Shown: positions 1-64,000, numbered from the stretch's first letter. The stretch is DNA of 64,000 nt from Clostridia bacterium (GCA_900759015.1 CAAEUE010000002.1:47332-111331), one strand, 5' to 3'. Translations and numbers: made by a program. The notes: generated by a model not told the origin, from the letters alone.

Positions 1-1928
1 CTGCAGTTGGTAAAACATTAAGTATTGTAGGTTTAATTGTTTGCGTAATTATATTTGTAATCGGACTACTTTATAAAAGACCTATTCTTCCATTATTTAT
101 GACTGCGATTTCACTTGCAATTTCTATAATTCCAGAGGGCTTACCTGCAACTGCCACAATAGTTATGGCTCTTGGAGTAAAACGTATGGCAAAAGAAAAT
201 GCCTTAATTAGAAAACTTCCTGCTGTCGAAACACTTGGTAGTAGTACTGTTATTTGTTCTGACAAAACTGGAACTCTTACACAAAACAGAATGGTTGTAA
301 AAAAATTAGCCAATATGGATGACATTTTAAATGGCTTTGCCATTTCTGTAACTAATATACAAAATAAAGAATCATATAAAGAGCTAATATATTCTGGTTT
401 ATTATGTAATGATGCAACATTTGACAAGAAAAATAACAATATGCTTATTGGTGACCCAACAGAAGGTGCCCTTTTACTGCTTGGTAGAGATTTTTTTAAA
501 ATTAATCAAGAAGAGCTAGAAAGGAACTATGAAAGACTTTATGAACAACCTTTTGATTCTGACAGAAAACGTATGACTACAGTTCACAATATAGAAGGAA
601 CTATAACAGCATATGTAAAAGGCGCTTTAGATGAGCTTTTAAGTGTCTGTGATACAGTTCTTACAACTAATGGTATACAAACATTAACCGCTGAATATAA
701 AGAAAAAATACTTAATGTAAATACCTCTCTATCTTCTGAGGCTTTAAGAGTTTTAGGCTTTGCTAAAAAAATGCTTGATAAAGTTCCAACAGAAGGTGAG
801 AATATAGAAAACAATCTAACTTTTATTGGTGTTGTAGGTATGATTGATCCACCAAGGCTTGAAGTTCCAAATTCTATAAAAACGTGTAAAGATGCAGGAA
901 TTAGAACTATTATGATTACAGGTGACCATGTAATTACAGCAAAAGCTATTGCCAAAGAACTTGGAATATATGAAGAAAACACAAATGCAATAACTGGAAC
1001 TGAATTAGACAATATGACTGATGATGAATTGGACAAAATCGTCGAAAACACTTCTGTGTTTGCTAGGGTATCTCCTAACCACAAATTAAGAATTGTAAAT
1101 TCTTTAAAAAGAAACGGAGAAATTGTTGCAATGACTGGTGATGGTGTAAACGATGCACCTGCACTTAATAAAGCTGATATTGGTATATCAATGGGGATTA
1201 ATGGTACTGATGTTGCAAAAGATGCTTCTGATATGATTTTATTAGATGATGATTTTACTACTATTGTTTATGCCATAAAAGAAGGTCGTAGAGTTTATAA
1301 GAATATTCAAAAAGTAATTCAATTTTTATTAGCTGGTAACATTGCAGAAATTTTAACATTATTTATTGCAACTTTATTAAATTGGGATCCGCCAATTCTT
1401 GCAATCCACATTTTATGTATAAATTTAGCAACAGATTCACTTCCTGCTTTAGCATTAGGTGTTGACCCAGCAAGTAAAAATATAATGAAAGAAAAACCTG
1501 TAAAATCTGGTACTCTTTTTGAAAAATCACTAGTTGCTAGAGTTATTTTACATGGTCTTTTTATAACAATTGCTACAATTTCTGCATTTTTAATAGGATA
1601 TAATACAGACAGCTATATTGTAGGTCAAACTATGGCATTTTGTGTTTTAGCAATTTCACAAATGCTACATGCATTTAATCAAAGATCTAATACAGACTCT
1701 ATTTTTACAAAAGGAAATGGTCATAACAAATATCTATTCTTTGCACTTGCATCTTCATTTGTATTATTACTAATTATTTTATTTGTTCCAATTGTTAGAA
1801 ATATATTCAGTTTAACTTTGTTAAAACCAATAGAATGGCTTATAACAATAGGATTATCTATATTGCCGGTTTTCCTAGTGGAAATAACTAAATTTATAAA
1901 GAGAAAATTTAAATTAAATATTATTTAA
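1..1928 (+). CDS. P-type cation-transporting ATPase (Ca2+ pump-like, P2 type), 5' end cut by the window edge
   Basis: The frame of track ORF 99..1928 stays open back to nt 3. Motifs PEGLPA, CSDKTGTLTQN (phosphorylation site) and TGDGVNDAPAL, plus C-terminal TM helices. Confidence 0.9.
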   Translation, partial: AVGKTLSIVGLIVCVIIFVIGLLYKRPILPLFMTAISLAISIIPEGLPATATIVMALGVKRMAKENALIRKLPAVETLGSSTVICSDKTGTLTQNRMVVKKLANMDDILNGFAISVTNIQNKESYKELIYSGLLCNDATFDKKNNNMLIGDPTEGALLLLGRDFFKINQEELERNYERLYEQPFDSDRKRMTTVHNIEGTITAYVKGALDELLSVCDTVLTTNGIQTLTAEYKEKILNVNTSLSSEALRVLGFAKKMLDKVPTEGENIENNLTFIGVVGMIDPPRLEVPNSIKTCKDAGIRTIMITGDHVITAKAIAKELGIYEENTNAITGTELDNMTDDELDKIVENTSVFARVSPNHKLRIVNSLKRNGEIVAMTGDGVNDAPALNKADIGISMGINGTDVAKDASDMILLDDDFTTIVYAIKEGRRVYKNIQKVIQFLLAGNIAEILTLFIATLLNWDPPILAIHILCINLATDSLPALALGVDPASKNIMKEKPVKSGTLFEKSLVARVILHGLFITIATISAFLIGYNTDSYIVGQTMAFCVLAISQMLHAFNQRSNTDSIFTKGNGHNKYLFFALASSFVLLLIILFVPIVRNIFSLTLLKPIEWLITIGLSILPVFLVEITKFIKRKFKLNII

Positions 1929-1931
1929 TAT

Positions 1932-1963
1932 AAAAAATCCAACTTATTCAGTTGGATTTTTTT
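1932..1963. terminator. Bidirectional hairpin terminator shared by the ATPase gene and the convergent HAD gene
   Basis: Stem atccaac/gttggat with a 7-nt loop, an A-run upstream and a T-run downstream. Confidence 0.6.
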
Positions 1964-2549
1964 GTTTTGCAAATTCTTTTATTTCTTCATATATATCATA
2001 AAAGCTATATACTCTAATTATATTCTTGCCTTCGCAATCTTTATTATATCTTGTATCAAAACACATAATTGGCAAAAACTCTGCAAGTTGTTTTATGTTG
2101 TGTGGACTATCTTCTATCATTATATCTATATTATTTTCTCTACAATTTTCTAATTTATTAACTGTAGAAAAAATTAATTTATCATAATATAATTCATTGT
2201 CTTTAAACCAATTTCTCACCATGTCCTGCATCTTACTTTGTGCTTCTATATCTTCAAACTCACTAGCCCTAGCTGTAATAATATATATTTTATGTCCATC
2301 TGCTTTAAGTTTATTTAATACTTCTTTTGCAAAAGGTCTAGGCTTTTCTTCTACAGCATATTGTGAGTTATATTTTTCCCAAAATTCCATGTCTGTTTGC
2401 CTATCCCAACTAAAAATTTCTATACTCTCATATCCTTTAGAATTTACAATCTTTCCCTTGCCTATTTCAGAAGCATATTTTGTTCCATAGCTCATACAAA
2501 ATTCATTAAAATTAGTTAATACACCATCAAGGTCAATTCCTATATTCAT
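1944..2549 (-). CDS. HAD-superfamily 5'(3')-deoxyribonucleotidase-like phosphatase
   Basis: N-terminal IGIDLDGVL (DxDxV/T HAD motif I); about 200 aa with the layout of the NT5C/YorS-like family. Confidence 0.7.
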   Translation of the reverse strand: MNIGIDLDGVLTNFNEFCMSYGTKYASEIGKGKIVNSKGYESIEIFSWDRQTDMEFWEKYNSQYAVEEKPRPFAKEVLNKLKADGHKIYIITARASEFEDIEAQSKMQDMVRNWFKDNELYYDKLIFSTVNKLENCRENNIDIMIEDSPHNIKQLAEFLPIMCFDTRYNKDCEGKNIIRVYSFYDIYEEIKEFAKQKNPTE

Positions 2550-2567
2550 TTTTTCCTCCTTAGTTTA

Positions 2568-4208
2568 CTAGCTTACTTTGTCAAATAATTTATCTTGATT
2601 ATTATATACATATCTATTTACAAAATAAGTAATTATAATATGTAGAACTACCAAAATTGCAGCTGTTATAAAATAATTTGTAAAACTTAATGGTATGGTC
2701 ACTATAAATATTATTCCAATTTCTAATAGATTTAATACAAAAGGCCATAATAAATTCATATTTTGTTTTACTACTGCGTATTCTGTTGACCATTCTAACT
2801 TTGGTTTTCTTAAATCTACTAATTCCATTAATAATGTTTGTAAAATTAACAAAATTAAATTTAATATTAATGCTGTTAATAAAAATGCTAGTGATGTTTT
2901 TGCTACTACATAAATAAATATTAAAACAATTAGTGATGTTATAGTTCCAAAAACAACATTTGGTATTCCTTTATAAATTAATTGTTTATAATATGGCACT
3001 GGTATATATTTCATAAAAATTGCATTTTGTCCATCTCTTGATATAGCAGTTGGAGCAATATATAGCATACTTGTCAAAAATTCTGTAATTGCAAGAATTG
3101 CTGCCAATCCAATTGGTGTCTCTATAAAACCACCTAATACGTTTTGGAATTCATTTATTGCTTCTTGTGAATTATTACTATTTATACTTACAATAAATAT
3201 TCCCAAAAATACTACTGGCATTAATACAGATGGCAATACACATTGCACAAAAAATATCGGATTTTTAAATAGCATTTTAAATTCCTTTGCTACATATGAT
3301 TTTCCTACTGAATTTATTTTTATGTCTTTACCAGTTATATTTTTCCCTTTCTTTGCTCCAGAAGATAAATTACCTACTGCCCCTCTAAAGTAAAGTTTAT
3401 TTCCTATTAAAATAAATACTATATAACATATTGCTGTAATTCCTAGCAATTTAAAAAATTCAATAAAACTTGCATTTACTATTGCATTAATTCCTGGTTT
3501 TATAATAGGTAAACTATCACTAACCATTTCTACCATACTATTGGCTTGTGTTAATGCATTTAATAAATCTGCTTCACTTAATTCTGATGTTCCAGAAAAA
3601 GCAAATGAAAGTATAAGTGCTAATGCAATTCCTAATAGTGGTGCTATAAGTTTAAATCTATCTTTATTTTTTACACCCTTTGAAAAACTCATTATTACCA
3701 TTATTATAAAAGTTGCAATAAGTATTGGAATTATTGGAAATATTATTAATACCAATAATGAAACTATATAGTACATTGCCCCTGCTGATGTAAGAATTCC
3801 ATAAACAATTATTGGTGCTACTGCAAATATTAATTCCATTACATACTCTGTTACTAATATTACATTTAATTTTGAAATTAATATTTCTCTAGGCTTTAAT
3901 GGTAATGGCAAAATGTAATCCAAATCTTTTGAAAAATAGAATACATTTGTTGCTGATATAATTGATTGTATTATTGTAAGTAGTGCTAACCCTAATAAAA
4001 ATATTCCAATAAACATTGCTTCTTGATGCACTTGCTGTAGTGTTGTAATTAATCCATATGAAAGGAATCCAAATATTCCCATTAAATATACTAGTAAAAT
4101 CCCATAAAGTATTATTTTTCCTACTTTGCTTGTTTTTTTATTATTTTCACTATATTTTTGGAAGGAATTTTTAAGGAGAACTTTTGTAAGTGAAATTATC
4201 TTATTCAT
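2568..4208 (-). CDS. Polytopic ABC exporter permease
   Basis: 546 aa with many TM helices. It overlaps the upstream ABC ATPase gene by 8 nt. Confidence 0.7.
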   Translation of the reverse strand: MNKIISLTKVLLKNSFQKYSENNKKTSKVGKIILYGILLVYLMGIFGFLSYGLITTLQQVHQEAMFIGIFLLGLALLTIIQSIISATNVFYFSKDLDYILPLPLKPREILISKLNVILVTEYVMELIFAVAPIIVYGILTSAGAMYYIVSLLVLIIFPIIPILIATFIIMVIMSFSKGVKNKDRFKLIAPLLGIALALILSFAFSGTSELSEADLLNALTQANSMVEMVSDSLPIIKPGINAIVNASFIEFFKLLGITAICYIVFILIGNKLYFRGAVGNLSSGAKKGKNITGKDIKINSVGKSYVAKEFKMLFKNPIFFVQCVLPSVLMPVVFLGIFIVSINSNNSQEAINEFQNVLGGFIETPIGLAAILAITEFLTSMLYIAPTAISRDGQNAIFMKYIPVPYYKQLIYKGIPNVVFGTITSLIVLIFIYVVAKTSLAFLLTALILNLILLILQTLLMELVDLRKPKLEWSTEYAVVKQNMNLLWPFVLNLLEIGIIFIVTIPLSFTNYFITAAILVVLHIIITYFVNRYVYNNQDKLFDKVS

Positions 4209-4926
4209 CTTGTGTAATCTCCAAGAATAGTTCTTCTAATGTTCCATTGTCTTTTAGTTTTGTCTTCATTTCTTCAAATGTTCCAACAAAAATTAATTTC
4301 CCCTTATTTATAATTCCTACTCTGTCACATAATTTTTCTGCAACTTCTAAAACATGTGTAGAAAAGAAAACACAATTACCTTCCTTTGCGTGTTTCCTCA
4401 TCATTTCTTTTAAGTCATAAGATGCCTTTGGATCCAACCCAGTCATTGGCTCATCTAATATCCAATTTTTTGGATTATTTAAAAGAGCACCACATAATAT
4501 TATTTTTTGACGCATTCCGTGTGAATAGCCTTGCATCTCTTCATTTAAATTATCATATATCTCAAATTTCTTTGTTAACTCTTCTATTCTTTGTTTTCTT
4601 ATTTCTTTTGGGACCTCATAAATATCTCCCATAAAATTTAAGTATTCTATTCCTTTAAGTTTTAAGAATATATCTGGTGTGTCTGGTACAAATCCTATAG
4701 TTTTTTTAGCAGAAATACTATCCTTTTTTATATCTTTATCATCTACCAATATTTTTCCCTCATCGGCATTTAATATGCCTGTAATCATCTTGATAGTTGT
4801 TGTTTTTCCTGCACCATTTGGTCCTAAAAAGCCAAAAATTTCTCCATCTTTTATTTCTAAGTTTAGGGAATCTACAGATTTTTTTCCTTTTACATATGAC
4901 TTAGAAATATTTTCTAATTTAATCAT
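4201..4926 (-). CDS. ABC transporter ATP-binding protein
   Basis: Walker A GPNGAGKTT and Walker B ILDEP. Start moved to the ATG (MIKLENISKSY) that follows a GGGGGA RBS. Confidence 0.9.
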   Translation of the reverse strand: MIKLENISKSYVKGKKSVDSLNLEIKDGEIFGFLGPNGAGKTTTIKMITGILNADEGKILVDDKDIKKDSISAKKTIGFVPDTPDIFLKLKGIEYLNFMGDIYEVPKEIRKQRIEELTKKFEIYDNLNEEMQGYSHGMRQKIILCGALLNNPKNWILDEPMTGLDPKASYDLKEMMRKHAKEGNCVFFSTHVLEVAEKLCDRVGIINKGKLIFVGTFEEMKTKLKDNGTLEELFLEITQDE

Positions 4927-5035
4927 GGTTATCCCCCTTTTTTTATATTTTTCATGATTGTACAATTTTTTTATTCTATTAGCAATACTATTTATAAATT
5001 ATTAAGATATAATATATTAAAATTCTATTAATATC

Positions 5036-5064
5036 TTTACAGCAGAGCCATTTTGCTATATACT
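5036..5064 (+). promoter_or_regulatory. Putative sigma-A promoter of ldh
   Basis: TTTACA, 17-nt spacer, TATACT, about 40 nt upstream of the ldh start. Confidence 0.4.
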
Positions 5065-5100
5065 ATATTGGCAGACAAATTATTAGGAGGTCTCTTACAA

Positions 5101-6009
5101 ATGAAAAATAAAGTAGTTATAATAGGTACTGGTAACGTTGGAGTTAGTTATGCCTACTCACTTTTAAGTTCTAACATAAATATACATGAAATTGTATTAA
5201 TAGACATTAATATGCAAAAAGCTGAAGGAGAAGCATTAGATTTACTAAATTGTATACCACTTACTAACACTTCTTCTAAAATCAAGTTTGGAACATATGA
5301 AGAATGTAATGATGCATCAATTATATGTATAACAGCAGGTGTTAGCCAAAGAGCAAATATTTCATCTAGAATGGAAGATTTGCATAATGCAAGTAATATT
5401 TTTAAAGAAATTGTTAAAAGTATTGCAGCTACAAAATTTAATGGAATTATACTTGTCGCAGGTAACCCACTAGATGTTATGACATATCTTACTTGGCAAT
5501 ATTCAGGACTAAATTCAAATAAAATTATTGGTTCTGGAACATCATTAGATTCTGCAAGACTTCAAAATATTATTGCAAATAAACTTGAGGTTTCACCAAA
5601 AAGTATACATGCTTATGTAATTGGTGAACATGGAAATAGTGGGTTTGTTCCTTGGAGCAATGCAAAAATCGGTTTAGAACCAATTTCTAACTATTTATCA
5701 CACGAAGATATGATAAATATAGAAGATGAAACAAGAAACTTTGGTTTTAAAATTGCTCAAAAGAAGAATTACACTTGTTTTGGAATAGCTTCTGCTTTAA
5801 CAAGAATAACTAGTGCAATTATAGCAGATGAAAAAGCGATTATATGTGTTTCTTCTTATGATCCAGTTCAAAAAGTATTTATTAGTACACCTTCTGTTAT
5901 TGGAATAAATGGTGTCGAAAAAACTGGAATTATGGCTTTAAATCAAGAGGAAATTCACAAATTCGAAAACTCTGCAAATATTATACGAAATGCTATTAAT
6001 GAAATTTAA
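5101..6009 (+). CDS. ldh: L-lactate dehydrogenase (or a closely related L-2-hydroxyacid dehydrogenase)
   Basis: VVIIGTGNVGVSYAY Rossmann motif and the GEHGNS active-site loop. Start at the ATG after AGGAGG. Confidence 0.85.
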   Translation: MKNKVVIIGTGNVGVSYAYSLLSSNINIHEIVLIDINMQKAEGEALDLLNCIPLTNTSSKIKFGTYEECNDASIICITAGVSQRANISSRMEDLHNASNIFKEIVKSIAATKFNGIILVAGNPLDVMTYLTWQYSGLNSNKIIGSGTSLDSARLQNIIANKLEVSPKSIHAYVIGEHGNSGFVPWSNAKIGLEPISNYLSHEDMINIEDETRNFGFKIAQKKNYTCFGIASALTRITSAIIADEKAIICVSSYDPVQKVFISTPSVIGINGVEKTGIMALNQEEIHKFENSANIIRNAINEI

Positions 6010-6047
6010 ATATACTACCTCCTACATTTGTTATAGGGGGTTTTTTT

Positions 6048-6608
6048 ATGGAAGCGTCAAAAGCTTTAATTGTAAAAAAGAAATTAACAGATACACAATA
6101 TATAATATTATATTTTTTCCTTTACTCATTTATTGGATGGTTAATGGAAACTTTTTATTCATTACTTGTATTGGGACATTTCACAAATCGTGGATTTTTA
6201 GTTGGTCCAATTTGTCCTATTTATGGATTTGGAGCAATTTTAATGATTTTGTTTATTGGTCAATATAAGAAAAATTCAATTAAATTATTTTTAGCTTCAG
6301 CTTTCATTTTCTCCGCATTTGAATATGTAGTAGGTTTTGCATTAGATGCGATTTTTGCTGCCAAATGGTGGGATTATACATATGACTTTTTTAATTTGAA
6401 TGGTAGAATTAGTATTTTATATACAATAGCATGGGGATTTATCGGATTATTATTTATTAATCATATTCATCCATTTTTTTCTAAGAAAATAGAAAAATCC
6501 TTATCTGCTATTCCAACCTATATTTTAAAAGTCCTTATATATTTAATGCCAATAATTTTAATTATTGATACTATTTTCTCTAGTTTAAAATATCTAGGTA
6601 TATTATAA
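6048..6608 (+). CDS. Integral membrane protein (DUF1113 / putative ABC-transporter type IV family-like)
   Basis: 186 aa, 5-6 TM helices, motifs SFIGWLMETFY, GPICPIYGFG and KWWDY. Confidence 0.6.
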   Translation: MEASKALIVKKKLTDTQYIILYFFLYSFIGWLMETFYSLLVLGHFTNRGFLVGPICPIYGFGAILMILFIGQYKKNSIKLFLASAFIFSAFEYVVGFALDAIFAAKWWDYTYDFFNLNGRISILYTIAWGFIGLLFINHIHPFFSKKIEKSLSAIPTYILKVLIYLMPIILIIDTIFSSLKYLGIL

Positions 6609-6620
6609 TGTCGAATTTTG

Positions 6621-6653
6621 AAGGTATAGGTCGAACGATTTATACCCTTTTTT
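6621..6653 (+). terminator. Intrinsic terminator
   Basis: Stem ggtata/tatacc followed by a T-run. Confidence 0.5.
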
Positions 6654-6654
6654 A

Positions 6655-6683
6655 TTGCTCTTTTTAGTAAAATTTGGTATAAT
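6655..6683 (+). promoter_or_regulatory. Putative extended -10 sigma-A promoter
   Basis: TTGCTC, 17-nt spacer, TGgTATAAT. Confidence 0.45.
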
Positions 6684-6716
6684 ATTCTTCGCGCGCAAAT
6701 ATATTTTATTATAGAG

Positions 6717-7544
6717 GTGATATCATTGTCTCAAAAGACAAACTCATTGGAATCCGGCGAAAGTAGCGAGGTTCTTGCTGTTCCCGCGCAAAGAATTGGA
6801 CTTGCTCAATTTATTTTAAGTCCAGAACAAAGGACAGCTATAGATAATAGAAATAATCTAGTAAGATTATATGATACATATAAAAATGATTATCTTAAAT
6901 ACTATATACAAAATCTAGAAGCAGAAAATGCAAGTTTACAGGCTGCTTTTAAAAACGTAGATTTTTATATTATGTCTAGGGTAAAATCTAAACATAACTA
7001 TATAGAAAAATTAGATAAAAAAGGTGAAGCTTTAGATATATTTGGAGACAAAATAATTATCTTAGCTGTAGATGGTAAAACAGATGAAGATTTATTAATT
7101 CAAAAAGCTTACGAAATGGAAAAATTTTTAGTTACACATGATCCAAATATAACTGAACTTTCTAGGAAAAGAAAAGATTATATAGCAGAACCTAAAAAAA
7201 ATGGTTATTCATCCTTACATACAACTCGTATTGTTCATGTTCCAGATAAAGATATTAAATTTTATCGTGAAACACAAATAAAAACATTTAGAATGAGAGA
7301 AACAGAAAAAAATGGGACTGCAGGTCATTCTTCTGTATACAAAAATAATAGGGATTTATTTTTGCAAAAAATTAAAAACAGAATTTCTGCGGAATTCTTT
7401 TTACCTAAATACATGCATTTTGAATTTGATAGAAAATCTAGAAGTGATAAATTAGTTCAAGATAGTTTTGAATCAAATTTTAAATATTATTTTGGTTTAA
7501 ATTTTGACGAATTTATGCAAATGAGAGCCATACAATTAAGATAA
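6717..7544 (+). CDS. Divergent RelA/SpoT-homolog synthetase-domain protein (small alarmone synthetase-like)
   Basis: The ordered motifs SRVKSKHNYIEKL, DIFGDKIII, DYIAEPKKNGYSSLHT and ETQIKT parallel the RSH synthetase motifs. The start is uncertain: GTG 6717, or TTG 6726 which is better spaced from AGAGGTG. Confidence 0.6.
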   Translation: MISLSQKTNSLESGESSEVLAVPAQRIGLAQFILSPEQRTAIDNRNNLVRLYDTYKNDYLKYYIQNLEAENASLQAAFKNVDFYIMSRVKSKHNYIEKLDKKGEALDIFGDKIIILAVDGKTDEDLLIQKAYEMEKFLVTHDPNITELSRKRKDYIAEPKKNGYSSLHTTRIVHVPDKDIKFYRETQIKTFRMRETEKNGTAGHSSVYKNNRDLFLQKIKNRISAEFFLPKYMHFEFDRKSRSDKLVQDSFESNFKYYFGLNFDEFMQMRAIQLR

Positions 7545-7579
7545 AAAGACGTGATTTTAATTTTAATCACGTCTTTTTT
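7545..7579. terminator. Bidirectional intrinsic terminator
   Basis: Perfect 12-bp stem aaagacgtgatt/aatcacgtcttt flanked by an A-run and a T-run. Confidence 0.75.
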
Positions 7580-7593
7580 CTAACACTATATTT

Positions 7594-8178
7594 TTAAAAT
7601 CTACTTATTGCAAGTCCATCTCCAACTTCTAATATTTCTGTTGTACAATTTTCATCTTCTGTTACTTCTTTTATATATTCACGTAAATTTCTTACAGCAG
7701 TTCTTTGTTTATGTTTGTTATAATCACTCATTACATAACCTTTATATAAAATATTGTCGGCAAAAATAATTCCATTTTTATTTAGCATTCTTTTAGCTTG
7801 CGCTAAAAAGAATGGATATTTTCCCTTTGCGGCATCTATAAATACAACATCATATTTTTTGTCTAAAGTAGGCAATATTTCTACTGCATCTCCTTCTAAA
7901 ATATTAATCTTGTCTGCTACTCCTACCTTTTGTATATTTATCTTTGCCTCTTCTACTCTTTCATGCTCTCTTTCTATTGTATCTATTTTACCACCTTCAG
8001 CTAAATATCTTGAAAAGCATATAGCAGAATACCCAACAGCAGTTCCTATCTCTAATATTGCTTTTGGTTTCGTTTCTTTTAAAATTTTATCTATTACTTC
8101 TAAAGTATCATCCATAATTATTGGAATATGGTCTTCTAAAGCTTTTTCTTTTATTATTTTTAACTCTTGTTCGTTCAT
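7594..8178 (-). CDS. trmR: Class I SAM-dependent O-methyltransferase (YrrM/TrmR-like)
   Basis: LEIGTAVGYSA SAM motif, VFIDAAKGKY, and C-terminal VGDGLAIS, as in Bacillus YrrM. Confidence 0.75.
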   Translation of the reverse strand: MNEQELKIIKEKALEDHIPIIMDDTLEVIDKILKETKPKAILEIGTAVGYSAICFSRYLAEGGKIDTIEREHERVEEAKINIQKVGVADKINILEGDAVEILPTLDKKYDVVFIDAAKGKYPFFLAQAKRMLNKNGIIFADNILYKGYVMSDYNKHKQRTAVRNLREYIKEVTEDENCTTEILEVGDGLAISRF

Positions 8179-8213
8179 ATACCTTCTCCTTTAATTATCA
8201 AACCAAAGAAATA

Positions 8214-8265
8214 GGGATTCCAAGGAACGTCCCCAAATCCCTGTTGGAAAGAACTCCCAAATCCC
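8214..8265 (-). repeat. GGGATTT/GGACGTTCC dispersed repeat, locus 1 (two units)
   Basis: gggattccaaggaacgtccccaaatccctgttggaaagaactcccaaatccc, between the typA stop and the trmR start. Confidence 0.9.
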
Positions 8266-8284
8266 TATCCTATTTTATCTTATT

Positions 8285-10111
8285 TTAGTCTTCTTTAACT
8301 TTTCTTCTTGCTTCTCTTTCTCTAGTTTTTGTGTCTAGTATTTTCTTTCTTAATCTAATACTCTTTGGAGTTACTTCTACTAATTCATCATCTTGAATAA
8401 ACTCTATAGCTTTTTCTAATGACATTTGAATTGGTGGTACTAATCTTAATGCATCATCAGAACCTGAAGCTCTTGTATTTGTTAAATGTTTTTCTTTACA
8501 TACATTTATTGCTAAATCTTCTGGTCTAGAATTTATACCTACAATCATACCTTCATATACTTCTACACCTGGTCCAATGAATAAATCACCTTTATCTTGT
8601 GCATTGTATAATCCATATGTTATAGATGTACCTGCTTCGAAAGCTACAATTGTTCCTCTTGTTCTTGCAACAACTGTTCCTTTATATGGCTCATAATCTT
8701 CGAATACATGGTTCATAACACCATTACCTTTTGTATCTGTCATGAATTCTGTTCTATAACCAATTAAACCTCTTGAAGGTATTTTAAATTCTACTTTAGT
8801 ATGACCTGCTTCTGCTGGTTCCATATTTATCATTTCTGCTTTTCTTTTTCCTAATTTTTCTATAACACTACCAATACAATCATCTGGTACATTTACTACA
8901 AGTCTTTCAATTGGTTCACATTTTACACCATTGATTTCTTTTATAATAACTTTTGGTCTAGATACTAAAAATTCAAACCCTTCTCTTCTCATTGTTTCGA
9001 TTAATACAGATAGATGTAATTCTCCACGTCCAGCTACTTCAAATGAATCTGCAGAATCTGTTTCACTTACACGTAAACTTACATTTCTTTCAAGCTCTTT
9101 AAATAATCTATCTCTTAAATGTCTTGAAGTAATGAATTTTCCTTCTTTACCAGCTAAAGGTCCATCATTTACACTAAATGTCATAGTAACTGTTGGTTCG
9201 TCTATGTCTACAAAATCTATTTTTTCTGGGTGTTCTACATCACATATTGTTTCACCAATATTAATGTCTGGAATACCAGATAATTCGATAATATCACCTG
9301 CACCTATTTCTTGAACTTCTACTTTTTTAAGTCCCATATGTGTGTAAATTTTTCCTATTCTTGCATTTTCCATTTTTCCATCTTTTTTGCAAATAACTAC
9401 TGGATCATTAACTTTTAATATTCCTCTTTCTAGTCTACCTATAGCCATTCTTCCTATGAATTCATCATAGTCAATATTAGATACTAGCATTTGAACAGGT
9501 CCTTCTTCATCACAAGCAGGTGGATTTATTTCTTTTATAATTGTTTCAAATATACAATTTATATTATCACTGCTATCTTCCATGTTCATTTTAGCAATTC
9601 CGTTTTTAGCTGAAGCATAAATTACTGGGAATTCTAATTGTTCATCTGTTGCATCTAATTCTATAAATAATTCTAGTACTTGGTCTAATACCTTTGATGG
9701 ATTTGCTCCTGGTCTATCTATTTTATTTATTACAACTATTGGTTTTAAATTTAAAGATAATGCTTTCTTTAAAACCTCTCTTGTTTGAGGCATTGGTCCT
9801 TCGAACGCATCAACTAATAATAAAACTCCATCAACAGTTTTTAAAACTCTTTCTACTTCTCCACCAAAGTCAGCATGTCCTGGTGTATCTACTATATTTA
9901 TTTTTACACCGTTATACATAACTGCTGTATTTTTAGAAAGAATTGTTATTCCCCTTTCTTTTTCTAATGCATTAGAATCCATAATTCTCTCGTCAACTTT
10001 TTCGTTGTCTCTAAATACATGGCTTTGTTTTAATAATGCATCTACTAATGTTGTTTTACCATGGTCTACGTGTGCTATGATTGCTATGTTTCTAATATTT
10101 TCGTTTATCAT
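8285..10111 (-). CDS. typA: Translational GTPase TypA/BipA
   Basis: AHVDHGKTT, DTPGHADF and NKIDR G-motifs; 608 aa with an EF-G-like domain layout. Confidence 0.95.
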   Translation of the reverse strand: MINENIRNIAIIAHVDHGKTTLVDALLKQSHVFRDNEKVDERIMDSNALEKERGITILSKNTAVMYNGVKINIVDTPGHADFGGEVERVLKTVDGVLLLVDAFEGPMPQTREVLKKALSLNLKPIVVINKIDRPGANPSKVLDQVLELFIELDATDEQLEFPVIYASAKNGIAKMNMEDSSDNINCIFETIIKEINPPACDEEGPVQMLVSNIDYDEFIGRMAIGRLERGILKVNDPVVICKKDGKMENARIGKIYTHMGLKKVEVQEIGAGDIIELSGIPDINIGETICDVEHPEKIDFVDIDEPTVTMTFSVNDGPLAGKEGKFITSRHLRDRLFKELERNVSLRVSETDSADSFEVAGRGELHLSVLIETMRREGFEFLVSRPKVIIKEINGVKCEPIERLVVNVPDDCIGSVIEKLGKRKAEMINMEPAEAGHTKVEFKIPSRGLIGYRTEFMTDTKGNGVMNHVFEDYEPYKGTVVARTRGTIVAFEAGTSITYGLYNAQDKGDLFIGPGVEVYEGMIVGINSRPEDLAINVCKEKHLTNTRASGSDDALRLVPPIQMSLEKAIEFIQDDELVEVTPKSIRLRKKILDTKTREREARRKVKED

Positions 10112-10124
10112 TTTTATTACTCCT

Positions 10125-11210
10125 TTATTCTTTATATTCGTTTGATGTATTTTCTAATTCTCTTATTGATAATTCGATTCTTTTATTTGCTAAATCCATA
10201 TCAATTATTTTTGCATTTACTTTTTGTCCTATTCTTAATTCTTCTTCTGGTTTTGTTATTTTTCTTTCACATATTTGGGAAAGATGTACTAACCCTTCAA
10301 TTCCTGGCTCTAGTTCTACAAAAGCTCCAAAAGGCATCATTTTAACTACTTTTACTGTTAAAATATCATTTATATTATATTTACCTTCTACAGATTTCCA
10401 AGGATCTGGCCCCTTTTCTGCATAAGATAATTTAATTCTTTTATTTTCTTTATCTACATCTATTGCTATTACATCGATTACTTGTCCTACTTTTAAAATC
10501 TCGTTAGGTGGTGTATTTCTATTCCATGTAATTTCTGAAATATGTAATAAACCTTGTACTGCTCCTAAATCTACAAAAGCACCATATGTACTTATACTTG
10601 TAACTTTTCCTTTATATTTTTTACCTACTTCTGCTTCATTCCAAAATTCGTCTATTTTCTTATTTTTTTCTTCATCTAAAATTGCTTTTATTGACCCTAT
10701 TATTCTTCTAGGTCTAAATTTGCATTCTATTAATCTAAATCTAACTACTTTATCTTTATAATCTTTTATGTTTTCACATCTTGTTATTCCAGATAAAGAA
10801 ATTGGAATAAATATATTGTATCCTTCTTTTGAAATTATAAATCCTTTGTCTGTGATTTCTGTAATTTTTTCCTCTAAAACTTCATTATTCTTAAATTTTT
10901 CTTCTAGCTCTTTTTGAGCTTCTTTCATTTTATATCTTTTAGTAGAAAGTAATACATTACCTTCACCATCATTCATTTTTATTACTTCTGCTGTTATTTT
11001 ATCTCCAACTTTTAATTCTTTATTAGGGTCTGCAGCTTCATTGTATGAATATTCATTTCTTGGAATTATTCCATCTGCTTTATACCCGATATCTATAATT
11101 ACTTCGCCTTTTTTATTTATATTTATTATTGTTCCTTCTATTGTTTCTTTTACATTTATATTTTTCATTGATTCTTCTATCATTTGTTCAAAATTTAATT
11201 GTTCTGACAT
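10125..11210 (-). CDS. 30S ribosomal protein S1-like protein (four S1 domains)
   Basis: Repeated S1 OB-fold modules (for example GKVTSISTYGAFVDLG and VKMMPFGAFVEL). Confidence 0.85.
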   Translation of the reverse strand: MSEQLNFEQMIEESMKNINVKETIEGTIININKKGEVIIDIGYKADGIIPRNEYSYNEAADPNKELKVGDKITAEVIKMNDGEGNVLLSTKRYKMKEAQKELEEKFKNNEVLEEKITEITDKGFIISKEGYNIFIPISLSGITRCENIKDYKDKVVRFRLIECKFRPRRIIGSIKAILDEEKNKKIDEFWNEAEVGKKYKGKVTSISTYGAFVDLGAVQGLLHISEITWNRNTPPNEILKVGQVIDVIAIDVDKENKRIKLSYAEKGPDPWKSVEGKYNINDILTVKVVKMMPFGAFVELEPGIEGLVHLSQICERKITKPEEELRIGQKVNAKIIDMDLANKRIELSIRELENTSNEYKE

Positions 11211-11231
11211 AATTTCACCTTCCTAAATCTT

Positions 11232-11246
11232 TGTTACATTGTAACA
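11232..11246. promoter_or_regulatory. Perfect 7-1-7 palindrome TGTTACAtTGTAACA in the leader of the S1-like gene
   Basis: Seen directly, 22-36 nt upstream of the start codon. Confidence 0.3.
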
Positions 11247-11331
11247 TCCTCTTTCGTTTGGTTTATCTTTATAAATGGCGTTTTTCATAAATGAAAAACG
11301 CCTATTCGCAGTAAACTGACAATATTATATA

Positions 11332-11937
11332 TTATTGTTTGATATTTGTCAACATAATTATGTTATCCATTATCTCTTTACTTACTTGCTCTAGCTCCTC
11401 TTTCGAAGGCTTTTTAGTAACTCTATCACTATAATCTAATGGCTTTCCATAATTAACATATACCTTTTTAAAAGGCTTTTCTCCTCCTACTATTCCAACT
11501 GGTTGCACCTTTGCACCTGTTTGTAGTACGAAAAATGCTACTCCTTCTTTTACACTTTCTCCTTTTTCTAGTCCATTTCTTGTTCCTTCTGGGAACATAG
11601 CTATACTTTCTTTATTTTTTAGAGCTTTTAATGTTGTTTTTAAAGCTGCTATTTCTTTATTATCTCTTTTAACATATATAGCATCAAATACATAACCTAA
11701 AAATTTTAAAAATTTATTTTTAGTTAATTCCTCTTTTGCCATAAACCTAACATGTCTTCCTGCTGTTACTACAATTAAAGGCGGATCCAAATAACTTCTA
11801 TGGTTTCCACAATATATTACTGGACCTTCCTTTGGAATATTTTCTTTTCCTATAACTTTTAACCTATATACAACTTTGCAATATAGATATATTGCTGTTC
11901 TAACTATTACTCTTAATATTCTTTTTATAATGTTCAT
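11332..11937 (-). CDS. plsC: 1-acyl-sn-glycerol-3-phosphate acyltransferase
   Basis: NHRSYLDP (HX4D) and FPEGTR motifs. Confidence 0.9.
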   Translation of the reverse strand: MNIIKRILRVIVRTAIYLYCKVVYRLKVIGKENIPKEGPVIYCGNHRSYLDPPLIVVTAGRHVRFMAKEELTKNKFLKFLGYVFDAIYVKRDNKEIAALKTTLKALKNKESIAMFPEGTRNGLEKGESVKEGVAFFVLQTGAKVQPVGIVGGEKPFKKVYVNYGKPLDYSDRVTKKPSKEELEQVSKEIMDNIIMLTNIKQ

Positions 11938-12628
11938 TTCTATTCTCCTTAGTTTTTTGTTTTATTATTTTTATTATTTTATGCTTAATTTTATTTACGC
12001 TTGATTTACTTGAATCTACATATATTGCATCTGGAGCTTTTTTTAATGCTCCTACTTTTTTATTCATATCATTCTTGTCTCTTTCCATTATTGATTGTAA
12101 GACTTCTTCAAATGATTGATTAATTCCATTTCTTTTATTTTGTCTGCATCTTCTTTTAGCTCGCTCTATTGGTGTTGCATCCAAATATATTTTTACTTTT
12201 GCCTCTGGAAAAACTACAGTAGTAATATCTCGTCCTTCCATTATAATGTTCTTGCCTTCTTTTAACCATTCATAGCCAATTTTTCTTTCTAATTTTGTTA
12301 TTTTATCTCTAACTCCTAAAATACTAGATGTTTTAGAAACTATTCCTGTTACTTCTGGAGTTCTGATTTTGCCAGTTACATCTTCTCCGTTTAAAAATAC
12401 TGACTGCTTATTATTCTTATTTTTTAAGTTTATATCTATTTTTTCTAATATTTCTTCTACTTTTTCTTCATCAGTAATATCTATATTATTTTGAAGTACT
12501 GCTAAAGCATGGCATCTATATAGCATTCCTGTATCTATACTTACTAACCCCAAATCTTTAGCGACTAATTTTGTTATTGTGCCTTTCCCTGAACCTGCTG
12601 GTCCATCTATTGCAACTATATATGACAT
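11900..12628 (-). CDS. cmk: Cytidylate kinase
   Basis: IAIDGPAGSGKGT P-loop. Start at the ATG after GGTGGA. The basic C-terminal tail overlaps plsC by 38 nt. Confidence 0.9.
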   Translation of the reverse strand: MSYIVAIDGPAGSGKGTITKLVAKDLGLVSIDTGMLYRCHALAVLQNNIDITDEEKVEEILEKIDINLKNKNNKQSVFLNGEDVTGKIRTPEVTGIVSKTSSILGVRDKITKLERKIGYEWLKEGKNIIMEGRDITTVVFPEAKVKIYLDATPIERAKRRCRQNKRNGINQSFEEVLQSIMERDKNDMNKKVGALKKAPDAIYVDSSKSSVNKIKHKIIKIIKQKTKENRNEHYKKNIKSNS

Positions 12629-12642
12629 TTTTCCACCATCCA

Positions 12643-13482
12643 CTAATTATTTTCTTCTTTATTAATATGTATATCTTTTATTATTATTTTAATTGTTTGT
12701 ACTCGCATTGTTGTTAATTTTTCAATTTCTTTTATTATTTTGTTTTTAAAATTATCTACAATATTTCTAACATTTCCACCATATTCAACACTAAGTTCTA
12801 TATATACATATGGACCTTCTGGTTGATTATCTATCCTTGTTCTTATTATATTGTATATATTTGGATCTTTTTTTGCTATATATTCTATAATTTGTCTAAA
12901 TACTGTATCTGATATTGTAAAATTTCCTAAATAACTAAAAGTAGGTCTTATTATTGATTTTTCTGATATATATGGTTTATCATTTCTACCTTTAAATTTA
13001 AAAATTTGAAGTGGATCTAATATAAATCCCGAAAAATCTTTTTTTATCTCAAATGTTGGTACTGGTATAACATGTTTTCCCTCTGTTACCCTACTTCTTC
13101 TAGCTTCTTGAATTTCCTCTGGTGTTGCAATTTCATCTATGTATATAATTTTTTCTATTGGTGGTAAACCTATATTTGCAGCTATTTTATTTACCATACC
13201 ATCAGATGTTCCTAATATTAGAATTGATTCTGGCTTATATTTTTCTATCGCTTTCCTTATTTCATCTTTTTGTTCTTGTTTTAAAAATAGTGCTTTTTTT
13301 ACAGTTTCTATTTTGGTTGGTGCTTTTTTAGCAGATTCACCTGCGATTATCTCATTATCATTTATAAAAAGCCCATCATCTATTATATAATGAATATTAT
13401 TTTCATTCGCAACCATTTGTGCTCTATAGCTTTTTCCAGTTCCAGATGGCCCTACAAAAGCATACACTTTAATATTGTTCAT
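12643..13482 (-). CDS. P-loop NTPase fused to an Asp23/Gls24-like C-terminal domain
   Basis: GPSGTGKS Walker A. The C-terminal 100 aa resemble alkaline-shock Asp23-type domains. Confidence 0.6.
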   Translation of the reverse strand: MNNIKVYAFVGPSGTGKSYRAQMVANENNIHYIIDDGLFINDNEIIAGESAKKAPTKIETVKKALFLKQEQKDEIRKAIEKYKPESILILGTSDGMVNKIAANIGLPPIEKIIYIDEIATPEEIQEARRSRVTEGKHVIPVPTFEIKKDFSGFILDPLQIFKFKGRNDKPYISEKSIIRPTFSYLGNFTISDTVFRQIIEYIAKKDPNIYNIIRTRIDNQPEGPYVYIELSVEYGGNVRNIVDNFKNKIIKEIEKLTTMRVQTIKIIIKDIHINKEENN

Positions 13483-13587
13483 AGTTACTCCTCTTATTTT
13501 TCTTCTTATTAATATTTATACTTAATTCTTGTATATTATACCTCATTATTTTTCTGTTTTCAATTATATTATACAATTAGTGCTAAT

Positions 13588-13616
13588 TTGATTCTTTATG
13601 TAAATTATGCTATAAT
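13588..13616 (+). promoter_or_regulatory. Sigma-A promoter of membrane-protein cassette 1
   Basis: TTGATT, 17-nt spacer, TGcTATAAT. The architecture is conserved with cassette 2. Confidence 0.6.
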
Positions 13617-13695
13617 TAAGTTTACAAAAGCGCTTCACACAATCTCTACACTATGAGATTTGCTTTATAAAAAACTTCTTGGGAAATGGAGAAAT

Positions 13696-14019
13696 ATGGA
13701 TTATTATAACAGATTTATGGAAGGTGCAGATGTTTTTGCTGTACTTATCCCACTAATTACAATGGGCTTTTTATCAAGATTTGGGAAAAATATTGCCAAT
13801 AACATTAACAAAAAAAATCACAAAAAAATTTTCGTACAGGTTTTAGTTTGCTTATTTTTAACTAGCGCAAGTATATTATTTGCGCAGGAAGCTAATTCAC
13901 AAATAGGTGAATATCTGGCATGTGTTTGTTTTGGAGGTACTGGAATGTTATTTTTTTCTATTATTCCAGTGATAAAACAAAGAATACAAACACATTTTAA
14001 AAAATTTGTAACTCGTTAA
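13696..14019 (+). CDS. Small membrane protein (3 TM), paralog 1
   Basis: ATG after GGAAATGGAG. The motif IGEYLACVCFGGTGML is shared with paralog 2. Confidence 0.7.
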   Translation: MDYYNRFMEGADVFAVLIPLITMGFLSRFGKNIANNINKKNHKKIFVQVLVCLFLTSASILFAQEANSQIGEYLACVCFGGTGMLFFSIIPVIKQRIQTHFKKFVTR

Positions 14020-14045
14020 CCACTGCAACAAACAAGAAGTTTTTT

Positions 14046-14071
14046 AGTCAGACTATGGTCTGACTTTTTTC
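14046..14071 (+). terminator. Intrinsic terminator of cassette 1
   Basis: Stem agtcagac/gtctgact with a tatg loop and a T-run. Confidence 0.8.
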
Positions 14072-14124
14072 TTTTTTACTATATTAGATAATAGTTACAT
14101 ATATTTTACCAATAATTATACTTT

Positions 14125-14153
14125 TTGCTTTTTTATGTACATCATGCTATAAT
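14125..14153 (+). promoter_or_regulatory. Sigma-A promoter of membrane-protein cassette 2
   Basis: TTGCTT, 17-nt spacer, TGcTATAAT. Confidence 0.6.
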
Positions 14154-14234
14154 TAAATTCACGGAAGCAGTTAATATAATTTCTAGAAATAAGAAATTTT
14201 GCTTTAAAAAAACTTCTTGGGAAATGGAGTATAT

Positions 14235-14510
14235 GTGATTACATTAGAAAATTTATCAATTATACTATCACTATTCACAATAGTGATAATTGATGTATTT
14301 TGTATGACACTTTTTAATAACTTAAAAAATGGACATCGAAATATAGCTTTTTTAAAGTTCTTTTTTTGTTTCATTTTAGTAATTGTAAGTTATATATTAG
14401 CTTATAAGACACAAAACCAAATGGGCTTATACTTGGCATTTATAAGTATAGGTGGAGAAGGTGCAATGCTTTCTGTTGTTACAACAACTATCAAAAAAAA
14501 TCATAAGTAA
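14235..14510 (+). CDS. Small membrane protein (3 TM), paralog 2
   Basis: GTG start 5 nt after GGAG. Motif MGLYLAFISIGGEGAML. Confidence 0.65.
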   Translation: MITLENLSIILSLFTIVIIDVFCMTLFNNLKNGHRNIAFLKFFFCFILVIVSYILAYKTQNQMGLYLAFISIGGEGAMLSVVTTTIKKNHK

Positions 14511-14543
14511 CCAATTAACCCAGCAACCAACAAGAAGTTTTTT

Positions 14544-14569
14544 AGCCGGACCATGGTCTGGCTTTTTTT
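14544..14569 (+). terminator. Intrinsic terminator of cassette 2
   Basis: Stem agccggacc/ggtctggct followed by a T-run. Confidence 0.8.
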
Positions 14570-14575
14570 ATTCAT

Positions 14576-14652
14576 AGAAAAAAGTGGCTTGTTACATGTG
14601 CAAATTGCTTTTCAATTGCACGAATATAAGTAGCTTAAACTTGTGTTATACA
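14576..14652. repeat. Duplicated noncoding element, copy A (candidate structured RNA or DNA site)
   Basis: About 80 percent identical by eye to 33578..33654. Contains hairpin 14598..14621. Confidence 0.6.
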
Positions 14653-14653
14653 G

Positions 14654-14692
14654 TAAAAAAAGAGTACATTTTAAAATATGTACCCTTTTTTT
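14654..14692. terminator. Bidirectional terminator downstream of pgi
   Basis: Stem gagtacat/atgtaccc flanked by an A-run and a T-run. Pairing is better on the minus strand (G-U). Confidence 0.7.
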
Positions 14693-14705
14693 ATATTAAT
14701 TACTA

Positions 14706-16019
14706 TTATTTTTCATATCCTGGTTTTCCAAGTAATGTAAACATATTCTTTTTATATGCTTCTACACCTGGTTGATTAAATGGATTTACTCCTAATAATT
14801 TACCAGACATTGCACATGCAAGTTCGAAGAAATATATTAGTTGTCCTAAGTTCTCTTCATCTAATTTTTCCATTGTTATTAAGATGTTTGGAACATCACC
14901 ATCAACATGTGCTGCAATTGTTGCTTCCATAGCTTTTTTATTTACATAGTCTAATGTTTTTCCTACAAGATAATTTAATCCATCTAAATTATCTTCATCT
15001 GTTTCTATTTTTATATCTGTTTTTGATTTTTCTACATTTAATACTGTTTCAAATAAATTACGTCTACCTTGTTGAATATATTGCCCCATAGAATGTAGGT
15101 CTGTTGTAAATTCTACTCCTGCTGGAAAAATTCCTTTTAAATCTTTTCCTTCGCTTTCGCCATATAATTGTTTCCACCATTCTATAAAATAGTGTAATTT
15201 TGGTTCATAATCTACTAATAATTCTATATCTTTTTTGTTTTCGTATAAGATATTTCTTGCAACTGCATATTTATAACAATCATTATATTTTAAATTTTCT
15301 TCTGCATATTTGTTTTGTGCAGATAATGCTCCTTGCATTAATTTATCTATATCAATTCCTGCTACTGCTATAGGAAGTAAACCTACAGCTGTTAAAACAG
15401 AATATCTTCCACCAACATTGTCTGGAATAACAAATTCTTCATAACCTTCTTTATCTGCAAGTTGTTTTAAAGCTCCTTTTTTCTTATCTGTTGTAACATA
15501 AATTCTGCTTCTTGCTTCATCTATTCCATATTTATTCTCTAAAAACTCTCTAAATATTCTAAATGCAATTGCTGGTTCTGTAGTTGTTCCAGATTTAGAT
15601 ATAACATTTATAGATAAATCCCTATCACCTATAAATTCTATAATATCATTTATATAATCAGGATTTAAATTATTTCCTGCAAATATTACTTTTGGATATT
15701 TTGATTTTTCATCTGGCACAGCATTTGCAAAGTTACTATTCATAGCTTCTATTACTGCTCTTGCACCTAAATATGATCCTCCAATTCCTATTACTAGAAA
15801 TACATCAGAATCTCTTTGTACTTTTTTAGCAGCTTTTTCTATTCTTTTGAATTCTTTTTTATCATAATCAGTTGGAAGTTTAAGCCATCCTAAAAATTCT
15901 TTTTCGTCATCTGCTTTTTTATATAATTCATTATGTATATCTGTTACTTTTTTTGAATATTTTAATAATTCTTCCTCATCTAATTTTGTATTAGTAAAGT
16001 CTATTTTTAAATCTTTCAT
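14706..16019 (-). CDS. pgi: Glucose-6-phosphate isomerase
   Basis: 437 aa, Firmicute short-type PGI: [26 protein letters not shown]. Confidence 0.95.
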
Positions 16020-16294
16020 ATGGCAATACCTCTTTTCCTTTTTTTATGAATTTATTCTATATCATATTAGTATTTTATGCAAGGATTTTAACATTGTTAT
16101 TTTATGAATATCGTCACTTATTTGAAGACTAGTATAATGAATGCTTACATTTTAATAGTCAAATTCGCAAAAGCATGAAATAATAGTCTTTATTATAAAC
16201 ATTGAATGCGAAAACAATATATAAAAAAGTAAAAATAACCCCCAAATTGAAAAACTTTTGTTTAACAGTTTGAAGGTTATTTTAATATTATACC

Positions 16295-16342
16295 GGGATT
16301 TTAAGAACGTCCCCAAATCCCTCTGGGGAACGCCCCAAATCC
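16295..16342 (-). repeat. GGGATTT/GGACGTTCC dispersed repeat, locus 2 (two units)
   Basis: gggattttaagaacgtccccaaatccctctggggaacgccccaaatcc, 10 nt after the glgP stop. Confidence 0.9.
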
Positions 16343-16351
16343 TTGTTAATT

Positions 16352-18922
16352 CTATCTTGTTACCCATTGAATTAAATCTAAGTTAGCAGTATCTAGCATC
16401 ATATTTGTTTGTGGCATAACTCTAAATGTATAACCATAGTTACCACCTGTTTTTAATTCTATCTTAGCAGAATATTTATATGTTCTGTTTTCGTCATCTT
16501 GTTCTATTAAATTCATAGGAACTGTTTGTATTTGTTCCATGATTCCATTTTCTAATATTTTTCCATAATATACTTCTGTTCTAATTGAATTACAGTCTAT
16601 ATTCTCTGGTAAGTTTACTATACAATGCACTTCTATTTGGTTACCTGCATCTATCGTTATATTATCTAAGTTATTATTTTGAGTAATCTTTATATCTTTC
16701 CAACTTGCATAAAGATTCTTTTTCCAGTTAGTAAAATCAATTACTTCATCTAAGTTTTGATAATGATTTTTAGATAAATTAGCAAGTTCCATGTAGTAAT
16801 CTCTTGTATAATCTATTACCATTCTTGAAGTTGAATATCTTCCACCTGTAGAAATTATTGAGTTTTTAAACATTTCCATCCATTTGTCAGATACTCCATC
16901 TTCTTTCTTATTTTCATAATATAATGGAATAATTTTATTTTCTAATGTATTATATAAGCTTTCGCTATCTGCAATATCTTGTTCCTCATAAGATTGATAT
17001 TCTGTATTGTCTCCTATTGTCCAACCATTCTTTTGGTTATATCCTTCTGCCCACCAACCATCTAGCACACTAAAGTTAATTACACCATTTACAGATGCTT
17101 TTTGACCGCTTGTACCAGAAGCTTCCATTGGTCTTCTTGGATTATTAAGCCATACATCAACACCACTTATTAAATATCTTGACATTGCTATATTGTAATT
17201 TTCTAGTAAGAATATCTTTCCTTTAAATTGAGGTTTCATAGAAACTTCGTGAATATATTTTATTAAATCTTGACCTTCTTTATCTGCTGGATGTGCTTTA
17301 CCAGCAAAAATTAATTGAACTGGTCTTTCTGGATTATTTAATAATTGTGTTAATCTTTCTAAATCTCTAAATATTAATGTTGCTCTTTTATATGTTGCAA
17401 ATCTTCTTGCAAATCCAATTGTTAACGCATTTGGATTTAATTTAGAAACTATTTCATTTATTTCTTCGTAATTATATCCACTAGATTTTAATCTAGTTGT
17501 TATATTGTTTTTTACCAAAGCACATAATTTTTTCTTTCTATCTGTATGTGTATCCCATAATTCTTTATTTGGAATATTTTTAATATCATTCCATGTTTCG
17601 TCATCTTGTATATTATCTTGCCAATAAGGTTTTAAATATTGATTAAACAATTTTTTCATTGATGGTGCAAGCCATGAACATGTATGAATTCCATTTGTTA
17701 CATATTCTATTGGTGATTCATCTGGTGCAATGTTTGGCCATACATCAGAAAATAGTCTTCTTGATACTGCACCATGTAACTTACTTACACCATTCTTTTT
17801 ACCAGCTATTCTTAATGCAAGCATTCCCATATTAAATCCTTGCTCTAAACCTTGATTATTTTTCATACCTAATCTTAAGAAATCTTCACGAGAAATTCCA
17901 AGTTTTGGCCAGAAGTTAGAAAAATATTTATCCATTAATTCTATTGGGAATATATCATTTCCAGCTGGAACTGGTGTATGTGTTGTAAATACAGTCTTTG
18001 CTGAACACATTGATTTTGCAACTTCGAATGATACTTGTTTTTCTTCCATTGCATCTTTTATTACTTCTAATGTTAAGAATGCAGAATGACCTTCATTCAT
18101 ATGGTATACACTTGGTTTTAACCCTAAACGTTTTAATAGTTTTATTCCCGCCATACCTAAAACAATTTCTTGTCTTATTCTCATTTCTTGGTCTCCACCA
18201 TATAATCTTAATGTAACAACTCTATCTTCTGCTATGTTTTGATCTATATCTGAATCCATTAAATATAATGAAATTCTACCAACAACAATTTTCCAAATTT
18301 TTAAATAAAGTGTTCTGTCTGGGAAATCTATATCTATTATTAAATCTTCACCATTTTCATCTTTTACTGGTAAAATTGGTAAATTATCTAAATCTATATT
18401 TGTATACTCTGTTTTTTGTGTTCCATATCCATCTATTTTTTGGTTAAAATAACCATTTTTATATAATAACCCTACGGCAACAAAAGGTAAACCTAAATCA
18501 CTTGCAGATTTTAAATGGTCTCCAGAAAGTATTCCTAATCCACCTGAGTATATTGGTATTATCTCGTCTATACCATATTCAGCTGAAAAATATGCAATTA
18601 AATCGTTTGCATTATTAGGATAGTTTTTAGAAAACCATGTTTCTTTTGTTTGCATATATGAATTAAAATGATTTACAACTTCATCATATTTAGCTAAAAA
18701 TTCCTCATCCTTTGCTATGTCTTCTAATTTATCTTGAGAAACTAGTTTTAAAAATTTAACTGGATTTTTTCCAACTGTTTCCCATAAGTCAGAATCAATT
18801 TCTTTAAATAGTCTTAAAAATTCTGAATTCCAAGACCACCATAAATTGTTTGCAATATCTAATAATTCTCCTACTCTTTTTGGTAATTGTGGATTTACCG
18901 TAATTTTATTAAATATATACAT
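16352..18922 (-). CDS. glgP: Alpha-glucan (glycogen/maltodextrin) phosphorylase, GT35, long DUF3417-type
   Basis: 856 aa. N-terminal NLWWSWN segment, MEASGTSGQKA pyridoxal-phosphate lysine region, DGWW motif. Confidence 0.9.
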   Translation of the reverse strand: MYIFNKITVNPQLPKRVGELLDIANNLWWSWNSEFLRLFKEIDSDLWETVGKNPVKFLKLVSQDKLEDIAKDEEFLAKYDEVVNHFNSYMQTKETWFSKNYPNNANDLIAYFSAEYGIDEIIPIYSGGLGILSGDHLKSASDLGLPFVAVGLLYKNGYFNQKIDGYGTQKTEYTNIDLDNLPILPVKDENGEDLIIDIDFPDRTLYLKIWKIVVGRISLYLMDSDIDQNIAEDRVVTLRLYGGDQEMRIRQEIVLGMAGIKLLKRLGLKPSVYHMNEGHSAFLTLEVIKDAMEEKQVSFEVAKSMCSAKTVFTTHTPVPAGNDIFPIELMDKYFSNFWPKLGISREDFLRLGMKNNQGLEQGFNMGMLALRIAGKKNGVSKLHGAVSRRLFSDVWPNIAPDESPIEYVTNGIHTCSWLAPSMKKLFNQYLKPYWQDNIQDDETWNDIKNIPNKELWDTHTDRKKKLCALVKNNITTRLKSSGYNYEEINEIVSKLNPNALTIGFARRFATYKRATLIFRDLERLTQLLNNPERPVQLIFAGKAHPADKEGQDLIKYIHEVSMKPQFKGKIFLLENYNIAMSRYLISGVDVWLNNPRRPMEASGTSGQKASVNGVINFSVLDGWWAEGYNQKNGWTIGDNTEYQSYEEQDIADSESLYNTLENKIIPLYYENKKEDGVSDKWMEMFKNSIISTGGRYSTSRMVIDYTRDYYMELANLSKNHYQNLDEVIDFTNWKKNLYASWKDIKITQNNNLDNITIDAGNQIEVHCIVNLPENIDCNSIRTEVYYGKILENGIMEQIQTVPMNLIEQDDENRTYKYSAKIELKTGGNYGYTFRVMPQTNMMLDTANLDLIQWVTR

Positions 18923-19108
18923 TAATATTTCCTCCTTAGTTTCTTCGTGTTTTATCTGTCGTACTTAACTTATTATATTATCTATTATAGTTTTATTTTT
19001 GTCAAATAATTTTTAGTATTTATTTATATATTTTTTATACAAGCATTGACATTTTATGTGAACCATGTTAAAGTTTTAGAATTATAAACTTAGTTGGAGG
19101 TATGAATT

Positions 19109-19465
19109 ATGAATAAGAAAGATTTTCGGATTGAAAATCCCTGTAAAATAGTTGTGTCTGATTACAGGATAACTATTGCAATTCCTTAAAAAGGAAAATG
19201 TTCAATTTCAACATCATTACTTAGTAACGATATTTATCAAGCTGAACAAAATTTTCAGAAAAGCTATATTGGAACAAAAGAAAACTCACAAACGCTACTC
19301 GCAATAGTTAGACTAGCAATACTATATAATGCAGTATCTATCACAGATTTTGACGAACTCACAGAATTATATGGAAAGAAAGTCTTTAAATGTTCTTTTG
19401 TCTTTTTATCCAAAGCTGACATGCAAGATTTTGAAAACGCTTTACACATTTTCGAATCAATGTAA
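19109..19465 (+). pseudogene. Hypothetical gene interrupted by an in-frame TAA at 19187..19189
   Basis: GGAGG RBS and ATG 19109. The same frame continues open after the TAA to TAA 19463..19465 (118 codons in total). Terminator 19494..19527 follows. Confidence 0.55.
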
Positions 19466-19493
19466 CTACCATTCTTAATTCAAATTCTATTTG

Positions 19494-19527
19494 GCAGGAA
19501 GTATATGATATATATTTCCTGCTTTTT
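19494..19527 (+). terminator. Intrinsic terminator
   Basis: Stem gcaggaa/ttcctgc followed by a T-run. Confidence 0.7.
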
Positions 19528-19637
19528 CTTTTTTCACTTCTTTATACTTTAATTTTTTGTCTTTTTTCTATTGAATTTATTTCCATTTTGATATAGTATA
19601 TATATTAATTATGGTTTGACACAAAGGAGGAAATTAA

Positions 19638-20591
19638 ATGCCAAGAAAAGCAAAAGAAGAAAAAAATGATATAGAAGTAAAACAAGCAAGTAAAGTAGCT
19701 CCTAAAGCAACAAAAACAACTACTAAAAAAGCATCTACAAAAACAATAACTGCAAAAAAGGCAGCTACAAAATCAACCAAAAATTCTACAATTATAAAAA
19801 AAGTAGTAGATTCCATTGCTCCAAAAAAGAAGAAAACTCCAGCAAAGAAAACTGCTACAAAAGCAACTAAAAAGGCTGTAAAAACGTTAACTAAAGAATC
19901 TATAAAGAGTACAGAAAAAGAAGAGACAGTAAAAAAGCCAGCTACTATAAGTGGTGAAAAGTTCTCTATAGCCGAATATTATGATTTACCATATAGATAT
20001 AATCAAACAATTGTAAAATTACTTTATCAAACACCTACAACTTTATTTATTTATTGGGATATTTCTGATGAAGATAGAGAAAAATTCAAAGAAACTTATG
20101 GTGAAGATTTTTTCGAAAAAACAAAACCTGTACTTGTAGTTCATAATGAAACTAAAGGTTATAGTTTTGAAGTTGAAATTAATGATTTTGCTAATTGTTG
20201 GTATTTAAATGTTAATGATAGTAAATGTAAATATAAAATAGAATTAGGAAGAAAGCCTTTCGAAGTTATGTATAATGGCGAAGTTACAGAAGTTAAAACA
20301 ACGCCTAAAATAACTCAAAATTATATTCCTATAACATCATCTAACGAAGTAGAATCTCCTAATGATCATATTCTTTTCGAGAAAACACAAGAAATGGTTT
20401 ATTTTAAGAATGTAAAAGACAATACAGTAACTGCAAAAAATATAGCTAGTCTTAATTTTGTTAAAAGTATTGGAAAAGTATATAAAGTTAATGATTTCTA
20501 TAAGAAGTTTTATAAAGATGAAGATTTGGACTCTTTTGATAAAATACAGAATCCATCATCAAATAGTTTAAGTTCTTCAAGATTTAAATAG
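19638..20591 (+). CDS. DUF4912-domain protein with a Lys/Thr/Ala-rich basic N-terminus
   Basis: YDLPYRYNQTIVKLLYQTPTTLFIYWDIS matches the DUF4912 signature that usually precedes GH57 genes. Confidence 0.75.
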   Translation: MPRKAKEEKNDIEVKQASKVAPKATKTTTKKASTKTITAKKAATKSTKNSTIIKKVVDSIAPKKKKTPAKKTATKATKKAVKTLTKESIKSTEKEETVKKPATISGEKFSIAEYYDLPYRYNQTIVKLLYQTPTTLFIYWDISDEDREKFKETYGEDFFEKTKPVLVVHNETKGYSFEVEINDFANCWYLNVNDSKCKYKIELGRKPFEVMYNGEVTEVKTTPKITQNYIPITSSNEVESPNDHILFEKTQEMVYFKNVKDNTVTAKNIASLNFVKSIGKVYKVNDFYKKFYKDEDLDSFDKIQNPSSNSLSSSRFK

Positions 20592-20676
20592 AATTTTTTA
20601 ATATCACCTTTTAAGAAAAATTCTTATAGGTGATATTAATGTTTATACGAAAATAATAATTTAAAGGAGTATTAAA

Positions 20677-22269
20677 ATGAGCAAAAACGTAAAAGGATAT
20701 GTAAGTTTTGTACTACATGCACACTTACCTTTTATACATCATCCCGAAAGTGATGACTATTTAGAGGAACAATGGTTATTCGAAGCAATATCAGAAACAT
20801 ATATTCCTCTTCTTAGAAATTTCAAAAAATTAGTAGATGAAAAAGTCGAATTTAGAATAACAATGTCTATGACACCACCTTTACTTTGGATGTTAGATAA
20901 CAAGTTATTGCAAAAAAAATATATTCATTATTTAAAAGAACATATTGAACTTTGTGAAAAAGAAGTAAAAAGAACAGCTTATGATTCAAGATTAAATGAG
21001 CTATCTAAATATTATTTAAATAGATATTCTAACGATTTATATTTATTTGAAGAAGTTTTTAATTGTAATTTAATCCAAGCATTTAAACATTTTCAAGATA
21101 TTGGTGTATTAGAAATAATAACTTGTGGTGCCACACATGGGTTCTTCCCTATTTTATATGTTAACGAAAAAACTGTAAGAGCACAAATAGCTGTTGGTGT
21201 TCAAACATATAAAAAATATTTTGGAAGACAACCTAGAGGAATTTGGCTTCCAGAATGTGGCTATGTTCCAGAAGCAGATAAATACTTAAAAGAATTCGGT
21301 ATAGAATATGCTATTGTCGAATCTCATGGAATTTTATATGCGGACCCTACACCAATATATGGTACATATGCCCCAATAGTATCACCTGGTGGTTTAATTG
21401 CATTTGGACGTGATATGGAATCTTCAAGACAAGTTTGGAGCTCTATAAATGGATATCCTGGTGATTATAATTACAGAGAGTTCTACAGAGATATTGGTTA
21501 CGAAGCTGATTATGACTATATAAAACCATATATTGCTCATGACGGAGTACGAGTTAATACAGGTATTAAATATTATAGAATTACTGGAAAAACAGACCAA
21601 AAAGATTATTATAATTTACAATGGGCTCAAGACTCTATTTATAAACAAACTGGTCATTTCTTTGACAGCAGAGTAAAACAAATAAATGATATTGCACCAT
21701 ATATGGATCACCCACCTATTATCTTATGCCCATATGATGCAGAACTATATGGTCATTGGTGGTATGAAGGTCCAGATTGGTTATATATCTTATTCAAAAA
21801 AATCTATTATGATGATTGTAATTTTAAACTTATTACACCTGGTGAATATATAGACAAATATCCAAATATTCAAGTAGCATCTCCTTGTAGATCTAGTTGG
21901 GGTGCAAATGGATATAATTATGTATGGCTTAATCCATTAAATGATTATGTACATAGACATCTTCATAAAGCTGGAGATAGAATGGTTGAACTTGCTCACC
22001 TATTTCCTAATGAACAAGATGAACTAAAAAGATTTGCTTTAAATCAATGTGCAAGAGAATTATTACTTGCTCAAAGTAGTGATTGGTTATTTATTATTAC
22101 AAATCAGACAATGGTCGATTATGCTAAAAAGCGAATTAAGGATCATATTGGTAGATTTACTAAGCTATATTATCAAATTAAAAATGATAAAATTGATAAA
22201 GAATATCTAGAAGAAATTTATAAAAAAGATAAAATCTTTGATGAAATTGATTATATGATTTATTATTAA
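20677..22269 (+). CDS. Glycoside hydrolase family 57 enzyme (1,4-alpha-glucan branching enzyme-like)
   Basis: GYVSFVLHAHLPFIHHPE N-terminus, CPYDAELYGHWWYEG and a DUF1957-like C-terminal region. Confidence 0.85.
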   Translation: MSKNVKGYVSFVLHAHLPFIHHPESDDYLEEQWLFEAISETYIPLLRNFKKLVDEKVEFRITMSMTPPLLWMLDNKLLQKKYIHYLKEHIELCEKEVKRTAYDSRLNELSKYYLNRYSNDLYLFEEVFNCNLIQAFKHFQDIGVLEIITCGATHGFFPILYVNEKTVRAQIAVGVQTYKKYFGRQPRGIWLPECGYVPEADKYLKEFGIEYAIVESHGILYADPTPIYGTYAPIVSPGGLIAFGRDMESSRQVWSSINGYPGDYNYREFYRDIGYEADYDYIKPYIAHDGVRVNTGIKYYRITGKTDQKDYYNLQWAQDSIYKQTGHFFDSRVKQINDIAPYMDHPPIILCPYDAELYGHWWYEGPDWLYILFKKIYYDDCNFKLITPGEYIDKYPNIQVASPCRSSWGANGYNYVWLNPLNDYVHRHLHKAGDRMVELAHLFPNEQDELKRFALNQCARELLLAQSSDWLFIITNQTMVDYAKKRIKDHIGRFTKLYYQIKNDKIDKEYLEEIYKKDKIFDEIDYMIYY

Positions 22270-22365
22270 AATACAAGTTGCAAAACAATTCTTCTTTCAT
22301 ATTATATGTATAATGATACTTTATTTAGTAGATAATATTACATATATGTGAAAGGAGATTTTTTT

Positions 22366-23202
22366 ATGAAATCATTTTGTATCAAGACAAATAATAAAAA
22401 GATAATAAAATATCTACTAAATAACTTTTCTTTTCCTAACACATATATTTCCATAAGAAAATTTAAAATATATGAAAATGTAATTATCCATTACACTGGT
22501 AGTTTAGATAATCTTCCTAATTTTTATAATAATCTTTCTAACACACTTGTTTCTTTAATAATAAAATTTTATGAAGCCAAATTGTTAAAATCAATTATAA
22601 AATCTAATTATTTTTATTTTTCAGAATCTGAACAGGATATTGTGTTAGATAAATGTTTAACTTACCTTAAAGATACATCTTCTGTTGAATATCAAGTAAG
22701 GATTGAACATATATATATTGCTACACTTAAATATATAACAAATAATAAATCTATGATTTTAACTGGTTTTATTAATTTTAGGCTTTCAAATTATATGAAG
22801 ATTTTAGATTACATTGTAGACACATTTGTAAACGAATTAGTTGTAGATAGAGAATATAAAGAATTCATTAATTTATTAAAATCCTACGTAAATTCTAAAC
22901 CATCTAATATTAATACTGTACATTTCATTTATAAAAATACAGATTCTGTTATACTTGATAGTAATTATAAAAAAATTCCATTTACAGATGATATAGCTAA
23001 CTTAAATTATATTTCTGATGTTTCTTTTTCAGAGAATGATATTTCTTTAAATACCTTACTTACTCTTTTGCCTCAAAAGATAATAATTCATCTTGTTAAA
23101 GAATCTGATGAATTTATAAAAACCCTAATATGTATTTTTGAAAATAGGATAGAACTTTTATCGGGATCAGGGGACGTTCCTAAAAATCCCTATTTCAAAT
23201 AG
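22366..23202 (+). CDS. Hypothetical protein, possibly YtxC-like sporulation protein
   Basis: ATG after AAAGGAG. The size and position next to gpr suggest a sporulation role. The last 13 codons lie inside repeat locus 3. Confidence 0.4.
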   Translation: MKSFCIKTNNKKIIKYLLNNFSFPNTYISIRKFKIYENVIIHYTGSLDNLPNFYNNLSNTLVSLIIKFYEAKLLKSIIKSNYFYFSESEQDIVLDKCLTYLKDTSSVEYQVRIEHIYIATLKYITNNKSMILTGFINFRLSNYMKILDYIVDTFVNELVVDREYKEFINLLKSYVNSKPSNINTVHFIYKNTDSVILDSNYKKIPFTDDIANLNYISDVSFSENDISLNTLLTLLPQKIIIHLVKESDEFIKTLICIFENRIELLSGSGDVPKNPYFK

Positions 23203-23208
23203 GGATTT
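23163..23208 (+). repeat. GGGATTT/GGACGTTCC dispersed repeat, locus 3
   Basis: gggatcaggggacgttcctaaaaatccctatttcaaatagggattttt. It contains the TAG stop of the upstream ORF. Confidence 0.85.
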
Positions 23209-23212
23209 TTAA

Positions 23213-23249
23213 AGCAAATTGACAATTAAGCCAATTTGCTATATTTTTT
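23213..23249 (+). terminator. Intrinsic terminator
   Basis: Stem agcaaattg/caatttgct followed by a T-run. Confidence 0.7.
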
Positions 23250-23278
23250 CTTGTACCTAAAACAAAGAGTGGAAAAAA

Positions 23279-23303
23279 GGAACATCTCCATTTTCATAAT
23301 CCC
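23279..23303 (-). repeat. Degenerate copy of the dispersed repeat, abutting the gpr stop
   Basis: ggaacatctccattttcataatccc. On the minus strand it reads TAGGGATTatgaaaatGGAGATGTTCC. Confidence 0.45.
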
Positions 23304-24238
23304 TATAGACTCATATTAATACCTCTTGCAACTACATCTTTCATGTTTTCTACTAATGAATCTATTTCTTTTGGTGTAACTATAAAATTAAAATCTTTTG
23401 GTATTAATGCTTCTTTTATTTCTAAATAATTATCCTCTTCTTTTAATTTATTTAAATATTCATTAGATTCTGCTTTTTCTTGTAATTTTTCTATAAAAAC
23501 ATCTAAACAATCATTTACCACAACTGCAGTTTCTACAACTGTTGGTATCCCTATTGCAATTACTGGAACTCCTAATGTATTTACTGTTAACTCTTTCCTA
23601 GCATTATCTACACCTGCCCCTGGAACAATTCCTGTATCTGCTAATTGAATTGTACTACTTATTCTTTCCATACTTCTAGAAGCCAAACTGTCTATAACGA
23701 TAACTAGTTTAGGCTTTACATTGTCTACTATTCCTTTTAAAATTTCTGCTGTTTCTATTCCTGTCGTTCCTAAAACACCTGGTGAAATTGCACTTACTGG
23801 TCTTGTATTTTTGTCTAAATATTGTGGTACATATTTTAATAGATGTCTTGTAATATCTATCTCATTTATTACTTTTGGACCTAATGCATCTGGTGTAACA
23901 TATATATTTCCTAAACCTACAACTAATATTTCTTGTTCTTTGCTTACATATTCATCAATCATCTTTTTTAATTCTTCACATAATATCTCACTTGCTTTTT
24001 GAATTTCTTCTTCTCCCATATATTTCATGTTTTTCATATCTATTGTTACATAATTTCCTTTTACTTTTCCTAAAGCTCTTTCGCCTTGTTCATTCATTAT
24101 CTTAACTCGTGTAACTTTTATATTGTTATTTATTTGTTCTTCATTTGCTTCTATTCCATCAATCTCATTTTCTATATTATTTGCTTTTTTATACAAATCT
24201 TTTCTTTCATCAGCAAGGTCTGTTCTAAAATCCAACAT
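23303..24238 (-). CDS. gpr: GPR endopeptidase (spore germination protease)
   Basis: N-terminus MLDFRTDLADE and internal GLGN..TPDALGP, typical of GPR. Confidence 0.9.
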   Translation of the reverse strand: MLDFRTDLADERKDLYKKANNIENEIDGIEANEEQINNNIKVTRVKIMNEQGERALGKVKGNYVTIDMKNMKYMGEEEIQKASEILCEELKKMIDEYVSKEQEILVVGLGNIYVTPDALGPKVINEIDITRHLLKYVPQYLDKNTRPVSAISPGVLGTTGIETAEILKGIVDNVKPKLVIVIDSLASRSMERISSTIQLADTGIVPGAGVDNARKELTVNTLGVPVIAIGIPTVVETAVVVNDCLDVFIEKLQEKAESNEYLNKLKEEDNYLEIKEALIPKDFNFIVTPKEIDSLVENMKDVVARGINMSL

Positions 24239-24329
24239 AAAAAATAACCTTCCTTTCCTAAAATTACCGTTGCATTAAACAACATCTATTTATATTTTAA
24301 GAAAAAAAGATTATTTTATACTATTTCAT

Positions 24330-24740
24330 TTAACTTCTTTTAAAGAAATTTTTTAATTTATTCCATATTCTTTCTATAAAGCTTTCTTCTTGGTACAATA
24401 CTAAACTTGTATCAGCAGAATTAGGTACCAAATTATTCTCTTCATCTAATACTACATAAGATTCTTTCTCGTTTTTCCAATATATATTTAAAATTTCATC
24501 TCTTTCTTCTGGCTCACACCAATAGTCTAAATTTAACACAGATAATAATATTAAAGTTTTTCTATGTAGTTTTTGATCTTCTAAAGGAAGATTTGGATTA
24601 ATATTAACTTTATAATTTTTATCTCTTTTAGTTTTAAAAATATTTAATACGTCTTTTGGTATTTTATTTAGATATGCCATTGGTATATATTTTAATATTT
24701 CATATACTTCTGAATATGCTTGTGCTAATTCGTTTTCCAT
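24330..24740 (-). CDS. Hypothetical protein (136 aa); broken paralog at 33720..34009
   Basis: AGGAGAG RBS, 9 nt after the upstream stop. Motifs LNLDYWCEPEERDE and ESFIERIW..FFKRS are shared with the paralog. Confidence 0.7.
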   Translation of the reverse strand: MENELAQAYSEVYEILKYIPMAYLNKIPKDVLNIFKTKRDKNYKVNINPNLPLEDQKLHRKTLILLSVLNLDYWCEPEERDEILNIYWKNEKESYVVLDEENNLVPNSADTSLVLYQEESFIERIWNKLKNFFKRS

Positions 24741-24749
24741 AACTCTCTC

Positions 24750-26225
24750 CTATTTTTTACTAATATTTAATTCCTCTTTAATAGTTTGGTATGCTATTAA
24801 CTCTTCATTTCTTTCTATCTTACTACCATTTTTTAAAGAACTCTGTAATCTATTAAAAAATATGTCTGGAGTTAGACTTCCCCCATTTGCCATTTCTAAT
24901 TTTATCTTTAAGTATGATAATGAATCTTTTAATTCATCTTCTATTTGTTTATCTTCTACTTCAATATTATTAATTAAATCGCATATTTTTTGTAATAACT
25001 GTTCATTTCTTTCTAACTTTACGTTTCTCTCTAAATCATTTATTAAATATTGAATTATCTCTATAACTTGCTTTGCGACCTCATTATTTAGTTGCCTATA
25101 TTTGCAGATAACTAATACATTCTCTATTATATTATCTGAAGACATTCTTTTTTCCATATCTGTTAAATTATTTAATTCTTCTTTAATAAATTCTTCTAAA
25201 TTATCTTTTACTCTATCTGTATCTTGCATAATATTTATTATATCATCCAACTCATCTGCATTTATCTTATTTATTCTTTCATAATTAAATCTTTTTCTAA
25301 TTAATTCTAATTGACTATACTGTTTTTCTAAAATATTCTCATCCGGTATTTTTTCTTGTAAAATATACATTGGTAAAATTGTATTTTTTCTATAATATAT
25401 ACTTTCTCTATTTATATCTTGTAACGCAAACTTGTTTTTTTCGTAAAATTCATTTAAATTAAACTCATCATTTTTTTGAGCACCATTAAATATGTTTTTT
25501 AAATATTTTTCTTTATCACCTAATAAAAACTCCATTAACATTTTTTTGTCAATTTTTAACTTTTCTAGTACATACATTCTGCTTCTAATTATACTATTTG
25601 CTTCTGTATATGTACTTTCTATACTATAATTTTTATCTATATGAAATCCAAAGTTTTCAAAAGGATGGTTTTTTATATAATTATTTACAACTAAATCAAC
25701 AAAAATATCTGCATTTCCTTCTTCTAGTATTTCATCTTTGTTTTCATTTTTATTCATATTTGAAAAGCAATGTGCATATCCATGTAAAACATAACCTAAT
25801 AATTTATTTTGATTACGTCTTCTTTTTTCAGATATTGTTATTGTTTTAGACTCTTCATCCACTTCCATATTATAATTTTCTGGTAATTTATTAAAAATAA
25901 TATTGGTTCTATTAAATGTAATTTCTATTGCTTCTAATTTATCTATTGGAGTACTTGTATATACATCTTTTAAAAATTCTTTAATCATCCTCTGTGCTAA
26001 ATAGACAATCTTAAATAAGTCTGGAGACACTTTATGTTCTAGACTACTTATTATTTTATCCCTAGATTCTTTTTCTGTAAAATTTTTTAAAAATTCTAAT
26101 TTAGCTTCATTATCTTTCTGATTTGCTAAATAAGATACCTTATTATTTTCACCATCTATTGCATCTATTGCTCTTTTTAAACTATTTTTTTCTTCGTTAT
26201 TTTCTTCCAATTTAGTATCTAACAT
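24750..26225 (-). CDS. Hypothetical 491-aa protein
   Basis: AGGAGAAG RBS. Contains LHGYAHC followed 21 aa later by EEGNADIF, a layout like a degenerate gluzincin site. Confidence 0.7.
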   Translation of the reverse strand: MLDTKLEENNEEKNSLKRAIDAIDGENNKVSYLANQKDNEAKLEFLKNFTEKESRDKIISSLEHKVSPDLFKIVYLAQRMIKEFLKDVYTSTPIDKLEAIEITFNRTNIIFNKLPENYNMEVDEESKTITISEKRRRNQNKLLGYVLHGYAHCFSNMNKNENKDEILEEGNADIFVDLVVNNYIKNHPFENFGFHIDKNYSIESTYTEANSIIRSRMYVLEKLKIDKKMLMEFLLGDKEKYLKNIFNGAQKNDEFNLNEFYEKNKFALQDINRESIYYRKNTILPMYILQEKIPDENILEKQYSQLELIRKRFNYERINKINADELDDIINIMQDTDRVKDNLEEFIKEELNNLTDMEKRMSSDNIIENVLVICKYRQLNNEVAKQVIEIIQYLINDLERNVKLERNEQLLQKICDLINNIEVEDKQIEDELKDSLSYLKIKLEMANGGSLTPDIFFNRLQSSLKNGSKIERNEELIAYQTIKEELNISKK

Positions 26226-26243
26226 AATAATCTTCTCCTATGT

Positions 26244-26426
26244 TTAGTCTATTTGTTTACATTTAAATTCTTCTTTGTTATACTCTATTCCTTTTTCTCT
26301 TAATTTTTCTTCTAATCTTTTGTTAAAAACATGTATATATCCAACTGCTGTTTCATTAAACTTATCTTTTAGTTCATCTTTTACTTCTTCTTTTAAGTTT
26401 GCTATTAATTCATCATTTGACTCCAT
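26244..26426 (-). CDS. Hypothetical 60-aa acidic protein
   Basis: AGAGGGA RBS overlapping the holA stop. First gene of the orphan trio. Confidence 0.5.
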   Translation of the reverse strand: MESNDELIANLKEEVKDELKDKFNETAVGYIHVFNKRLEEKLREKGIEYNKEEFKCKQID

Positions 26427-26440
26427 TTATCATCCCTCTT

Positions 26441-27464
26441 TTACTTTGAGCAATTATTACATAAAATTGTTTCTAAACCAATATTTAAATCAATCTTACC
26501 AACCTTATAATTATAGTCTAAATCTATCAGTTCTTTTATAATATTAGAAATCTCCAAATCTGTAAAGCTTTTTGCTTGCATTTTATATTTATTTACTAAA
26601 AACATTTGATTAGGTTTTAAATTTAAAGATTTTGCTATATCTAGTTTATATCTTTCTGCTATTTTTGTAAAATACAATTTTTTAAAATGGTTATATAATG
26701 TTATTAATATTTTTTGAATTGGCTCTTTATTATAAAGCAAATTATTTAGTTCTTCCAATGCTAGTTTTATTTGTTTCTTTCCTAGATAATCAGTTAAGTT
26801 AAATATAATGGCTTGTGTTTGTTTAGTACACAATAAATCTATATCTGCTTTATTGATTGTTCCCCCTTCGCCAGCATATTCTATTAATTTTCTTATCTCA
26901 TTAATTAAGTCTTGCATATTTTGTCCACATTGTTCTATTAAATATTGCAATGTATTTTCTGCTACATTTACTTTATATGCATTTGCTATTGACTTTAATC
27001 TTCTTATAATTTGGTTTGGTTTTTGATATGTAAATTCACATACCTCACCATTTTTTTCTAATACCTTATATAGTTTTTGTTTTTCTACATTTTCTTCTAC
27101 AAATACTAAAATTACACTTTCATTAATTTCATCAATATTATTTTCTATGTATTCTGCAACACTAGTTTTAATTTTAGCAAGCTCTGGATTCTTTCTCTTT
27201 CCCTCTTTTTTTAAGATTTCCGAATTTCGTACAAGAATTAATTTTTTTTGATAGCCAAAAGCTGGAGTTTGTATATCTGCTATTAGTTCTGAAATATTCG
27301 TTTCATCTATACTAATATAATTAATTCCATTTATACATTCTCCAAAATTTTTTCTTATTTTCTTTACTATTGACTCTAGTAAAAATTTTTCTTCACCATA
27401 TAAAACATATATACTTTTTAAAATCCCTTGTCCGAAGTTCTTTTTCTAACTCTTCTATTAACAT
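26441..27464 (-). pseudogene. holA: DNA polymerase III delta subunit, frameshifted near the 5' end
   Basis: The start (MLIEELEKELRT) is in one frame. The body (GILKSIYVLYGEEKFLLES ... to the track ORF 26441..26950) is in the +1 frame and has no in-frame ATG/GTG/TTG until 26950. Confidence 0.75.
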
Positions 27465-27480
27465 ATTCATCTTCCTTTTC

Positions 27481-27507
27481 GGGATTTAAGGAACGTCCCC
27501 AAATCCC
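27481..27507 (-). repeat. GGGATTT/GGACGTTCC dispersed repeat, locus 4 (canonical single hairpin)
   Basis: gggatttaaggaacgtccccaaatccc, between the ruvC stop and the holA start. Confidence 0.9.
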
Positions 27508-27527
27508 TATTCCTATTACTATTCATA

Positions 27528-28020
27528 TTATAATTTAAATTGAGATGAAAACTTAGATGAATGTGCATGGCATATTGCTATTGCCATACTATCTGTTATA
27601 TCATCCAATTTTGGTAATTTCTCTGTATTTAATATCATTTTTACCATTCTTTGCACTTGCATTTTATCTGCTCTACCATATCCTGTTACTGCTTGCTTTA
27701 TTTGTAATGGTGTATACTCGAATATATCTAATTTATTTATTCTTGCTGTTATTAATATTACTCCTCTTGCCTGAGCAACATTAATAGCTGTTTTTGCATT
27801 ATTATTAAAAAATAGTTCTTCTATAGACATCGCATCTGGTTTATATGTATTTATTATATTATTTAAATCTGTGTAAATCTTCTCTAGCCTTAATGGAAAA
27901 GATTCACCAGCTTCTGTTAAAATTGCACCAGACGTTTCTAATTTAAATTTATTTCCTATATAATCTATTATGCTATACCCGTGTTATTGCAAACCCAGGG
28001 TCAATTCCTAATATTCTCAT
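27528..28020 (-). pseudogene. ruvC: Holliday junction resolvase RuvC, frameshifted after codon 13
   Basis: MRILGIDPGFAIT then stop. GYSIIDYIGNKFKLETSGAI...DAMSIEELFF continues in the +1 frame into track ORF 27528..27830. The ATG overlaps the TGA of the upstream gene (ATGA). Confidence 0.8.
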
Positions 28021-30053
28021 TTTACTTCCTCTTCTTCTGTTTTTGAATCTAATAGTATTCTAAATATTTCTGCAACACTCCAAGCTTGTGAAAAAGCACC
28101 TTTAGGTAAATATGGAGGTTTAGAATCATATAATTCTGAAATACTTAATACGCAACCTTCTTTATACATCATTGTTTTTGCAGTTGCCTTTAGATTTTTA
28201 ATAAATTGATCATATTGTTTCTGTAATTCTGTTTTTACTTTACCTTCTTTTGTATTATTTATTACATTTTTGTATGCATCATTATATAGTCCAAATAACC
28301 ATGGCCAAGTTATTCCTTGGTGGTAACTTATATCTCTCCTGTATGAATCTCCTTCATATGTAGCAATATATTGCTTGTCTTTTCTATTTAAAGTACGTAA
28401 TCCATGTCTTGTATATAATTCATTAGTTACAGTTTTTAAAATTTCTCTAGCATTTTTTCCTGCTGGATTTAAAACTTGGTAACTAAGTGATAAACTAAAT
28501 AACTGATTTGGTCTTATTCTGTCATCACCTAATACATCATATAATGATTTCTTATCTGAATTATAAAATTTTCTATTAAATGATTTTTGTGTTTTATCTG
28601 CTAATTCTGCATACATTTCTGCAACTTTTTTAGTTTCGAATTTTTTGGCTAGTTCTTCCATTATTTTTAAAGCATTATACCATAAACTATTTATTTCTAC
28701 TGCTTTTCCATTTCTAGGAGTCACTGCAAAATCTCCAATCTTTACATCCATCCATGTATTTTGAGTATTTATTGTTCCAGAATGAATTAGCCCATCTCTT
28801 TCCATATAAATATTATTATCATCAACATCTATTCCTGTAATATATGCCTCTATTATCTTCTTTAGACAAATATAAAAATTATTTTTTATAAATTTATAAT
28901 CATTTGTATAATTAATATATTTCTTTATATCTTCAAAAAGCAATAATGAAGCATCTGCACTATTATATAAAGGTCTATTATCATATCCAGAATATCCATT
29001 TGGTACAAGACCATATTTTATATCTCTAATAAATGTTAATAAAACTTCTTTTGCTATATCAAATCTTTTTGTTTTAAGTAATAATCCTTCAAATGCTATT
29101 AAGCTATCTCTTCCCCAGTCTAAAAACCATGGGTAGCCTGCAATTATAGTATGAAGACCAAATGATGGCCTATAGGCAATAAAGCTATCAGCAGTAATTA
29201 TAAAATCTTCTATTAATTCTTTATCCTCTGTATTTTCATTTATTAAGCCTGTATCTGTTACTATCTTCTTTAATCTATCCTCTTCTTGCTTAATAATATC
29301 TTCTGCTTTAATTTCATCTATGTTTTCTTCTAATGAAAATACAAATGATATATTTTTCTCTTCATTTGGTTTTAATTCTATTTCATATCTTCCTGGAATT
29401 GCATGGTTTTCTATTGGGTCAAAACCTCTTTTTTCTTCTTCCATATAAAACATTCTATAAAATATATCATTATGATGTTCTATATATGTTCCCTCTGAAC
29501 ATTTCATGTAAAATGGTGTTTGACTTTCATTTTTTACAACCATTCTTACCTTTGTACCAGTTATATTTTCTTTTAAATTAAATTCTGTATCTTTATTAAC
29601 CTGATGAAAATCTCTAAAATTTATTATTGGAGCTAATGTTAATTTTGAATCATAATTTCCATTCTTAATATTATATAATACAACAACAGTATTCCTACCA
29701 TATTGCATACTTATAGTCTTTTGAATAGAAATATCGTCTATTTTATATGTATATGTTGGTACATATTTTTTCTCGAATGATTCTATTCTTTTATACCCAT
29801 CAGAAATATAATTATCGCAAATATTAGTATATAAAGGATATTTGCATCCATTAAATTCTATTGATTCATCTACCTTAGATAATACCAAAAATCTTCTTGC
29901 TGGAGGTGTTAGTGCTGCAACTAGCAATCCATGATACTTTCTTGTATTAGCACCTGTAACTGTAGATGCTGCAAAACCTCCTATTCCATTAGATATTATC
30001 CATTCTCTTTGAATTAAATCTTTAAAATCTCCTTTATTTACCATTATTTTCAT
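28017..30053 (-). CDS. Glycogen debranching enzyme (amylo-alpha-1,6-glucosidase, archaeal/bacterial GDE type)
   Basis: 678 aa. REWIISNGIGGFAAST N-terminal GDE domain and a C-terminal (alpha/alpha)6 amylo-1,6-glucosidase region (GYPWFLDWGRDS). Confidence 0.85.
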   Translation of the reverse strand: MKIMVNKGDFKDLIQREWIISNGIGGFAASTVTGANTRKYHGLLVAALTPPARRFLVLSKVDESIEFNGCKYPLYTNICDNYISDGYKRIESFEKKYVPTYTYKIDDISIQKTISMQYGRNTVVVLYNIKNGNYDSKLTLAPIINFRDFHQVNKDTEFNLKENITGTKVRMVVKNESQTPFYMKCSEGTYIEHHNDIFYRMFYMEEEKRGFDPIENHAIPGRYEIELKPNEEKNISFVFSLEENIDEIKAEDIIKQEEDRLKKIVTDTGLINENTEDKELIEDFIITADSFIAYRPSFGLHTIIAGYPWFLDWGRDSLIAFEGLLLKTKRFDIAKEVLLTFIRDIKYGLVPNGYSGYDNRPLYNSADASLLLFEDIKKYINYTNDYKFIKNNFYICLKKIIEAYITGIDVDDNNIYMERDGLIHSGTINTQNTWMDVKIGDFAVTPRNGKAVEINSLWYNALKIMEELAKKFETKKVAEMYAELADKTQKSFNRKFYNSDKKSLYDVLGDDRIRPNQLFSLSLSYQVLNPAGKNAREILKTVTNELYTRHGLRTLNRKDKQYIATYEGDSYRRDISYHQGITWPWLFGLYNDAYKNVINNTKEGKVKTELQKQYDQFIKNLKATAKTMMYKEGCVLSISELYDSKPPYLPKGAFSQAWSVAEIFRILLDSKTEEEEVK

Positions 30054-30070
30054 TTGTAAGCCTCCAATTA

Positions 30071-31627
30071 TTATTTTTTCTTATTTTGTTCAACTTTTTC
30101 TATAAATTTCTCTATAAATTCTTCTTCCTTATCTTTATTTTCATTTTGCAAAATTTCTCTATTTTTTAGTTTAACTTCTTCTGTATTGCGCATAGCTTCT
30201 ATACGTTTACCATATTTAGATAAGAATTTACTTTTTCTTTCTTTTTTATTTTCATTTGTCTTTCTTTTTCTTTTAGGTTTATTTTTAATTTTATTAAATT
30301 GTTTTTCATATTCTAATTTAGATTTTAATAACATATATTGTGGATCTGATTGTTTATCTCTAAATTTTAAATCATCACATATTAATTCTGAAATTGCTCT
30401 AGCAACCAATTCTGGATTATGTCTTATATATCCATTTTCTATGCAAGCTAAATCTCTTTGTAATAAGCGTACACCTAAACTTCTTGCTTTTGCAATATCC
30501 TGTACCACCAATTCTGAACCTTTTAAATTATATCTTTTAATATATTCTGGAATTATTTCACCAGTATCATAGATACAATAATCTATTACATTTTTACCTG
30601 TATGTTCTATTATCGCTTTTATATGATCAGACAATGTGTAATTATCTGTTTGACCTGGCTCTGTCATAATATTGCTTATATATATTTTTATTGCTTTACT
30701 ATCTTTCATAGCTTTATATACACCATTTACTAGTAAATTTGGAATTACATTTGTATATAAACTACCTGGACCTATAACTATACAATCTGCTTCTTTAATT
30801 GCTTGTATGACTTCTGGAGTTGCCCTACAATTTGGTGGTGATATAAACACTCTATTAATTTTTGTAATTTTATCGTATGTTATTTTTTTTATTTTATCTT
30901 TTTCTTCCACTAGCATTCCATTTTCTAACTCTGCACATATTCTCATTTCATCATTTGTTATTGGTAAAACTTTTCCTATTATATTAAAAATTTCATTTGA
31001 ATTTGCTATCGCTTCTGTAAAATCTTTAGATAAATCTTCTATTACTGCAAAATATAAATCATTAAAAGTTATATCTTTTAACTCTCCATTTTTAAATTTA
31101 TAATTCATTAATTTATTGGCAAGCTCTTCATCTCTAGCCAATGAAATTACTGCATTTTTTATATCATCTGTTGGCATTGAATTTATATTTTTATTTTCTA
31201 TTTTTCCATATGATGATACTGTAACAACCGCTGTTATATTATCTGTATATTGTTTTAATCCTCTTAATACAGTTTCTAGACCATTTCCAGATCCAATTAC
31301 TACAATTTTTGGTCCCTCTGAATAAACTTTTTTATTAAAAATTAAAGAATTTATATTTATATGTTTTCTATTATTTTTTACTCTAGAATCTGTAGATTCA
31401 ATTATCATTTCCATGGTTCTTTTTTGCATAAATATAATTCCTAATACTATACAAGTAAAACCTATAATAAATGATAAGATTATTAATAACAATTGACCTA
31501 TTTCTAATTCTTCATTCACTATAATAGTTGATATTCCATAACATGCAAATATTATTCCTACAAGAATAAGAAATATCCATCTTTTTATTCTTGCATTTGG
31601 TCTAAACCATTCTATAAAACCTTTCAT
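30071..31627 (-). CDS. YvcK/CofD-family (UPF0052) protein with N-terminal TM helices and a Lys-rich C-terminal tail
   Basis: IVVIGSGNGLETVLRGLK and the downstream family layout. At 518 aa it is about 200 aa longer than typical YvcK. Confidence 0.65.
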   Translation of the reverse strand: MKGFIEWFRPNARIKRWIFLILVGIIFACYGISTIIVNEELEIGQLLLIILSFIIGFTCIVLGIIFMQKRTMEMIIESTDSRVKNNRKHININSLIFNKKVYSEGPKIVVIGSGNGLETVLRGLKQYTDNITAVVTVSSYGKIENKNINSMPTDDIKNAVISLARDEELANKLMNYKFKNGELKDITFNDLYFAVIEDLSKDFTEAIANSNEIFNIIGKVLPITNDEMRICAELENGMLVEEKDKIKKITYDKITKINRVFISPPNCRATPEVIQAIKEADCIVIGPGSLYTNVIPNLLVNGVYKAMKDSKAIKIYISNIMTEPGQTDNYTLSDHIKAIIEHTGKNVIDYCIYDTGEIIPEYIKRYNLKGSELVVQDIAKARSLGVRLLQRDLACIENGYIRHNPELVARAISELICDDLKFRDKQSDPQYMLLKSKLEYEKQFNKIKNKPKRKRKTNENKKERKSKFLSKYGKRIEAMRNTEEVKLKNREILQNENKDKEEEFIEKFIEKVEQNKKK

Positions 31628-31661
31628 TTTTTATTAATACATCCTTTCAAGTTCAGTTTTC

Positions 31662-32585
31662 TTAATCTTCTCCTATTACTTGTACTTCCAGCTCAATTTT
31701 TTTGCCAGATTTTTCATAGACTTTTTCACTAATGTATTTTACTAAATTTAATATATCTTTTGCTTTTGCATTTCCTTTATTAACAACAAAACCAGCATGT
31801 TTTGTTGATACTTCTGCATCACCTATATTATATCCTTTTAAACCACATTCATCTATTAATTTTGCAGTAATAAAATCTGTTCCTCTTTTGAATGTACTTC
31901 CTGCTGATGGATATTCTAGTGGTTGGTGTTCTTTACGCCACTCTCCATATTCATCCATTTTCGCTTTTATTTCTTTATATATTCCTTTTTTTAGTTTTAA
32001 TTTTGTACTTAAAACTATATATTGATTACTACTAAAAATACTATTTCGGTATTCGAATTTTTGCTCCTCATTAGATAAGATTTTTATATTACCATTCATA
32101 TCCATACATCTCGTTTCTAAAACGATATCTTTCATTTCTCCACCATGTGCACCTGCATTCATTCTTATTGCTCCACCTATAGATCCTGGGATTCCAGCTG
32201 CAAATTCGAACCCTTCTATTTCCTCTATTAATAATTTTTGTGCTACAAATCCATTTTTTACGCCTGCACCTACTGTTATTATATATTCATCACCAATTTG
32301 ATCTATAGTAAAATCTTGTATATCTATTCTTAAAACAATTCCTCTTATACCACCATCTTTTACTAGTAGATTGCTACCATTTCCAATGACGGTTATAGGA
32401 ATTTCATTTTTATTTGCATATTCTAAGATGCTTTTTATATCTTGCTCATTTTTAGCATTTACAAATATATCAGCCTTTCCACCAACTTTAAATGAAGTAT
32501 GTTTTGACATTAATTCATTTTTATATATTTTTGATTCTTCTGATATACATTTTTTTAATTCTATTGAAGTTTTTTCTATATTCAA
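31662..32585 (-). CDS. murB: UDP-N-acetylenolpyruvoylglucosamine reductase
   Basis: FAD-binding FKVGG...GNGSNLL, and AGSTFKR in the C-terminal domain. Confidence 0.95.
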   Translation of the reverse strand: MNIEKTSIELKKCISEESKIYKNELMSKHTSFKVGGKADIFVNAKNEQDIKSILEYANKNEIPITVIGNGSNLLVKDGGIRGIVLRIDIQDFTIDQIGDEYIITVGAGVKNGFVAQKLLIEEIEGFEFAAGIPGSIGGAIRMNAGAHGGEMKDIVLETRCMDMNGNIKILSNEEQKFEYRNSIFSSNQYIVLSTKLKLKKGIYKEIKAKMDEYGEWRKEHQPLEYPSAGSTFKRGTDFITAKLIDECGLKGYNIGDAEVSTKHAGFVVNKGNAKAKDILNLVKYISEKVYEKSGKKIELEVQVIGED

Positions 32586-32586
32586 G

Positions 32587-33429
32587 TTAATTCCTCTCCT
32601 TTAAATAGTTTATAACTTCTTCTATACTTTCCTGTGGTGTTGAAGCACCTGCCATCACACCTATTTTATTTATATTTGCAAAATTCTCATTATATAACTC
32701 TGATACTTCTTCTATCTTAATGGCATTTTTACAATTCTTTTGTGCAATTTCATATAATTTGTTTGTATTAGAACTTTTTTTGCCTCCAATTATGACCATA
32801 TATTCTACATCTTTAGATATTTTCTCTGTCTCTTTTTGTCTACTTTCTGTAGCATTACAAATGCCATTATATATTTCTAGTTGTGTCTTTATATTTTCTT
32901 TTAAATATTGTTCTATTTCTAAAAATTTTTGTAAATTATATGTTGTTTGTGTTACTACTGCCAATTTTTCTTTTTTATTTAATTCAGGAAGTCTTTGTTT
33001 TAACTGTTCTAAATTTTCTATAACTTCACCATTAGTGCAAAAACTAAAAGTTCCCATAACTTCTGCATGAGATTTTTCTCCAATTACTAAAATATAATAA
33101 TCTTTATTTGACAATTCTTTTGCCAAATCATGAATTTTTAGTACTTTTGGACATGTACAATCTATTAATTCTATATTATTTTTCTTTGCATATTCATAAA
33201 CTTCTTTTTTTACACCATGAGCTCTTATTAGTACTCTTTCTTTGGCTTCTTTTATATCAGTTATTATTCTAAGTCCATTTGCTTTTAATTTATTTAGTAC
33301 TTGATTATTATGTAATAAATCTCCTAAACATTCTATATTCTCTGTATTTTTTAATTCCTCTTTAGCAGTCTCTACTGCTCGTGTAATTCCGTTGCAAAAG
33401 CCTGCTGTTTTTCCTAATATTATTTCCAT
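32587..33429 (-). CDS. ispH: 4-hydroxy-3-methylbut-2-enyl diphosphate reductase
   Basis: GFCNGITRAV, CPKV and NGICNAT cluster-cysteine motifs, and SSNTNKL. Confidence 0.95.
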   Translation of the reverse strand: MEIILGKTAGFCNGITRAVETAKEELKNTENIECLGDLLHNNQVLNKLKANGLRIITDIKEAKERVLIRAHGVKKEVYEYAKKNNIELIDCTCPKVLKIHDLAKELSNKDYYILVIGEKSHAEVMGTFSFCTNGEVIENLEQLKQRLPELNKKEKLAVVTQTTYNLQKFLEIEQYLKENIKTQLEIYNGICNATESRQKETEKISKDVEYMVIIGGKKSSNTNKLYEIAQKNCKNAIKIEEVSELYNENFANINKIGVMAGASTPQESIEEVINYLKERN

Positions 33430-33468
33430 ATAATATCTCCTATTTTATTTTATGCTTTCATAGTTTGC

Positions 33469-33497
33469 ATTATATCATATAAACTCTAATTCTGTAA
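33469..33497 (-). promoter_or_regulatory. Putative extended -10 promoter of ispH
   Basis: Minus strand TTACAG, 17-nt spacer, TGaTATAAT. Confidence 0.5.
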
Positions 33498-33577
33498 AAT
33501 AATTTGACATAACTTTGTAATATTTTTTAGTAGAAAATTACGCTTTTGCTAATTACAACAATTTCATTTGACATAAT

Positions 33578-33654
33578 GAAAAAAGTGGCTTCGTCACATG
33601 TACAGATTGCTTCGCAATCGCACGGTCATAAGTAACTTAACCTTGTTGCTTCAG
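33578..33654. repeat. Duplicated noncoding element, copy B
   Basis: Homolog of 14576..14652. Hairpin 33600..33623 carries one compensatory pair change. Confidence 0.6.
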
Positions 33655-33719
33655 AAAAATCTAGCGCTTTTTCCTATGCAATAAAAAAAGACGCAAAAAT
33701 AATTACGCCTTTTTAAATT

Positions 33720-34009
33720 TTAATTCTTACAAAAAAATCTTTTTATAAAGCTTTCATGTTCTATTTTAATAAGTTGATTATTCTTTTCTTCTTCTATTTG
33801 CTCGTTATCCTTTCTGTCAAATATATGCTCCAATTTTTCTTCATTTAATTTTCTTTCTTCTTCATCTTTTTTCTAAATTCTTCTTTTTCTTCTTCAGTTG
33901 CCCAATAATCTCTATATATTAAAGCCAAGATATTATTAGCTTCTATTTCTATTCCAAATTTCATATAAGCTGGCAAATTTAGCCTTTCATATTGTCCTTT
34001 GTATTTCAT
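33720..34009 (-). pseudogene. Frameshifted short paralog of the 24330..24740 gene
   Basis: AAGAGG RBS and ATG 34009. The first frame stops at 33836. The frame reopens at an A6 run (plus-strand T6, 33867..33872), and one extra A would restore a roughly 96-aa ORF ending ...ESFIKRFFCKN. Confidence 0.6.
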
Positions 34010-34086
34010 TTTTACCTCTTCGTATATTTTTTCTAAATTATAGCACTACATTTTCTTGTTGCCAATATGTACTTTATAATACTTTA

Positions 34087-34133
34087 GGGATTTGAGGACA
34101 TTTTTCGGGATTTTGGGACGTTCTTAAAATCCC
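34087..34133 (+). repeat. GGGATTT/GGACGTTCC dispersed repeat, locus 5 (two units; left inverted repeat of the cassette)
   Basis: gggatttgaggacatttttcgggattttgggacgttcttaaaatccc. Confidence 0.9.
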
Positions 34134-34223
34134 TCTTTCAATTGAAATCATAACTACGTGTAAGATTGATTGAATAATTTTTTTACTTTGCTCCTCTACA
34201 CTAGAGTATAAAAAAGGCGCGGA

Positions 34224-34529
34224 TTACTCCGCGTCTAACTTCATTGTTAACAATATTGCTTCGGTAACTCCCGAATTATGGCAATTGTGTGATTCGCCAC
34301 AATTGCAGACATGAAACTCTCCTTTCCGGTAGACATCGCCCAAGATTATGACTTCTCCTTTTAAAACAGCATACATTTCATGATCGTTTTCATGATGATG
34401 TAATTCTATTGTCTTTCCCGGCTCTAGCCGGATACAACTGGCTTCCTTCGGAAACAGAATTGCTTTTCCTATTCCTTCAGAAATCTTCTCAGTATAATCT
34501 TTTTTCATCAGTTCCGCTATAAGTTTCAT
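34224..34529 (-). CDS. Cupin-domain protein
   Basis: 101 aa with HHHENDHEMYAVLKGE, a cupin metal-binding motif. Noticeably more G+C than the surroundings. GC-rich terminator at the 3' end. Confidence 0.7.
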   Translation of the reverse strand: MKLIAELMKKDYTEKISEGIGKAILFPKEASCIRLEPGKTIELHHHENDHEMYAVLKGEVIILGDVYRKGEFHVCNCGESHNCHNSGVTEAILLTMKLDAE

Positions 34530-34696
34530 AAGTTTTCCTCCTTGATTGATTAGGAAATTTTTATATTGTTATCTTTATTAGCTTAACATAATTTTTGTAC
34601 TTTTGCAAGATGTTGCTTTTTTATGTAAATTATGATATAATTCTTTGCGATAACAAACTGTTTAGATTCCAATTAACAACAATGGAGGATGGAAAA

Positions 34697-35383
34697 ATGA
34701 TTACACAACTGGATGGTATGGAACTTGTTGGTCGGGCTTTCAGAGTACCCAAAGAAGGCATAACCTTCAAAACTCTGAATTTAGAACGCATCAACATTTT
34801 TCCAGTAGAAACTAATAAAGAACGAGTCTTTAATTATTCAGCAAATAAAGATTTTTATATTTTTGCTGCTGGATTCGGGACATTTATTATTCCGGCACTC
34901 TTTGGGCTTGATGAGCTCTTAAAAGGTTCTAATTTTAAAAAGGTATCTGACGATATCTTGCCGGTAAAACTTTCTTCAAATCATATGCCACTATATACAA
35001 AGGATCAAGCCGAGTGGTATCATATGATAAATGCGATTGGGCAATTAAATGCCTCTACTGCTCATACTCTCCTTAGACTAGAGGGATGGGACCTTGGAAT
35101 TTTTGACTTTTTAACACCTTCATCAAAAATCCCATTTACTGGCATTTATGACCAGAAAGCTCACCGGATGTTCTATCCGATGGCAAGTATTAAGTTTCCG
35201 CATATTGATAAAAGTAAAGTGGGAAAATTTAATACAGACAATGAGAACCACCTGTTGTTAGTTTATGCAGGTGACGGTGACACTTATCTGATAAAGGATG
35301 ATACCAACATTAATCCAATGGTAGCAGCTTTAAAAGATAGTGGTTACAAACATGATAAAAGTTTATATGTTCCGTTAAGATGA
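34697..35383 (+). CDS. Hypothetical protein (229 aa from the ATG after GGAGGA)
   Basis: Long ORF with a strong RBS. G+C-richer composition. No recognisable motif. Confidence 0.65.
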   Translation: MITQLDGMELVGRAFRVPKEGITFKTLNLERINIFPVETNKERVFNYSANKDFYIFAAGFGTFIIPALFGLDELLKGSNFKKVSDDILPVKLSSNHMPLYTKDQAEWYHMINAIGQLNASTAHTLLRLEGWDLGIFDFLTPSSKIPFTGIYDQKAHRMFYPMASIKFPHIDKSKVGKFNTDNENHLLLVYAGDGDTYLIKDDTNINPMVAALKDSGYKHDKSLYVPLR

Positions 35384-35447
35384 CCATCTCTTAGCTAGGC
35401 GAATATCTTATATTCGTCTGGCTAAAATTCTTTATTAACCTCAAAAA

Positions 35448-35487
35448 AGGTCAGGATAGAATGTCTAAATTCTCTCCTGACCTTTTT
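35448..35487. terminator. Bidirectional terminator
   Basis: Stem aggtcagga.../...tcctgacct flanked by an A-run and a T-run. Confidence 0.7.
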
Positions 35488-35502
35488 ATACATATATTAA
35501 TC

Positions 35503-35570
35503 GGGATTTAAGGAACGTCCCTAGATCCCGAAGAATGTCCTCAAATCCCGAGGGAACGTCTCCAAATCCC
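35503..35570 (-). repeat. GGGATTT/GGACGTTCC dispersed repeat, locus 6 (three units; right inverted repeat of the cassette)
   Basis: gggatttaaggaacgtccctagatcccgaagaatgtcctcaaatcccgagggaacgtctccaaatccc, 8 nt after the dnaJ stop. Confidence 0.9.
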
Positions 35571-35577
35571 GAAATTT

Positions 35578-36732
35578 CTATCCAAATAATCCTCTTTTCT
35601 TTACTGGAGGTTGTTCATTCATAGTTTTAGCAAGTTGTGTTAATAAATCTCTTTGCTCTTTTGTTAGTTTTTTTGGAGTTTGTACATTAACAGTAAATAT
35701 AAAATCACCTTGCCAATTTCCATTAATAGCTTTAAATCCTTTATTTCGTATAGTGAATTTTGTTCCTGTCTGTGTTCCTTCTGGTATTTTATATTTTACT
35801 TTTTCGCCACTTACCATTGGTATTTCTAATTCAGCTCCAAGCGTAGCTTGAGTTATGGTAATTGGAATGTCACATAATACATTATTATCTTTTCTAGTAA
35901 AAATACTATGTCTCTTCAAATGTATTGTTACATAAATATCTCCATTTTCTCCGCCTCTTTCACCTGGCTCTCCTTCTTTTTTCAAGATTAATGTTTGATT
36001 GTCATCAATTCCTGCTGGAATATTTATAGTAACTTTTGCTTGTTTTCTTACTGTTCCTTTTCCTCTACAAGTTGTACATGGCTCTTTTATAATTTTACCA
36101 GTTCCATGGCATTCAGAACAAGTTCTAGTTGTTTGCATTTGTCCTAATATTGTGTTTTGAACTTGTGTTACTTGACCAGTTCCATGACAATTTGGACATG
36201 TTACAGGATTTGTTCCAGGTTTTGCACCACTTCCGTTACAAGTTGTACATTTTTCATTTCTATTTATAACAAATTCCTTTTTTATTCCTGAATATGCTTC
36301 TTCAAAAGTAATTTCTAGATCATGTCTTAAATCTCTACCTCTTTTTGGGCCATTTCTATTACTTCTTCCAGAAGAACCACCAAATCCAGAAAAGAATGAA
36401 CTAAATATATCGCCAAAATCTCCAAAACCACTAAATCCATCAAAGCCATTAGAAGTATATGAATAATATCCACCTTGGCCTGCTCCTTGACCACCAAAAC
36501 CTTGTGGTCCATTAAAGCCAAATTGATCATACATCTTTCTTTTTTGAGGATCAGAAAGTGTTTCGTAAGCTTCATTTACTTCTTTAAACTTTTCCTCTGC
36601 TTCTTTTCTATTATTTGGATTTGCATCTGGATGATATTTTTTAGCCATTTTTCTAAAAGCCTTTTTTAGTTCATCATCTGTTGCATTTTTATTAACTCCT
36701 AAAACTTCATAATAATCTCTTTTTTCTGCCAT
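35578..36732 (-). CDS. dnaJ: Molecular chaperone DnaJ
   Basis: J-domain with HPD (KKYHPDANP), G/F-rich linker, four CxxCxGxG zinc-finger repeats. Start at the ATG after GGAGGA. Confidence 0.97.
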
Positions 36733-36794
36733 TATATCCTCCAATTTATAACAAGCTTAATTATTGGAGGCTTTTAAACCTCCAATATTAAACA

Positions 36795-38675
<1,881 letters not shown>

Positions 38676-38708
38676 CTAAAAAATATATAAATTTTAAAAC
38701 TTAATAAC

Positions 38709-39302
38709 TTACTTTATATTATAATTATCTTTTAATTGTTTAATTATAATATTATTGTTCTCTATCATTTCTTTTGTAACTTCTTTTTGCCATTCATCTT
38801 TTGTCATTTCTGCTAATTTTCTATTTGATAATTTTTTATATCCTAATTCCTCACCTAGCCAAGCTGTTTTTTTGAATTTATTGGCTAATTCTTCGTTTGG
38901 AAATTCTACTTCTGCTGTAAGCAAGCCTTCTAAATAATCATAATATATATCTATTTCAACTTTTAGGTTGTTTTCTATTGGTATTTTAATTCTTGTTTTT
39001 TCTATTATGTTACTAATTTTATTTTTAATTAACTTATCAAATAATTCTTTATCAATTTCATTTTCTATTTCATATTTTTTACCAATATCATAATTATTAT
39101 TATATTCAATATCACCTTTTGTTTTTAGTGTATAAATATATATTTGCTTATCTTCAGGATAGCTTTCCTTTATGTCTCTTATTCTTATAAGTGTTAACTT
39201 ATCCCTATATATAAAAGCTTGTTTTATATGCACTATGCTTTCTATATTTAAATTTTCTGGTAAATACTTTACAGCAAATTTTCTTTCTATTTCTTTATTC
39301 AT
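38709..39302 (-). CDS. CYTH-domain protein (triphosphate tunnel metalloenzyme)
   Basis: N-terminal EIERKF signature; about 197 aa. Confidence 0.75.
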   Translation of the reverse strand: MNKEIERKFAVKYLPENLNIESIVHIKQAFIYRDKLTLIRIRDIKESYPEDKQIYIYTLKTKGDIEYNNNYDIGKKYEIENEIDKELFDKLIKNKISNIIEKTRIKIPIENNLKVEIDIYYDYLEGLLTAEVEFPNEELANKFKKTAWLGEELGYKKLSNRKLAEMTKDEWQKEVTKEMIENNNIIIKQLKDNYNIK

Positions 39303-39353
39303 ATTTATTTTCCTTTTTTAGTTTACAAACTTCGCTTTACTCACACAGCTAAC

Positions 39354-39857
39354 TTAGTTTGCTACTACAACCATAGAATGTCTTATAACTCTATCTCCTA
39401 TTTTGTATCCTTTTCTGTAATCTTCTTTTATTTCTTTTTCGCCTAAATTTTCATCTACTACAGAACTTACTGCCTCGTGTAATTCTGGATCAAAAGTTTT
39501 TCCTACTGCTTCTATTTCTTCTACTCCGTTTGCTTTTAGTAAATCTTGTAATTGTTTATATACAAGTTCAACACCTTGTTTGTATCCAGCATCTTTTGTC
39601 TCTACTTGTACCGCTTTTTCAAGATTATCTAATACTGGTAAAATTCCTGTCATTATATCTCCCATAATAGAGTTATATAATTGTTCCCTTTCTTTTGCAC
39701 TTCTCTTTTTATAATTTTCAAATTCTGCTAGTACTCTTTTATATCTGTCCATTAATTCGTCATATTCTTGTTCTTTTTTAACTAGCTCTTCTTTTTTTAC
39801 CATTTCATCTGATTTTATTACTTCTGGTTCCTTTTTATTTTCTTTTTTTTCTGCCAA
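39354..39857 (-). CDS. grpE: Nucleotide exchange factor GrpE
   Basis: RVLAEFENYKKR and the C-terminal GYK.GDRVIRHSMV motif. A TTG 1 nt after the hrcA stop with a GAAGG RBS is preferred. The maximal ORF extends to ATG 39890. Confidence 0.85.
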   Translation of the reverse strand: MAEKKENKKEPEVIKSDEMVKKEELVKKEQEYDELMDRYKRVLAEFENYKKRSAKEREQLYNSIMGDIMTGILPVLDNLEKAVQVETKDAGYKQGVELVYKQLQDLLKANGVEEIEAVGKTFDPELHEAVSSVVDENLGEKEIKEDYRKGYKIGDRVIRHSMVVVAN

Positions 39858-39858
39858 T

Positions 39859-40908
39859 TTACATACCTTCTTTCTTATTATTATCTTCATTTAATTTTTT
39901 ACTTATATATTTCATTACAGCTATAACTTTTGCATAGTCCATTCTTTTTGGTCCTATAATTCCTATTGTTCCTAAATCTTTATCACCGATAGTATGTTTA
40001 AAAGTTATAATGCTGAAATCTTTTAGATTACTATTTTCATCATCATCACCAATAAAGACATTAATATCTTCTGCATCTCCAGAATTAAATATTTCTAACA
40101 TTTCATCTTTAGCGTCTAGTAAATTGACAAAGTTCTTTGCTACCTTCATACTTTTAAATTCTGGTAAGTCAAAAGATTTTTTTGCACCTTCTAAAAATAT
40201 ATTGTTATTTTCTTCTTCAACTATCCTATTTATTTGCTCTATAATGGCTTTCATAATTCCTATACTATAATGAACTTCTGAGAAAATATAATCTGCCATT
40301 GGCTTGTCTATTTTAGATAAAGGCTTTCCTCTTAATCTTGTATTAAATAGGTTGTTTAAAGTATCTACTTGGCTTTCTGTTATATCTTCGTCAAATTTGA
40401 TAATTGTTTCTTTTACTAAACCTGTATCTGTTACAATTACAACCATCAACATTCTTTGTCCTAAAGAAACAAATTTAATTTCTTCTATAATTTGTTTATC
40501 TGCTTTTGGACCAACTGCAACTGTTGTATAATGGGTTATTTCTGATAAAGTTGTTGTTGCAACCTTAGTTAGATCTTCTATTTCGTTAACTTTAATTTTT
40601 AGCTTGTTTTGAATATATTTAATTTCTTCTAAAGTTAAATTATCTTCTTTTAATAGTTCATTAACGTAATACCTATAACCTTCTGCAGATGGCACTCTTC
40701 CTGCTGAAGTATGTGGTTTATCTAAAAAACCTATGCTTTCTAATTGAGCCATATCATTTCTTATTGTTGCACTACTATAATCTAATCCATGGCCTTTTGT
40801 TATACTTCCAGAGCTTACAGGTTCTGCTGTATTAATATATTCTTCTACTATTGCTTGTAATACTTTCTTTTTTCTTTCGTCTAAATCTTTCTTTTTCAAT
40901 ATTTTCAC
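39859..40908 (-). CDS. hrcA: Heat-inducible transcription repressor HrcA
   Basis: ERKKKVLQAIVEEYINTAEPVSSGSI winged-helix N-terminus. Start is GTG 40908 or TTG 40899 (after GAGGTGA). Confidence 0.93.
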   Translation of the reverse strand: MKILKKKDLDERKKKVLQAIVEEYINTAEPVSSGSITKGHGLDYSSATIRNDMAQLESIGFLDKPHTSAGRVPSAEGYRYYVNELLKEDNLTLEEIKYIQNKLKIKVNEIEDLTKVATTTLSEITHYTTVAVGPKADKQIIEEIKFVSLGQRMLMVVIVTDTGLVKETIIKFDEDITESQVDTLNNLFNTRLRGKPLSKIDKPMADYIFSEVHYSIGIMKAIIEQINRIVEEENNNIFLEGAKKSFDLPEFKSMKVAKNFVNLLDAKDEMLEIFNSGDAEDINVFIGDDDENSNLKDFSIITFKHTIGDKDLGTIGIIGPKRMDYAKVIAVMKYISKKLNEDNNKKEGM

Positions 40909-40912
40909 CTCT

Positions 40913-40939
40913 TTAGCACTCTTTGTATCTGATTGCTAA
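40913..40939 (-). promoter_or_regulatory. CIRCE operator (HrcA binding site)
   Basis: Minus strand TTAGCAATC-N9-GAGTGCTAA against the consensus TTAGCACTC-N9-GAGTGCTAA. Confidence 0.85.
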
Positions 40940-40950
40940 ATTCTTTAAAT

Positions 40951-40979
40951 ATATTATATTCAATTTTAGCAAATGTCAA
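40951..40979 (-). promoter_or_regulatory. Sigma-A promoter of the hrcA operon
   Basis: Minus strand TTGACA, 17-nt spacer, TAATAT (TATAAT at 15-nt spacing is the alternative). Confidence 0.6.
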
Positions 40980-40992
40980 TACCTTTTGCTAA
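40966..40992. promoter_or_regulatory. Second, degenerate CIRCE-like inverted repeat overlapping the -35 box
   Basis: TTAGCAAAT-N9-TTTTGCTAA. The outer TTAGCA/TGCTAA arms are conserved. Confidence 0.45.
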
Positions 40993-41118
40993 AATTTCTT
41001 TGTGAATTTTTTGTGAATTAAGTTTTAGTCATTTTGCTAATTTATACGCAAAAAGAGTCTAGTACAATGTACTAAACTCTCCTTTTACTAAATTATAGCT
41101 AAAAATATATTTTTACAT

Positions 41119-41143
41119 AAAAAACGGGGGCATTGCCCCCTCG
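41119..41143 (-). terminator. GC-rich intrinsic terminator
   Basis: Minus strand GGGGGCaatGCCCCC followed by T6. Confidence 0.8.
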
Positions 41144-41162
41144 TATTGTCAAATGGCTTTCA

Positions 41163-42095
41163 TTAGTTAAATAATTTCTTTGTTACCCAGTTGTATACAT
41201 CGGCATACACCTGCTCTTTTATTGCCTCGTGCAAAATGTCGTGTCGTAATCCAGGATACATCTTCACTTCAATATCCTTGACTCCGGCCTTGCACATCAC
41301 CTTTTCTGTCACCATTACACCTTTTCCGCAGTCCCCTACAGGGTCCATTTCACCGGAAATAAGTAAAATAGGCAAACTCTTATCCATATTCCACACATTT
41401 TTTTCATGTGAGGAATAAAGCATTCCTTCAAGTAATTCTCTAAAAAGGCCTGCAGAGAAATCTCCTCCTCTTTGAGGATCTGCTATGTACTCATCCAACG
41501 CTTCTTCGTCGCTACACAACCAATCATACTCCGTTCTGTTCGGAGCAAAGATTTTGTTGTATGTTCCAAAAGTCAAATTATGAATTGTTGGTGTTGAGTT
41601 ATCTTCTCCAGCCTTTTTCGCTTCCAAATTCGCCACAAGTTTTGCAATCTTAATTGCTACTGGAGGCATCTGACCTGTTCCCATTAGTATAGCAGCAGCC
41701 AAATCTCCCGGATTATCAATCAAATAGGTTCTTACTACAAATGAACCTAATGAGAAACCGAGCATAACATAAGGTAAATCAGGATACCTTTCCACCGTAA
41801 TGTTTTTAAGCATCTTGATATCCTCAACTACCCATTTCCATGAGCCTTTTGGTCCAAAGTACATTGGTTTTGCACCCTCGGCTATGGATTTTCCATGACC
41901 TAAATGGTCGTTTCCAACCACTATAAAGCCTTTTTCTGTTAAATATCTTGCAAAATCTTCATATCGCAAGATGTATTCAGTAACTCCATGAGCAATCTGA
42001 ATGATTCCCACAGGTTCCCCCTTGGGCATCCATCTCACTGCGTGGATGTTAGTTTTTTTGTCTGCTGATTGGTAGTAAAATTCATACCTCTTCAT
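41163..42095 (-). CDS. Alpha/beta hydrolase (lysophospholipase / monoacylglycerol lipase-like)
   Basis: HGVTEY, the GFSLGS nucleophile elbow, and C-terminal RHDILHE. G+C-richer than its neighbours. Confidence 0.8.
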   Translation of the reverse strand: MKRYEFYYQSADKKTNIHAVRWMPKGEPVGIIQIAHGVTEYILRYEDFARYLTEKGFIVVGNDHLGHGKSIAEGAKPMYFGPKGSWKWVVEDIKMLKNITVERYPDLPYVMLGFSLGSFVVRTYLIDNPGDLAAAILMGTGQMPPVAIKIAKLVANLEAKKAGEDNSTPTIHNLTFGTYNKIFAPNRTEYDWLCSDEEALDEYIADPQRGGDFSAGLFRELLEGMLYSSHEKNVWNMDKSLPILLISGEMDPVGDCGKGVMVTEKVMCKAGVKDIEVKMYPGLRHDILHEAIKEQVYADVYNWVTKKLFN

Positions 42096-42231
42096 TGATG
42101 TTTTCCTCCTATTGCCATTTGACTAATTAATTTATCTGCCAGATTAATTGTTCTAGCTAAACAAACTAATTTAGTTCATTTTACCACTTTTTCTGGCTTT
42201 TTTCAATTATGTAAAGCTACTTTTATAACAA

Positions 42232-43350
42232 TTATACAAATTCTTCCCACACTATATTTGCCAAGTCTAAGCCCTTATTTGTAAGCTTTATATTGTCTAA
42301 ATCTATCTCTACTAAGCCTTCTTCTGTAAGTTTATTAAGTTCATCTTTAAATAAATACAATGGATTGTCCACATATTTTTGTTTAAATTCTGATATACTT
42401 ACACCTTCTAGAGTTCTTAGGCCCAACATCATATATTCTTTTTTTGCGTCTTCTATTGTTTGTTTTTCTTCTATTTTCTTATTATCTGGATTTTGCAAAT
42501 ATTCTTCTAAACTATTTGTATTAGAATATCTTATATTATTATAATAAGAATGTGCTGCCACACCAAAACCAAGGTAACTATGTTGTTTCCAACAATTATA
42601 ATTATGTTTAGATTTATATCCTTTTTTGGCAAAATTAGAGATTTCATAATGTTCATAACCATTAGCTTCCAAAACATCTTTAACTTTCCAATACATTTCT
42701 CTTTCCACTTCATCAGTTGGTAAATCAAGTTTTCCTAAATTAACTAATACTTCTAATTTCGTATTTTCTTCTAAAATTAATGAATATACAGAAATATGTT
42801 TTGGATTTAAACTAATAATGTCTATAAGGCTATCTTCAACATCTTGCAAAGTTTGCTCAGGAAGTCCAATCATTAAATCCACATTAATATTTTTAAATCC
42901 AATTTCTTTAGCTAGTTTATATGTATTTAAAAAATCTTCATATTTATGTATTCTTCCTATTTCTTCTAATAACTTATCTTTAGTAGATTGCAATCCTATA
43001 CTTAATCTGTTTATTCCTGCTTCCTTATATAATAGTAACTTGTTTTCTGTTACAGTACCTGGGTTTACCTCAATTGTTATTTCTGCATTCTTTTTTACTT
43101 TATAATTATCCCTTATACAATTTAAAATTTCTGCTATATATGACGCATCTATAATTGATGGTGTTCCACCACCAATATATATTGTATCTACATAATTTTT
43201 TACTCTTTTGCTTCTTTCTTTTATTTCTTCTTTTAGTGCTTGTACATAATCTTCTTGTTTTTCCAATTTTCCTGGATATGAGCAAAAATCACAATAATAA
43301 CATTTGCGCATACAAAAAGGTATATGTACATATATACCTATATTTTCCAT
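42232..43350 (-). CDS. hemW: Radical SAM heme chaperone HemW (HemN-like)
   Basis: HIPFCMRKCYYCDF (CxxxCxxC) and the HemN C-terminal domain. Confidence 0.9.
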   Translation of the reverse strand: MENIGIYVHIPFCMRKCYYCDFCSYPGKLEKQEDYVQALKEEIKERSKRVKNYVDTIYIGGGTPSIIDASYIAEILNCIRDNYKVKKNAEITIEVNPGTVTENKLLLYKEAGINRLSIGLQSTKDKLLEEIGRIHKYEDFLNTYKLAKEIGFKNINVDLMIGLPEQTLQDVEDSLIDIISLNPKHISVYSLILEENTKLEVLVNLGKLDLPTDEVEREMYWKVKDVLEANGYEHYEISNFAKKGYKSKHNYNCWKQHSYLGFGVAAHSYYNNIRYSNTNSLEEYLQNPDNKKIEEKQTIEDAKKEYMMLGLRTLEGVSISEFKQKYVDNPLYLFKDELNKLTEEGLVEIDLDNIKLTNKGLDLANIVWEEFV

Positions 43351-43351
43351 C

Positions 43352-44221
43352 TTATATTTCCTCTGCTATTTTTATTAATTTGTTCAATCTATAATTTACT
43401 CCAGATTTTCCTACTGGTATTTTTAGCATATTTCCTAATTCTATTAAACTAGCATCTGGATTTTTTAGTCTAAGCTCTGCAATTTCTTTTAATTCATCAG
43501 ATAAATTTGTAAATTTTTTACTAGCTTTTAATTTCTTGATTGCTTCTATCTGTTTAGTAGCTGCATTAACTGTCTTATTTAAATTAGCAACTTCACAATT
43601 TACCATTCTGTTTACATTATTTCTAGCTTCTTTTATTACTCTTATCTCTTCAAATTTAAGCATAGCACCACTTGCACCAATACAAACTAAAAAATTGGAT
43701 ATATCTTCTCCCTCTTTTATATACAATGCAATACTTCCATTTTTATTAAGTGTTTTAGCTGTTATATTATATTGTTTCATAAAATCTTTTATAATTAATA
43801 GATTTTCTAAATTACTAAAATTAATTTCCAAATGATATGTATTACTTGGCTCGCTTACTAATCCAGCTCCCATAAAAGCTCCTCTAAGTAATGCTTTTAT
43901 ATCTTTGTCTTCCATTTCTTTTGGCTTATTAAATTTGACATAATTTGAATTAAAAGAACAATTACTTAAATTTTCTGGTTTGCTAAATGTAATTACATAG
44001 AAATTTCCTTGCATTTCTATTTTATATTTTATCTCCATATTATTTAGTAGTTTATTAAATCTATTAATATTAAATTCGTTTTCTGTAGAAAATTTTACCT
44101 TTTTTTCTACTTTTGTATTTTTAGTTATTAAATAACCAACTAATTCATAATAAACAGCTTGCTTATCCTTTAAATTATTCAGTTTACTTAATTCTTCTTT
44201 TATTTCAGATGAAAAAGACAT
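43352..44221 (-). CDS. whiA: DNA-binding protein WhiA
   Basis: MSFSSEIKEEL N-terminus, degenerate LAGLIDADG middle region, C-terminal HTH (SGVNYRLNKL). Confidence 0.9.
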   Translation of the reverse strand: MSFSSEIKEELSKLNNLKDKQAVYYELVGYLITKNTKVEKKVKFSTENEFNINRFNKLLNNMEIKYKIEMQGNFYVITFSKPENLSNCSFNSNYVKFNKPKEMEDKDIKALLRGAFMGAGLVSEPSNTYHLEINFSNLENLLIIKDFMKQYNITAKTLNKNGSIALYIKEGEDISNFLVCIGASGAMLKFEEIRVIKEARNNVNRMVNCEVANLNKTVNAATKQIEAIKKLKASKKFTNLSDELKEIAELRLKNPDASLIELGNMLKIPVGKSGVNYRLNKLIKIAEEI

Positions 44222-44223
44222 TT

Positions 44224-45060
44224 TTACACCTTCTTTACAACTACTATTCTATCATTATCTCCTAAATCTTTTTTAGTTTTTACTAGTTCATATCTTTTAT
44301 CTGCTTTAATTAATTTTTCCAATTCTTCCTTTTGATCAAATCCAATTTCTAAAAAGAGCATACCATTATCAGCTAAAAACTTAAATGCTTCATTGATAAT
44401 TTTTTTATAAAAATATAAGCCATCTTCTCCACCATCTAACGCAATAATTGGCTCATTTTTTACCTCTTTATCTAGTGTGTTAATAACTTGTGTTTTTATG
44501 TATGGTGGATTTGATACAATTACATCAAAATCTTTATTTTGTATATCTGCAAACATATCTGAACATTTGAATTTTACATCAACATTATTATTCTTTGCAT
44601 TTATTTGTGCAACTTTTAATGCTTCCTTACTTATATCTATACCATAAACTTCTGAATTTTGCATATATTTTTTTAAAGAAATTGCAATACAGCCACTTCC
44701 TGTACACATATCTAATATTTTTACATGTTCATTTTTATATGTATTTATAACTTCCTCTACTAAAATTTCTGTATCGCTTCTTGGAATTAGTACATTTTGA
44801 TTAACAAAAAAGTTTAATTTCATAAATTCTTGATTATTGGTTATATATTGTATTGGAATATAATTTCTTAACTGTTCAATTCCATCTAATATCTTTTTTT
44901 CATGAATTTCGTCTAATTCATCTTCACTATGAGCCATAACATATTCTTTCGGTTTATTTAAAACTGAAGCTACCAATAATCTTATCTTTAATAGTGGTTC
45001 TTCTATATTTTTTTCTTTTAATTTAATTATTCCATTTTTTACTATTTCATTTATTGTCAT
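44224..45060 (-). CDS. prmC: Peptide chain release factor N5-glutamine methyltransferase
   Basis: DMCTGSGCIAI SAM motif and the NPPY catalytic motif. Start at the ATG after GGAAGGA. Confidence 0.9.
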   Translation of the reverse strand: MTINEIVKNGIIKLKEKNIEEPLLKIRLLVASVLNKPKEYVMAHSEDELDEIHEKKILDGIEQLRNYIPIQYITNNQEFMKLNFFVNQNVLIPRSDTEILVEEVINTYKNEHVKILDMCTGSGCIAISLKKYMQNSEVYGIDISKEALKVAQINAKNNNVDVKFKCSDMFADIQNKDFDVIVSNPPYIKTQVINTLDKEVKNEPIIALDGGEDGLYFYKKIINEAFKFLADNGMLFLEIGFDQKEELEKLIKADKRYELVKTKKDLGDNDRIVVVKKV

Positions 45061-45134
45061 AAATAATCCTTCCATTATATACAGCTTGCTTTGCACTCAC
45101 GCTAATATAGGCAATTTAACATTGTTATATACAT

Positions 45135-45338
45135 AAAAAAACTTACCCCGCCTTAGCCGTAAGAAGTTTAGAAATTTTAAGAGCCTACTCGCGTAGGTGG
45201 GTGTCTTGTTAAATGCTTGTGGGCTTCTTACTACTAAATAGAAGTGTAAGCTTGCACGCCACATCTAAAGGCGGACTCCCTTATAAAATTTGTTGGTTCT
45301 AAAATTCCAGTCTACACGCACTATGCAGGGAAGTTTTT
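45135..45338 (-). ncRNA. ssrS: Structured RNA of about 204 nt, candidate 6S RNA
   Basis: G+C-richer ORF-free block. The 5' and 3' ends pair (AAAAACUU+CCCUGC with GCGGGG(U)AAGUUUUU). Three G-U pairs and a GCGA tetraloop hairpin exist only on the minus strand. Promoter at 45365..45393. Confidence 0.5.
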
Positions 45339-45364
45339 GTTTGTCGTTTATTTAATTTAATAGT

Positions 45365-45393
45365 ATCTTAACATATTATTAATTTGTTTTCAA
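45365..45393 (-). promoter_or_regulatory. Putative promoter of the ncRNA
   Basis: Minus strand TTGAAA, 17-nt spacer, TGtTAAGAT. Confidence 0.45.
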
Positions 45394-45618
45394 TATCTTT
45401 TTTGTGCAATTTTTGTGTTTTTTCTGTTTTATCTTATGAATGCTTCGTTAAAGTTATTAATTTTAATTTGTTTATATAATTCTAGTATTTGTACTTTTTT
45501 AAATTTTATGATAAAATTATTGTAATTATGTGTAAATATTTAAATTTCAATGGTCCAGGCACAAAAATAGTTTTTAAACATATACTTTTCATATAGTGAT
45601 TTTTATGGAGGTATATAT

Positions 45619-46323
45619 ATGTTCTCTACTATTTCGTTGGCTGGATTTATTTCTTTTTTAAGTTCTGCCGTTTTTGTTGTTGGATATATTCAAAGTTCTA
45701 GTTTGTTTCCAGAACCTCTTTCACAATCAGAAGAAATATATTATTTAGATAAATTTAAAGCTGGTGATAATGAAGCCAGAAATATTTTAATAGAAAAAAA
45801 CCTGCGTTTAGTAGCTCATGTGGCAAAAAAATATTCTACATCTAACATCGAACAAGATGATTTAATTTCTATAGGTACTATTGGTCTTATAAAAGGTATA
45901 AATAGTTTTAAACATGATAAAGGTGTAAAACTTTCTACATACATTGCCAAATGCATAGATAATGAAATTCTAATGTTCTTACGTTCTTCTAAAAAACTTC
46001 AAGCAGAAGTAAAATTAAGTGATCCTATCGGTAAAGATAAAGATGACAATGTTGTTACATTGCAAGAAGTCTTAGAAGCTGATATTAAGAGCATAGAAGA
46101 TGAAGTGGATTTAGGATTAAAAAAGGAAAAACTTTATACCAATATAGATAAAATATTAAAAGAAAGAGAAAAAGAAATACTTATTAGAAGATTTGGCCTT
46201 AATGGTCATAAACCAGAAACGCAAAATGAAATTGCCAAAGATTTAGGTATTTCTAGATCATATGTTTCAAGAATAGAAACGAAAGCTATAAAAAAATTAG
46301 AAACAAAACTAAAAAAGGACTAA
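45619..46323 (+). CDS. sigK: RNA polymerase sporulation sigma factor SigK (pro-sigma-K, uninterrupted)
   Basis: Hydrophobic pro-sequence then FPEPLS, NLRLVAHVAKKY, ISIGTIGLIK and ISRSYVSRIE, closely parallel to B. subtilis SigK. Confidence 0.9.
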   Translation: MFSTISLAGFISFLSSAVFVVGYIQSSSLFPEPLSQSEEIYYLDKFKAGDNEARNILIEKNLRLVAHVAKKYSTSNIEQDDLISIGTIGLIKGINSFKHDKGVKLSTYIAKCIDNEILMFLRSSKKLQAEVKLSDPIGKDKDDNVVTLQEVLEADIKSIEDEVDLGLKKEKLYTNIDKILKEREKEILIRRFGLNGHKPETQNEIAKDLGISRSYVSRIETKAIKKLETKLKKD

Positions 46324-46356
46324 TTAGTCCTTTTTATTACATATTATGTACAACTT

Positions 46357-47640
46357 CTAATATTTTACTCTATCTTCTACACTTGTAGTTTGCCCATCTA
46401 GAAAATGATACTTATATTTTTTTCTATCCTCCATAGGAACAGGATTTTTTTCAATTTCTTCTGTAAATGGATTAATATATCCATACACATATTCTGGTGA
46501 AATATATCCAGGGTGTTGTGTATCTGCTTCTGGAAAATCAGAATTCCAAATAGGTTCTTCTGAATTTTTATTAAATAACCTTTTAGGCAACATAATAATT
46601 ATTTTATGATCTGGCACCATTAATCCCATAAAATATTTATCTTCTTCAAAATTTCCGTGAGCTGTTCTTTTTAATACATTTATACAATCTTCTCCCTGAG
46701 TTGAAGAATGTAAGCCTTCCTTATATATACTATCTCTAATCTCATGAGTACCTTCTGTTGATCTCAAGTGATTGGATGCATTTATATAATGTGTTATGAA
46801 GAAATTATCTTTATCTTCGTACAAACTTTCCATTTGTTTTCCGTATTTTATTGAATAATTACCATCTTCACGCAAATACTCTCGTCCCGCATATAGTAAG
46901 TCTGTTACATCTCCTGACGCAATGCATTCTAAATCTTCATCACAAGTCTTTCTTAAACCTTCGAATAAAAATCTTTTAGGAATTTTATATTTTCCATCTT
47001 CTACTTGTTTTGGGTTCCTTAATTCTTCTAATAATCTTTCCGCATTATTTATAGCTATTTTTATAAAGGTTTTATCAGTATTCGTTCTATCTTTCACTTC
47101 TTCTAGTTTTGGCAAAAATTTTTCTATATATTTTTCATATACTTCTGTATCGTTAGATTTATCAAATTTAATATATCTTATATCACGCTCAATTAACTCT
47201 TTCATAAATTCTGGGTTTTTAGCCAAATCCGGATTTTCGTTAACTACAAAGTTTATTGCTATATCTTCATTTTCCATTTTTTCTAATTTTTTCTTTGCAT
47301 TTTCTGGATTTAATGTCTGTTCATCTAAATCTAATTTTCTTTTTTCTAACCTTAAATTTGAAATCTGCTCATTTAATTCTGCTAGTTTTTTACTATTATC
47401 AGCTGAAGTTTTTAATTCTTGTTTATACTGTTTAGAAAAAGTTCGCATAAAAAATTCTATTATTGGATTTCTTTTCCTATAGATAGAAAGACCTCTATTC
47501 TCTTGATTTAATCTTAATATAGCCTCTTTAGTTTCTTGCATTTCTTCTTCTAACTTTATTTTTCTTGTTTGCAAGCCTTCGCTTTTTTGGATTATTTGCA
47601 TTAATTCATTCTTTGAATTTTCTAATACTTCATTTAGCAT
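46357..47640 (-). CDS. Hypothetical 427-aa protein (coiled-coil N-terminus, globular C-terminus)
   Basis: Long ORF with no recognisable motif. Confidence 0.65.
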   Translation of the reverse strand: MLNEVLENSKNELMQIIQKSEGLQTRKIKLEEEMQETKEAILRLNQENRGLSIYRKRNPIIEFFMRTFSKQYKQELKTSADNSKKLAELNEQISNLRLEKRKLDLDEQTLNPENAKKKLEKMENEDIAINFVVNENPDLAKNPEFMKELIERDIRYIKFDKSNDTEVYEKYIEKFLPKLEEVKDRTNTDKTFIKIAINNAERLLEELRNPKQVEDGKYKIPKRFLFEGLRKTCDEDLECIASGDVTDLLYAGREYLREDGNYSIKYGKQMESLYEDKDNFFITHYINASNHLRSTEGTHEIRDSIYKEGLHSSTQGEDCINVLKRTAHGNFEEDKYFMGLMVPDHKIIIMLPKRLFNKNSEEPIWNSDFPEADTQHPGYISPEYVYGYINPFTEEIEKNPVPMEDRKKYKYHFLDGQTTSVEDRVKY

Positions 47641-47858
47641 AAGTTTCTCCTTATTTTTTATTATATAGATTTTTTCTATACAACATATTAAATTCCTTAG
47701 CGATAAAATTTTCTTTCTTCATAATTATAACATTAATATTTTTATTGTGATATATTTTCACAAAAAATTGTAAAAATTTTCTTTCTTGTTTTTTTACATA
47801 TGCTGGTAATCAAAAAGAAAAACGGTACAAGTTCAACTTGCACCGTTCGTTAGAATTG

Positions 47859-48284
47859 TTACTCGCTTTTAGAATATGTATAGTGACACTCAATATATGT
47901 TAGAGCAAAAAACATTACTGGAAATTTAACCATTTCTGCCCAATTTTTCACCTCAAATATCACTCCTATGAAAAAAGCAAGAATAAAATAAACTACGACT
48001 ATTGTAATAACACTATCTATTATAATCATCTTCATATTAGTTTTATTTTTTTCTGTTAATCTTGTCTTAAAATTAATAATCTTAGCCTGATCTTGCTGTG
48101 TTTCATCAGAATATATTTTATAGTTAAAAATTATATTAGCTGCAATATTAGATACACTGCATAAAATAGATATAATTAACCAATTTTTATTCCCGTACCA
48201 TAGCTTTAGTATTACAGCTGAAATAAAAAAAGCATACACCGCATAAAGTATTAACCGAGCTACATTCTTTAAATTTTCTTTCAT
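47859..48284 (-). CDS. Membrane protein (4 TM)
   Basis: Hydrophobic segments. Followed by the terminator ACGGTGCAAGT/ACTTGTACCGT plus a T-run at about 47820..47850. Confidence 0.6.
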   Translation of the reverse strand: MKENLKNVARLILYAVYAFFISAVILKLWYGNKNWLIISILCSVSNIAANIIFNYKIYSDETQQDQAKIINFKTRLTEKNKTNMKMIIIDSVITIVVVYFILAFFIGVIFEVKNWAEMVKFPVMFFALTYIECHYTYSKSE

Positions 48285-48465
48285 TTCCTAATCCTCCTAA
48301 ATTCTAGAATTCATTTTTATACCATTATTTCCATGATATAAATTACTTATAAAACATACTTTTGAAATAATAGCATATTAGTACTTACATTTCAACAATA
48401 AAAGTTATTAAAAATCGTTTATACTAAAAAGATACATAGCAACTTTCTATGTATCTTTACTTAAT

Positions 48466-48873
48466 TTATTTAGAATATTTTTCAAATATATCATAAAATT
48501 CTTTGTTTACTTTTTTTAATGATATTGGTCTCATATTAGAATTTGTGAAACAATGTTTTGTTTCGCCTATTCCTAAAAGTTTTCCATTTGCTTTATTTCT
48601 AATTTCGTATTTCATACTTAATTTTATACCATCAAATTCAGATATAGCTACTTTTACAGCTATTGTATCTCCAAATTTTGCAGGATACTTATATTTGTAA
48701 TTAACTTCTAAAACCGGAATCATTATTCCATTATCTTCTATTTTTTTATATGGTAATCCCATTTCATCTAATAAATATATTCTCGCTTCTTCCATATATC
48801 TTATATAATTTGAATGATGAACCACATTCATTCCGTCTAATTCATAATAATTTATTCCTCTTTCAAATTCCAT
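48466..48873 (-). CDS. Acyl-CoA thioesterase (4HBT/YbgC family hotdog fold)
   Basis: DGMNVVHHSNYIRYMEEAR motif. Start at the ATG after GGAGGAG. Confidence 0.8.
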   Translation of the reverse strand: MEFERGINYYELDGMNVVHHSNYIRYMEEARIYLLDEMGLPYKKIEDNGIMIPVLEVNYKYKYPAKFGDTIAVKVAISEFDGIKLSMKYEIRNKANGKLLGIGETKHCFTNSNMRPISLKKVNKEFYDIFEKYSK

Positions 48874-48888
48874 TATTTCTCCTCCTTC

Positions 48889-48915
48889 GGGATTTAGGGA
48901 CGTTCCTTTTTTCCC
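48889..48915 (+). repeat. GGGATTT/GGACGTTCC dispersed repeat, locus 7
   Basis: gggatttagggacgttccttttttccc fills the gap between the DJ-1 stop and the thioesterase RBS. Confidence 0.85.
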
Positions 48916-49469
48916 TATAATAAATTCCAAAGCATTCCATCACTTACTTCTTTAGAATTATGACCTAAAACATCTAATAGTTTATATGCAAATAGCATTG
49001 CTGTTGCAGGTCCTCTACTTGTTATAATATTTCCATCTACTTCTACTAAATTTTCGGTGTAATTTGCTTTCTTTAATAAATCCTCAAATCCTTTACCTGG
49101 ATATGATGTTATATTTTTTCCTGCTTCTATGTTTGCTTTAGATAAAACAATCGCTGGTGATGCACATATTGCACCAATATATTTGTTACTATCTTGACTA
49201 AATTCTTTTAAAGTTTCTATTAACAATTTATCTTCAGCTAGATTATATGCTCCTGGCAAACCACCTGGTAATACAATCATATCATAATCTTTAATAGATT
49301 CATCTATTACTTTATCTGCCAATATTTCTATATTGTGCGAACTTTTTATTTCTCTTCCATTAACACTTACAATATCACATTTGATATTTGCTCTTCTCAT
49401 AACATCTACTACGGTAAGAGCTTCAATCTCTTCAGTTCCATCAGCAATCATTACAGCTACTTTTTTCAT
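48915..49469 (-). CDS. DJ-1/PfpI family protein
   Basis: GAICASPAIVL nucleophile-elbow cysteine motif; 184 aa. Confidence 0.85.
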   Translation of the reverse strand: MKKVAVMIADGTEEIEALTVVDVMRRANIKCDIVSVNGREIKSSHNIEILADKVIDESIKDYDMIVLPGGLPGAYNLAEDKLLIETLKEFSQDSNKYIGAICASPAIVLSKANIEAGKNITSYPGKGFEDLLKKANYTENLVEVDGNIITSRGPATAMLFAYKLLDVLGHNSKEVSDGMLWNLL

Positions 49470-49495
49470 AATCTTCCCTTCCTTTCTCTTTATTA

Positions 49496-49939
49496 CTATA
49501 TCATATCTTTTAAAATTTTAACAATATTCTGTTTTGAACAATTACTATATAATTTTCCATTTATTTCTACATTTGGAGCAAAACCACACTTTTTAAAACA
49601 ATTTTTTGTGTCTAATGTAATTTTTCCATCTTTACTTGTATGGCCTTCTTTTACATTAAATTCTTTTTCAATTTCTTTTATTATATCTAATGAACCTTTC
49701 TTTAAACAGTTTGGTCCTTTACATACAATTACTATATTTTCGCCTTGTTTTTCTAGTTTAATATTTTTCTTATATTTTAAAAGCACCATTATCTCTTTTT
49801 CAGAAATATCTAGATACTTAGCAATTTCTATAATATCATTACTAGATACAAATCCATTCATCTCTTGAAGTTCATCTAGAATTGGATTTAGGCTTTCTTT
49901 AGTTTTTGTATACGCTTCAATAACTTCTTTATTTGTCAT
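49496..49939 (-). CDS. NuoE-like thioredoxin-fold [2Fe-2S] ferredoxin
   Basis: CKGPNC ... CFKKCGFAPNV cysteine pattern and a NuoE-like N-terminal helical domain. Confidence 0.7.
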   Translation of the reverse strand: MTNKEVIEAYTKTKESLNPILDELQEMNGFVSSNDIIEIAKYLDISEKEIMVLLKYKKNIKLEKQGENIVIVCKGPNCLKKGSLDIIKEIEKEFNVKEGHTSKDGKITLDTKNCFKKCGFAPNVEINGKLYSNCSKQNIVKILKDMI

Positions 49940-49980
49940 ATTCTTTACTTCCTTCCATATACATATAACAGAGGTGTATT

Positions 49981-50898
49981 ATGAAATTTCTTTTTAATTA
50001 CATTAAAGGTATCCTTATTGGCGCTGGCGCAATAATACCTGGTATAAGCAGTGGGGTATTATGTGTTATTTTTGGTATTTACGAAACTCTTTTAAATAGT
50101 ATATTAAACTTTTTTAAAGATTGGAAGAATAATATTAAATTTCTTACTCCTTTTATATTAGGTGGTCTTACTGGAATAATTATCTTTAGCAATATTATTC
50201 TCTTTTTATTCGAAAGATATCCAGAAATTACATCATTTACCTTTATTGGTCTTATCTTAGGCTGTATTCCTTCTATATTTAAAATTTGTAATTCAAAAGA
50301 AAAATTCAAATTACGATATATAATATTTTTTATAGTATCATTTATTATTGCTATTTTATTGCTTTTATTAGAAAATAAAATGTCTAGTAATGTTGGAATA
50401 TATTATGGTGATAACTATAGTTTTGAATTTTTAATACTAGCTGGCTTTTTAATGAGTATTGGCGTTGTGGTTCCTGGTGTTAGTAGTACTGTTATTTTAA
50501 TGCTACTTGGAGTTTATGAAACATATCTTTATGCAGTATCTATAATGAATATGAGAATATTACTTCCTATGGGAATTGGTTTGCTTATTGGTGGATTCTT
50601 ATGTATGAAATTAATACAATTTTTACTTAATAAATATCATTCACAAACATATTATTCTATATTAGGATTTGTTTTGGGCTCTGTGTTCATTCTTCTCCCT
50701 AACATAAGTTTTAATACAACAGGATTATTATCAATTATATTTTGCATTATCGGATTTTTAATCGGATTTTTTAGTCGGTGGCTAGTCGAGACTCTGGGAC
50801 CTTCCAGGATTTGGGACCTTCCGGGATTTTGGGGCCTTCCGGGATTTTGGGGCCTTCCGGGATTTGGGGACCTTCCGGGATTTGGGGACGGTGGTTAA
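49981..50898 (+). CDS. DUF368 family membrane protein (PopT-like polyprenyl-phosphate transporter family)
   Basis: Duplicated IPGISSGV / VPGVSSTV motifs and about 8 TM helices. The last 34 or so codons are read from the tandem repeat array. Confidence 0.8.
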   Translation: MKFLFNYIKGILIGAGAIIPGISSGVLCVIFGIYETLLNSILNFFKDWKNNIKFLTPFILGGLTGIIIFSNIILFLFERYPEITSFTFIGLILGCIPSIFKICNSKEKFKLRYIIFFIVSFIIAILLLLLENKMSSNVGIYYGDNYSFEFLILAGFLMSIGVVVPGVSSTVILMLLGVYETYLYAVSIMNMRILLPMGIGLLIGGFLCMKLIQFLLNKYHSQTYYSILGFVLGSVFILLPNISFNTTGLLSIIFCIIGFLIGFFSRWLVETLGPSRIWDLPGFWGLPGFWGLPGFGDLPGFGDGG

Positions 50899-50903
50899 AT
50901 CCC
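50796..50903 (+). repeat. Tandem array (5 units of 17-18 nt plus a terminal AAATCCC) of the dispersed repeat, locus 8
   Basis: gggaccttccaggattt gggaccttccgggatttt ggggccttccgggatttt ggggccttccgggattt ggggaccttccgggattt ggggacggtggttaaatccc. Confidence 0.95.
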
Positions 50904-51072
50904 GATTTATATTAATTTTACTTGCGACATATCTCACCATTTCTATAGTTACTTAATATTTATGAGATTACTTATATAAATATAGCCATAAAAAAGTCTT
51001 AATTTAAATTTCTAAAGCTATTATATCTTTTAGTAAATTTATTTTAAGACTTTTATTTCACAATATCTATAT

Positions 51073-52080
51073 TTAATCTCTTTCAGAATAATCTGGTTTA
51101 ACCGTTGTTTCTGGTAAAGATTTTACTTCTGCATTCATAAGTTTTAATACTCTTCTACCTAAAAACGGAATTTTACCAATTCTATGAACTACAAAATTTT
51201 TTAATCTTCCATTTGCTTCATGTAATTTATCATATTTTTGCTTTAATGCTTCGTTTTCTTCTTCTAATCTAGTAATTTCTCCTTGTCCCCTATTAATTAC
51301 ATCAGTTAAAATTTTCTTTTCTCCTTCATGTTGATCATGTAATTCTTTTGCAGTATTTGCTATTATTTCTTCTACTTCTTCTTCTGAATATTTTCCAGAA
51401 CTCTTATTTCTGACTGTAGCCTCTGCAACTTCTCTTTCGAATGCCATTGAATCCATTAATTCTTTTATAAACTGATTCGGTTTGTCTTCTTTTCTAAATT
51501 CTGCTAATAAATCTTTATATAAATCTGGTTTCTTTCCATGTAAAGTTATAGAAATACTATCTTCATATGTAGTTATATCAACATCTGTTTCCGCTTTAGA
51601 AGAAACTTCTTCCATTCTAGAAATATTATTTATATCACTTTTTGAAAACGTTAAATATAAATATGCATTGTCTTTTTCTCCTGCACAAGCATTTGTCTTT
51701 ATATTTTGTGACCATAATTTTTTTAAAAGTTCTTCTAAGTCCGGTTCTCCTTCTGCAAAAGTATGAGCAAGTTTAGCTTGTTCTTCCGGCTCCAAACTTA
51801 ATATATATTCTGGTTTAATATTATAAAATTTTCCTAAATTTCCTGTTATTCTTTTATTTAACAAACCTTCTAGAACATCAAAACTTTCTTGTTCTTCTAA
51901 CAAATCATGAACTTTATTTGTTCGTATTAAAACATCTTGCAATTTACTTATTGTTTGTTCATCGAAAACCTCTTCTAATTCTTTTCCACCTATTAATTCT
52001 TTTAATTCGCTTTGATCTTCTTTTCCTTCTTGTATTTTTTTAACTTCAGCTAATATTTTTTCTTTATCCAGACTAAACAT
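51073..52080 (-). CDS. Hypothetical 335-aa acidic protein with a coiled-coil C-terminus
   Basis: AAGGTGA RBS. No recognisable motif. Confidence 0.65.
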   Translation of the reverse strand: MFSLDKEKILAEVKKIQEGKEDQSELKELIGGKELEEVFDEQTISKLQDVLIRTNKVHDLLEEQESFDVLEGLLNKRITGNLGKFYNIKPEYILSLEPEEQAKLAHTFAEGEPDLEELLKKLWSQNIKTNACAGEKDNAYLYLTFSKSDINNISRMEEVSSKAETDVDITTYEDSISITLHGKKPDLYKDLLAEFRKEDKPNQFIKELMDSMAFEREVAEATVRNKSSGKYSEEEVEEIIANTAKELHDQHEGEKKILTDVINRGQGEITRLEEENEALKQKYDKLHEANGRLKNFVVHRIGKIPFLGRRVLKLMNAEVKSLPETTVKPDYSERD

Positions 52081-52113
52081 ATTATCACCTTATCTTTAGT
52101 TTTTTCTTCTATA

Positions 52114-52132
52114 GGGATTTAAGGAACGTCCC
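52114..52132 (-). repeat. GGGATTT/GGACGTTCC dispersed repeat, locus 9 (single unit)
   Basis: gggatttaaggaacgtccc, directly continuous with the octamer array. Confidence 0.8.
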
Positions 52133-52200
52133 TATTTCCCTATTTCCCTATTTCCCTATTTTCCTATTTCCCTATTTTTCTATTTCTAAATTCCTATTTT
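52130..52200. repeat. 8-nt microsatellite (CCCTATTT)n, about 7 good copies then decay
   Basis: ccctattt x4, tcctattt, ccctattt, ttctattt, then degenerate. It spans the U32 stop codon region. Confidence 0.9.
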
Positions 52201-53423
52201 TTTCTTCTTATAATCCAACCTTCTTTTACCTCTATTGGTAATTGCATTTTTACTTTTTGATCTTTTACTCCTGGATTTATTGTTTCTATTTCTTCATCTG
52301 TTTCATAATCCCATAGTTTGTCTATAGTAAATTTTACTACTTCTATTTTTCCTGGAATTATAATTTCCATTTCATCACCAACAGATAATTTATTCTTTAT
52401 TTCTATAGATGTTTTTCCATTAACTGTTTCTACTACTTTTCCACCAAATTCATAATTTGGATTATATTGTTTTCCTTCATATTCTTGGAAATCTTTATTA
52501 TTTCTATCATTAAAATAGAAAGTTGTTAACCCTCTTGTTTTAGTTTTTTCAAGTTCTTGCATGTACTTATTTGCATTATAATTTTTAGGATCTTTAACAT
52601 AGTCATCTATTGCAGTTCTATATGTATTTACTATTGTTGCTAAATAATATTCTGTTTTTAATCTTCCTTCTATTTTTAAACTATCAAGTCCCATATCTAC
52701 AATTTCTGGTATTTCGTGTATTAAGCATAAGTCTTTAGATGAAAAGATATATGTTCCTTTTTCGTCTGTTTCTACAGGCATTAAATTTCCTGGATTATTT
52801 GCCTCTTCTACATATAAATTATATGCCCATCTACAACTTTGTGCACAATCCCCTAAGTTTGCACTTCTACAAGCCAAGAAATCACTTAAGAAACATCTTC
52901 CTGAATATCCAAAACATATTGCACCATGTGCAAACATTTCTACTTCTAAATCTTCTGGTTTGTTTTGCATCATATATCTAATTTGTTCTTTGTTTAATTC
53001 TCTTGCTAAGATTACTCTTTTAGCTCCATTTTTATACCAAAACTTAGCTGACTCTAAGCTTACTACATTTGCTTGTGTACTTATATGTATATCTACATTT
53101 GGTGCATATTCTTTTACAGTTTCTACAACCCCACCATCTGCAACGATTATTCCATCTGCTTTCATATCTTGTAACATTTTGGCTTGCTTTCTTATCTCTT
53201 CATAGTTAGTATCCCAAGCAAATATGTTAAGTGCAACATGTACTCTTTTTCCTATACTATGTGCATATTCAATTGTTTTTGCTAATGCTTCATCATTCAT
53301 TTCTGCTCTTGTTCTTAAAGATAGTGATGATGTACCACAATATACAGCATCTGCCCCATATCTGAATGCTGTTTTTGCCTTTTCGTATGACCCAGCTGGT
53401 GCTAATAATTCTGGCTTTTTCAT
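52194..53423 (-). CDS. Peptidase U32 family protein (YrrN/YrrO, TrhP-like)
   Basis: KPELLAPAGS N-terminus, the EMFAHGA..C and CRWAY region, 409 aa. Confidence 0.85.
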   Translation of the reverse strand: MKKPELLAPAGSYEKAKTAFRYGADAVYCGTSSLSLRTRAEMNDEALAKTIEYAHSIGKRVHVALNIFAWDTNYEEIRKQAKMLQDMKADGIIVADGGVVETVKEYAPNVDIHISTQANVVSLESAKFWYKNGAKRVILARELNKEQIRYMMQNKPEDLEVEMFAHGAICFGYSGRCFLSDFLACRSANLGDCAQSCRWAYNLYVEEANNPGNLMPVETDEKGTYIFSSKDLCLIHEIPEIVDMGLDSLKIEGRLKTEYYLATIVNTYRTAIDDYVKDPKNYNANKYMQELEKTKTRGLTTFYFNDRNNKDFQEYEGKQYNPNYEFGGKVVETVNGKTSIEIKNKLSVGDEMEIIIPGKIEVVKFTIDKLWDYETDEEIETINPGVKDQKVKMQLPIEVKEGWIIRRKK

Positions 53424-53438
53424 TATATATTCCTCCTA

Positions 53439-54128
53439 TTATTTTTTCTTCATCTTATTTAAAATTTCTTTTTCTTCTTTACTTACTCTATATGATTCTC
53501 TTGCTTTTTGTAAAGCTTTATTGTATGTAAATTTATTTAAATTACAATTTTTTAAATATTCCATAGTTTGTTTTGGAAATTTAATATACATTTCTGCCAC
53601 AAGCCATGCTATTCCCATTTCTACATAATACTTTTCATTTTTTATATTGTCTATAACTTTAAAAATTTTGTCAACATATTCTTCTTTTACATAATGGTCC
53701 AATAACATAACTACTGCAAATCTTAGCTCATATTCTTTGTTAGATTTAAAATATTTACTTATAATTTTCCAAAAAAATTCTGGATCTTTGTCTGCATCTT
53801 TTAAATCTACACAAAAACTATCACAGACTGCCCATGAATTTATTTTTGGTACAAAATTAATTATATATTCTTTCTTTTTCTCTAAATCAATTTTTAAATT
53901 TGCAATTACCAAGGCTTGTAACATTAATTCTTCAAAATATTTTTCTTGTGGATTTTTTAAATACTCTTCTGGATTATCTTTAACTATTTCTTTTGCTAAT
54001 TTTCTTATTTTTGGAATTCTAACTCCAAGTATTTCTATATCCACTCCTGGACACAAATTAGCACTAAATTCTTTATATTTAGCATCACTTAATTCTATTA
54101 ATTTGTTTCGTATCTCTTCATTATCCAT
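53439..54128 (-). CDS. DNA alkylation repair protein (AlkD-like HEAT repeat family)
   Basis: KYKEFSANLCPG..LGVRIPKIRKLAKEI N-terminal pattern; 229 aa. Confidence 0.7.
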   Translation of the reverse strand: MDNEEIRNKLIELSDAKYKEFSANLCPGVDIEILGVRIPKIRKLAKEIVKDNPEEYLKNPQEKYFEELMLQALVIANLKIDLEKKKEYIINFVPKINSWAVCDSFCVDLKDADKDPEFFWKIISKYFKSNKEYELRFAVVMLLDHYVKEEYVDKIFKVIDNIKNEKYYVEMGIAWLVAEMYIKFPKQTMEYLKNCNLNKFTYNKALQKARESYRVSKEEKEILNKMKKK

Positions 54129-54131
54129 TTT

Positions 54132-55232
54132 TTACTCCAATTCGAAAAAGTCTTTTAATATGCCTTTATTAACATTATTAGAAAATACTTCTCTTATAAT
54201 TAAGAATATTATTGGACCTAATAGTAATCCAATTACACCAAATAATTTAAATCCTGTATACATTCCAAGTAATGTAAATATTGGATGCATTCCCATCTGT
54301 TTACTTACAAATTTTGGTTCTAGGAATTGTTTTATGACAGACCATGCAAGCCATAAAGCAAATACTGCAATTCCTGCTACTGCATTTCCTTGAATTAATA
54401 ATACTACAGTCCAAGGCACCATTATAAAACCTGCACCAAATAGTGGTAATAAATCTACAAATCCTATTAATATTGCCATAATAGCAACATACTCTAGATT
54501 TATTCCACATAAATTAAATATAAATAATCCTATTGAAACTAACACGAAACATAATAGTGATAATCTTGCTTCTGCTTTTATGTAATTCCAAATTATTTTT
54601 AATGATTTTACTACTATTTCATTTGCTTTTTTAAGCCATTTCTTTGGTATTTGTTGTTTTATTAAATTTTTAACATAATCCCTGTCAAAACACATAAATA
54701 TTATTGCAAGGATTGTTATAATTGTATATGTAATTGCTCCTGGAACTTGTCCTGCAAAATTAATTACTCCTGTTGCAAAACTATAAACTATATTTTTTAC
54801 TACATCTATAATACTACTTAATGAATCTTGTACTGTAGAAATCCAATCTTGTGGTATAACAAAATCTCCATTTGCCAAATTATTTATAATGCCTAATCCC
54901 CAATTATATACACCATCCATTGATGAATTTAAATTACTTAATAAAACTTTTGCTTCTGATATAATTGCAGAAATTAAAACAGCTAGTAAAGAGCCTATTA
55001 TTACTACAACAAGTATTAATGAAATCGTTGCTGATATCTTTCTTTTTAATTTACATTTATTCATAAAAAATTTTATTAATGGTTCTATCATTGTAGCAAT
55101 TAAAAATGCGATTATAAAAGGTACATAAAACATTGCAAGTTTATATGCAAGAAATAATAGTACCAAAGTAAATATTAATACGACCGTTTTAAACAATATC
55201 CTAGAATAATATTTTTTCTTTTCTTCATTCAT
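54132..55232 (-). CDS. ytvI: AI-2E family transporter / sporulation integral membrane protein YtvI-like
   Basis: 366 aa, about 8 TM helices, C-terminal LPLFGAG..PW and GMHP motifs of the AI-2E/PerM family. Confidence 0.7.
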   Translation of the reverse strand: MNEEKKKYYSRILFKTVVLIFTLVLLFLAYKLAMFYVPFIIAFLIATMIEPLIKFFMNKCKLKRKISATISLILVVVIIGSLLAVLISAIISEAKVLLSNLNSSMDGVYNWGLGIINNLANGDFVIPQDWISTVQDSLSSIIDVVKNIVYSFATGVINFAGQVPGAITYTIITILAIIFMCFDRDYVKNLIKQQIPKKWLKKANEIVVKSLKIIWNYIKAEARLSLLCFVLVSIGLFIFNLCGINLEYVAIMAILIGFVDLLPLFGAGFIMVPWTVVLLIQGNAVAGIAVFALWLAWSVIKQFLEPKFVSKQMGMHPIFTLLGMYTGFKLFGVIGLLLGPIIFLIIREVFSNNVNKGILKDFFELE

Positions 55233-55233
55233 A

Positions 55234-55644
55234 TTATTTATTTCCTTCCTCTAAAGCTCTATTTAATATATATTTTAATCTCTCGTCTTGCTTTGTTAAG
55301 TATAAATACCCAATTAGTCCTTCAAATGCTGTTGCATAAGCATATTCTGCTGGTGTAGCATTTTTTGCTATATGATGGTTTTGCGTATTTCTTGCTCTTC
55401 GAACTATATTTTTTTCATCCTCTGTTAGTTCCTCTTCTATTGCTTTTAAAATTTTAGCCTGTCCTGCTGCTTTTACAAATTTGATTGCACTAACATGTAA
55501 TTTATGTACTTTTTCATTCGAATTATTTACTAAATTTGTTCTAATAAATAATTCATAAACACTATCACCTATATATGCCCAAACTAATGGATTTAAAAAA
55601 TTAACTTCTTCTGGAGTTCTTTTAGGCTCTGCTATATTTTCCAT
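55234..55644 (-). CDS. mrnC: Mini-ribonuclease 3
   Basis: LVWAYIGDSVYELFIR catalytic motif; 136 aa. Confidence 0.9.
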   Translation of the reverse strand: MENIAEPKRTPEEVNFLNPLVWAYIGDSVYELFIRTNLVNNSNEKVHKLHVSAIKFVKAAGQAKILKAIEEELTEDEKNIVRRARNTQNHHIAKNATPAEYAYATAFEGLIGYLYLTKQDERLKYILNRALEEGNK

Positions 55645-55660
55645 TGTCTCCCTACCTTTC

Positions 55661-56560
55661 TTATTTTGCTTGAACCTTTTCTAGTGTTATTCTTCCTAAT
55701 TTACCACTTCTAAAATCTTCTAATATTATATTTGCAGTTTTAACATCATCTACATTTCCACCAGAAACAACTGCTCCACGTAATTTTCCTATTTGTAACA
55801 TTATATCATATATTATTTCATTTTCTGGTCTTGTTTGATTTTCTAACGAATTTAATAGCTCTTGTTTGCTTAAATTATATCTTGCTACTAATTTATCTAT
55901 TTCGTTTTCTAACATATATTTTAGAAAATAGAATGCAACATCTGTTTTTTCTAATACATCATCTTTTATTGTTCCTGTATATGCTAAATTAAGTGCTACC
56001 TCATCACTTTCAAATTTTGGCCATAAAACTCCTGGCGTATCTAAAAGTTCTATGCTATTACTAATTTTTATCCATTGTTTTTTTCTTGTAACTCCTGGTT
56101 TATTACCTACCTCTAAAGAATTTTTATTAGCTAATCTATTTATAAAAGATGATTTTCCTACATTTGGTATTCCTAGTATCATTATTCTAATTTTTCTACC
56201 AGTTCTTCCTTTTTCTTCTCTTTTATCTAATTCGTCTTTCATAATTAGCTCTGCTTGTTTTATAACTTCTTTTATTCCTTTTCCACTATTCGCATCTGTT
56301 ATTACTGCTGGAATTTTTTGTGCTTTAAAATACTCTACCCATTTTATTGTTTCTTTTTCATCAGCTAAATCGCTTTTGTTTAACACAATTATTTTCTTTT
56401 TTCCTTTTACTATTGTATTTATATCTGGATTTCTACTAGATATTGGTATTCTGCTATCTAATAGCTCTACTACTACATCTATTAGTTTTAAGTCTTCTTG
56501 TATTTGTCTTTTTGTTTTTGCCATGTGGCCTGGATACCAGTTAATGTTCAAATTTATCAC
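55661..56560 (-). CDS. rbgA: Ribosome biogenesis GTPase A (YlqF/RbgA)
   Basis: WYPGHMAKT, circularly permuted G-motifs NKSDL ... GIPNVGKSS ... DTPG. Confidence 0.93.
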   Translation of the reverse strand: MINLNINWYPGHMAKTKRQIQEDLKLIDVVVELLDSRIPISSRNPDINTIVKGKKKIIVLNKSDLADEKETIKWVEYFKAQKIPAVITDANSGKGIKEVIKQAELIMKDELDKREEKGRTGRKIRIMILGIPNVGKSSFINRLANKNSLEVGNKPGVTRKKQWIKISNSIELLDTPGVLWPKFESDEVALNLAYTGTIKDDVLEKTDVAFYFLKYMLENEIDKLVARYNLSKQELLNSLENQTRPENEIIYDIMLQIGKLRGAVVSGGNVDDVKTANIILEDFRSGKLGRITLEKVQAK

Positions 56561-57209
56561 TTCCTTTATTTAGTATTGTATAATTAAAATCTTCATCATT
56601 TTCTACAATTAAATCAAATTCATTTATATGACTTAATACATTTACTCTAAATTGACTACTTCTTTCTTCATCATATAATTCTATTGGGTCTCTATTTAAT
56701 TTCTCTGTTCTAGATTTTCTTCTTTTTATTTCATTTTCTTTATCGCATTTTAAAAATATTGTTAAAGATTTATTTTGTTCCTTTTCTAAAAACACTGTAC
56801 CTACGCCTTCTATAATTGTTAAAAAGTAATTTGCTTTTAATTGTCTTATATTATTCTTTTCTTTGTATCTTTTAGGAAAATAGAAACAATCTACACCATG
56901 GTCAATATTGTATATAATTTCATAAACATTTTTTAAAAAATATGACTCATAATTAGATGATGTGTATCTTCCTGTATATTTGGTTTCATTTTCAATCCAA
57001 TTACTTACCGCATTTACTCTCATTTTTGTATTTGCTAGAAAATCATCTGTTGAAATTAAATTCACATTACCATATTTTAATGCTTCCTCTTGGATTTTTT
57101 TGCTAAGTGTAGTTTTACCACTTGCTCCATTCCCACATATGTATATCTTATTTAAGTCATTATTTTTGCAAATATTTACTATCTTTTTTACAAATTGCTC
57201 TATCTGCAT
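56541..57209 (-). CDS. P-loop kinase-like protein (uridine kinase/PRK family-like)
   Basis: CGNGASGKTT Walker A and ISTDDF. Overlaps rbgA by 20 nt. Confidence 0.55.
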   Translation of the reverse strand: MQIEQFVKKIVNICKNNDLNKIYICGNGASGKTTLSKKIQEEALKYGNVNLISTDDFLANTKMRVNAVSNWIENETKYTGRYTSSNYESYFLKNVYEIIYNIDHGVDCFYFPKRYKEKNNIRQLKANYFLTIIEGVGTVFLEKEQNKSLTIFLKCDKENEIKRRKSRTEKLNRDPIELYDEERSSQFRVNVLSHINEFDLIVENDEDFNYTILNKGSDKFEH

Positions 57210-57366
57210 AAGATATTAATTCTCCTTATTTTCTTTTATATTAATTATGTTTTACATCTATCTTATTACCAAATATCCTTTAAATGTTTGGTCATTCTTT
57301 TGCGACAATATTATATGCTATTTTACATAAAAAAGCAAGCTATCTATCGAATAGCCTGCTTTAACA

Positions 57367-58065
57367 CTAAATAATATTTTCGATATTATTTTCTTCTATA
57401 TATTGATCTATTATACCTTGCATTTCTTCCATATTCTCTCCACAAAAATATATTTTTTCAATCTTACCATAATTATAGTCATATACAGAAGAATATACAT
57501 ACTTATCTTTCATTTTTTCTTTTAAATCACTATATACCTTTTCTGCTCTTTCTTTACTTAGATTATCTACTTGTAATTCCACTACATTTAAGTCACCATA
57601 TTCTTCTACGACTTCTCCATCAATCTCTAAATAACTACCACTTGGAAATTTGTAAGAGCTTAATATATTTTTTAATTTTTCTATCTCTGATTTTTCTACT
57701 TCAATTTCTATATCTGCTGCATATGGAATTCCATTATCATCTAAAGGCATTCCATCTCCACTTATTTCTCCTATATCATTCTCTTCCATATCGTTTTGCA
57801 ATGGATTTTCAAAATATTGTTCCAAATCTGTTAAATTTAATGGCATATTTATTCTTAAATTTGCATATCCATAGGACCTAACTTCATCAATATATCTCAC
57901 GCCACCAAAGTTTCCTTCATCTATACCTTCACCTAATTCTTCTATAATATTCATATTGCTTTTTATTGAATCAAATTGAATATGATAATATAAATTTTCC
58001 AATATTACTACTATGCAAAATAAAAATATTATTAAGATTTTTTCTATTATTTTTTTCTTTTTCAT
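57367..58065 (-). CDS. Hypothetical acidic protein anchored by an N-terminal TM helix
   Basis: N-terminal KKKK plus a hydrophobic helix. Terminator hairpin downstream at about 57330..57362. Confidence 0.6.
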   Translation of the reverse strand: MKKKKIIEKILIIFLFCIVVILENLYYHIQFDSIKSNMNIIEELGEGIDEGNFGGVRYIDEVRSYGYANLRINMPLNLTDLEQYFENPLQNDMEENDIGEISGDGMPLDDNGIPYAADIEIEVEKSEIEKLKNILSSYKFPSGSYLEIDGEVVEEYGDLNVVELQVDNLSKERAEKVYSDLKEKMKDKYVYSSVYDYNYGKIEKIYFCGENMEEMQGIIDQYIEENNIENII

Positions 58066-58154
58066 AAATTTCCCCTTTTACTATTATAATTAAGGCAGAC
58101 TATTTTTTATTAGTCTGCCTTTAAAATTAGTTTTTATAAATAGTCAAATTTATA

Positions 58155-58634
58155 TTATAAAGTTCTATAATTGTTTTTATCTGCTCTATCATCTAATTTT
58201 CTATCATATTGCTCATTTTTATAAAACCAGTCTGTTTTCTTATCTGTTGGGTGTGCTTTTCTATTTTTATCTACTAATATATTTAAGAATGCAAATAATG
58301 CAACTGCTATACCTATTGTAGATGCAATTATTGTATCATAAGTATAAATATCTGCTACTCCATCTGACGTTGCAACAGTCATAACTGCATTAAATAATTG
58401 TGGTCCAAAATATCCTGCATACACTAATAAATAAATTATTCCAGCTATTAAATTTCTTTTATAAACAAATACAAGTAATATTAAAACTACGAATAGTAAA
58501 ACTACTTCTGTTGTAAAATCTTGTACTGGAAATCCTAAATCCTTTCCTGTTGCAGTTGTATACGCAAGTACTACTCTAAATACCCAAAATAGCCCTGCAA
58601 AAAGCAATGATAGAATTGAACTTAATTGTTTCAT
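58155..58634 (-). CDS. Membrane protein (4 TM)
   Basis: Hydrophobicity pattern; GGGGGA-type RBS. Confidence 0.6.
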   Translation of the reverse strand: MKQLSSILSLLFAGLFWVFRVVLAYTTATGKDLGFPVQDFTTEVVLLFVVLILLVFVYKRNLIAGIIYLLVYAGYFGPQLFNAVMTVATSDGVADIYTYDTIIASTIGIAVALFAFLNILVDKNRKAHPTDKKTDWFYKNEQYDRKLDDRADKNNYRTL

Positions 58635-58655
58635 TTGTAAATTCCCCCTCGTTTC

Positions 58656-58853
58656 TTATGTTAAATTAAAAAATATTATTAACATTCCTACACAAAATAA
58701 GACCATTCCAATAGTTTTTACTGCTAAAGTTCCACTGTTTTGGTCTCCAAAACTAAATCTCTCTCTTACAATTTTTCGAGCATTATATATTAAAACAACA
58801 GCTGCTAATGATATTAATGCTCCTACAATTGATAATATAATTTTTACATCCAT
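58656..58853 (-). CDS. Small membrane protein (2 TM, 65 aa)
   Basis: Two hydrophobic helices, directly upstream of the 58155..58634 gene. Confidence 0.5.
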   Translation of the reverse strand: MDVKIILSIVGALISLAAVVLIYNARKIVRERFSFGDQNSGTLAVKTIGMVLFCVGMLIIFFNLT

Positions 58854-59018
58854 TTTTTACATCCTTTTTTATATTTTTCACTATATCTTTATTTTATTTA
58901 TTTTCTTTATAAAAGTCAATAAATTACTATCTAATTCTTCATATTTTGCATAAATTACCAAGAGCCTACAAGATATTTAGCATATCCTGTAGGCTCTTAG
59001 TATTATTTTTTGAAGTCG

Positions 59019-59636
59019 CTAGCTGATAGTTGCTGCAAATTCAAGCAGTTCAGACTCTGAAGAAAAAGCTACCAAAATTGTATTATGCAATTCTTTTTTC
59101 CTTTTTGCCTTTTCTTCCGGTCTTTTCGCTTCAGTGACTCCTACTACATCCTCACTTGCCAACTTTTCCAATGCCTGCTCGATTGTTTTTCCTCTTTTGA
59201 TTTCAAACAGGATTGAAATTATATCCTGTTCAATCAGTTTAGAAATTTTCAGCTTATGAACTGCTTCCGCCACCTTTCCAAAGATGATTTTCTTCTCATA
59301 TAAATCGGTAGCCTCTGCCAAAACTTCAGGAAGGATCTCTATTATGTTATCCTCACCGTTCTCAGCTTCCGGTAACTTTTGTGTCACTACCTGAAGAATT
59401 TCATCATAGGCGTCGTCCACTGAGATTGTAAACACAAAGTGTTTACACGCCCACTGAATGAGCTCATCAATTGTCAGGCTTTTATCTTCAAGATGCTTAT
59501 ACACTACATCTTGCAATAATATATACCCCGGCATTCCTGTCATTCTTACGCCATACAACTGACGTAAGATGATGCACACTGCTGAGTAGCGACTCCTTTT
59601 CTCTTTTAATTCCTTTTCATTTGTGTTTTTTGTCAT
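59019..59636 (-). CDS. Hypothetical 205-aa protein, G+C-richer than its surroundings
   Basis: Long ORF. Terminator aagagcctaca.../...tgtaggctctt downstream (58961..59000). Confidence 0.6.
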   Translation of the reverse strand: MTKNTNEKELKEKRSRYSAVCIILRQLYGVRMTGMPGYILLQDVVYKHLEDKSLTIDELIQWACKHFVFTISVDDAYDEILQVVTQKLPEAENGEDNIIEILPEVLAEATDLYEKKIIFGKVAEAVHKLKISKLIEQDIISILFEIKRGKTIEQALEKLASEDVVGVTEAKRPEEKAKRKKELHNTILVAFSSESELLEFAATIS

Positions 59637-59796
59637 AAATAAATATGCTCCCTTCTTTTGTGTTTCCCATATATTGGGAATGTATAAATTTTTGGTTCCA
59701 TTTTATATTTTATCATATTTACATAATATTGTAAATACAGTACTCTTCTTTTCATAGTTCATAATATAATGCATCCTATTCTTGTCGCTATACCAC

Positions 59797-59830
59797 AAAA
59801 CTAGCCCTATATCAAACTAATACGGGCTAG
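59797..59830 (-). terminator. recG terminator
   Basis: Minus strand CTAGCCC...GGGCTAG followed by TTTT. Confidence 0.6.
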
Positions 59831-59840
59831 TCACGCGTAG

Positions 59841-61892
59841 TTATATCTCTACTCTATTTTTAAATTTTTCTTCTATTAATAATCGTAATTCTTTATTTTT
59901 TTCTAACTCTAATTTAGGATCTTCTTCTGTTATTTTTATAGCTAATGTTTGAACTTGTTTTAGCACAGGCATATCTTCAAAAAGATTTGCAATCTTAAAT
60001 TCTGGAAGACCATGTTGTCTTGTTCCAAAAAATTCTCCACTACCACGAAGTTCTAAGTCTTTTTCCGAAATTATAAATCCATCATTTGTATCTGTCATAA
60101 CCTTCATTCTTTTTCTAATAACATCTGAATTTCCTTGGTATTTTAAAATACAATAAGATTGGTATTCGCCTCTTCCAACTCTTCCTCTTAACTGATGCAA
60201 TTGTGCCAATCCAAATCTTTCGGCATTTTCAACAACCATTAAACTTGCATTTGGAACATTTACACCAACCTCAATTACAGTAGTAGAGATTAGAATATCA
60301 ATATCACCATTTTTAAATCTTTCCATAATTTCGTCTTTTTCTTTATTTTTCATTTTTCCATGTAAATATTCTACTCTGTAATCTTTAAACACTTCATTTT
60401 TATATTTTTCTGCCAAAGCTGTTACAGATTTTAAATTCATTTCTTCATTTTCTTCTACTAATGGACATACAATATATGCTTGTCTACCTTCATCAACTTG
60501 TTTTTTTATAAAGTTGTTTACTCTTTCTTCCATTCCTTTTGTAACTGCAAACGTATCAATTTTCTTTCTGTTTGGAGGTAATTCATCAATTATAGATATA
60601 TCCAAATCACCATATAAAATTAAAGCTAATGTTCTTGGAATAGGAGTTGCTGTCATAACTAATACATCTGGGTTTTGTCCCTTTTCTACTATTGTAGTAC
60701 GTTGCTTTACACCAAATCTGTGTTGCTCATCTGTTACAACAAAACCTAAATTTTTAAACACTACATTTTCTTCTAATAATGCATGCGTACCTATTAATAT
60801 ATCTATTTCACCATTTTTTAATTTTTCTAAAATCTCTGCTTTTTTCTTTTTTGTTATACTAGAAATTAAAAGTTCACATCTAATTCCAAACTGGTCTAGT
60901 ATTTCTTTAAAACTTTCCAAATGTTGACTAGCAAGAATTGCTGTTGGAGCCATAATTGCCACTTGATATCCACATTTAACAGCTTTATATGATGCAATAA
61001 TTGAAACTGCTGTTTTTCCAGAACCAACATCTCCTTGCAATAATCTATTCATGTTTTTATTGCTTTCCATATCTTTATCTATTTCCTCTAAAACTCTTAA
61101 TTGAGCTTTAGTTAATTTAAATGGAAGAACATTGATTACATCTGACATCTTGACATTTTTGTCAAACTGAATACCATTGGTATCTGCTTCATATTTGTTC
61201 TTTAAATTTAATAAAGCAAGTTGCATACCTAACAATTCTTCAAATACTAGCCTTTTTCTTGCCTTTTCAAATTCATCAAAATTCTCTGGAAAGTGTATTT
61301 TATGTATAGACTCATTTATTCCTAACAATTTATATTCATCTAAAATGTATTTTGGTAATGTTTCTGGTAATGAGTCATTAACTAATGTAATTGCATTTTC
61401 TATTATTCCTCTTAATACATTTTGAGATAAATTATATGTTAGTGGATATATAGGTATTATTTTTCCTGTATTTTTATTTTTTGTTTCTTCATCAAAAACA
61501 GGGGATACCATTTCAATCCTATTTTGAATTCTTTTTACCTTACCAAAAAAGTGATAAATTTCTCCAACCTTAAATTTATTCTTTAAATAGCTTTGGTTAT
61601 ACCAAGTAATTAAACATCTTCCTGTTTCATCCTCTACTATAAGTTTATATATAACCATTTTTCTATTTCTTATTCTTGTTTCATTCATTCTAGCAACTGG
61701 TATTGCAGCAATTAGAGCTTCTTCACCATCTACTAAATCTTCTATCTTTACAGGTTTACTTCTATCTTCATAATCTCTTGGATAATATGTAATTAAATCT
61801 TTTAAAGTAAAAATATTTAGATTATTTAGAAGCTTTACTCTATTAGGACCAACACCTTTTATATATTGTACTTCTTTGCTTAAATCAGCCAT
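59841..61892 (-). CDS. recG: ATP-dependent DNA helicase RecG
   Basis: Wedge domain, GDVGSGKT Walker A, DEQHRFG, QLRGRVGRG motif VI. Confidence 0.95.
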   Translation of the reverse strand: MADLSKEVQYIKGVGPNRVKLLNNLNIFTLKDLITYYPRDYEDRSKPVKIEDLVDGEEALIAAIPVARMNETRIRNRKMVIYKLIVEDETGRCLITWYNQSYLKNKFKVGEIYHFFGKVKRIQNRIEMVSPVFDEETKNKNTGKIIPIYPLTYNLSQNVLRGIIENAITLVNDSLPETLPKYILDEYKLLGINESIHKIHFPENFDEFEKARKRLVFEELLGMQLALLNLKNKYEADTNGIQFDKNVKMSDVINVLPFKLTKAQLRVLEEIDKDMESNKNMNRLLQGDVGSGKTAVSIIASYKAVKCGYQVAIMAPTAILASQHLESFKEILDQFGIRCELLISSITKKKKAEILEKLKNGEIDILIGTHALLEENVVFKNLGFVVTDEQHRFGVKQRTTIVEKGQNPDVLVMTATPIPRTLALILYGDLDISIIDELPPNRKKIDTFAVTKGMEERVNNFIKKQVDEGRQAYIVCPLVEENEEMNLKSVTALAEKYKNEVFKDYRVEYLHGKMKNKEKDEIMERFKNGDIDILISTTVIEVGVNVPNASLMVVENAERFGLAQLHQLRGRVGRGEYQSYCILKYQGNSDVIRKRMKVMTDTNDGFIISEKDLELRGSGEFFGTRQHGLPEFKIANLFEDMPVLKQVQTLAIKITEEDPKLELEKNKELRLLIEEKFKNRVEI

Positions 61893-62024
61893 TTTTACCT
61901 CCTAATTGAAGTATAATTTTGTATATTATATACTATTTTTTATAAAAAGTCTTGTTTTTTTTGTTATTATATGGTAAGATTATAAACAGTCAATTTATTA
62001 TCTTAATAGGAGGTGCAATAAATC

Positions 62025-62222
62025 ATGGCAAAATGTGCAATTTGTGAAAAAACATTATCTCATGGAAACAAACTTAGCATAACACGTTCTCACGTTAGTA
62101 ATAGAGCTTCAAGAACTTGGAAACCAAATTTAAGAACTGTAAAAACTATAGTAGATGGTCAACCAAAGAAAATTAAAGTATGTGCAAAATGTTTACGTTC
62201 TGGAAAAGTTAAAAGAGCTTAG
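62025..62222 (+). CDS. rpmB: 50S ribosomal protein L28
   Basis: MAKCAICEK...SHSNRASRTWKPNL pattern; 65 aa; AGGAGG RBS. Confidence 0.95.
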   Translation: MAKCAICEKTLSHGNKLSITRSHVSNRASRTWKPNLRTVKTIVDGQPKKIKVCAKCLRSGKVKRA

Positions 62223-62238
62223 TTTATATACTATTTGT

Positions 62239-62265
62239 GGGTTATTATAGAATAACCCTTTTTTT
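62239..62265 (+). terminator. rpmB terminator
   Basis: Stem gggttatt/aataaccc followed by T7. Confidence 0.85.
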
Positions 62266-62326
62266 CATGATATATATTACCAATATTAAAAATATCGTCA
62301 GAGTAATCTGGCGATATTTTTATGTA

Positions 62327-62401
62327 TTAATCCTTAATCCTAAATATCAATTTTACAAATCCTCTTAAAAATTTTGGAACTTTCTTTACAACAATTGTCA
62401 T
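62327..62401 (-). CDS. Candidate 24-aa micro-ORF
   Basis: GGAGGAG RBS 6 nt before ATG. Encodes MTIVVKKVPKFLRGFVKLIFRIKD. Terminator hairpin 62290..62325 downstream. Confidence 0.3.
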   Translation of the reverse strand: MTIVVKKVPKFLRGFVKLIFRIKD

Positions 62402-62443
62402 TCCTATCTCCTCCTTTTCAATTGTTTTCTATATTTATAGTTG

Positions 62444-62593
62444 TTAATTAGAAAGCCATATTATTCCAACTATAATAATTGCTACACCTATTACGAAAAG
62501 CCACCCAGCAAAAGGAAGTAATAAGACCAATAATATTCCAATTCCTAAACCTATTAATATTACAGCTAAAGTCTTTTTTAATATCTTACACAT
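62444..62593 (-). CDS. Candidate 49-aa two-TM micro-protein
   Basis: GGAGGTAA RBS. Encodes MCKILKKTLAVILIGLGIGILLVLLLPFAGWLFVIGVAIIIVGIIWLSN. Confidence 0.45.
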   Translation of the reverse strand: MCKILKKTLAVILIGLGIGILLVLLLPFAGWLFVIGVAIIIVGIIWLSN

Positions 62594-62700
62594 AAAGCAT
62601 TACCTCCTTTTTTTATATAATATGAAAAAATAATTATTACTGTGATTACTTTATGTTGATAAATTATTATGATATAATTTGTCGTAAAAGGAGGCTAATT

Positions 62701-63342
62701 ATGAGAAAAAAAGATGCTATAGAATTAGTTCAAATATTAAAAGACACATATCCTGATGCAACTTGTAGTTTAGATTTTAAAACACCATTTCAATTAGTAA
62801 TTGCTGTAATGTTATCCGCACAATGCACTGATGAAAGAGTTAATTTAACTACACCTGGATTATTTAAAAAATATCCAACAATTGAAGCTTTTGCCAATTG
62901 CGATATACACGAGTTAGAAGAAATAATTCATCCTTGTGGATTTTACAAAAATAAAGCCAAAAATGCGCGTGCTTGTGCTAATAAAATTTTAAACGATTTT
63001 AATGGAATCGTTCCAAATACTATGGAAGAACTTATAACCCTACCAGGTGTTGGTAGAAAAAGTGCAAATGTAATTCTATTAGAAGTTTTTGGTATCGCAA
63101 ACGGTATTGCTGTTGATACACACGCAAAAAGAATTTCCAATAGGCTAGGTCTTTCGAATGAAAAAGAACCAACAAAAATAGAACAAGATTTGTTAAAAAT
63201 TTTCCCTAAAGAATATTTAAAAGATATTAATCATCTTTTTGTATGGCATGGTAGAAACACTTGCATGGCAAGAAAACCTAGTTGTGAAGCATGTACAATT
63301 AAACAATTCTGCAAAAAATATAAAGCAGAACACAAAGTTTAA
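62701..63342 (+). CDS. nth: Endonuclease III
   Basis: HhH-GPD (LPGVGRKSANVIL, AVDTH) and the C-terminal CxxxxxxCxxCxxxxxC cluster. ATG after AAGGAGG. Confidence 0.93.
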   Translation: MRKKDAIELVQILKDTYPDATCSLDFKTPFQLVIAVMLSAQCTDERVNLTTPGLFKKYPTIEAFANCDIHELEEIIHPCGFYKNKAKNARACANKILNDFNGIVPNTMEELITLPGVGRKSANVILLEVFGIANGIAVDTHAKRISNRLGLSNEKEPTKIEQDLLKIFPKEYLKDINHLFVWHGRNTCMARKPSCEACTIKQFCKKYKAEHKV

Positions 63343-63406
63343 TTTGTATTGACAAACCTAAACTCATAATATATATTTGATTAAAATAATTTTAGGAGGT
63401 ATACCA

Positions 63407-64000
63407 ATGAAGAAATTAAAAAACTTTATAATAACTTTGTTTCTAGTTATTATATTATCTATTACTACAACATGTTTTGCAGATACAAATGAAACACAAG
63501 AAGATATAACAGCAACACCATATTCAGCAGACTCTTCTGAAAATACAACTACTGTAGTAGATGATGATTTATATTTATATGGAAATGATATTAATATGAA
63601 TCAAATCGTAGATGGAAATGTTTATATTTTTGGAAAGAATGTTACTATAAATGGAGAAGTTGATGGAGATTTATTTATTTGTGCAAGTAATGTTACTTTT
63701 GGTGAGCAATCTTACATAAATTCAAACGCTTATATAGTAGCAGATAAAATAGAATTTAATACTTCAGCAACTTCACTATATGCTGTTTGTAATGAACTTA
63801 ACATACCTGAAGGCTATGGTCCTTTTAGAGATTTATACGCAATAACTAATAAATTAACCTTATTCGGTTCTATAGGAAGAAATGCATATTTAAGCACAAA
63901 TGATTTCATTATCTCTTCTGACTCGTCACAAGGTTCAATTTCTGGTAAATTAACATACTTATCAACAAGTGAATTAGAATTTCCAACTGACGCAATTAGC
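63407..64000 (+). CDS. Secreted protein with bactofilin-like (polymer-forming) beta-helical repeats, 3' end cut by the window edge
   Basis: Not in the ORF track because there is no stop. AGGAGG RBS, signal peptide MKKLKNFIITLFLVIILSITTTCFA, repeated VDGNVYIFGKNVTINGEVDGDLFI pattern. Confidence 0.7.
   Translation, partial: MKKLKNFIITLFLVIILSITTTCFADTNETQEDITATPYSADSSENTTTVVDDDLYLYGNDINMNQIVDGNVYIFGKNVTINGEVDGDLFICASNVTFGEQSYINSNAYIVADKIEFNTSATSLYAVCNELNIPEGYGPFRDLYAITNKLTLFGSIGRNAYLSTNDFIISSDSSQGSISGKLTYLSTSELEFPTDAIS

Follow-up and report, generated by a model that had tools for sequence, protein, structure and literature searches.

A lineage-specific family of short palindromic hairpin repeats at gene ends in low-GC gut Clostridia

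Introduction

The REPIN, an inverted doublet, is the common replicating form of REP sequences, and the RAYT gene is single-copy and usually flanked by repeats. REP/REPIN biology, with its RAYT transposases, has been described in Enterobacteria and Pseudomonas (PMC3116915, PMC5581495, PMC3479197), and Group 1 RAYTs have been reported from Clostridia (PMC5581495). RAYT recognition and cleavage use a conserved GT(A/G)G tetranucleotide at the stem's 5' foot (PMC3479197). REPs have also been proposed as mRNA 3' stabilisers or terminator-like elements (PMC3116915, PMC5581495, PMC3479197). In this study, we analysed a repeat family in a 64,000-nt stretch of DNA (the window) from an abundant, uncultured group of low-GC human-gut Clostridia. 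The likeness to REPs and REPINs lies in imperfect palindromes of roughly 20-40 nt, in many copies at gene ends, strictly extragenic, and in lineage-specific families, inverted doublets and stable residence across strains. However, the present family has no GTAG head and no RAYT was found in the DNA searched, its direct arrays of truncated units end in one closed unit, its copies often overlap or supply stop codons, and its host is a low-GC Clostridium.

Other systems share part of this architecture. Pneumococcal BOX elements are built as boxA-boxB(n)-boxC from modules of 45-59 nt of three distinct types, and no transposase is known for them. BOX and the present family are both Firmicute intergenic repeats with internal tandem modules that vary between strains and with long stem-loop folds, but they have no sequence similarity, and the single fixed closing arm found here is missing from BOX. 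Mycobacterial MIRU minisatellites have units of 40-100 nt that are not hairpin-closed; they resemble this family in their intercistronic arrays, strain-variable length and interplay with stop and start codons. Rickettsia palindromic elements (RPE), about 100-150 nt long and mostly inside genes, are palindromic repeats tolerated in-frame within ORFs, where they add peptide, as an 18-nt array does here in a VCA0040-like protein; translation is nevertheless exceptional in our case (3/10 loci) and limited to the extreme 3' end. In Neisseria, inverted DNA-uptake sequences build intrinsic terminators; the uptake sequences are 10-12 nt long, far denser and common inside genes. The present repeat likewise supplies a post-gene hairpin stem, and some copies have a U-run and occupy terminator slots, whereas no core match lies in an ORF body and most window copies lack a U-run. 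A DNA uptake sequence was rejected, as 13/13 core matches are at gene ends or in spacers, at about one locus per 6.4 kb.

Enrichment of the Repeat at Gene Ends

The 18-mer GGGATTTGGGGACGTTCC matched the window 14 times with up to three mismatches, against 0.01 matches expected. GGGATTT matched 29 times (8.7 expected), and the core GGGACGTTCC 13 times with at most one mismatch (0.2 expected), each of the 13 within one of nine loci. Expected counts were judged against shuffled sequence, and no shuffle reached the observed counts. Together with recovery of the same loci in dozens of assemblies made independently from different samples, this refutes the idea that the repeat arises from chance, low complexity or assembly, which nothing favours except that all data come from metagenome assemblies.

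A sequence-only reading of this DNA had listed the nine loci and a tenth, degenerate copy. All were present at the coordinates it gave, and a search of the window for more loci found none. The ten loci in 64 kb correspond to a density of about one per 6.4 kb; the element is in roughly one-sixth of the spacers in the window, and ORF bodies are free of it. Every locus lies in intergenic DNA or the final ~110 nt of an ORF, as had been claimed, although only 22% of the window qualifies (P about 3e-7). At typA, glgP, ruvC and dnaJ, the first unit lies 7-20 nt past the stop codon. Three copies overlap the stop or are translated (ytxC, 23163; DJ-1, 48889; VCA0040-like ORF, 50796-50903), and one is 90 nt away, which corrects the roughly 10 nt first given for most copies. 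Eight of the ten loci are in gene sense, which preserves the reported bias and corrects its count from seven of nine, and family-wide the bias is modest. Multi-unit arrays were present as described, with 5-6 units instead of at most five in the array at 50796-50903. These results demonstrate that a hairpin repeat family is dispersed at gene ends.

Fold and Conservation of the Unit

The unit is a 27-28-nt hairpin, GGGATTT-GGGGAC-G-TTCC-TT-AAATCCC. The G-rich strand folds at -15.3 kcal/mol with 12 continuous pairs, two of them G·U, and the C-strand at -9.8 kcal/mol. The hairpin had been recognised previously as a 7-bp GGGATTT/AAATCCC stem with an inner GGA/TCC stem; its pairing proved to be continuous over 12 pairs and not 7+3. 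The G-strand fold was the more stable one in 91 of the 92 collected copies, with G·T pairs on one strand, and good folding of the unit was restricted to the G-rich strand. When folded, arrays, bipartite forms and doublets became single long hairpins, as low as -45 kcal/mol, the value of one inverted doublet. Antisense copies carry no compensating changes, indicating that individual copies are not tuned as mRNA structures.

Conservation of the GGGACGTTCC core far exceeds pairing needs, and 13 alignment columns are invariant, loop bases included. This and the regular period of the direct arrays, close to two turns of the helix, would suit a site bound or processed by a dedicated protein of this lineage. 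Such a protein could be an RNase or RNA-binding protein acting on transcripts of the G-strand, or it could bind DNA at tandem sites with a 20-23-bp period. We regard such a site as improbable, since no candidate protein was found, array periods vary from 18 to 23 nt, the unit occurs in both orientations and also as translated sequence, and recently copied DNA equally predicts high conservation.

The Ten Loci and Their Strain Alleles

A closed hairpin unit, GGGATTTGGGGACGTTCCTTGGAATCCC, lies at 8214..8241 (- strand), downstream of typA and upstream of a methyltransferase gene. The internal unit 5' of it, GGGATTTGGGAGTTCTTTCCAACA (8242..8265, - strand), is truncated and degenerate and is missing in strains L121 and L134-136; across strains, the typA site has one or two units or a different doublet allele. 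Downstream of glgP, a closed unit (16295..16321, - strand) adjoins a truncated internal unit (16322..16343, - strand), which is 9 nt past the glgP stop and forms the strain-variable part of a site that holds 1-5 units in total, depending on strain. Within the final ytxC codons, a closed unit (23163..23190, + strand) gives the encoded tail ...SGSGDVPKNPYFK, and an extra GGGATTT fragment is found nearby at 23202-23208. The two genes here are convergent, and a degenerate unit at 23269..23305 (- strand) faces the ytxC copy; it is of the variant closed by TTTTTTCC and not TTAAATCCC, with a 7-nt insertion and a leading TAG that is the gpr stop codon. This is the tenth copy, which the sequence-only reading had found and had delimited too narrowly, at 23279-23303.

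At 27481..27507 (- strand), the canonical single closed unit lies 20 nt past the ruvC stop and 3 nt before the holA ribosome-binding site. One truncated and one closed unit at 34087..34133 (+ strand) are antisense to the flanking genes and lie 90 nt past the cupin stop, between the cupin terminator (34233-34218) and a strong promoter (34065-34037). The array of two truncated units and one closed unit at 35503..35570 (- strand) begins 7 nt past the dnaJ stop and is followed by a canonical terminator at 35444-35487, so the array is not needed for termination at dnaJ. A variant unit closed by TTTTTTCCC (48889..48915, + strand), antisense within an operon, makes up the entire spacer from the DJ-1 stop, which it overlaps by 1 nt, to the ribosome-binding site of a thioesterase gene, and was invariant in seven strains.

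At 50796..50903 (+ strand), an in-frame 18-nt array and a closed unit form the 3' end of the VCA0040-like ORF (49981-50898). They are translated as an (L/D)PGF(W/G)(G/D) tail, with the TAA stop within the closing arm, and the array lengthens the protein by up to 24 aa; the protein has 287, 300, 305 or 311 aa depending on strain. Upstream of a 335-aa gene is a closed unit (52114..52140, - strand) whose left arm is altered (GGGAAATAGGGACGTTCCTTAAATCCC), and an 8-nt stutter, (GGGAAATA)n (52141..52193, - strand), lies between the U32 peptidase stop and this unit, with 5-7 copies among strains. For the annotation of gut MAGs, the element matters in that it alters C-termini (13-24 extra residues in two proteins here) and supplies stop codons.

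Array Structure and Polymorphism

Truncated units are stacked 5' of a single closed unit, and clusters run head-to-tail with spacers of 0-5 nt and one closing arm. Array periods were 18-23 nt. The highest TRF score (148) went to the 18-nt array; this, the 8-nt array (score 95) and the array after dnaJ (71-73) are all located at elements. A CRISPR array was rejected on account of the 0-5-nt spacers, where unique spacers of about 25-40 nt are required, and the gene lists contained no cas domains.

The strain comparison that had been proposed at the outset revealed polymorphic copy number, as in the 1-5 units after glgP and the 287-311-aa protein variants. All alleles observed within the ORF keep the reading frame, and different subtypes were found at one site between strains with 99% TypA identity. 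All ten window loci were occupied in every strain examined, with no clean pair of empty and filled sites among them, and recent movement is therefore not demonstrated. Arrays probably grow by slippage. They would be secondary, with slipped-strand duplication copying the 5' three-quarters of the unit beside one fixed closing arm; slippage would also yield the shorter 6-10-nt stutters, with strain length differences as the outcome. The arrays are ready length markers for strain tracking in metagenomes and a likely cause of assembly breaks.

Gene Context and Shared Terminator Slots

The context set comprised 97 arrays, and co-directional spacers were scored for orientation. Of these spacers, 29 were sense-only, 15 were antisense-only and 10 held inverted doublets, and 15 further arrays were in convergent spacers. 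The ratio of sense-only to antisense-only, about 2:1, is a modest bias (P about 0.05). Inverted pairs were present in 10/74 occupied spacers, singles and direct arrays being predominant. Among gene-sense copies, 32/60 begin -9 to +10 nt from the stop codon, and in 22/60 the ORF stop is supplied by the element. Two slots are used, one directly after the stop codon and the other just upstream of the next ribosome-binding site.

In some relatives these slots hold native hairpins. Relatives have unique hairpins after typA, and L030 and L103 have the element on a T-run that carries a unique terminator stem in the window and in L015. A T-rich tail was found in 19/47 gene-sense closed copies (40%), compared with a 15% background. 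A terminator scan of the 22-42 kb region of the window flagged one copy, at 34107-34133, on the non-gene strand. The earlier argument that the copies have no U-tract and so are not terminators is correct for most window copies and does not extend to the family, given these tails and a T-run shared in two species. Such replacement of unique stems on a conserved T-run and after typA, the tail enrichment and the terminator-like call could mean that the family is primarily the stem that this lineage uses as standard in intrinsic terminators or attenuators, with gene conversion keeping its copies uniform, and a functional transcription signal instead of selfish DNA. This is unlikely, as most window copies lack a U-run and lie within operons, immediately ahead of a ribosome-binding site (27481, 52114 and 48889), a third of all copies run antisense, a separate canonical terminator follows the dnaJ array, and some copies are translated. 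The shared slots, with native terminator hairpins in relatives and repeats here, offer a tractable test of whether REP-like repeats are selfish, useful or both.

Lineage Distribution and Comparison with REP Systems

We found the same unit in at least 20 species-level MAGs of gut Clostridia, so that enrichment reaches well beyond the window. Every multi-copy match belonged to one of 20 MAG assemblies of low-GC gut Clostridia, and all other matches were single, in higher-GC genomes. Most relatives at 80-84% TypA identity lack the canonical unit, and divergent variants occur in some lineages. The element follows dnaK in L068 and L019 and dnaJ in the window species, and many related species have the repeat sequence at gene ends that are not orthologous, in both orientations. 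In an Rfam scan of the window, 6S RNA alone passed the gathering threshold, and Rfam searches around two loci with E up to 10 gave no credible match. Plasmid sequences had no match to the repeat, IMG/VR had one low-GC copy, and no publication describing this repeat was found in the literature searched, in keeping with the initial impression that the family is not a described one. These results indicate a lineage-specific repeat family that was previously uncatalogued; it is ordinary in kind and new in sequence, and opens no new category of system.

The sequence-only reading had compared the pattern to REP/BIME or MITE elements. Its REP-like behaviour overall is borne out by a short imperfect palindrome with many extragenic copies (ten loci in the 64-kb window and multiple copies in 20 MAG assemblies), and membership in REP/BIME or MITE families is not. 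A GTAG head was absent from the 92 collected copies. BIMEs were rejected because truncated units repeat head-to-tail in the clusters, where a BIME would have REPs in alternating orientation with defined linkers, and MITEs because the whole element is one 27-nt palindrome, the flanking dinucleotides are TA..TA in just 7/59 copies and otherwise variable, and no IS or transposase was seen in the DNA searched. The suggested search for a RAYT/TnpA-REP-like cognate came out negative in the window and in 659 kb of element-bearing DNA. In that DNA, tblastn with IS200 TnpA and RAYT sequences as queries returned nothing at E<0.1; among the window genes, Pfam gave no Y1_Tnp domain, RAYT or other transposase. 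The repeat-flanked genes are housekeeping genes, with no mobilising protein among them.

It is nevertheless possible, although doubtful, that this is a true REP/RAYT system in which the G-strand hairpin, as single-stranded DNA, is recognised and copied to new sites by a single-copy Y1 (HUH) RAYT encoded elsewhere in the genome. The extragenic multi-copy palindrome with strand-specific imperfections (G·T on one strand, 91/92), the inverted doublets and the report of Group 1 RAYTs in Clostridia (PMC5581495) are consistent with it. The missing head, the direct arrays and the negative protein searches argue against it, as does the lack of orientation bias relative to the local G-rich strand (49 vs 46), although that test is confounded.

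Proposed Origin and Maintenance of the Family

A RAYT-driven origin would be one particular form of the spreading step that our favoured explanation includes. On balance, these repeats are likely to be short interspersed palindromes that form a family specific to this lineage and behave like REPs. They are probably non-autonomous DNA kept in places that tolerate or profit from a 3' or intercistronic stem-loop. Because the same sequence occurs at non-orthologous gene ends, in both orientations and sometimes as inverted doublets, we infer non-autonomous or formerly mobile DNA that would survive only after stop codons or before ribosome-binding sites. In the first of these places, the element's own TAG, TAA or TGA often becomes the gene's stop. 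The element would be transcribed within 3' or intercistronic mRNA, where it would most likely act as a generic stem-loop blocking 3' exonucleases, and it probably shapes mRNA 3' ends. With a U-run behind it, it could act as an intrinsic terminator stem. It occupies slots in which relatives carry unique hairpins. A sense bias of about 2:1, no more, speaks against this explanation.

Polar arrays, 5' stutters and subtype differences at one site in strains with 99% TypA identity would be jointly explained by an active lineage-specific gene-end cassette, as opposed to passive REP-like DNA. A putative protein would then recognise the G-strand hairpin, put it where native terminator stems had been and extend the arrays directionally beside the fixed closing arm. 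We consider this a long shot, and return to probably non-autonomous, REP-like DNA as the preferred reading.

Units start with (T)A-GGGATT or C-GGGATT. The TTTTTTCCC-closed variant is commoner in antisense copies (10/25, compared with 7/39). In the divergent variants of some lineages, a compensatory pair was observed, GGGAA/TTCCC being changed to GAGAA/TTCTC.

Enrichment and placement of the repeat in the window

The window has a G+C content of 27-28%, and its - strand holds most of the genes. Copies of the repeat, an interspersed hairpin unit of 27-28 nt, were located by Hamming scan, and gene calls and Pfam labels were taken from the public contigs containing the window. GGGATTT was observed 29 times against 8.7 expected. 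The 18-mer GGGATTTGGGGACGTTCC gave 14 matches with up to three mismatches against 0.01 expected, and the core GGGACGTTCC gave 13 with up to one mismatch against 0.2 expected, all 13 of them within the nine loci named in the sequence-only reading. These results demonstrated that the repeat family proposed there is a real feature. The degenerate tenth copy also exists, and its coordinates were corrected to 23269-23305 on the - strand (TAGGGATTATGAAAATGGAGATGTTCCTTTTTTCCAC), where the TAG is the stop codon of gpr.

All ten loci lay either in spacers or within the final ~110 nt of an ORF, positions that make up 22% of the window (P ~3e-7). Eight of the ten were sense relative to the adjacent upstream gene. 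One antisense copy (34087-34133) had the cupin gene's own terminator on one side and a strong promoter on the other, and the second (48889-48915) filled the entire 41-nt spacer between the DJ-1 and thioesterase genes, from stop codon to ribosome-binding site. Three loci in the window were partly translated. The ytxC product acquires a C-terminal tail, ...SGSGDVPKNPYFK, from the element, the VCA0040-like protein acquires a (L/D)PGF(W/G)(G/D) repeat tail, and the stop codon of DJ-1 is a TAG overlapping the element. A separate canonical terminator follows the dnaJ array.

A small ORF downstream of the cupin gene (33845-34009, - strand) encodes 54, 96 or 103 aa depending on the strain and includes, at 33855-33895, a trinucleotide run of the (GAA)n type. 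The holA gene (26441-27462, - strand) starts with ATG at 27462, and its frame breaks in an A-run ~50 nt downstream, so that gene callers recover just a C-terminal fragment. Either a homopolymer error in the assembly or a genuine frameshift could account for the break. The ruvC gene (27528-27830) is called as just 100 aa.

Structure of the hairpin and its arrays

The closed unit, or full hairpin, is GGGATTT-GGGGAC-G-TTCC-TT-AAATCCC. The G-rich strand was predicted to fold into an uninterrupted stem of 12 pairs, including two G·U, with a 3-nt loop (-15.3 kcal/mol), whereas the complementary strand contains A·C mismatches and reached only -9.8 kcal/mol. Of 92 copies gathered across many genomes, 91 were more stable on the G-rich strand. 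This asymmetry did not differ between sense and antisense copies (P=0.47), and tuning of the antisense copies was rejected on this basis. The asymmetry is intrinsic to the element and not adjusted to the direction in which a copy is transcribed. This is consistent with copying from a master sequence, or with one DNA strand being recognised in hairpin form, and speaks against copy-by-copy optimisation as mRNA structure. A second subtype, exemplified by the copy at 48889-48915, carries TTTTTTCCC in place of TTAAATCCC. The MAFFT alignment shifts the right arm of 28-nt units, and pair counts were therefore not based on it. Covariation of the flanking base pair (A..T versus C..G) was a trend too weak for a claim.

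In arrays, truncated units are stacked 5' of one closed unit with a period of 18-23 nt. Each truncated unit comprises the left arm, the loop and the inner right arm, with a spacer of 0-5 nt, and the entire array is predicted to fold into a single long hairpin. Three loci also had stutters of 6-10 nt directly adjoining the left arm on its 5' side, with tandem units of 10 nt at 8266-8296, 6 nt at 27506-27529 and 8 nt at 52129-52186. These stutters suggest that sequence on this side of the hairpin is generally prone to duplication. Slippage beside a fixed closing arm is the most likely origin of the arrays themselves.

Variation among strains

We compared independent assemblies of the window species in which TypA was identical or 99% identical. 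Downstream of typA, the strains carried either one or two units or else a doublet belonging to a different subtype, and downstream of glgP they carried 1, 2, 3, 4 or 5 units, so the copies are polymorphic in number. The VCA0040-like ORF was 287, 300, 305 or 311 aa long, with the reading frame kept in every observed allele. The (GGGAAATA)n run at 52141-52193 ranged from 5 to 7 copies, and the length of a (GGAAAAA)n run at a copy just outside the window also varied. No unoccupied allele was found among the strains fetched, and all ten window loci were filled in every strain seen. Some strains of this species lack the P-type cation ATPase gene (3-1928, + strand) found at the start of the window (locus L120 compared with L121), and this indel adjoins the copy with the variable (GGAAAAA)n run.

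Distribution and gene context in other genomes

In a scan of one genome per species, multi-copy matches were limited to 20 low-GC gut 'Clostridium sp.'/Clostridia MAG assemblies from human, mouse and rabbit; the remaining matches were single copies in higher-GC genomes. We classified 97 arrays from the element-bearing loci and the window using a simple ORF-based gene map that reproduces public calls. Among co-directional spacers, 29 contained sense copies only, 15 antisense copies only and 10 an inverted pair; convergent spacers held a further 15 arrays and divergent spacers 5. The start of the element fell between -9 and +10 nt relative to the stop codon in 32 of 60 gene-sense copies, and in 22 of the 60 the ORF entered the element and terminated on a stop that it supplied (TA|GGG, GGGAT-TAG/TAA/TGA or CCT-TAA-ATCCC). 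Antisense copies instead adjoined the ribosome-binding site of the downstream gene. Orientation relative to the local G-rich strand was 49:46, which showed no replication-strand bias in a test confounded by gene orientation.

Other species also had a bipartite form, in which a closed unit is followed after 8 nt by an unclosed unit, and inverted doublets with a predicted fold of -45 kcal/mol. Positions differed between species, the element following dnaK at two fetched loci (L068 and L019) and dnaJ in the window species. Most relatives with a TypA identity of 80-84% lacked the canonical unit, and several of these lineages had divergent variants, such as a compensatory change of the GGGAA/TTCCC pair to GAGAA/TTCTC. 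Divergent variants in other lineages (GGGAATTTAGGGACAGGTCTTATTTTCCC, a GAGAAT...TTCTC form and GATTTTRAGGGACAGTCCCTAGAAT) were located at L212 (4153, 7714, 2462) and at L185, L189, L190 and L191 (about 5285, 14494). These results indicate that the family is broader than the canonical unit.

Relationship to known repeat families

No tRNA or tmRNA was found in the window, and tRNA identity was rejected. In Rfam, 6S RNA (RF00013; 45141-45334, - strand; 101.6 bits, full length) alone reached the gathering score; the other matches, at E up to 10, were at chance level, so no Rfam family was accepted for the repeat. Full-text literature searches with four substrings of the unit returned just unrelated eukaryotic, primer or CRISPR-spacer matches. 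The family is thus absent from the searchable literature and Rfam, and the sequence-only reading had likewise not recognised it as a described family. A phage or plasmid origin was rejected, as eight of nine IMG/VR matches were chance matches in high-GC phages, the ninth being a low-GC contig, and the plasmid search gave no match. The architecture also excluded CRISPR (spacers of 0-5 nt), a DNA uptake sequence and a MITE.

The sequence-only reading had likened the repeat to REP/BIME or MITE elements. The REP-like part is best supported, with the repeat read as a new family of REP-like interspersed palindromes. The BIME part failed, as the clusters are direct and not alternating. Group 1 RAYTs exist in Clostridia (PMC5581495). 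A tblastn search of 659 kb of element-bearing DNA with RAYT and IS200 TnpA queries gave no match at E<0.1, which is a lead and not proof of absence. No Y1/HUH transposase was present among the window genes, and all partner candidates among repeat-bracketed genes were housekeeping genes or had no detectable domain. Because the repeat lacks the GTAG head, clusters directly and had no RAYT found with it, membership in REP/RAYT proper is not established.

The repeat is genuine, of an ordinary kind and with a new sequence. Of moderate interest are its secondary traits: polar arrays of truncated units, the supply of stop codons, protein tails translated in frame, and its presence in place of native terminator stems. 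The short hairpin DNA has probably spread to non-orthologous gene ends within one lineage and would be retained only at sites that tolerate a stem-loop or benefit from one. In transcripts, it would most likely act as a generic 3' or intercistronic stem-loop.

Slots shared with native hairpins and terminators

Relatives without the repeat usually had a unique hairpin directly after typA. Upstream of a conserved non-coding block of ~115 nt, the window and L015 had unique terminators of a hairpin plus T-run, and L030 and L103 had a repeat unit on the same T-run. Across the family, 19 of 47 sense closed copies had a T-rich tail, compared with a 15% background. The earlier statement that the copies have no U-tract thus applies to the majority of copies in the window but cannot be extended to the whole family. 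Followed by a U-run, the repeat would most likely serve as a terminator stem.

The ~115-nt block itself (33574-33688, - strand), upstream of ispH (32587-33429), is structured and shares 82-84% identity with L030, L103 and L015, which represent three other species. Two GCGAAGC mini-hairpins are among its three helices, and its 3' end is GUGGCGAAGCCAC plus a U-run. The block matched no Rfam family and is a candidate for a small RNA or a leader. In the post-typA slot of another species (L157, 2036-2170), we found a different long inverted repeat (GAGACAAAGAGGGACGGAGCATTTTTGTCTC ... GAGACAAAAATGCTCTGTCCCTCTTTGTCTC), which may be a member of another repeat family.
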